Source: Macrostomum lignano
Taxonomy: Eukaryota
Direction: 5' to 3'
Assembly: GCA_002269645.1 (NCBI GenBank)
Contig: NIVC01000938.1
Span: 62,001-126,000, forward strand
Length of the DNA stretch: 64,000 bases
A program made the translations under genes and the position numbers. Under the pieces are notes generated by a model. That model saw nothing but the letters and a program-made list of their open reading frames with translations, did no database searches and was not told the DNA's origin. Of the stretch, positions 1 through 64,000 are shown piece by piece (positions within the stretch are counted from its first letter, which is position 1; each line of letters opens with the position of its first letter).

Positions 1-465
1 ACTGCCCAATATAGATATCGCACTGCCTCAATATAGATACCACACTGCCCAATATAGCTAGATACCACACTGCCCAATATAGATACCACACTGCCAAATA
101 TAGATACCACACTGCCCAATATAGATACCACACTGCCCAATATAGATACCACACTGCCAAATATAGCTAGATACCACACTGCCCAATATAGATACCACAC
201 TGCCCAATATAGATACCACACTGCCCAATATAGATACCACACTGCCAAATATAGCTAGATACCACACTGCCCAATATAGCTAGATACCACACTGCCCAAT
301 ATAGATACCACACTGCCCAATATAGATACCACACTGCCAAATATAGATACCACACTGCCAAATATAGATACCACACTGCCAAATATAGATATCGCACTGC
401 CTCAATATAGATACCACACTGCCCAATATAGCTAGATACAACACTGCCAAATATAGATACCACAT
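1..465. repeat. About 21-bp minisatellite ACCACACTGCCCAATATAGAT
   Basis: Direct inspection; runs off the window start. Confidence 0.95.
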
Positions 466-469
466 AGAT

Positions 470-1430
470 ACCAACACAGATCCCACACTATCCCAACACA
501 GATCCCACACTATCCCAACACAGATCCCACACTATCCCAACACAGATCCCACACTATCCCAACACAGATCCCACACTATCCCAACACAGATCCCACACTA
601 TCCCAACACAGATCCCACACTATCCCAACACAGATCCCACACTATCCCAACACAGATCCCACACTATCCCACACTATCCCAACACAGATCCCACACTATC
701 CCAACACAGATCCCACACTATCCCAACACAGATCCCACACTATCCCAACACAGATCCCACACTATCCCAACACAGATCCCACACTATCCCAACACAAATC
801 CCACACTATCCCAACACAGATCCCACACTATCCCAACACAGATCGCACACTATCCCAACACAGATCCCACACTATCCCAACACAGATCCCACACTATCCC
901 AACACAGATCCCACACTATCCCAACACAGATCCCACACTATCCCAACACAGATCCCACACTATCCCAACACAGATCCCACACTATCCCAACACAGATCCC
1001 ACACTATCCCAACACAAATCCCACACTATCCCAACACAGATCCCACACTATCCCAACACAGATCCCACACTATCCCAACACAGATCCCACACTATCCCAA
1101 CACAGATCCCACACTATCCCAACACAGATCCCACACTATCCCAACACAGATCCCACACTATCCCAACACAGATCCCACACTATCCCAACACAGATCCCAC
1201 ACTATCCCAACACAGATCCCACACTATCCCAACACAGATCCCACACTATCCCAACACAGATCCCACACTATCCCAACACAGATCCCACACTATCCCAACA
1301 CAAATCCCACACTATCCCAACACAGATCCCACACTATCCCAACACAGATCCCACACTATCCCAACACAGATCCCACACTATCCCAACACAGATCCCACAC
1401 TATCCCAACACAGATCCCACACTATCCCAG
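470..1430. repeat. 22-bp minisatellite CCCACACTATCCCAACACAGAT
   Basis: About 43 near-identical copies. Confidence 0.97.
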
Positions 1431-1440
1431 CAGCTCTCAC

Positions 1441-39040
<37,600 letters not shown>

Positions 39041-39134
39041 GCTTTTAATGCGTGTCTTTTAGGTGAATACAATAGCAAAACCAAAGACATGAAACGTGAT
39101 GATTGTCGATATTACAACTCTAAAACTATTATAA

Positions 39135-40215
39135 CACTGCATACTACCTTATGGCACCACAATGTCTTATAATTTCTTTATCTGCATTTATCCTAGTCAC
39201 TCACTATCACATTCCCTAATAATTACAGTCACTCACTATCACCTAATTCACTAACAATTACAGTCACTCACTATCACATTCCCTAATAATTACAGTCACT
39301 CACTATCACCTAATTCGCTAACAATTACAGTCACTCACTATCACCTAATTCACTAATAATTAGTCACTCACTATCACCTAATTCACTAATAATTAGTCAC
39401 TCACTATTACCTAATTCACTAATAATTACAGTCACTCACTATTACCTAATTCACTAATAATTACAGTCACTCATTATCACCTAATTCACTAACAATTACA
39501 GTCACTCACTATCACTTAATTCACTAACAACTACAGTCACTCGCTATCACCTAATTCCCTAATAATTACAGTCACTCATTATCACCTAATTCACTAACAA
39601 TTACAGTCACTCATTATCACCTAATTCACTAAAAATTACAATCACTCACTATCACCTAATTCACTAATAATTATAGTCACTCACTATCACTTAATTCACT
39701 AACAATTACAGTCACTCGCTATCACCTAATTCCCTAATAATTACAGTCACTCACTATCACCTAATTTACTAACAATTACAGTCACTCATTATCACCTAAT
39801 TCACTAAAAATTACAGTCACTCGCTATCACCTAATTCCCTAATAATTACAGTCACTCGCTATCACCTAATTCCCTAATAATTACAGTCACTCACTATCAC
39901 CTAATTCACTAATAATTACAGTCACTCGCTATCACCTAATTCCCTAATAATTACAGTCACTCGCTATCACCTAATTCCCTAATAATTACAGTCACTCACT
40001 ATCACCTAATTCCCTAATAATTACAGTCACTCACTATCACCTAATTCACTAATAATTACAGTCACTCGCTATCACCTAATTCCCTAATAATTACAGTCAC
40101 TCGCTATCACCTAATTCCCTAATAATTACAGTCACTCACTATCACCTAATTCCCTAATAATTACAGTCACTCACTATCACCTAATTCACTAATAATTACA
40201 GTCACTCATTATCAC
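39135..40215. repeat. 35-bp minisatellite CAGTCACTCACTATCACCTAATTCACTAATAATTA
   Basis: About 30 copies starting about 100 bp upstream of the ELP1 ATG. Confidence 0.95.
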
Positions 40216-40834
40216 ATTCATAACACCAGACACTTTAATCAAGCTAGCTAACATTGCCCCGAAAAAACAATTTCAAAACGATAAAACAAAACGTTTTAAA
40301 AAATAATATAAACCGTGTAATAAGTATCGCTTGTTTTTTAAAAGAAAATTTTAGCGACAGAAAAAACTCTGTATTTAGCAAAGTGCAGTGCAGTTCAAGT
40401 GTCTTTGCGACAGTGGCTGTGGAAAACAAAGGTCACCAAAACAGAAAAATATAGGAGCTTTATCTTCGTTGGATAGACTGCTTTTAAAAAAAACATTTTT
40501 TTTGGTTTTGCTTCATTTAAAATTGAAAAATTATCAATTTAATCAAAGCGGATAATAGCAGATAAAAGTTTTGATAAAAAGGCATCCAATATTCGTAAAA
40601 AAATAGCCGAATAATATAAACTAAAAATTTAATTAGAGCCTTTAGAATTATACAATGTAGCTAAATAATGGAAGTAGATAAATAACTTGAACTTATTGCT
40701 CGCAAAAATTTCCGATTTTAACACTACAGTAGACGGCATAGCACAAATTAAAAATAACAATTTATAAAGAAGAATAATACATTACTTATTTATGACGCAT
40801 TACATGCATACTATATTTAATAGCAACTGTCAAG

Positions 40835-41350
40835 ATGCCACCAATAAATGTGTCTACAGCCAGCATTATTATCAGCTGCACTGTCTATGGCACCAGACAG
40901 TCAGGGTGTATCTGCTGTCTACTACAGCCAACCTTATTATCAGTTGCACTGTCTATGGCACCAGTCAGTCAGGGTGTATCTGCTGTCTATAGCCAACCTT
41001 ATCAGTTGCACTGTCTATGGCACCAGTCAGTCAGGGTGTATCTGCTGTCTATAGCCAACCTTATCAGTTGCACTGTCTATGGCACCAGTCAGTCAGGGTG
41101 TATCTGCTGTCTATAGCCAACCTTATCAGTTGCACTGTCTATGGCACCAGTCAGCCAGGGTGTATCTGCTGTCTATAGCCAACCTTATCAGTTGCACTGT
41201 CTATGGCACCAGATAGTCAGGGTGTATCTGCTGTCTACAGCCAACCTTATTATCTGTTGCACTGTCTATGGCACCAGACAGTCAGGGTGTATCTGCTGTC
41301 TATAGCCAACCTTATCAGTTGCACTGTCTATGGCACCAGTCAGTCAGGGC
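40835..41350. repeat. 62-bp tandem repeat
   Basis: About 8 copies; period measured from 40981 to 41043. Confidence 0.9.
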
Positions 41351-41484
41351 GTATTTGCATAACTTTGATTTGTTTGCAAATCAAAACAAAGTGCAAAAAC
41401 GCATACTTTTAATAGCTTGCAAGGCGCCGTTGAATTGTTAATTAGGAAATAAAGCGCGTCCCCACAGCGTAATCAAGGTCGTTA

Positions 41485-42330
41485 CTAAGACTTGAGTGAA
41501 GTCGAATTTAAGTCATGACCATCGCCCATCATTTGCTGCATAGAATGCAACGCCTCTGCTTCGATAGCATTAACAGCAGAGCTATCAACAATATTCGTGG
41601 ATATTTTAGACCGGCTTTTGTCGCTTATGATTGTGAAATCTTCTATATTGCTGCTGTAAACGTGACTGCCAATATTGTTGCAGCATAACAGCATAGCAAC
41701 AACTATAGCCAATTCTAGGCAGCTGACAACCAATCGAAGCCATAGCAACGGACGAGCGGCGGACGCCGCAGCAGCAGTGGCTGGTGAAGTTGACAAATCG
41801 GAAGCCCCTGCTGCGGCTGCTGCTGTTGTCAAGGACGACGTCAAAGGCGGAGAATTCGAATAGTCCAGCGTACTCATAGAGGACACAGTCGATAAGTCAG
41901 TCGGTGCACTATCTGCGTCATCAAAATAATAGACCCAATAGAAGCCCGCAGTCAGCCAGGCCAACGAGAACAAGTGGCCAACGCTAGCTACCGTGAATAA
42001 GCAGCAACGATAGCAATTATTTTTGCCGCCTCTACTACTAACAGTAGCAGTAGTAGCATTAGCAGCAAATTGGTCTCGACGAAAACAACTGCAACTGGCC
42101 AAACAGCTGAATAAGCAGCCAAATATGCCGCTGACGATTAGATACGTTGCTATGGCAACGCCGCGGTAGTTGCCAGTCGCATTGGAATGCCGCAGTCTGG
42201 TCAGATGCAGGCAGCCAATGATTAATTCGGCCACACTGACGCATAGCGACAGCAGGCCCAAGCCTAGCAAGGAGAAAAACACCGCTATTAGAATCCGAGT
42301 TCCGCTAGCTTTGCTGTTGAAGGCCTCCAT
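41485..42330 (-). CDS. Intronless multi-pass membrane protein, TMEM272-like, 281 aa
   Basis: About four hydrophobic helices; IATYLIVSGIFG and LFSLAWLTAGFYWVY resemble TMEM272-family motifs (from recall). Confidence 0.6.
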   Translation of the reverse strand: MEAFNSKASGTRILIAVFFSLLGLGLLSLCVSVAELIIGCLHLTRLRHSNATGNYRGVAIATYLIVSGIFGCLFSCLASCSCFRRDQFAANATTATVSSRGGKNNCYRCCLFTVASVGHLFSLAWLTAGFYWVYYFDDADSAPTDLSTVSSMSTLDYSNSPPLTSSLTTAAAAAGASDLSTSPATAAAASAARPLLWLRLVVSCLELAIVVAMLLCCNNIGSHVYSSNIEDFTIISDKSRSKISTNIVDSSAVNAIEAEALHSMQQMMGDGHDLNSTSLKS

Positions 42331-42511
42331 ATCGGCGCAACTCCTCTTGTTGTTGTTGTTGTTTTTTTTGTTATTATTATTATTATTATTGTTGTTGTTG
42401 TTGTTGTTGCTTCAGCTTCTGCCGCAAAGAAGCAGCTCAAACGCCATGCAGCAAACAATTTAAGGCAAAATTTTGCAAGTATAATCTAGTCTAGCACATA
42501 GATATTAAAAT

Positions 42512-42922
42512 AACTAGATGGGCCACTCAGGCTTTATACTTAGTAAAACAGCTTTCTACTTTCAGTTCAGTAGCAAAGAAGAATACATAAGCTATTTTAT
42601 AAAACTAAAGGTAGCTGAAATGACTTTGATAAGTTTAGAAGCCCAAAGCTTGCAGGCGTAAACAGTTTGCTAATTGGTTCAGCAATAATGTACATTGGCC
42701 AGTCCACTGAAATGTACAGGGCAGCTTTAGTCTGGAATTCCGAGAAAGGCAATAAAAATTGGGGTGGGGTAGTGTGGAAAGGCTCGGTTGGAGTGTTTAA
42801 GCTGGGGGGGGGGGTTAAGAGGGTAAGAACCAATAAACGAGCATTGGCTTTAAAAAGTACATTAAAATGCTTCAGTTTCTGAAAGTAGTTTACACGCAAA
42901 TGTGCTGAGTAGGCCCATCTAG
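42512..42922 (-). mobile_element. About 400-bp MITE-like element, copy 2
   Basis: Reverse-complement match to 26711-27106, with ends CTAGATGGGC...GCCCATCTAG. Confidence 0.8.
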
Positions 42923-43399
42923 AATGGTATATGTGGTCTAACACAGGTATTTCCTATTTCTTACTAAGAAAAACTGTAGTAGCCAACAGAAAAGAACAGA
43001 AATAATTATTTTTAATAAATGAATCGACAAAATCCAGTTTATTTGTACGTTATTAGCATGCACAGCAATATTACTCAGTAAGTTTACAAATCCACTTCTA
43101 TAATTATAAGTAGTAAGTTGTGTAATAAGTAGTATAAACTATATTGATGCGAAAATTAGTCGAAAAATGAATAGAGAATATAAATGCGATACAACGATGT
43201 ATACTTACTAATATGAAAATGATTATTCACACCGAGTTTTTATTACTTAATTATTGTTTTCGTATCGGCTTAGTATAACCCGATTATGGCTGTAGTGTAT
43301 GGAAGATTAATATTGCTAAGTGACATTAAAAATCTTCCTACCCCCGTTAAATATCATTCCGCATTGCACACAACGCTATCTACTTCTCCCGTATCACTT

Positions 43400-44345
43400 A
43401 ACAATCACTTATCCATTATCTACTTATCCCTCTTATCCACCTGTAATGTATCTCCCTCTGTCTTATCTCAGTCTCCCCTGTCTCCCTCTCCCTTATCTCC
43501 CTCTCCCTTATCTCCCTCTTCCCCATCTCCCTCTCCCCTATTTCTCTCTCATGTATCTCCCTCTCAACTATCTCCCCCTTCCCTGCCTTCCTCTCCTCTA
43601 TCTCTCTCTCCCCTATCTCCGTCTCCCTTATCTCCCTCTCCCCTATCTCCCTCTCCCCTATCTCCCTCTTCCTTATCTCCCTCTTCCCCATCTCCCTCTC
43701 CCCTATGTCTCTCTCATGTATCTCCCTCTCAACTATCTCCCCCTTCCCTGCCTTCCTCTCGTCTATCTCTCTCTCCCCTATCTCCCTCTCCCCATCTCCC
43801 TCTCCCCTATCTCCCTCTCCCCTATCTCCGTCTCCCCTATCTCCGTCTCCCCTATTTCCGTCTCCCTTATCTCCCTCTCCCCATCTCCCTCTCCCCTATC
43901 TCCGTCTCCCCTATCTCCCTCTCCCCATCTCCCTCTCCCCTATCTCCGTCTCCCCTATCTCCGTCTCCCCTATTTCCGTCTCCCTTATCTCCCTCTCCCC
44001 ATCTCCCTCTCCCCATCTCCCTCTCCCTTATCTCCGTCTCCCCTATCTCCGTCTCCCCTATCTCCGTCTCCCCTATTTCTGTCTACCCTATTTCCCTCTT
44101 CCCTATCTCCCTCTCCCCATCTCCCTCTCCCCTATCTCCGTCTCCCCTATCTCCGTCTCCCCTATCTCCGTCTCCCCTATCTCCGTCTCCCCTATCTCCG
44201 TCTCCCCTATTTCCGTCTACCCTATTTCCCTCTTCCCTATCTCCCTCTTCCCTATCTCCCTCTTCCCTATCTCCCTCTTCCCTATCTCCCTCTTCCCTAT
44301 CTCCCTCTCTCCCTATCTCCAATTTTGTCTCCCCTATCCCTATCT
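43400..44345. repeat. About 15-bp CT-rich repeat CTCC(C/G)TCTCCCCTAT
   Basis: Direct inspection. Confidence 0.9.
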
Positions 44346-44459
44346 GCCTTATCTTACCCATTTCTTACCAATTTACCCAGCTATCAATAGTAATATAAAT
44401 ATATCGATGCAGTAACAAGTAAATTAGAGGTTGAATTGGATCAATAACTGGACTGGATG

Positions 44460-46703
44460 TTACTGCTGCTGCTGCTGCTGTTTCAACAGATCAGCGGGCA
44501 TCTGGTTAGAAATCACGCTCGGATCAAACGGAGTCCCCTTGAATGGCGAGCCTTCGGCGTCCCAGGCTTTGCGCAACAGGTCCAAAGTTTTTGCTTCTTC
44601 GCTAGTTGGCAGGCCCATCTGCTTCTGGCGCTGGTCGAACATCATCTGGTCGATTTTAGCTTGGGCCTCCTCGTCTAAGTCGGACATAGGACGCGAGCAG
44701 TCGATCTCTCTGGTATTGATTTTCTCTTCCCCAGTGAAGCAGCAGTCCCACCAGCGTTCCTGCACTTTCTCTAGGCTGATCTGCAAGGGGGGGGGGCAAT
44801 TATGGAATTCAATTTTGACAGACTCAGGCACTACGAGCTACGACAGATAGACAGTAACGCAGAACGATAGTAAAATAAACACTAAAGTAGAAGCTGAGAC
44901 AGGCACTAAGAGTAAGACAGACACTAAGACAGTCAAGGCATTGAGACAGACATGCTGTGACAGACACCAAGACAGACACTGAGACAGGCACTAAGGCAGA
45001 CACGAAGGTAGACAGTGAGACGGACATAAAAGCAGACACTGAGACAGGCCCTAAGGTAGACACTGAGACAGGCACTAAGGTAGACACTGCGACAGGCACT
45101 AAGGTAGACACTGAGACGGACACAAAAGCAGACACTGAGACAGGCACTAAGGTAGACACTGAGACAGGCACTAAGGTAGACACTGCGACAGGCACTAAGG
45201 TAGACACTGAGACGGACACAAAAGCAGACACTGAGCAAGCACTAAGGCAGGCACTGAAGCAAACACTAAGAAAGACACTAAGACAGACATTAGGACAGAC
45301 ACTAGGACAGAATCTAAGACGGGCACTGAGACAGACACTGAGACAGACACTAAGAGACACTCAGACGGACACTCATACAGACACTGAGACAGGCACTGGG
45401 ACTCCAGCTCGCTCACCTGCACCACGCCGTCGCTAGGCACCAGAGACCAGACGGCCTCCTCAGCTCGAACCTCGTGGGACAGCTGCCGATCCAACACGGT
45501 TGAGAAGTCCCGAGCTCCACCGCCGCTGCGACAATCGACCCTCAACGATTTCCTACCGACATTCACGCGAACATCGGAGCCTTTGCTGGCCAGCGAACGA
45601 TCGACGTTAACTCGAATGTCCAGCTCGGTGATGCTCTGGCTCCAACTGTAGCCATCCCTGGCAGCGCCGTTGTAGCACTCTGGATCGGCTGAGTAGGCCA
45701 ACTCACCTGTGGCTTTGTTAATTACAGTTGAACTGGCTGTCGGCTTCTTCTCGTCCGGCGGCTGTTCGGGTTTCTTAGAAACTGTCGACTGGGATGCAGC
45801 AGAGGCGCTGGAGGACTTAGGAATTGGCTGCTGTGGCTGCTGCTGTTGCTGCTGCTGTTGCTTAGCCTCGTGAGCTCGTCTTCAGTCGGAGAGACGAATG
45901 AAAGGTTAGAATGGCGAAATAATTCAAATTTGGAAAGTGCGCAATGGAAAAGATGCGCTTCCTTGTCACTGCATTCCCTCATCTCCTCACACTGATCTAA
46001 TCTACCCCCTTCTCTCCTCTAATCTACACTTCTCTCTTCCAATCTACCCCTTCTCTTCCAATCGACCTCCTTCTCTCTTCCAATCTACCTTTTCTCTCCT
46101 CCAATCTACCTCCTCTATTCCAATCTACCTTCTTCTCTCCTCCAATCTACCCTTTTCTCTTCCAATCTACCCCGTCTCTGCTCCAATCTACCCCTTTCTC
46201 TCCTCTAATCTACTCTTTTTCTATCCTTTAATCTACCCTCTCTCTATTCTACTCCAATCTGCCCTTTTCACTCCTTCAATCTTCCCCTTTTCCACTCCAA
46301 TTTACCTTCTTTCTCTCCTCCATCTACCCCCTTTCTCTCCTCCATCTACCCCCTTTCTCTCCTCCATCTACCCCCTTTCTCTCCTCCAATCTACCCCCTT
46401 TCATCCATCCATCTAACCTTTTCCACCCTCACTAAATCATTTTCTCTTACACCTCAAGCCAGCTCTCACTCACTTGAACAAGGCCTCGTGCTTCTTAAAC
46501 GACTGCTTAACCATATCGAAGGCGGCACCAGGTGGGAAGCCGCGATCTCTTGGCCCGTTCTCAGTCAGCTGATAATAATAATCAGTCCGACGCATTAAAA
46601 AGCTGAACAGACTGTCAAAGAAAGCCGGCAGAGTGCCCTCACGCTGCAGTATGGACAAATATAGGCTGTCGTATTGCTCTTGTCGGTCGGCAGCTGACGA
46701 CAT
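44460..46703 (-). CDS. NUDCD3: NudC domain-containing protein 3; exons 46474-46703, 45417-45879, 44460-44780; 337 aa
   Basis: YDSLYLSILQREG...FFDSLFSFLMRRTDYY (Nudc_N); CYNGAARDGYSWSQ (CS/p23 domain); IDQMMFDQRQKQMGLPTS and AWDAEGSPFKGTPFDPS. Phases 2 and 0 are consistent. Confidence 0.93.
44890..45400. repeat. 12/24-bp repeat ACTAAGGTAGACACTGAGACAGGC
   Basis: Lies in NUDCD3 intron 2. Confidence 0.85.
45990..46440. repeat. CT-rich degenerate repeat (CCAATCTACCCCTTCTCT)
   Basis: Lies in NUDCD3 intron 1. Confidence 0.8.
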
Positions 46704-47750
46704 TGTACAAGAAATTTTTTGATTTATTAGCTTTGAAGCTGATAGATTCAAGTTGCTTTTTTTACAGATTAGCTGTGCTCGAAGCTCTGAAATATGAATT
46801 TCAAATTAAAAAAAATTAGCTGCTTTCGCGACTTACGAGCCATAGATAATAAAAAGAATTGCGTCATTTTTAATCTTCCGCTACAAAAATTCAGTAAAAT
46901 GTTCTACTTTCTACTGGTATGAGTAGACGAACTCTAAGTAAACGTAAAATTTAAAAGGCCAAATATTGTTTTCGGGTATTTGTAAACATTGCAAAAAATA
47001 ACCAATTTTTATTAATGCTCAAATATATCAGCTGCTTAGCTTTGCAATAATGCTGCTGAGTTACAAGCAAATTAAGAATACAGTGCATTACCTTAAATAG
47101 AAGCTTAAATATACAGTAAACTTGTAACTGCAGTGCACTTAACTACACAAGTAAAAAATTGGTTCGCTGCAAATTAGTGACTTTTTGTTAAATAATACTT
47201 CTAAACAGTTGTTTTCTGTTCAGTTTCAATTTCTTCAACCGAAGTACTAATAACAATATTAGCAATGTAAACTACTCAGGAAGCATTTTAAAGCATTCAC
47301 AGGGATGCAAAAATTAAAAAAGTGCATTAGCATAGAAAATATCAAATTAGGATAAAAATCCAATTGGTACAACTTTATCAAGATTCTTTACAATAACGTT
47401 ATAGAAAAAAAAGGTGCAGGAAAAGCATGAAAACATTTCTGTACTACGTTACTCATATATAAAAAACATGACTGAACTGTCATGACTTTCGATAAATTTT
47501 CTGAAAATATCGAAAAAGTACTCATTAGTAAACCCAAATAGAAAAATTTAATAAACAACAGTATAACAGACTAATAACGACAGTTGCGTTTGACTAAATA
47601 TCACAAACGTTGGTGTTCGTTTACTAGAAAAATAAGATGCTTCTATTTTTAAAAGTTTTAGTTACATTTTAAAAATTACTTCAAACACGTATACAGGGTG
47701 TTAATTATTTGTTTTACAGAACTTAAAACTGCAAAGCAGTTTCTCGTATA

Positions 47751-48115
47751 CTAGTTTGGAGGCAGAGGGTTGTGTGCACCCTGGCGCACTTTAGGCGACA
47801 TTGTCACACAACCGGCGAGAGGCATTGCTGCCCATTCCGCCGACTCCCCTGAGCAGGCACTCAAGCGCGCGGATACGTACGCAGTCATACGCACAGGCAC
47901 ACACTCACACAGGAGTGTACAGCGGCCCTAACTTTATCTATTGTTAGACATGCACACTTCACTGTGCTTTGGGGGTTGGCCCTCAAGGACGTTAATTGCA
48001 CGAGCAGAGCCAAGCCGAGATTCCAATTAAGCCCCAAATTAATGTGACTGCACTTGGAATCGAGCCTGGGCCGCTGGCACATCAGAGCACCGCCGCTTGA
48101 CCACTGGGCTACGGC
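47751..48115 (-). mobile_element. tRNA-derived SINE, copy 2
   Basis: Head GCCGTAGCCCAGTGGTCAAGCGG...GGCTCGATTCC; body matches copy 1. Confidence 0.8.
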
Positions 48116-48544
48116 TCCACTTTAGTGTATTTACTAACGCATTAGTTCGATGTCTTTGATCGTTAATCGTCAGTTTGACACTGACAGACATTTAACAAAG
48201 TGTTATTTATTTCGATTATTACACGAACTACATGCGCAAAATTTGCTAAATGAAAATTTGCCTTGCGATTTATACTTTATCATATTGCTCTTACCGTGTA
48301 TGAGGACTAAAAAACACCAAGGACTGCACAAAAGTGCGATAGTCAAAAAAGTTGGTTTTCAAACAAAAAAGTTGTTAACAAGCTAAACAATAGGAATAGG
48401 AAATAATCTAATGACATGGAAATGTTGATCGAGTCTTTAAAAAAACACCTAAAAGTCTTTAGAGACACAGCCAAAAAATTGCGTTTTTATGATAAAAAAT
48501 TGAATATTACACCAATTTATAAATTTTTAGATGATTTATTAAAG

Positions 48545-48970
48545 AGGGATCGGCAAATTTTGGCCCTCGGGTCCTTTAAAACTTTAAAATAGCAATCCGG
48601 CCCGCTCAAGGTTTTTGTCTCTTTCCAGTTCTCTTCTGTCTTTCTTATATTATCTCTTCTCTCAATCTCTCATCTAATCTCTCCTCATATAACTTCTATC
48701 CTCTAATCTCTTTCTTTCATTATCTTCTCTCATCTTATATTCTCTTTCTTCTATTCTCTATCATTTAACTCATTTATCTCCCATCTCACTTATCTCGCCT
48801 ATGCTCTTATTTTTTCTCTCCATCTCATCTCGCCTCTCTTCTCTTCACTTTCATCTCCTCTCTCGCCTCTCCTCTCTTATCTCCTTAATTAACTGTACCT
48901 GCCCCGCAGTCATGAGCTAGATTCTTTATCTGGCCTTTGAAATAAAAAAAAATAAAAATTTGCCGACCCC
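48545..48970. mobile_element. hAT-like MITE with a CT-rich interior
   Basis: AGGGATCGGCAAATTTT ... AAAATTTGCCGACCCC ends and subterminal GGCCC motifs. Confidence 0.6.
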
Positions 48971-49081
48971 CCACTTAGAGCATGATACAGTGCAATAACT
49001 TTGCTATAATGTGGTTTTCTAACAATCAAGTCTTAAGGCTACATTAGCTGTCTAAGAAACAACAACAGCATAGTCCGTTAG

Positions 49082-50725
49082 CTACACGACACATGTAAAT
49101 GACCTTGGGATTAGAAAATCAAGCAGCGGCCTGTCTGCATACTTAGTAGGACAATTCCGTCTTGCATACCACTCCATGCTGTACAGACACATCAGCACGC
49201 CTGTGCCAAGAAACAGGCAAACCCAGACAAATACAGCCCAGAAACGGGAGCGACCGTTGGCAAACATTAGCGCAAATCCGAAACTGCAAAATGAGACAAA
49301 TAATGCCGGAAAGAAGAAGCCTAAACCGAAAGAAATTACAATTTCGTGGAAGATGGCCGACAGGAGGAACACGCAGACGGTTGCTAACAGACGATATTCG
49401 TATCCAAGCAACATGCAGATCTCGCGATACACATAGGCGTATAGCCAATCGTGTACAACGGTATTCCAAGTTCGGTACCAAGTTCTAAACGACGTAGCAT
49501 TCCACCAATCGCAGTAAAACTGTCTATCGCCAAATGTAAGCATTTCCGCGAAAGCGTTCATCCACGAGTGCAGAACAGTGAAGAATGTGATTAGCAGTAC
49601 TAGGCCGCCAGGTAGAGCCGATTGGAATGCTGTGCGAACAAAATGAGCCAGACTGGGCCTACGCCAATGGCTAAACACTGGTCGATAGTAGCGCAGCACC
49701 AACAGGTAGACAAAGAATATTCCGGCAACAACTTGACCAAGATTAGACGCCACGTAGTCCCATCGGATGTGATCAGTTCGCGGATAATTATCCCGATAAA
49801 CCAGAGTTGGGGCGAATAAAAAGTACAAGAACCGACCGAAGCTAGGACAACAAGGCGTCAGACTAGCAGTTGACGAAGAACTATCAGAAGCGGTGGCGCT
49901 ACAACTACCAGTCGACGAATAGTAACCACGACGTGCATTCTCCCAAAGGAAAGCGTGAACCTTCATCATTAGGCGAGCCTGTTCGGTTAGTACTATTAGA
50001 GCAGAGGCGGGCAGCAATTCAAACTGCAGAACCATACGAATCGGCTGCACTAGAAACCATAGCTGATAAACTGAGTAAGCAATCATCCACATAGACTTAC
50101 TAATCCGACTATGGCCTTTAGTGCCAGCAATGCTTACATAGTAGTGAAAAGCCGGATAAAAAACTAGCAAAGCAGCCGCGTGCATCAACAGCCAGATTGC
50201 TATAGCGTCGGATAGCCGACCGAATGCCCAGAACACTAGCGACAAGGAGAATGTGTCAATCAAGGATTTACCTTCTAGAACGTCCGAGATAAGCGTGTTT
50301 AAACAGAACAGCGACATTATTGCAATGAAGATGTTTTGCAAACTGCGAAAATGCGCCAGTTCAAACAGCTCAGTTAGTAGACTATTGCGCAAGTGAAAGG
50401 TTTTCGGAGGCAGACGCTGTTCAACTGACAAATTGTCATCATTCTTGCCTTGACGATTATTTTTAGCCTGGTAACTAATATTGGCGTCGAGAGCGGCTAA
50501 GGAGTCTAGTGACGTCATGCGAGCGGTTTCTGAACTCGCAGGTGCATCTACCAATGACGTCTCAAGCTCCGTTGACGCTCTGTCAATCAAGCCAGTCAGC
50601 TGTGAATCCAACAGCTCCAGAATCGACTGCTTGTCGTGTAGAAACTTTCGACGCCGACGAGCGTCTTCGAGTACGTTTAAACTGCCGTTGCTTCGCCTGG
50701 CGTTTTCTAATGACGACCGGTGCAT
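49082..50725 (-). CDS. SOAT1: Sterol O-acyltransferase (ACAT, MBOAT family), intronless, 547 aa
   Basis: FAEMLTFGDRQFYCDWWNATSFRTWYRTWNTVVHDWLY, SAIFHE (catalytic His), APTLVYRDNYPRT and final EWYAR...C motif. Confidence 0.93.
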   Translation of the reverse strand: MHRSSLENARRSNGSLNVLEDARRRRKFLHDKQSILELLDSQLTGLIDRASTELETSLVDAPASSETARMTSLDSLAALDANISYQAKNNRQGKNDDNLSVEQRLPPKTFHLRNSLLTELFELAHFRSLQNIFIAIMSLFCLNTLISDVLEGKSLIDTFSLSLVFWAFGRLSDAIAIWLLMHAAALLVFYPAFHYYVSIAGTKGHSRISKSMWMIAYSVYQLWFLVQPIRMVLQFELLPASALIVLTEQARLMMKVHAFLWENARRGYYSSTGSCSATASDSSSSTASLTPCCPSFGRFLYFLFAPTLVYRDNYPRTDHIRWDYVASNLGQVVAGIFFVYLLVLRYYRPVFSHWRRPSLAHFVRTAFQSALPGGLVLLITFFTVLHSWMNAFAEMLTFGDRQFYCDWWNATSFRTWYRTWNTVVHDWLYAYVYREICMLLGYEYRLLATVCVFLLSAIFHEIVISFGLGFFFPALFVSFCSFGFALMFANGRSRFWAVFVWVCLFLGTGVLMCLYSMEWYARRNCPTKYADRPLLDFLIPRSFTCVV

Positions 50726-52185
50726 CTTGTGGCTGATCTAAATACCACAGAGAAGCTGACTGTTTATTATAATGAACTATTCGCCGAACTCAAGTTCGGT
50801 CAAAATTGTCCGACAAATTTTAAGCCGTCTCCGTATCGAGTCTTGCATCAAGCAAAAGAGCAAAAGGCAGAGGGCGCCAATTTAAAGACTTTGAAAAATG
50901 AAAAAATGGTCTGGAAACATTTTATCAAACTGTTATCAAACTGCTATCTCACTCAAGGCGCTCCTAAGGTACTCGCAGTTAGAGTAGCTAGCTTCAGACA
51001 GCAACAATCATTATCAGTTGTGTAAATTGCTAACACTATTATAAACCACTGATAGTTATCCACTGCAGCACGAACTTGGACTCGAACTTGGGTGCGATGG
51101 CCCCCACTTGAACTTGAACTCGAACAAGCGCACTGACAAAAACGGGGGAAAAAGAAATATAAAAATATTGACGCTAAAGATATATAGATTAAGCTACACT
51201 GAATTCAAAACAGAAACAGCAACAATAAGACTATCTGCGCAAGCAGTAAGTAACTTTAAAGTACGCTCGTATATTTTTAATTCAAACTTATTAGTCAATT
51301 AAATTAATATACAAGTAACGCAAATAAGGAAAGACTTGCAAATACAACAACAGTAACTAACAGTAGAATTCAGAATAAAATGCGACTGCAAATTTTCATT
51401 ATATTTTGCACTATCTAATGTTAACTCATCGTTAAATAATACCCTTGTAAAACTGTATATAACCTTGAAGCAATGCATAATTTTTTTAAATTGAAAATTT
51501 TTTATATATTTTCTCACAACTCTTAACAGTCAATAGTTTCAAGATTTAAAGAATCTCCACACGGAGTAGAAAAAGTAGAAAAACATTCCGTTAAAACTTG
51601 CTTGCGTCATTACACAACCGAAAAGTTTGTATATAACAATATAAAACCTAATCTTTTTGTCTACAAGTTAACACAAAAATAATTTGTAGCACAAGTTTTT
51701 AAAAGCAAACTTCAATTTTTTTCAATATTCATCTAGCTGCTTTAGTTAGTTACTTGTGTCTTTGGAGTTGGAGTTGAGCAGAGAATGTCTTTGGTCAAGT
51801 CTGTCTTTGATTCGCTGATGGGGAAAGAGTTGAGCCATAGACTTAATTTCACAAGGTTCTGGAGAAACACTTGTTTGCTTTAATCTAGGGAAGTGACGAT
51901 ACAGAGCTTTGTTATCACTTATGACGGTCTAAATGGGAATTCGGACAATCAAAACGGAACGCCATAGACATTCAAGCCAGGCCACAGATCACACACACAC
52001 AGGTCATGGTCATGGACTGAAGCAGTTTAGCAAAGTCTACTGAGGGAGGCTTGGCCATAGACTATAACTTTGGACATTCAATATCGGAGAAAGCCTTTCA
52101 AAACGGGAATCGGACTGAGATTTTACAGCTCTCTGTCCGTCCCTTCCCTGTTTGCTCGTCTTTGGCCTGAAAGCGACCCCATTCA

Positions 52186-52452
52186 ATGGCGCTACCAATT
52201 CGTGTAGCAGATCGCCAGCGGCTGACTGATGCGATTGAACAAAGGTCATACATTACAGGAGCTGCAAGAATCTTGCAAATCAAGAAAACAACCGCCTTTC
52301 AAAGCGCTGCCAGCTTTCGACTCGATGGCAGAGTGGAATCCCTTCCTCGCGGTGATCCGAAAGAAGGATTGTGCAAAGCCGGTCAGGAAATGAGAGAATT
52401 CTTGGTTGAGAAACTTAAAGAAAGTTCTTTCCTGACGCTAAAAAATGTCTGA
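52186..52452 (+). pseudogene. IS630/Tc1-like transposase N-terminal HTH relic
   Basis: AARILQIKKTTAF...GRVESLPRG...FLTL pattern, truncated. Confidence 0.55.
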
Positions 52453-53144
52453 ATTTTTCACTTTTAAATATATCCAGTGGCCCTGGGATATAAAAAAACA
52501 CTAAATTGGGCGAATTACCGTTTTGAATGGCTTTTTCCCATATTGATTGTCCATTTTACATGGTATGGTTGATTGGTTGTGTAGTCCCAAGCAGCCCGAG
52601 TTTGTGGCCTGGTTTGAATGCATATGGCGTGCCGTTTTGATTGTCCAAATTCCCATTCAGATCATCGAAAGCGATACAAAAGTCTGCTTACTACGTCCAA
52701 AGAATTTTAAACTGAAGCAATATGCCTATCAAATGTATTTGACTTATCAACGGAAGAGCCAGCGTGGGTTACTTACTGAATTAGCAAGTCAATATCTGGA
52801 AGACCTAAGCAGCAAATTTTTTGGAGGGGGAAATTCCGGACAGCTCAATGAGCTGAAACTGAAACAGCTTGAACAATACTAACGAGACTAAAAGTTCAAC
52901 TGAACTTCCAAAGTGACAATTAGTTTTGCTATTAAGGTCACTCCACATGTAACATTTAGTTGCTAACAAATTGTTAATTTTTGTTTCTCAGAAATCATAC
53001 ACTCCATCGAACTGAACACTGCTTGGACCATAGACTATGCGAAATTCCAGACGGAATTTCATTGATTGCCTGCCTCCAAATCCATAAACACGATCAGCCT
53101 GGAGAAGTTACTTAGTGACAATTTTCAATGTATTCATGAGTAGT

Positions 53145-55906
53145 TTAACCAACTGCAGCTTGCGACAACAGAGCCAAAATCTCGGCATTATCAGTTAGAT
53201 CCTCAGGCTTGACGGTCTCAGACTCGTCCTCAACTGAGATGTCGAATTGTCCACCAGAAGCCAGCAACAATGCGACTACAGTCTTAACGGATTCGATTGA
53301 TTGTGTAGAGGCTACGGCTGTGTGCAACGGAGTCATACCGTCACAGTCCGGTCTATTAGGATCAGATCCCAGCTTCAGCAATTCCCTACAGGCTGCTTCA
53401 TCAGCTCGATCAGCTGCCCAATGCAACAGAGTCTGACCAGCAGAGTCTGCGCTAGATTTTGCCAATTCCGGCTTGCTTTTTAACAGTGCCCGAACTCGTT
53501 CGGTTAAACCGTCTGATTTAAACAAAGTGAAAGCTTGCAAGATTTCTTTATCAATTTTATCGTCATGTTCAACATCGTTGTCGCCTTCAACACTGCCTAG
53601 CGCCGTCATTGTGCTGACTCTGGCGCCAAATGCTGCACCGCCAGCGCCGCTGTCTTTGCCAAATTTTTTATCAGAAGAAGACCAATCAGGAAAACGATCG
53701 CTGACAAAGGCTACGTACTCTGACATGGCCGTTTCTGTCGGCATTTGGCCCAACGAGTGCCAAGCGTCCCTGTTGTGATATTTATACATTTTAGTTGCTA
53801 CGTCACTTGATAATTAATAACTGATTTCTATTGGATTTATCAAGTCTCAGTACTATTTTATCCGTATCTCTAATCTCAGTTGATATCTTCATTGGGTATC
53901 TCTAATCTCAGTTGATATCTACATTGGGTATCTCTAATCTCAGTTGATATCTTCATTGGGTATCTCTAATCTCAGTTGATATCTTCATTGGGTATCTCTA
54001 ATCTCAGTTGATATCTTCATTGGGTATCTCTAATCTCAGTTGATATCTTCATTGGGTATCTCTAATCTCAGTGGATATCTTTATTGAGTATCTCTAATCT
54101 CAGTTGATATCTTCATTGGGTATCTCTAATCTCAGTTGATATCTTCATTGGGTATCTCTAATCTCAGTTGATATCTTCATTGGGTATCTCTAATCTCAGT
54201 TGATGTCTTCATTGGGTATATCTAATCTCAGTGGATATCTTTATTGAGTATCTCTAATCTCAGTTGATATCTTCATTGGGTATCTCTAATCTCAGTTGAT
54301 ATCTATATTTGGTATCTCTAATCTCAGTTGATATCTTCATTGGGTATCTCTAATCTCAGTTGATATCTACATTGGGTATCTCTAATCTCAGTTGATATCT
54401 TCATTGGGTATCTCTAATCTCAGTGGATATCTTTATTGAGTATCTCTAATCTCAGTTGATATCTTCATTGGGTATCTCTAATCTCAGTTGATATCTACAT
54501 TGGGTATCTCTAATCTCAGTTGATATCTACATTGGGTATCTCTAATCTCAGTTAATATCTTTATTGAGTATCTCTAATCTCAGTGGATATCTTTATTGAG
54601 TATCTCTAATCTCAGTTGATATCTTCATTGGGTATCTCTAATCTCAGTTGATATCTACATTGGGTATCTCTAATCTCAGTTAATATCTTCATTGGGTATC
54701 TCTAATCTCAGTTGATATCTACATTGGGTATCTCTAATCTCAGTGGATATCTTTATTGAGTATCTCTAATCTCAGTTGATATCTTCATTGGGTATCTCTA
54801 ATCTCAGTTGATATCTTCATTGGGTATCTCTAATCTCAGTTGATATCTACATTGGGTATCTCTAATCTCAGTTGATATCTACATTGGGTATCTCTAATCT
54901 CAGTTGATATCTTCATTGGGTATCTCTAATCTCAGTTGATATCTACATTGGGTATCTCTAATCTCAGTTGATATCTTTATTGAGTATCTCTAATCTCAGT
55001 GGATATCTATATTTGGTATCTCTAATCTCAGTTAATATCTACATTGGGTATCTCTAATCTCAGTTAATATCTACATTGGGTATCTCTAATCTCAGTCAAT
55101 ATCTATACTGGGTATCTATAATCTCAGTCAATATCTCTAATCTCAGTCAATATCTACATTGGGTATCTCTAATCTCAGTTAATATCTACATTGGGTATCT
55201 CTAATCTCAGTTAATATCTACATTGGGTATCTCTAATCTCAGTTAATATCTACATTGGGTATCTCTAATCTCAGTGGATATCTATATTTGGTATCTCTAA
55301 TCTCAGTTAATATCTACATTGGGTATCTCTAATCTCAGTCAATATCTATATTGGGTATCTATAATCTCAGTCAATATCTCTAATCTCAGTCAATATCTAT
55401 GATATTGGACACCTCTAAACTCAGACTAGATTCCATCGGGTAACTCGTGTTTTTTAAAAACTACTAAAAATTTAAAAAATCATTCAGACTGTTCCGGGGA
55501 CTAAAAACCCATTTAAAAGTACTTATTAAACTTGTATAAAAGCATCACTGGATATCTATTATCTAAAGTCTCCTTAAAAAATCTTACCATTTCTGTTTGC
55601 CTTGAAAATCGAAAAATCCAGGTCTCGGAATATTGCAAGGTCCGTCCAGAGCCTAAAAATTCAAAGTTTTGAACTGTTTAAAACTGAAAAATGCATTTTT
55701 CCTACTAACATAAGTAGAAGAAAACGCATTTTATAGCTGAAGAATATTACCTGCTTATATCTGGCGTAAAGATACAGCAGTTCGTCAGGCTTCAAGTTGC
55801 CAGTTGCGCTTCGAACGAACAGCGAAGCGCCTTGAAATTCTTTTTTTAAAGGCGACCAACTGTCCATTGAATCTTCGTCTTCGGAATCCAAAGGGTTACT
55901 CATCAT
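53145..55906 (-). CDS. ACBD6: Acyl-CoA-binding domain plus ankyrin repeat protein; exons 55751-55906, 55588-55652, 53145-53769; 281 aa
   Basis: LLYLYARYKQ|ALDGPCNIPRPGFFDFQGKQK|WDAW (ACB domain), then ankyrin LLHWAADR and GMTPLHTA. Phases 0 and 2 are consistent. Confidence 0.92.
53855..55400. repeat. 32-bp minisatellite TATCTCTAATCTCAGTTGATATCTTCATTGGG
   Basis: About 48 copies in ACBD6 intron 2. Confidence 0.97.
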
Positions 55907-56019
55907 TCAGCTGGAAAACAGTAATCTAATTAAAATAGGTTATTGTGAATCATAGGATTGTTTCTAGATTAGGTCAGAATTAAGTTTTCAGAAAAATATT
56001 ATGAGTGTTATTGTTACTG

Positions 56020-57230
56020 AGTCTCTAGATCAGGATTGTAAGTCTCTAGATCAGTATTGTGAGGCTCTTGATCAGTATTGTAAGTCTCTAGATCAGGATT
56101 GTCAGTCTCTAGATCAGGATTGTGAGTCTCTGAGATCAGTATTGTGAGTCTCTAGATCAGGATTGTGAGTCGCTGAGATCAGTATTGTGAGTCTCTAGAT
56201 CAGGATTGTGAGTCGCTGAGATCAGTATTGTGAGGTTCTTGATCAGTATTGTAAGTCTCTAGATCAGGATTGTAAGTCTCTAGATCAGGATTGTAAGTCT
56301 CTAGATCAGGATTGTCAGTCTCTAGATCAGGATTGTAAGTCTCTAGATCAGGATTGTAAGTCTCTAGATCAGAATTGTAAGTCTCTAGATCAGGATTGTA
56401 AGTCTCTAGATCAGGATTGTAAGTCTCTAGATCAGGATTGAGTCTCTAGATCAGGATTGTCAGTCTCTAGATCAGGATTGTAAGTCTCTAGATCAGGATT
56501 GAGTCTCTAGATCAGGATTGCAAGTCTCTAGATCAGGATTGTAAGTCTCTAGATCAGGATTGTCAGTCTCTAGATCAGTATTGTAAGTCTCTAAATCAGG
56601 ATTGTAAGTCTCTAGATCAGGATTGAGTCTCTAGATCAGGATTGTGAGTCGCTGAGATCAGTATTGTGAGGTTCTTGATCAGTATTGTAAGTCTCTAGAT
56701 CAGGATTGTAAGTCTCTAGATCAGGATTGTAAGTCTCTAGATCAGGATTGTAAGTCTCTAGATCAGTATTGTAAGTCTCTAGATCAGTATTGTAAGTCTT
56801 TAGATCAGGATTGTAAGTCTCTAGATCAGGATTGTAAGTCTCTAGATCAGGATTGTAAGTCTCTAGATCAGGATTGTAAGTCTCTAGATCAGGATTGTGA
56901 GTCTCTAGATCAGTATTGTAAGTCTCTAGATCAGGATTGTAAGTCTCTAGATCAGGATTGTAAGTCTCTAGATCAGGATTGTAAGTCTCTAGATCAGGAT
57001 TGTAAGTCTCTAGATCAGGATTGTAAGTCTCTAGATCAGGATTGTGAGTCTCTGAGATCAGTATTGTGAGGCTCTTGATCAGTATTGTAAGTCTCTAGAT
57101 CAGGATTGTAAGTCTCTAGATCAGTATTGTAAGTCTCTAGATCAGGATTGCAAGTCTCTAGATCAGGATTGTAAGTCGTTAGATCATTATTGTGAGCCTC
57201 TAGATCAGGATTGTGAGCCTCTCAATCAGG
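56020..57230. repeat. 21-bp minisatellite TCTCTAGATCAGGATTGTAAG
   Basis: Fills most of the BCS1L-ACBD6 spacer. Confidence 0.97.
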
Positions 57231-57440
57231 TTTGAGTTTCATACGCTTTAAAACTTGAAATTCTTAGTAAACAATGAAAGCAAAGGGGACTTAAGACAAA
57301 GAAAATGTTACTATTTTGTAAATCACTCAACTTTAAATATGTTCTTATATTATATTTAGCTAATTAATTATGCTACAATTGAACTAATTCAGCACTTAAG
57401 CGGCCAGAATATTAAATGCCAAATTTACAACTCCAAGCCT

Positions 57441-58456
57441 TCAAGCAGCCTCAGCAACAGTCAGGCAGTCAGTAGCCGAATCCAAAGCCGCTTTCCAATC
57501 TGATTTGTGCATTAGAAAATGTCCTTGCACTTTAGCCGGACTAATTCTGGCGCTTTCAACGCAATCAATTGAATCGCTAATTAATAATTTATTAGCAAAT
57601 TCTTTAGCCGCTTCCATACCGGCCTCGGGATAAAACCTGGCAAACATTCGGACCAGCTGATCTCGGGTGCAGTAGCCAATTCGGACGTAGAGGTCAACTC
57701 GACCTGGCCGGGTCAGAGCTGGGTCCAGCCGCTCGGGGTAATTAGTAGTCATAAACAGCAGCCGGCCCTCAGATGACGTCACCCCGTCTAAGGTGTTCAA
57801 CAGGCCGGTCAGGCTGATCCCGGGCATGCCGGAGTACCGGCTAGGCGACTCGGCTAATCTAGCTTGAGCAGCCAGAGCGGCATCGACATCTTCCAGTAGC
57901 AGAACAGACTGAGGCGGCGCGTGATTCAACAGGTGGTCCAGGCGGGCATCGTCTAAGCCGTATTCGCCCAGGTTCAGCATGCAGATTGAGCACTGGAGAG
58001 AGCCGGCCAAAGCTGTGATGAAGCTGGTCTTGCCGCAGCCGGGCGGCCCGTGCAGCAGGTATCCGCGTCGGTAGGGGACTCCGCGGTCCGTGTACCAGCG
58101 CTGGCTGGATTGGAACTCCCTGATGTCAGCCAGGAGCGATTCGGCTTGGCCAGCTGCAAGAATCACCTGCGGTTATGCATTTGTTGAGCAATGGATTATC
58201 AGGTGGACTTTAGCGTGAGGAGAGGGGATAAAGGAAAATGGGAGAGAGTAATGTAGCTTATAGTGAGTGACTAATTTTTCCCAGTTCCTTTCCGGATACT
58301 GAATTACAAATAATCAGGCATTAGAAACCGGGACTCCAACCCGCGTCTATTCAATTATCCAACTAAATGCGTTAATCTAAACGCTATCATAATATTATAA
58401 CTTTTAGCATCGATCTGCAGGTAAAAGCTGGTTCAAAAGCAATACCTGAATGTCTG

Positions 58457-58508
<52 letters not shown>

Positions 58509-58738
58509 GGCAGACAGGCAGGCAGACAGACAGAAAGACGGCAGACAGGCAGACAGACAGAAAGACAGACAGACCGGCAGACAGACAGGCAGACAGGCAG
58601 ACAGACAGAAAGACAGACAGACCGGCAGACAGACAGGCAGACAGACAGGCAGACAGACAGACAAACAGACAGGCAGACAGACAGACAGACAGACAGACAG
58701 ACAGGCAGGCAGACAGACAGAAATACAGACAGACCGGC

Positions 58739-58790
<52 letters not shown>

Positions 58791-58858
58791 CGGCAGACAG
58801 GCAGGCAGACAGACAGACAGACAGGCAGACAGACAGACCGGCAGACAGACAGACCGGC

Positions 58859-58894
<36 letters not shown>

Positions 58895-60562
58895 CGGCAG
58901 ACAGACAGGCAGACAGACAGGCAGACAGACAGGCAGACAGACAGACAGGCAGACAGACAGGCAGACAGACAGACCGGCAGACAGACAGACAGACAGACAG
59001 ACAGGCAGACAGACAGGCAGACAGGCAGACAGACAGGCAGACAGACAGGCAGACAGACAGGCAGACAGACAGGCAGACAGACAGACAGGCAGACAGACAG
59101 ACAGACAGGCAGACAGACAGACAAACACAGACTCACGGATTCAACCGGCCGCCTCCGCCTGGGATAGCCGAACGGCTCCCACTCGGCGCCCCTGGCCTTG
59201 TACACCACAGTCCAGCCCTCCCTAGCCTGGAAAGCCATCTCCCTGGCCTCGTCCAGCACCCGATCGAAGACGCCCCGACCGCGCCCGATGGCCGTCAGTC
59301 GAACCGATTCGAATGGCGACGTTTCGCCCGTTCGCTCTCGACGCATCTGGGCTTCGCGATTGCGCTCAACTCTAATCCAGGTGCCGCCGTAGCGAAAGAA
59401 ATGATTGCCAACGCTCGGCAGGTAGGAGCTCCTGTTGTTGGTGAAAGGACAGTCTTTAATATGCGTTTCTCTTTCTACTGTTATCTCTCCACTCTAACTT
59501 ATCCCTCCCTATCATATACTGTCCCTTCTTTACCTACTCTTTCATTTTCTTATCTACTCTCTCACATATTATCTACTCTCTCCTATCCTTATCCACTCTC
59601 TCCTATCCTTATCCACTCTCTCCTATCCTTATCCACTCTCTCCTATCCTTATCCACTCTCTCCTATCCTTATCTACTCTCTCCTATCCTTATCTACTCTC
59701 TCCTATCCTTATCTACTCTCTCCTATCCTTATCCACTCTCTCCTATCCTTATCTACTCTCTCCTATCCTTATCTACTCTCTCCTATCCTTATCTACTCTC
59801 TCCTATCCTTATCTACTCTCTCCTATCCTTATCTACTCTCTAACCTCCTTATCTACTATTTCCCTTCATATCTACCATCTCCTATTCTTATCTACTCTCC
59901 ATCCTCCTTATCTACTCTCAACTCTCCTTTCTTATCTACCATCTCTTATCCTTATCTAGTGAGCTCTCCTTATCTACTCTCTCCCTTCATATCTACCATC
60001 TCTTATCCTTATCTAGTGAGCTCTCCTTATCTACTCTCTCCCTTCATATCTACCATCTCTTATCCTTATCTAGTCTCTACTCTCCTTATCTACTCTCTCC
60101 CTTCATATCTACCATCTCTTATCCTTATCTAGTCTCTACTCTCCTTATCTACTCTCTCCCTTCATATCTACCATCTCTTATCCTTATCTAGTCTCTACTC
60201 TCCTTATCTACTCTCTCCCTTCATATCTACCATCTCTTATCCTTATCTAGTCACTACTCTCCTTATCTACTCTCTCCTCACTTAGTAATTATCCGGCCAC
60301 TGTCGCTCTGTTCCAGCGCAGTCTGCACGCTAACATGCTGACAATTGCCAACCCGCTTAGTGATCCACTGCAGCAGCCAAGCATAGCTGGGATCGTGGCT
60401 GGGCACTTCAAGCGTGGCCGTGTAGCGACGCCGCAAAAAAATAGCGCCCAATTGTGCGCCACGACGCAGCGCGGTGAGGCCAACTCCTACTCCGGCTAGG
60501 CCGAAACCGGCGCCAAAGTACGGATTGTCCTTAAATAGGTCGTTGAAGTAGTCTGAGACGCC
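57441..60562 (-). CDS. BCS1L: Mitochondrial AAA chaperone BCS1; exons 60282-60562, 59137-59431, 57441-58166; start codon lies upstream
   Basis: [38 protein letters not shown], Walker [30 protein letters not shown]. Phases 2 and 0 are consistent. Confidence 0.96.
58455..59130. repeat. (CAGA/CAGG)n microsatellite
   Basis: Direct inspection. Confidence 0.97.
59540..60280. repeat. CT-rich arrays: a 20-bp unit followed by a 57-bp unit
   Basis: TATCTACTCTCTCCTATCCT first, then a 57-bp period (59944 to 60001). Confidence 0.9.
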
Positions 60563-60631
60563 CTGAAGCGAGTGAAAATAACTTTGAGGTTATTTTAGTG
60601 GTAAAATAGACTCTAGTGTACAATTTTATAC

Positions 60632-60649
60632 CATAGTAAAAGAGGATTT
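60632..60649 (-). CDS. BCS1L: Candidate 18-nt BCS1L micro-exon ending in ATG
   Basis: TTCTGTTTTTTTTTTACATAG|AAATCCTCTTTTACTATG|GTATAA; a 69-nt intron to the phase-0 acceptor at 60562. Confidence 0.5.
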
Positions 60650-63129
60650 CTATGTAAAAAAAAAACAGAAGGAAATCTTCAATCAAATATACTAAAAATT
60701 ATTGCTCTATTGCAGGGATTAGCAAACTCTGGCCCACAGACAACAAACAGACATAAAATGTTCACTATGACTTTCTTTATAGCAAGGTTCAACTTTTCCT
60801 AGACCATGGTTTAGAAACTTGCCAAGGGCTATATTGCCTTCAATGAAAAAGCAGACTTTTCTATTTAAATAAAAATGCAAAAGCACTAGTCAGACACTAT
60901 TTAGATGCTTAAGCTTGTTGGTGCTATTGTGAGCTGCTTTGTGAGATATGTTAGTAAAACCACAAGAACTTTCTGATGCACTAAATAGTAAGTAATAGAT
61001 CATGGCTTTGCACTTTTCTTAAATGCATTAGACTTAATCCTACCAAATATATCAATTTCTTATAGACTATAATACCTAGTCAAACCCTAGATACACAAAA
61101 TGGCTCATGGAAAAAAATGTTTTAATAAAACTACTCTCACCTATAAGACAAAAGCAATTTAGGCCTAACTGCATTCTAATCTATTAGACAATTCTAGCAA
61201 TATTTTTATTATAATCTGTCAAGATATTTAGGAAGAATAGATCAACTACAAACTAGAATAAAATTAACTATAAAGACATGGCATACATATTCTCAAAGAT
61301 ACTGTTTTTTGGAAAAATTCTTATATGCAACTAGGTTTTCAACAGTTTACTATTATGTACATGGTGTAAGACCAAGATAGCCATATACCAAGATGGCCAC
61401 AATATTCAATTGCTATTGTATCTACTCTTTTTCTATTATTAATGACGTAGGGCTTGCTTCTGTCCTTATAAATAATTCCACAATGCCACCAAAGTTATAA
61501 CAAGGCTTTTGGCTCTCTCTAGAAATCCCACCGTTGAGACACCAAAGTTGTTACAGGGGTTATTTCTTCCTCACGACCTTACTGGTTACTACTTGCCTTC
61601 TACTAGTACTGCATGTCTACTACTTCTATTGGTAGCATATGTACTTTTATTGGTAGCATATATACTTTTATTGTACTTTCTGGCCTGAGCGGTCTTTTAG
61701 GCACTGTCTATCCTATCCTTATATTCCTCTAAAGATATTATTCTCAGTCCTGGGCATTCCTGGGATCAGAGGGTCACAGCGCACTTCGCTGGGTATTCTG
61801 CCCTGAGGTGGGTTTTTCAGACTCTAAGCCTAGATTTCTCTACACTGTGGTAGGAATTCTGCCTTCTAAAGGCGGGTTACTAGACTCCTAAGTCTAAGAT
61901 TTCTCATTCTCTGAGAACGGACTGAACTCCCAATCTTGGGGCAACTCCTATGTCACTATCTACTACTTGAAATAAGTAACACAAGTGATCACAAGCCCAA
62001 GGCTGATTTGAAGCTTGATCAATGTTCGAAACAATGGTACAAGACCAACAAACAAGAAAAGGTTCACAAGGTTATTTATTTTGGCTCCCAGCTGACTCCT
62101 ATTTATAGTAAAATTTTCCTAGTATATAAAACAAAGTATTAATACATAGAATATTTAGAATATTTTGCATATAATAAATATTTTTATATTCGCATAGTAT
62201 AACAACAGTAGTACATTTTTGAAATGCAACTTTTTCTAAGAAATTGTTATAAAAACTGGAGGCCTATTATATTAATTAGCAATTTCATAGCTATTGTTGT
62301 ATTTATTATTATGTTAATCAATCATATTTATCAATACTAATATAATAATAGATTTGAAACTAATGACCAATAATATAAAACCAATTGATATTTTTCAGTG
62401 CTTGTGCCAATTTATTCTCTATCATATATCTATCAATATCAAATCTATTACTATCAGTTTATCAAGAAACCATTGCTAGTGCTAGTGGTACTGGTAATGC
62501 TATAGAGCAAAATGGGATCAATATGCAACAAGGTATTTATTTTGTGCTAGGCTACTTGATTTATGTAGTAGATAAATATCTATAGGCCAGGCTATAATAA
62601 AAGCTAAAGCCAAAAAGAAATGATTATAATACAATATAATTCTATTTCTATCTATCTTCTTAAGACTTAAAGATCTACACCTAATAAAAATTACTACAAA
62701 TAGAAAATAAGTGAAATATGTAGACCTAGACTTATTATTATCTATTTAGACATTTAGAACTATGGCCATCTTAGTGTATGGTCCTATAGACATCTTGGTC
62801 ATGTGACATGTACACAATGTATATCAAAAAATCAATAAGTTTTTTGTATACTCTGTATAATAGCGCACATAATTTTTTTTAATATTGGTCTTGGTCTTGG
62901 TCTTTGGTCTATCAACTTTGACATTATAGATTTGATCTGACCCTTATATAAGCAAAGTGAAAAAATTGTTACATGTATATATAGCTATGTATAACATCTA
63001 GGCCTAGCCAAGCTGGCCAATTTGGTTATTTGGCAAAACACTGCAGCCAAAACAAAAAGTCACAAAAAATGCTCTCCCAAAAAAACCAATATAGTACTAC
63101 ATAGTTGGCAATGCTATGTTCCAGCCAAA

Positions 63130-63864
63130 TAGTGATGGATCGAAATTATTTTTTAAATTTAAATCGAATTTTTGGTTCCTTAGAATCAAAATTGAAATTG
63201 AAATTGAAATCAAAATCAAAATTTTTGAGCTTAACAAATTTTTACTTTTTTGCTAATCATGCAAAAAGGTTAACACCTTGCCTCTGCATGTATGAGCTTA
63301 CATGTTTTATAAAAAGTATCCTTGATATGTTTAAACTAGAATACTTAAGATTTAACTTACTTTAAAAATACAAAATAGAAAATGCTGATGTATTATGTAT
63401 TATACACTCGTACATAGAAATGTAGTAGAAGTTGTATTATACTTCACCGCTGTTTAAGCTGAAGATCTAGATACAAGTAGCCTATATCCATTTCATTAAG
63501 GTTTTAAGTCTTTAGCCAATTAAAATCCACGCCGATGAGTTCAGCCAGTGGGCATGTAGAAATTGAGGTGGGTGCAGCACAAGGCCTGGAACAGTGTGTG
63601 CCCCGCACAATCTTTTCTTGTAGAAAAGGTGATTCTCACCTTCCCACTGAGTCTTTGAACCGCACTTCCTTTCACTTCCTATAGATTTTCTTACTTGTGT
63701 AGCATGATCATCAATGTCTAAATTGTTAAAATATAACCAAAATTTTGAAATGATTTTTGATGAATAGTGTTGAAATTCAAAATCAAAATCAAAATTATTT
63801 CAATGTAAAATTAGTTTTAAAATTTGGAATATCGAAATCGAAATCGAATTTCGATCTATCACTA
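63130..63864. mobile_element. Non-autonomous hAT-type element
   Basis: TIRs TAGTGATGGATCGAAATT / AATTTCGATCTATCACTA; 8-bp flanks CAGCCAAA / TAGCCAAA (7 of 8 match); subterminal AAAATC repeats. Confidence 0.75.
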
Positions 63865-64000
63865 TAGCCAAAGTTGTCATAATTAAGACTGTTATGGGCT
63901 TAGGCCTATGTGGGTTTTCAAAAAAATAGCATTTCTCCCATGAATCTAGGACTATTTGTCTAGGCCTTACCAGACTATTTGTCTGCCCTAGGCAAATGGC

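What the first reader, a model, noticed from the sequence alone, without database searches (positions are those of the whole stretch)
39040..60650. Six co-oriented genes: candidate SL trans-spliced operon
Seen: BCS1L, ACBD6, SOAT1, NUDCD3, the TMEM272-like gene and ELP1 are all on the minus strand, with spacers of 1.5-2.4 kb that are largely repeats or TEs. AG acceptors sit just upstream of the start codons: ACBD6 TTTTCCAG| 4 nt before ATG, SOAT1 TATTTAG| 12 nt, NUDCD3 TCTATCAG| 35 nt, TMEM272-like CTTTGCGGCAG| 89 nt, and a poly-T acceptor at 60649 for BCS1L; the ELP1 candidate is weak. Established: flatworms use SL trans-splicing, which can resolve polycistronic RNA. Inference: a polycistronic unit whose spacers were inflated by minisatellites.
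Basis: inference. Interest (0 to 1): 0.7.

Follow-up and report, generated by a model that had tools for sequence, protein, structure and literature searches.

The report
Flatworm same-strand gene row, partly operon
Six real genes lie head-to-tail on one strand of the flatworm Macrostomum lignano genome, and the public annotation of sister copies already treats at least four of them as one spliced-leader-resolved transcript, so this is an ordinary case of a published phenomenon.

Summary
The window is Macrostomum lignano contig NIVC01000938.1:62001-126000. This species has one 35-nt spliced leader (SL) ending in ATG, and about 15% of its genes are assigned to operons. All six genes are real and lie on the minus strand: BCS1L, ACBD6, SOAT1, NUDCD3, a small membrane protein and ELP1. 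The spacers measure 1534, 2419, 2378, 2129 and 2444 nt.

Three spacers are mostly repeats (79%, 64%, 62%). The two that flank SOAT1 are not (0%, 20%).

The BCS1L site at 60649 is wrong. BCS1L has no genomic ATG, and its CDS starts at 60562, right after TCACTCGCTTCAG. The SL's ATG is in frame there and supplies the missing Met.

GenBank names built on transcriptional units (TUs) put BCS1, SOAT1 and NUDCD3 of the two sister copies in one cluster, Mlig000667. TMEM falls in other clusters, and the window's own BCS1L stands alone in its cluster.

Verdict: a polycistronic unit BCS1L→NUDCD3 is likely, and a single six-gene operon is unproven. The idea that repeats inflate operon spacers was published for this species in 2021. 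Low novelty.

The parts
60563..60564 (-). SL trans-splice acceptor AG of BCS1L (TCACTCGCTTCAG|GGCGTC). It matches the [T/C]TNCAG motif, and the SL's terminal ATG is in frame and supplies the initiator Met.
   Evidence: The GenBank partial CDS PAA74579.1 starts at 60562. The same start is used in the third copy (L003 1078) and in UniRef A0A1I8FUE6. There is an in-frame TAA upstream and no ATG before the acceptor. Orthologues carry Met one residue before the first encoded Gly.
57441..60562 (-). BCS1L gene: exons 60562-60282, 59431-59137 and 58166-57441, 433 aa without the Met. Its introns hold GACA-type and 20/59-nt tandem arrays.
   Evidence: The exon model is identical to PAA74579.1, named BOX15_Mlig021660g1, partial. 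Pfam finds BCS1_N, AAA and AAA_lid_BCS1.
60649..60650 (-). Rejected as the productive site.
   Evidence: Spliced here, the SL's ATG reads MKSSFTMV and then a stop. The BCS1L frame has a TAA between this site and 60562.
56020..57234 (.). A 21-nt minisatellite of about 58 copies that fills 79% of the BCS1L→ACBD6 spacer (55907-57440). Only 319 nt of the spacer is non-repeat.
   Evidence: TRF and repeat coverage. The spacer length differs among copies: 1534, 2164 and 1532 nt.
55911..55912 (-). Candidate SL acceptor of ACBD6 (ACTGTTTTCCAG|CTGA ATG). It is the only [T/C]TNCAG match in the whole spacer, and the spacer has no GTRAG donor.
   Evidence: Caveat: the AG is TG in the third copy, and L002 has a 32-nt deletion just upstream. 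No RNA evidence was available.
53145..55906 (-). ACBD6 gene: exons 55906-55751, 55652-55588 and 53769-53145, 281 aa. Intron 2 holds a 32-nt minisatellite (53864-55400).
   Evidence: Splice model. Pfam finds ACBP and ankyrin repeats. The protein is absent from the protein collection, including GenBank.
50726..53144 (-). ACBD6→SOAT1 spacer, 2419 nt. No tandem or dispersed repeat was detected here. A consensus acceptor TGTTTCCAG| (G at 50911) lies 186 nt upstream of the SOAT1 ATG.
   Evidence: The GenBank SOAT1 proteins of the sister copies are complete rather than 'partial', which implies an mRNA 5' end upstream of the in-frame TAG at 50740-50738.
49082..50725 (-). SOAT1 (sterol O-acyltransferase, MBOAT family), a single exon of 547 aa.
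   Evidence: It differs by two residues from Mlig000667g4. It is not annotated in GenBank on the window's own contig.
46704..49081 (-). SOAT1→NUDCD3 spacer, 2378 nt: 5% tandem repeat plus a 360-nt dispersed repeat (47756-48115). The third genomic copy carries an insertion of about 10 kb at the equivalent of about 48927.
46785..46788 (-). Likely NUDCD3 acceptor, CATATTTCAG|AG|, 83 or 81 nt upstream of the ATG.
   Evidence: The GenBank 5'-partial NUDCD3 CDSs start 78 nt upstream of the ATG in the third copy and 63 nt upstream in the window copy (46766).
44460..46703 (-). NUDCD3 gene: exons 46703-46474, 45879-45417 and 44780-44460, 337 aa.
   Evidence: The L002 model is identical to PAA69574.1, named Mlig000667g5. 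Pfam finds Nudc_N and CS.
42331..44459 (-). NUDCD3→TMEM spacer, 2129 nt. It holds a 15-nt minisatellite (43449-44320), a (TTG)n run (42347-42409) and a dispersed repeat (42497-42922), leaving 768 nt of non-repeat sequence. The published TU clusters break here.
41485..42330 (-).
   Evidence: The sister copies are Mlig018727g2 and Mlig001680g1.
39041..41484 (-). TMEM→ELP1 spacer, 2444 nt. It holds a 62-nt minisatellite (40869-41358) and a 35-nt minisatellite (39195-40215), together 62% of the spacer. No [T/C]TNCAG match is present.
   Evidence: The older-assembly model A0A1I8IR33 splices the TMEM codons into ELP1 exon 1 across this spacer.
1400..39040 (-). ELP1 gene. Its first exon is 39040-38672. 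Further exons run to about 1400 through minisatellite-rich introns. The 3' limit is approximate.
   Evidence: The GenBank CDS starts at 39040 and gives 1431 aa with Pfam ELP1 domains.

Best explanation
This is a same-strand row of six housekeeping genes in Macrostomum lignano, present in three near-identical genomic copies. It is most likely transcribed as two or more long Pol II units rather than as six separate genes or as one six-gene unit.

The upstream block BCS1L→ACBD6→SOAT1→NUDCD3 is read through as a polycistronic precursor. 3'-end formation and addition of the single 35-nt spliced leader at an AG upstream of each cistron cut this precursor into mRNAs. TMEM, probably together with ELP1, forms a further unit.

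BCS1L is the first gene of the row and is itself trans-spliced. Its exon 1 starts directly with codon 2, so the SL's 3'-terminal AUG is its only start codon. Minisatellites have expanded three of the five spacers, and their length varies among the copies. This shows that spacer length is not constrained.

What is shown: gene identities and models, the missing ATG in BCS1L, membership of BCS1, SOAT1 and NUDCD3 in one TU cluster, and repeat content. What is inferred: actual co-transcription in this particular copy, the acceptor positions for ACBD6, SOAT1, NUDCD3, TMEM and ELP1, and the number of promoters.
For: The species and its biology are documented. M. lignano has a single SL, CGGTCTCTTACTGCGAAGACTCAATTTATTGCATG. 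About 30% of its genes are trans-spliced and about 15% are in operons of up to 9 genes. Repeats are said to inflate operon spacers (PMC8629364).

BCS1L: the GenBank 'partial' CDS starts exactly after CTTCAG in the window copy and in the third copy. No ATG lies in frame upstream. Orthologues carry Met one residue earlier.

Naming rule: the name prefix is a cd-hit-est 95% cluster of assembled transcriptional units, and the gN suffix marks genes cut out of a unit at SL-read and poly(A) peaks (PMC5730564). The names are SOAT1 = Mlig000667g4, NUDCD3 = Mlig000667g5 and BCS1 = Mlig000667g6.

The BCS1L→ACBD6 spacer leaves 319 nt after removing repeats. It contains one consensus acceptor, 4 nt before the ATG, and no GTRAG donor. 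The NUDCD3→TMEM and TMEM→ELP1 spacers drop to 768 and 933 nt, below the published 1-kb operon threshold.

A chimeric TMEM-ELP1 gene model exists in the older annotation. Such chimeras are taken as signs of polycistronic precursors in flatworms (PMC12582326).

No co-oriented gene is called within about 8.8 kb upstream of BCS1L. The next called gene is divergent.
Against: No SL-containing reads or precursor RNAs could be inspected. No M. lignano RNA-seq contigs were found through the protein collection.

The TU evidence comes from the two sister copies. In the window's own copy, BCS1L sits in a single-gene cluster (Mlig021660g1), and ACBD6 and SOAT1 are not in GenBank at all. In the third copy SOAT1 is a separate TU (Mlig021377g1), with a 12.7-kb spacer before NUDCD3.

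The two spacers that flank SOAT1 stay at about 2.4 and 1.9 kb after the repeats I could detect are removed. That is above the 1-kb criterion.

TU assemblies from reads that map to three copies about 95% identical can merge or split genes artificially. The candidate ACBD6 acceptor is mutated in one copy. An antisense TU, Mlig019265g1, overlaps the last exon of ACBD6 in L002.
Confidence: 0.55

Rival explanations
1. All six genes, from BCS1L to ELP1, form one operon driven by a single promoter upstream of BCS1L. The published break between NUDCD3 and TMEM is an assembly artefact caused by the 15-nt minisatellite.
For: The authors of the operon survey state that RNA-seq-derived units tend to split in repeat-rich intergenic regions (PMC8629364). 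The NUDCD3→TMEM spacer is 64% repeat and leaves 768 nt of other sequence, under the 1-kb threshold. All six genes are co-oriented, with nothing called on the other strand between them in the window. Operons of up to nine genes are reported for this species.
Against: No name or model links NUDCD3 to TMEM in any of the three copies. In the third copy the annotated NUDCD3 mRNA begins at its own 5' end, 12.7 kb from SOAT1. ELP1 has only weak acceptor candidates, and its spacer contains no [T/C]TNCAG match.
Confidence: 0.2
2. The six genes are independent, each with its own promoter, and happen to point the same way. Some are trans-spliced as monocistronic genes. The multi-gene TU cluster reflects read-through, overlapping UTRs, or merging of multi-mapped reads by StringTie/TACO.
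For: Most trans-spliced M. lignano genes (about 60%) are not in operons. The raw spacers of 1.5-2.4 kb are 15-25 times the ~100-nt mode of operon spacers. Two spacers contain little repeat. TU membership is inconsistent between the copies. The unique sequence upstream of SOAT1, NUDCD3 and TMEM is as conserved among copies as coding sequence. A six-gene run has a chance of about 1/32. Gene order is not shared with the older SOAT paralogue or with two cestodes.
Against: Under cd-hit-est at 95% identity, a TU carrying BCS1 can share a cluster with one carrying SOAT1 and NUDCD3 only if a single assembled transcript covers all of them. That needs continuous RNA coverage across more than 6 kb of spacer. 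The conservation signal does not discriminate, because all unique sequence is only 1-3% diverged.
Confidence: 0.2

Closest known systems
Macrostomum lignano SL trans-spliced operons (Wudarski et al. 2017, PMC5730564; Ustyantsev & Berezikov 2021, PMC8629364)
   Same: It is the same organism with the same single 35-nt SL. The genes are co-oriented neighbours. Precursor-like transcriptional units are cut at SL and poly(A) peaks. Spacers are lengthened by simple repeats and TEs. The genes are conserved housekeeping genes, the class enriched among trans-spliced genes.
   Different: The two spacers around SOAT1 exceed the published repeat-adjusted 1-kb threshold when only the repeats I could detect are removed. 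The published units cover four genes in the sister copies, not six, and not the window's own copy.
Caenorhabditis elegans operons (SL2-type)
   Same: Downstream cistrons in a polycistronic Pol II transcript are resolved by 3'-end formation coupled to SL addition. Operon sizes are similar, at 2-8 genes.
   Different: Intercistronic regions in C. elegans are about 100 nt, and a dedicated SL2 marks downstream genes. Here the spacers are 1.5-2.4 kb and there is only one SL, so SL identity cannot mark operon membership.
Flatworm SL 3'-terminal AUG used as initiator methionine (Cheng et al. 2006, cited in PMC12582326)
   Same: The SL ends in AUG. BCS1L exon 1 begins in frame at codon 2 with no genomic start codon, so the SL must supply the Met.
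   Different: That mechanism was described in parasitic flatworms. Here it is inferred from sequence and annotation in a free-living macrostomid, for all three copies of an essential mitochondrial chaperone gene.
Polycistrons of parasitic flatworms (Schistosoma, Echinococcus; PMC12582326)
   Same: These are same-strand gene pairs or sets in which the downstream gene is SL trans-spliced. Chimeric gene models are taken as traces of precursors, sometimes across spacers of several kb.
   Different: Their candidate operons are usually defined by spacers of 300 nt or less. The SOAT neighbourhood differs in the two cestodes examined, where a Lactamase_B gene lies on the opposite strand.

Membership tests
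M. lignano operon as defined by Ustyantsev & Berezikov 2021 | Immediately adjacent genes lie on the same strand, not interrupted by a gene on the other strand. | tested here: met
   Six consecutive minus-strand genes were found. No opposite-strand gene is called between them in the window copy. In L002 one antisense 65-aa GenBank gene overlaps the last exon of ACBD6. A plus-strand GPCR lies nested in an ELP1 intron, not between genes.
M. lignano operon as defined by Ustyantsev & Berezikov 2021 | The downstream gene of each pair is SL trans-spliced, shown by SL-containing reads at its 5' end. | not testable with these tools
   No reads were available. Indirect evidence exists only for BCS1L, the first gene: it lacks an ATG and its partial CDS starts right after CTTCAG. 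ACBD6 has a consensus acceptor at -4. For SOAT1, NUDCD3, TMEM and ELP1 only candidate sites exist.
M. lignano operon as defined by Ustyantsev & Berezikov 2021 | The intergenic distance after subtracting repeats is below 1000 bp. | tested here: inconclusive
   The CDS-to-CDS remainders are 319, 2419, 1902, 768 and 933 nt. Three pairs pass. The two pairs around SOAT1 fail with the repeats detectable here, but no genome-wide repeat library and no UTR ends were available.
M. lignano operon as defined by Ustyantsev & Berezikov 2021 | An assembled precursor (transcriptional unit) covers several genes (Wudarski 2017). | tested here: met
   This is met for BCS1L through NUDCD3 in the sister copies: Mlig000667 g4, g5 and g6, read with the naming rule. 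It is not shown for NUDCD3→TMEM or for the window's own copy. For TMEM→ELP1 there is only a chimeric older model.
Classical nematode-type operon | The intercistronic region is about 100 nt, and a specialised downstream SL (SL2) is used. | tested here: not met
   The spacers are 1534-2444 nt. M. lignano has a single SL (PMC8629364). No SL RNA gene lies in the window.
SL-AUG-initiated mRNA (flatworm) | The SL ends in AUG, the acceptor places it in frame with the ORF, and no upstream genomic start codon is available. | tested here: met
   The SL sequence ends in ATG. The acceptor at 60563/60564 places the ATG in frame with GGC GTC TCA. An in-frame TAA lies 27 nt upstream with no ATG after it. The N-terminus aligns with orthologues that have one extra Met. 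Translation from the SL's AUG was not tested experimentally.

The most novel reading that the evidence does not exclude
All six genes, spanning about 60 kb from the BCS1L acceptor to the ELP1 3' end, are one Pol II unit. Its intercistronic regions have been stretched 15-25-fold by minisatellites and still support SL resolution. The first cistron, BCS1L, depends entirely on the SL for its start codon. That would make this one of the larger flatworm operons, and a natural demonstration across three copies with different spacer lengths, including a 10-kb insertion, that operon function tolerates kb-scale spacers.
Probability: 0.2. Interest if true: 0.35.

Novelty: already known. Interest (0 to 1): 0.15.

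Why it matters
It matters little beyond annotation. SL operons in M. lignano, their size range and the inflation of their spacers by repeats are all published, and the public gene names already encode a multi-gene transcriptional unit for this locus.

Three points are useful locally. First, the true BCS1L 5' end is now placed, and BCS1L is a clean example of a gene that has no start codon of its own and borrows the SL's AUG. Second, the three copies have spacers of different length, including a 10-kb insertion between SOAT1 and NUDCD3. They form a natural series for asking how long an intercistronic region can grow before co-transcription fails. Third, anyone choosing promoter fragments for transgenesis should not assume that the DNA just upstream of ACBD6, SOAT1 or NUDCD3 contains a promoter.

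Tried and rejected
1. RNA evidence through public run assemblies. I searched the protein collection with SOAT1, with a chimera of the six N-termini, and with an ACBD6/ELP1 chimera. No M. lignano RNA-seq-derived proteins came back, so SL-bearing 5' ends could not be fetched. The last two searches were swamped by BCS1 and ELP1 homologues.

2. The representative search with ACBD6 and ELP1 exons was swamped by ankyrin proteins. As a result, the TU names of ELP1 and ACBD6 could not be obtained.

3. Supplement and full-text searches for Mlig000667, Mlig018727, Mlig001680, Mlig021377 and Mlig021660 found nothing.

It later succeeded through the cluster look-up.

5. Conservation among the three copies as a promoter test. 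Unique spacer sequence is 1-3% diverged, about the same as coding sequence, so the test has no discriminating power.

6. I considered reading the TU prefix number as a length rank, where a low number would mean a long unit. I dropped this because Mlig030309 carries a 497-aa CDS, which fits a pure length ordering poorly.

7. Older linkage. The 60%-identical SOAT paralogue has unrelated neighbours on the opposite strand. The SOAT genes of two cestodes are flanked by Lactamase_B and WD40 genes. This gives no evidence for an ancient conserved cluster.

8. Rfam, tRNA and SL-sequence scans of the window found nothing.

9. GTRAG donor counts in the spacers are at the level expected from base composition, about 4 per 2.4 kb by my own estimate. 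They are uninformative except for the BCS1L→ACBD6 spacer, which has none.

10. I briefly joined the two overlapping third-copy loci in a script to place the 10-kb insertion, then deleted the file. The insertion's ORFs have no credible Pfam family.

Full report
**Origin of the window**

The 281-aa ORF at 42330-41485 is encoded exactly on GenBank contig NIVC01000938.1 of assembly GCA_002269645.1. The SOAT1 ORF is 99.6% identical to "BOX15_Mlig000667g4 [Macrostomum lignano]". From the locus coordinates, the window is NIVC01000938.1:62001-126000. The same gene row occurs twice more in the assembly, at about 93-95% nucleotide identity. One copy is on NIVC01001310.1 (locus L002). The other is on NIVC01000027.1 (loci L003, L004 and L006). 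Three copies fit the published duplicated karyotype of the sequenced line (PMC8629364).

**What is known for this species**

M. lignano has a single 35-nt spliced leader (SL), CGGTCTCTTACTGCGAAGACTCAATTTATTGCATG. About 30% of its genes are trans-spliced. The top motif at trans-splice acceptors is [T/C]TNCAG. About 15% of genes are assigned to operons of two to nine genes.

The operon survey states that repeats inflate operon spacers. Once repeats are subtracted, the spacer distribution peaks near 100 bp, and 1 kb is used as the operon threshold (PMC8629364).

The genome paper assembled RNA-seq into "transcriptional units" (TUs) and clustered them with cd-hit-est at 95% identity. Clustered TUs share a name prefix. 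The TUs were then cut into genes (gN) at peaks of SL reads and poly(A) reads. The GenBank release dropped non-coding transcripts and transcripts that overlap repeats (PMC5730564).

**Check of the observation**

All six genes are real and lie on the minus strand.

- BCS1L has exons 60562-60282, 59431-59137 and 58166-57441. This model is identical in sequence to PAA74579.1 and carries the BCS1_N, AAA and lid domains.
- ACBD6 has exons 55906-55751, 55652-55588 and 53769-53145, with ACBP and ankyrin domains.
- SOAT1 is a single exon, 50725-49082.
- NUDCD3 has exons 46703-46474, 45879-45417 and 44780-44460, with Nudc_N and CS domains.
- A 281-aa membrane protein with no Pfam family lies at 42330-41485.
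- ELP1 starts at 39040 and runs through most of the left part of the window.

The spacers are 1534, 2419, 2378, 2129 and 2444 nt. Tandem arrays plus the dispersed repeats I could detect make up 79%, 0%, 20%, 64% and 62% of them. "Largely repeats" is therefore true for three spacers and false for the two that flank SOAT1.

**The acceptors**

The quoted strings are present. Loosely defined acceptor-like AGs occur once per 46 nt on this strand, and 79% of 90-nt windows contain at least one. The published consensus occurs once per 523 nt, and the chance of a match within 10 nt is 0.02. Only the BCS1L and ACBD6 sites are both consensus matches and adjacent to the CDS.

Spliced there, the SL's ATG runs into a stop after eight codons, and the BCS1L frame is closed by a TAA upstream of 60562. 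The real acceptor is TCACTCGCTTCAG| with its G at 60563.

The sister-copy GenBank proteins are complete rather than 5'-partial, so the annotated mRNA begins further upstream. A consensus TGTTTCCAG| lies at -186.

For NUDCD3, the GenBank 5'-partial CDSs begin 63 and 78 nt upstream of the ATG.

For ACBD6, the acceptor at -4 is the only consensus match in its spacer, and that spacer has no GTRAG donor. However, the third copy has TG instead of AG at this site, and L002 has a 32-nt deletion just upstream.

**BCS1L and the spliced leader**

In all three copies, exon 1 begins GGC GTC TCA (Gly-Val-Ser) directly after the acceptor. No in-frame ATG lies between the upstream TAA and the acceptor.

GenBank lists the product as "partial", starting at that base, both in the window copy (L005 10001 = window 60562) and in the third copy (L003 1078). 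The model from the older assembly starts at the same residue.

Seven orthologues align from the first residues and carry exactly one more N-terminal residue, the Met. The SL ends in ATG and is in frame at this acceptor. The simplest reading is that BCS1L mRNA is always trans-spliced and is translated from the SL's AUG. This mechanism is known for flatworm SLs (Cheng et al. 2006, as cited in PMC12582326).

The older SOAT paralogue behaves the same way. Its "partial" CDS starts exactly after CATGCTTTCAG|. This supports reading such GenBank starts as trans-splice sites.

**Evidence for polycistronic transcription**

The exact-sequence look-ups returned the following GenBank names.

| Gene | L002 copy | Third copy | Window copy |
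|---|---|---|---|
| BCS1 | not in GenBank | Mlig000667g6 | Mlig021660g1 |
| SOAT1 | Mlig000667g4 | Mlig021377g1 | not in GenBank |
| NUDCD3 | Mlig000667g5 | name not obtained | name hidden |
| TMEM | Mlig018727g2 | Mlig001680g1 | name hidden |

cd-hit-est assigns a shorter sequence to a cluster only if about 95% of it matches the cluster representative. A TU that carries BCS1 and a TU that carries SOAT1 and NUDCD3 can therefore share the prefix only if the representative TU contains all three. Since ACBD6 lies between BCS1L and SOAT1, that representative must span BCS1L→ACBD6→SOAT1→NUDCD3. This step is my inference from the stated naming rule.

It means continuous RNA coverage across three spacers in at least one copy. 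The authors interpret such coverage as a trans-splicing precursor.

No link from NUDCD3 to TMEM appears in any copy. For TMEM→ELP1 there is only a chimeric older model, A0A1I8IR33. It begins 15 nt upstream of the TMEM ATG and splices from a GT near the TMEM stop (about 41516) into an AG inside ELP1 exon 1 (about 38873). A recent survey of parasitic flatworms treats such chimeras as traces of polycistronic precursors and notes spacers of several kb among them (PMC12582326).

**Limits of that evidence**

No SL reads or precursor RNAs could be examined here. The TU partition differs among copies. With three copies about 95% identical, multi-mapped reads can both merge and split assemblies. ACBD6 is absent from the protein collection for all three copies, and SOAT1 is absent for the window copy.

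In the third copy, an insertion of about 10 kb lies roughly 155 nt after the SOAT1 stop. The spacer there is 12.7 kb, and NUDCD3 starts its own annotated unit.

After removing the repeats I could detect, the two spacers around SOAT1 remain at 2.4 and 1.9 kb, above the published threshold. I had no genome-wide repeat library and no UTR ends.

**Surroundings**

Upstream of BCS1L there is no called gene for about 8.8 kb. The next gene is divergent. BCS1L is therefore the first gene of the row, and its outron and promoter lie in that interval.

An indel of about 535 nt distinguishes the copies 180 nt upstream of the acceptor. A plus-strand rhodopsin-type GPCR ORF (6654-8201) is nested in an ELP1 intron. 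The window has no SL RNA gene, tRNA gene or Rfam match.

The gene order is not shared with the older SOAT paralogue or with the SOAT loci of two cestodes. Nothing therefore points to an ancient conserved operon.

**Verdict**

The most likely state is that BCS1L→NUDCD3 is a real SL-resolved polycistronic unit and that TMEM, perhaps with ELP1, is a second unit (confidence 0.55). A single six-gene operon (0.2) and six independent genes with artefactual TU merging (0.2) remain open.

The kind of system, the role of repeats in its spacers and the TU annotation of this locus are all already public. The finding is therefore correct in outline, wrong in several details (the BCS1L, SOAT1 and NUDCD3 acceptors, and the repeat content of two spacers), and of low novelty.

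Noticed in passing
window 60562-60564 (also L003 1078, L002 357): BCS1L has no start codon of its own in any of the three genomic copies. The CDS begins at codon 2 right after the trans-splice acceptor, so the SL's terminal AUG must be the initiator.
   Followed up: yes
window 6654-8201 (+): A 515-aa ORF on the plus strand matches rhodopsin-family 7TM receptors (Pfam 7tm_1, E = 6e-11). It lies nested antisense inside an ELP1 intron, between the ELP1 exons at 8777-9904 and 1400-1720.
   Followed up: partly
L003 about 11800-21644 and L004 1-about 4500 (third copy); equivalent to window about 48927: An insertion of about 10 kb lies roughly 155 nt downstream of the SOAT1 stop in the third copy only. 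It stretches the SOAT1→NUDCD3 spacer to 12.7 kb. Its long ORFs have no credible Pfam family, only low-complexity hits.
   Followed up: partly
window 55911-55912; L003 about 5453; L002 about 5870: The consensus acceptor 4 nt before the ACBD6 ATG (TTTTCCAG) reads TTTTCCTG in the third copy. L002 has a 32-nt deletion immediately upstream of it.
   Followed up: no
L002 7297-7494 (-), equivalent to window about 53239-53436 (+): GenBank annotates a 65-aa 'hypothetical protein' (Mlig019265g1, PAA69572.1) antisense within the last exon of ACBD6. ACBD6 itself is missing from the GenBank annotation. This is either a mis-stranded unit or a true antisense transcript.
   Followed up: partly
window about 60743; L003 361-895; L002 1-175: A purine-rich segment of about 535 nt (GAGA/GGAAAG-like) is present in the two sister copies and absent from the window, 180 nt upstream of the BCS1L acceptor.
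   Followed up: no
window 47756-48115 and 27304-27658; window 42497-42922 and 26713-27121: Two dispersed repeat families are shared between the spacers and an ELP1 intron, at 88.6% identity and at 79.8% identity in reverse orientation. They are probably TE fragments.
   Followed up: no
window 46766-45817 (-): On the window's own contig, GenBank annotates NUDCD3 only as a 112-aa product. The gene nevertheless encodes an intact 337-aa protein identical to the L002 product. The annotated isoform seems to use a different acceptor in exon 2 and stops early.
   Followed up: partly
L007 10001 (NIVC01002092.1): The 60%-identical SOAT paralogue (Mlig015400g1, 'partial') also has a CDS that starts exactly after a consensus acceptor, CATGCTTTCAG|, with the SL's ATG in frame. 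Its neighbours (TTL, a CRAL-TRIO/PTP gene) are unrelated to this row and lie on the opposite strand.
   Followed up: partly
window 38159-38635, 39195-40215, 40869-41358, 43449-44320, 53864-55400, 56020-57234, 58457-59127, 59530-60278: Minisatellites with periods of 8-62 nt are unusually dense in both introns and spacers. Many create long spurious ORFs (CLSV..., DRQT..., PLSPS... repeats) that a naive ORF caller would report as genes.
   Followed up: partly
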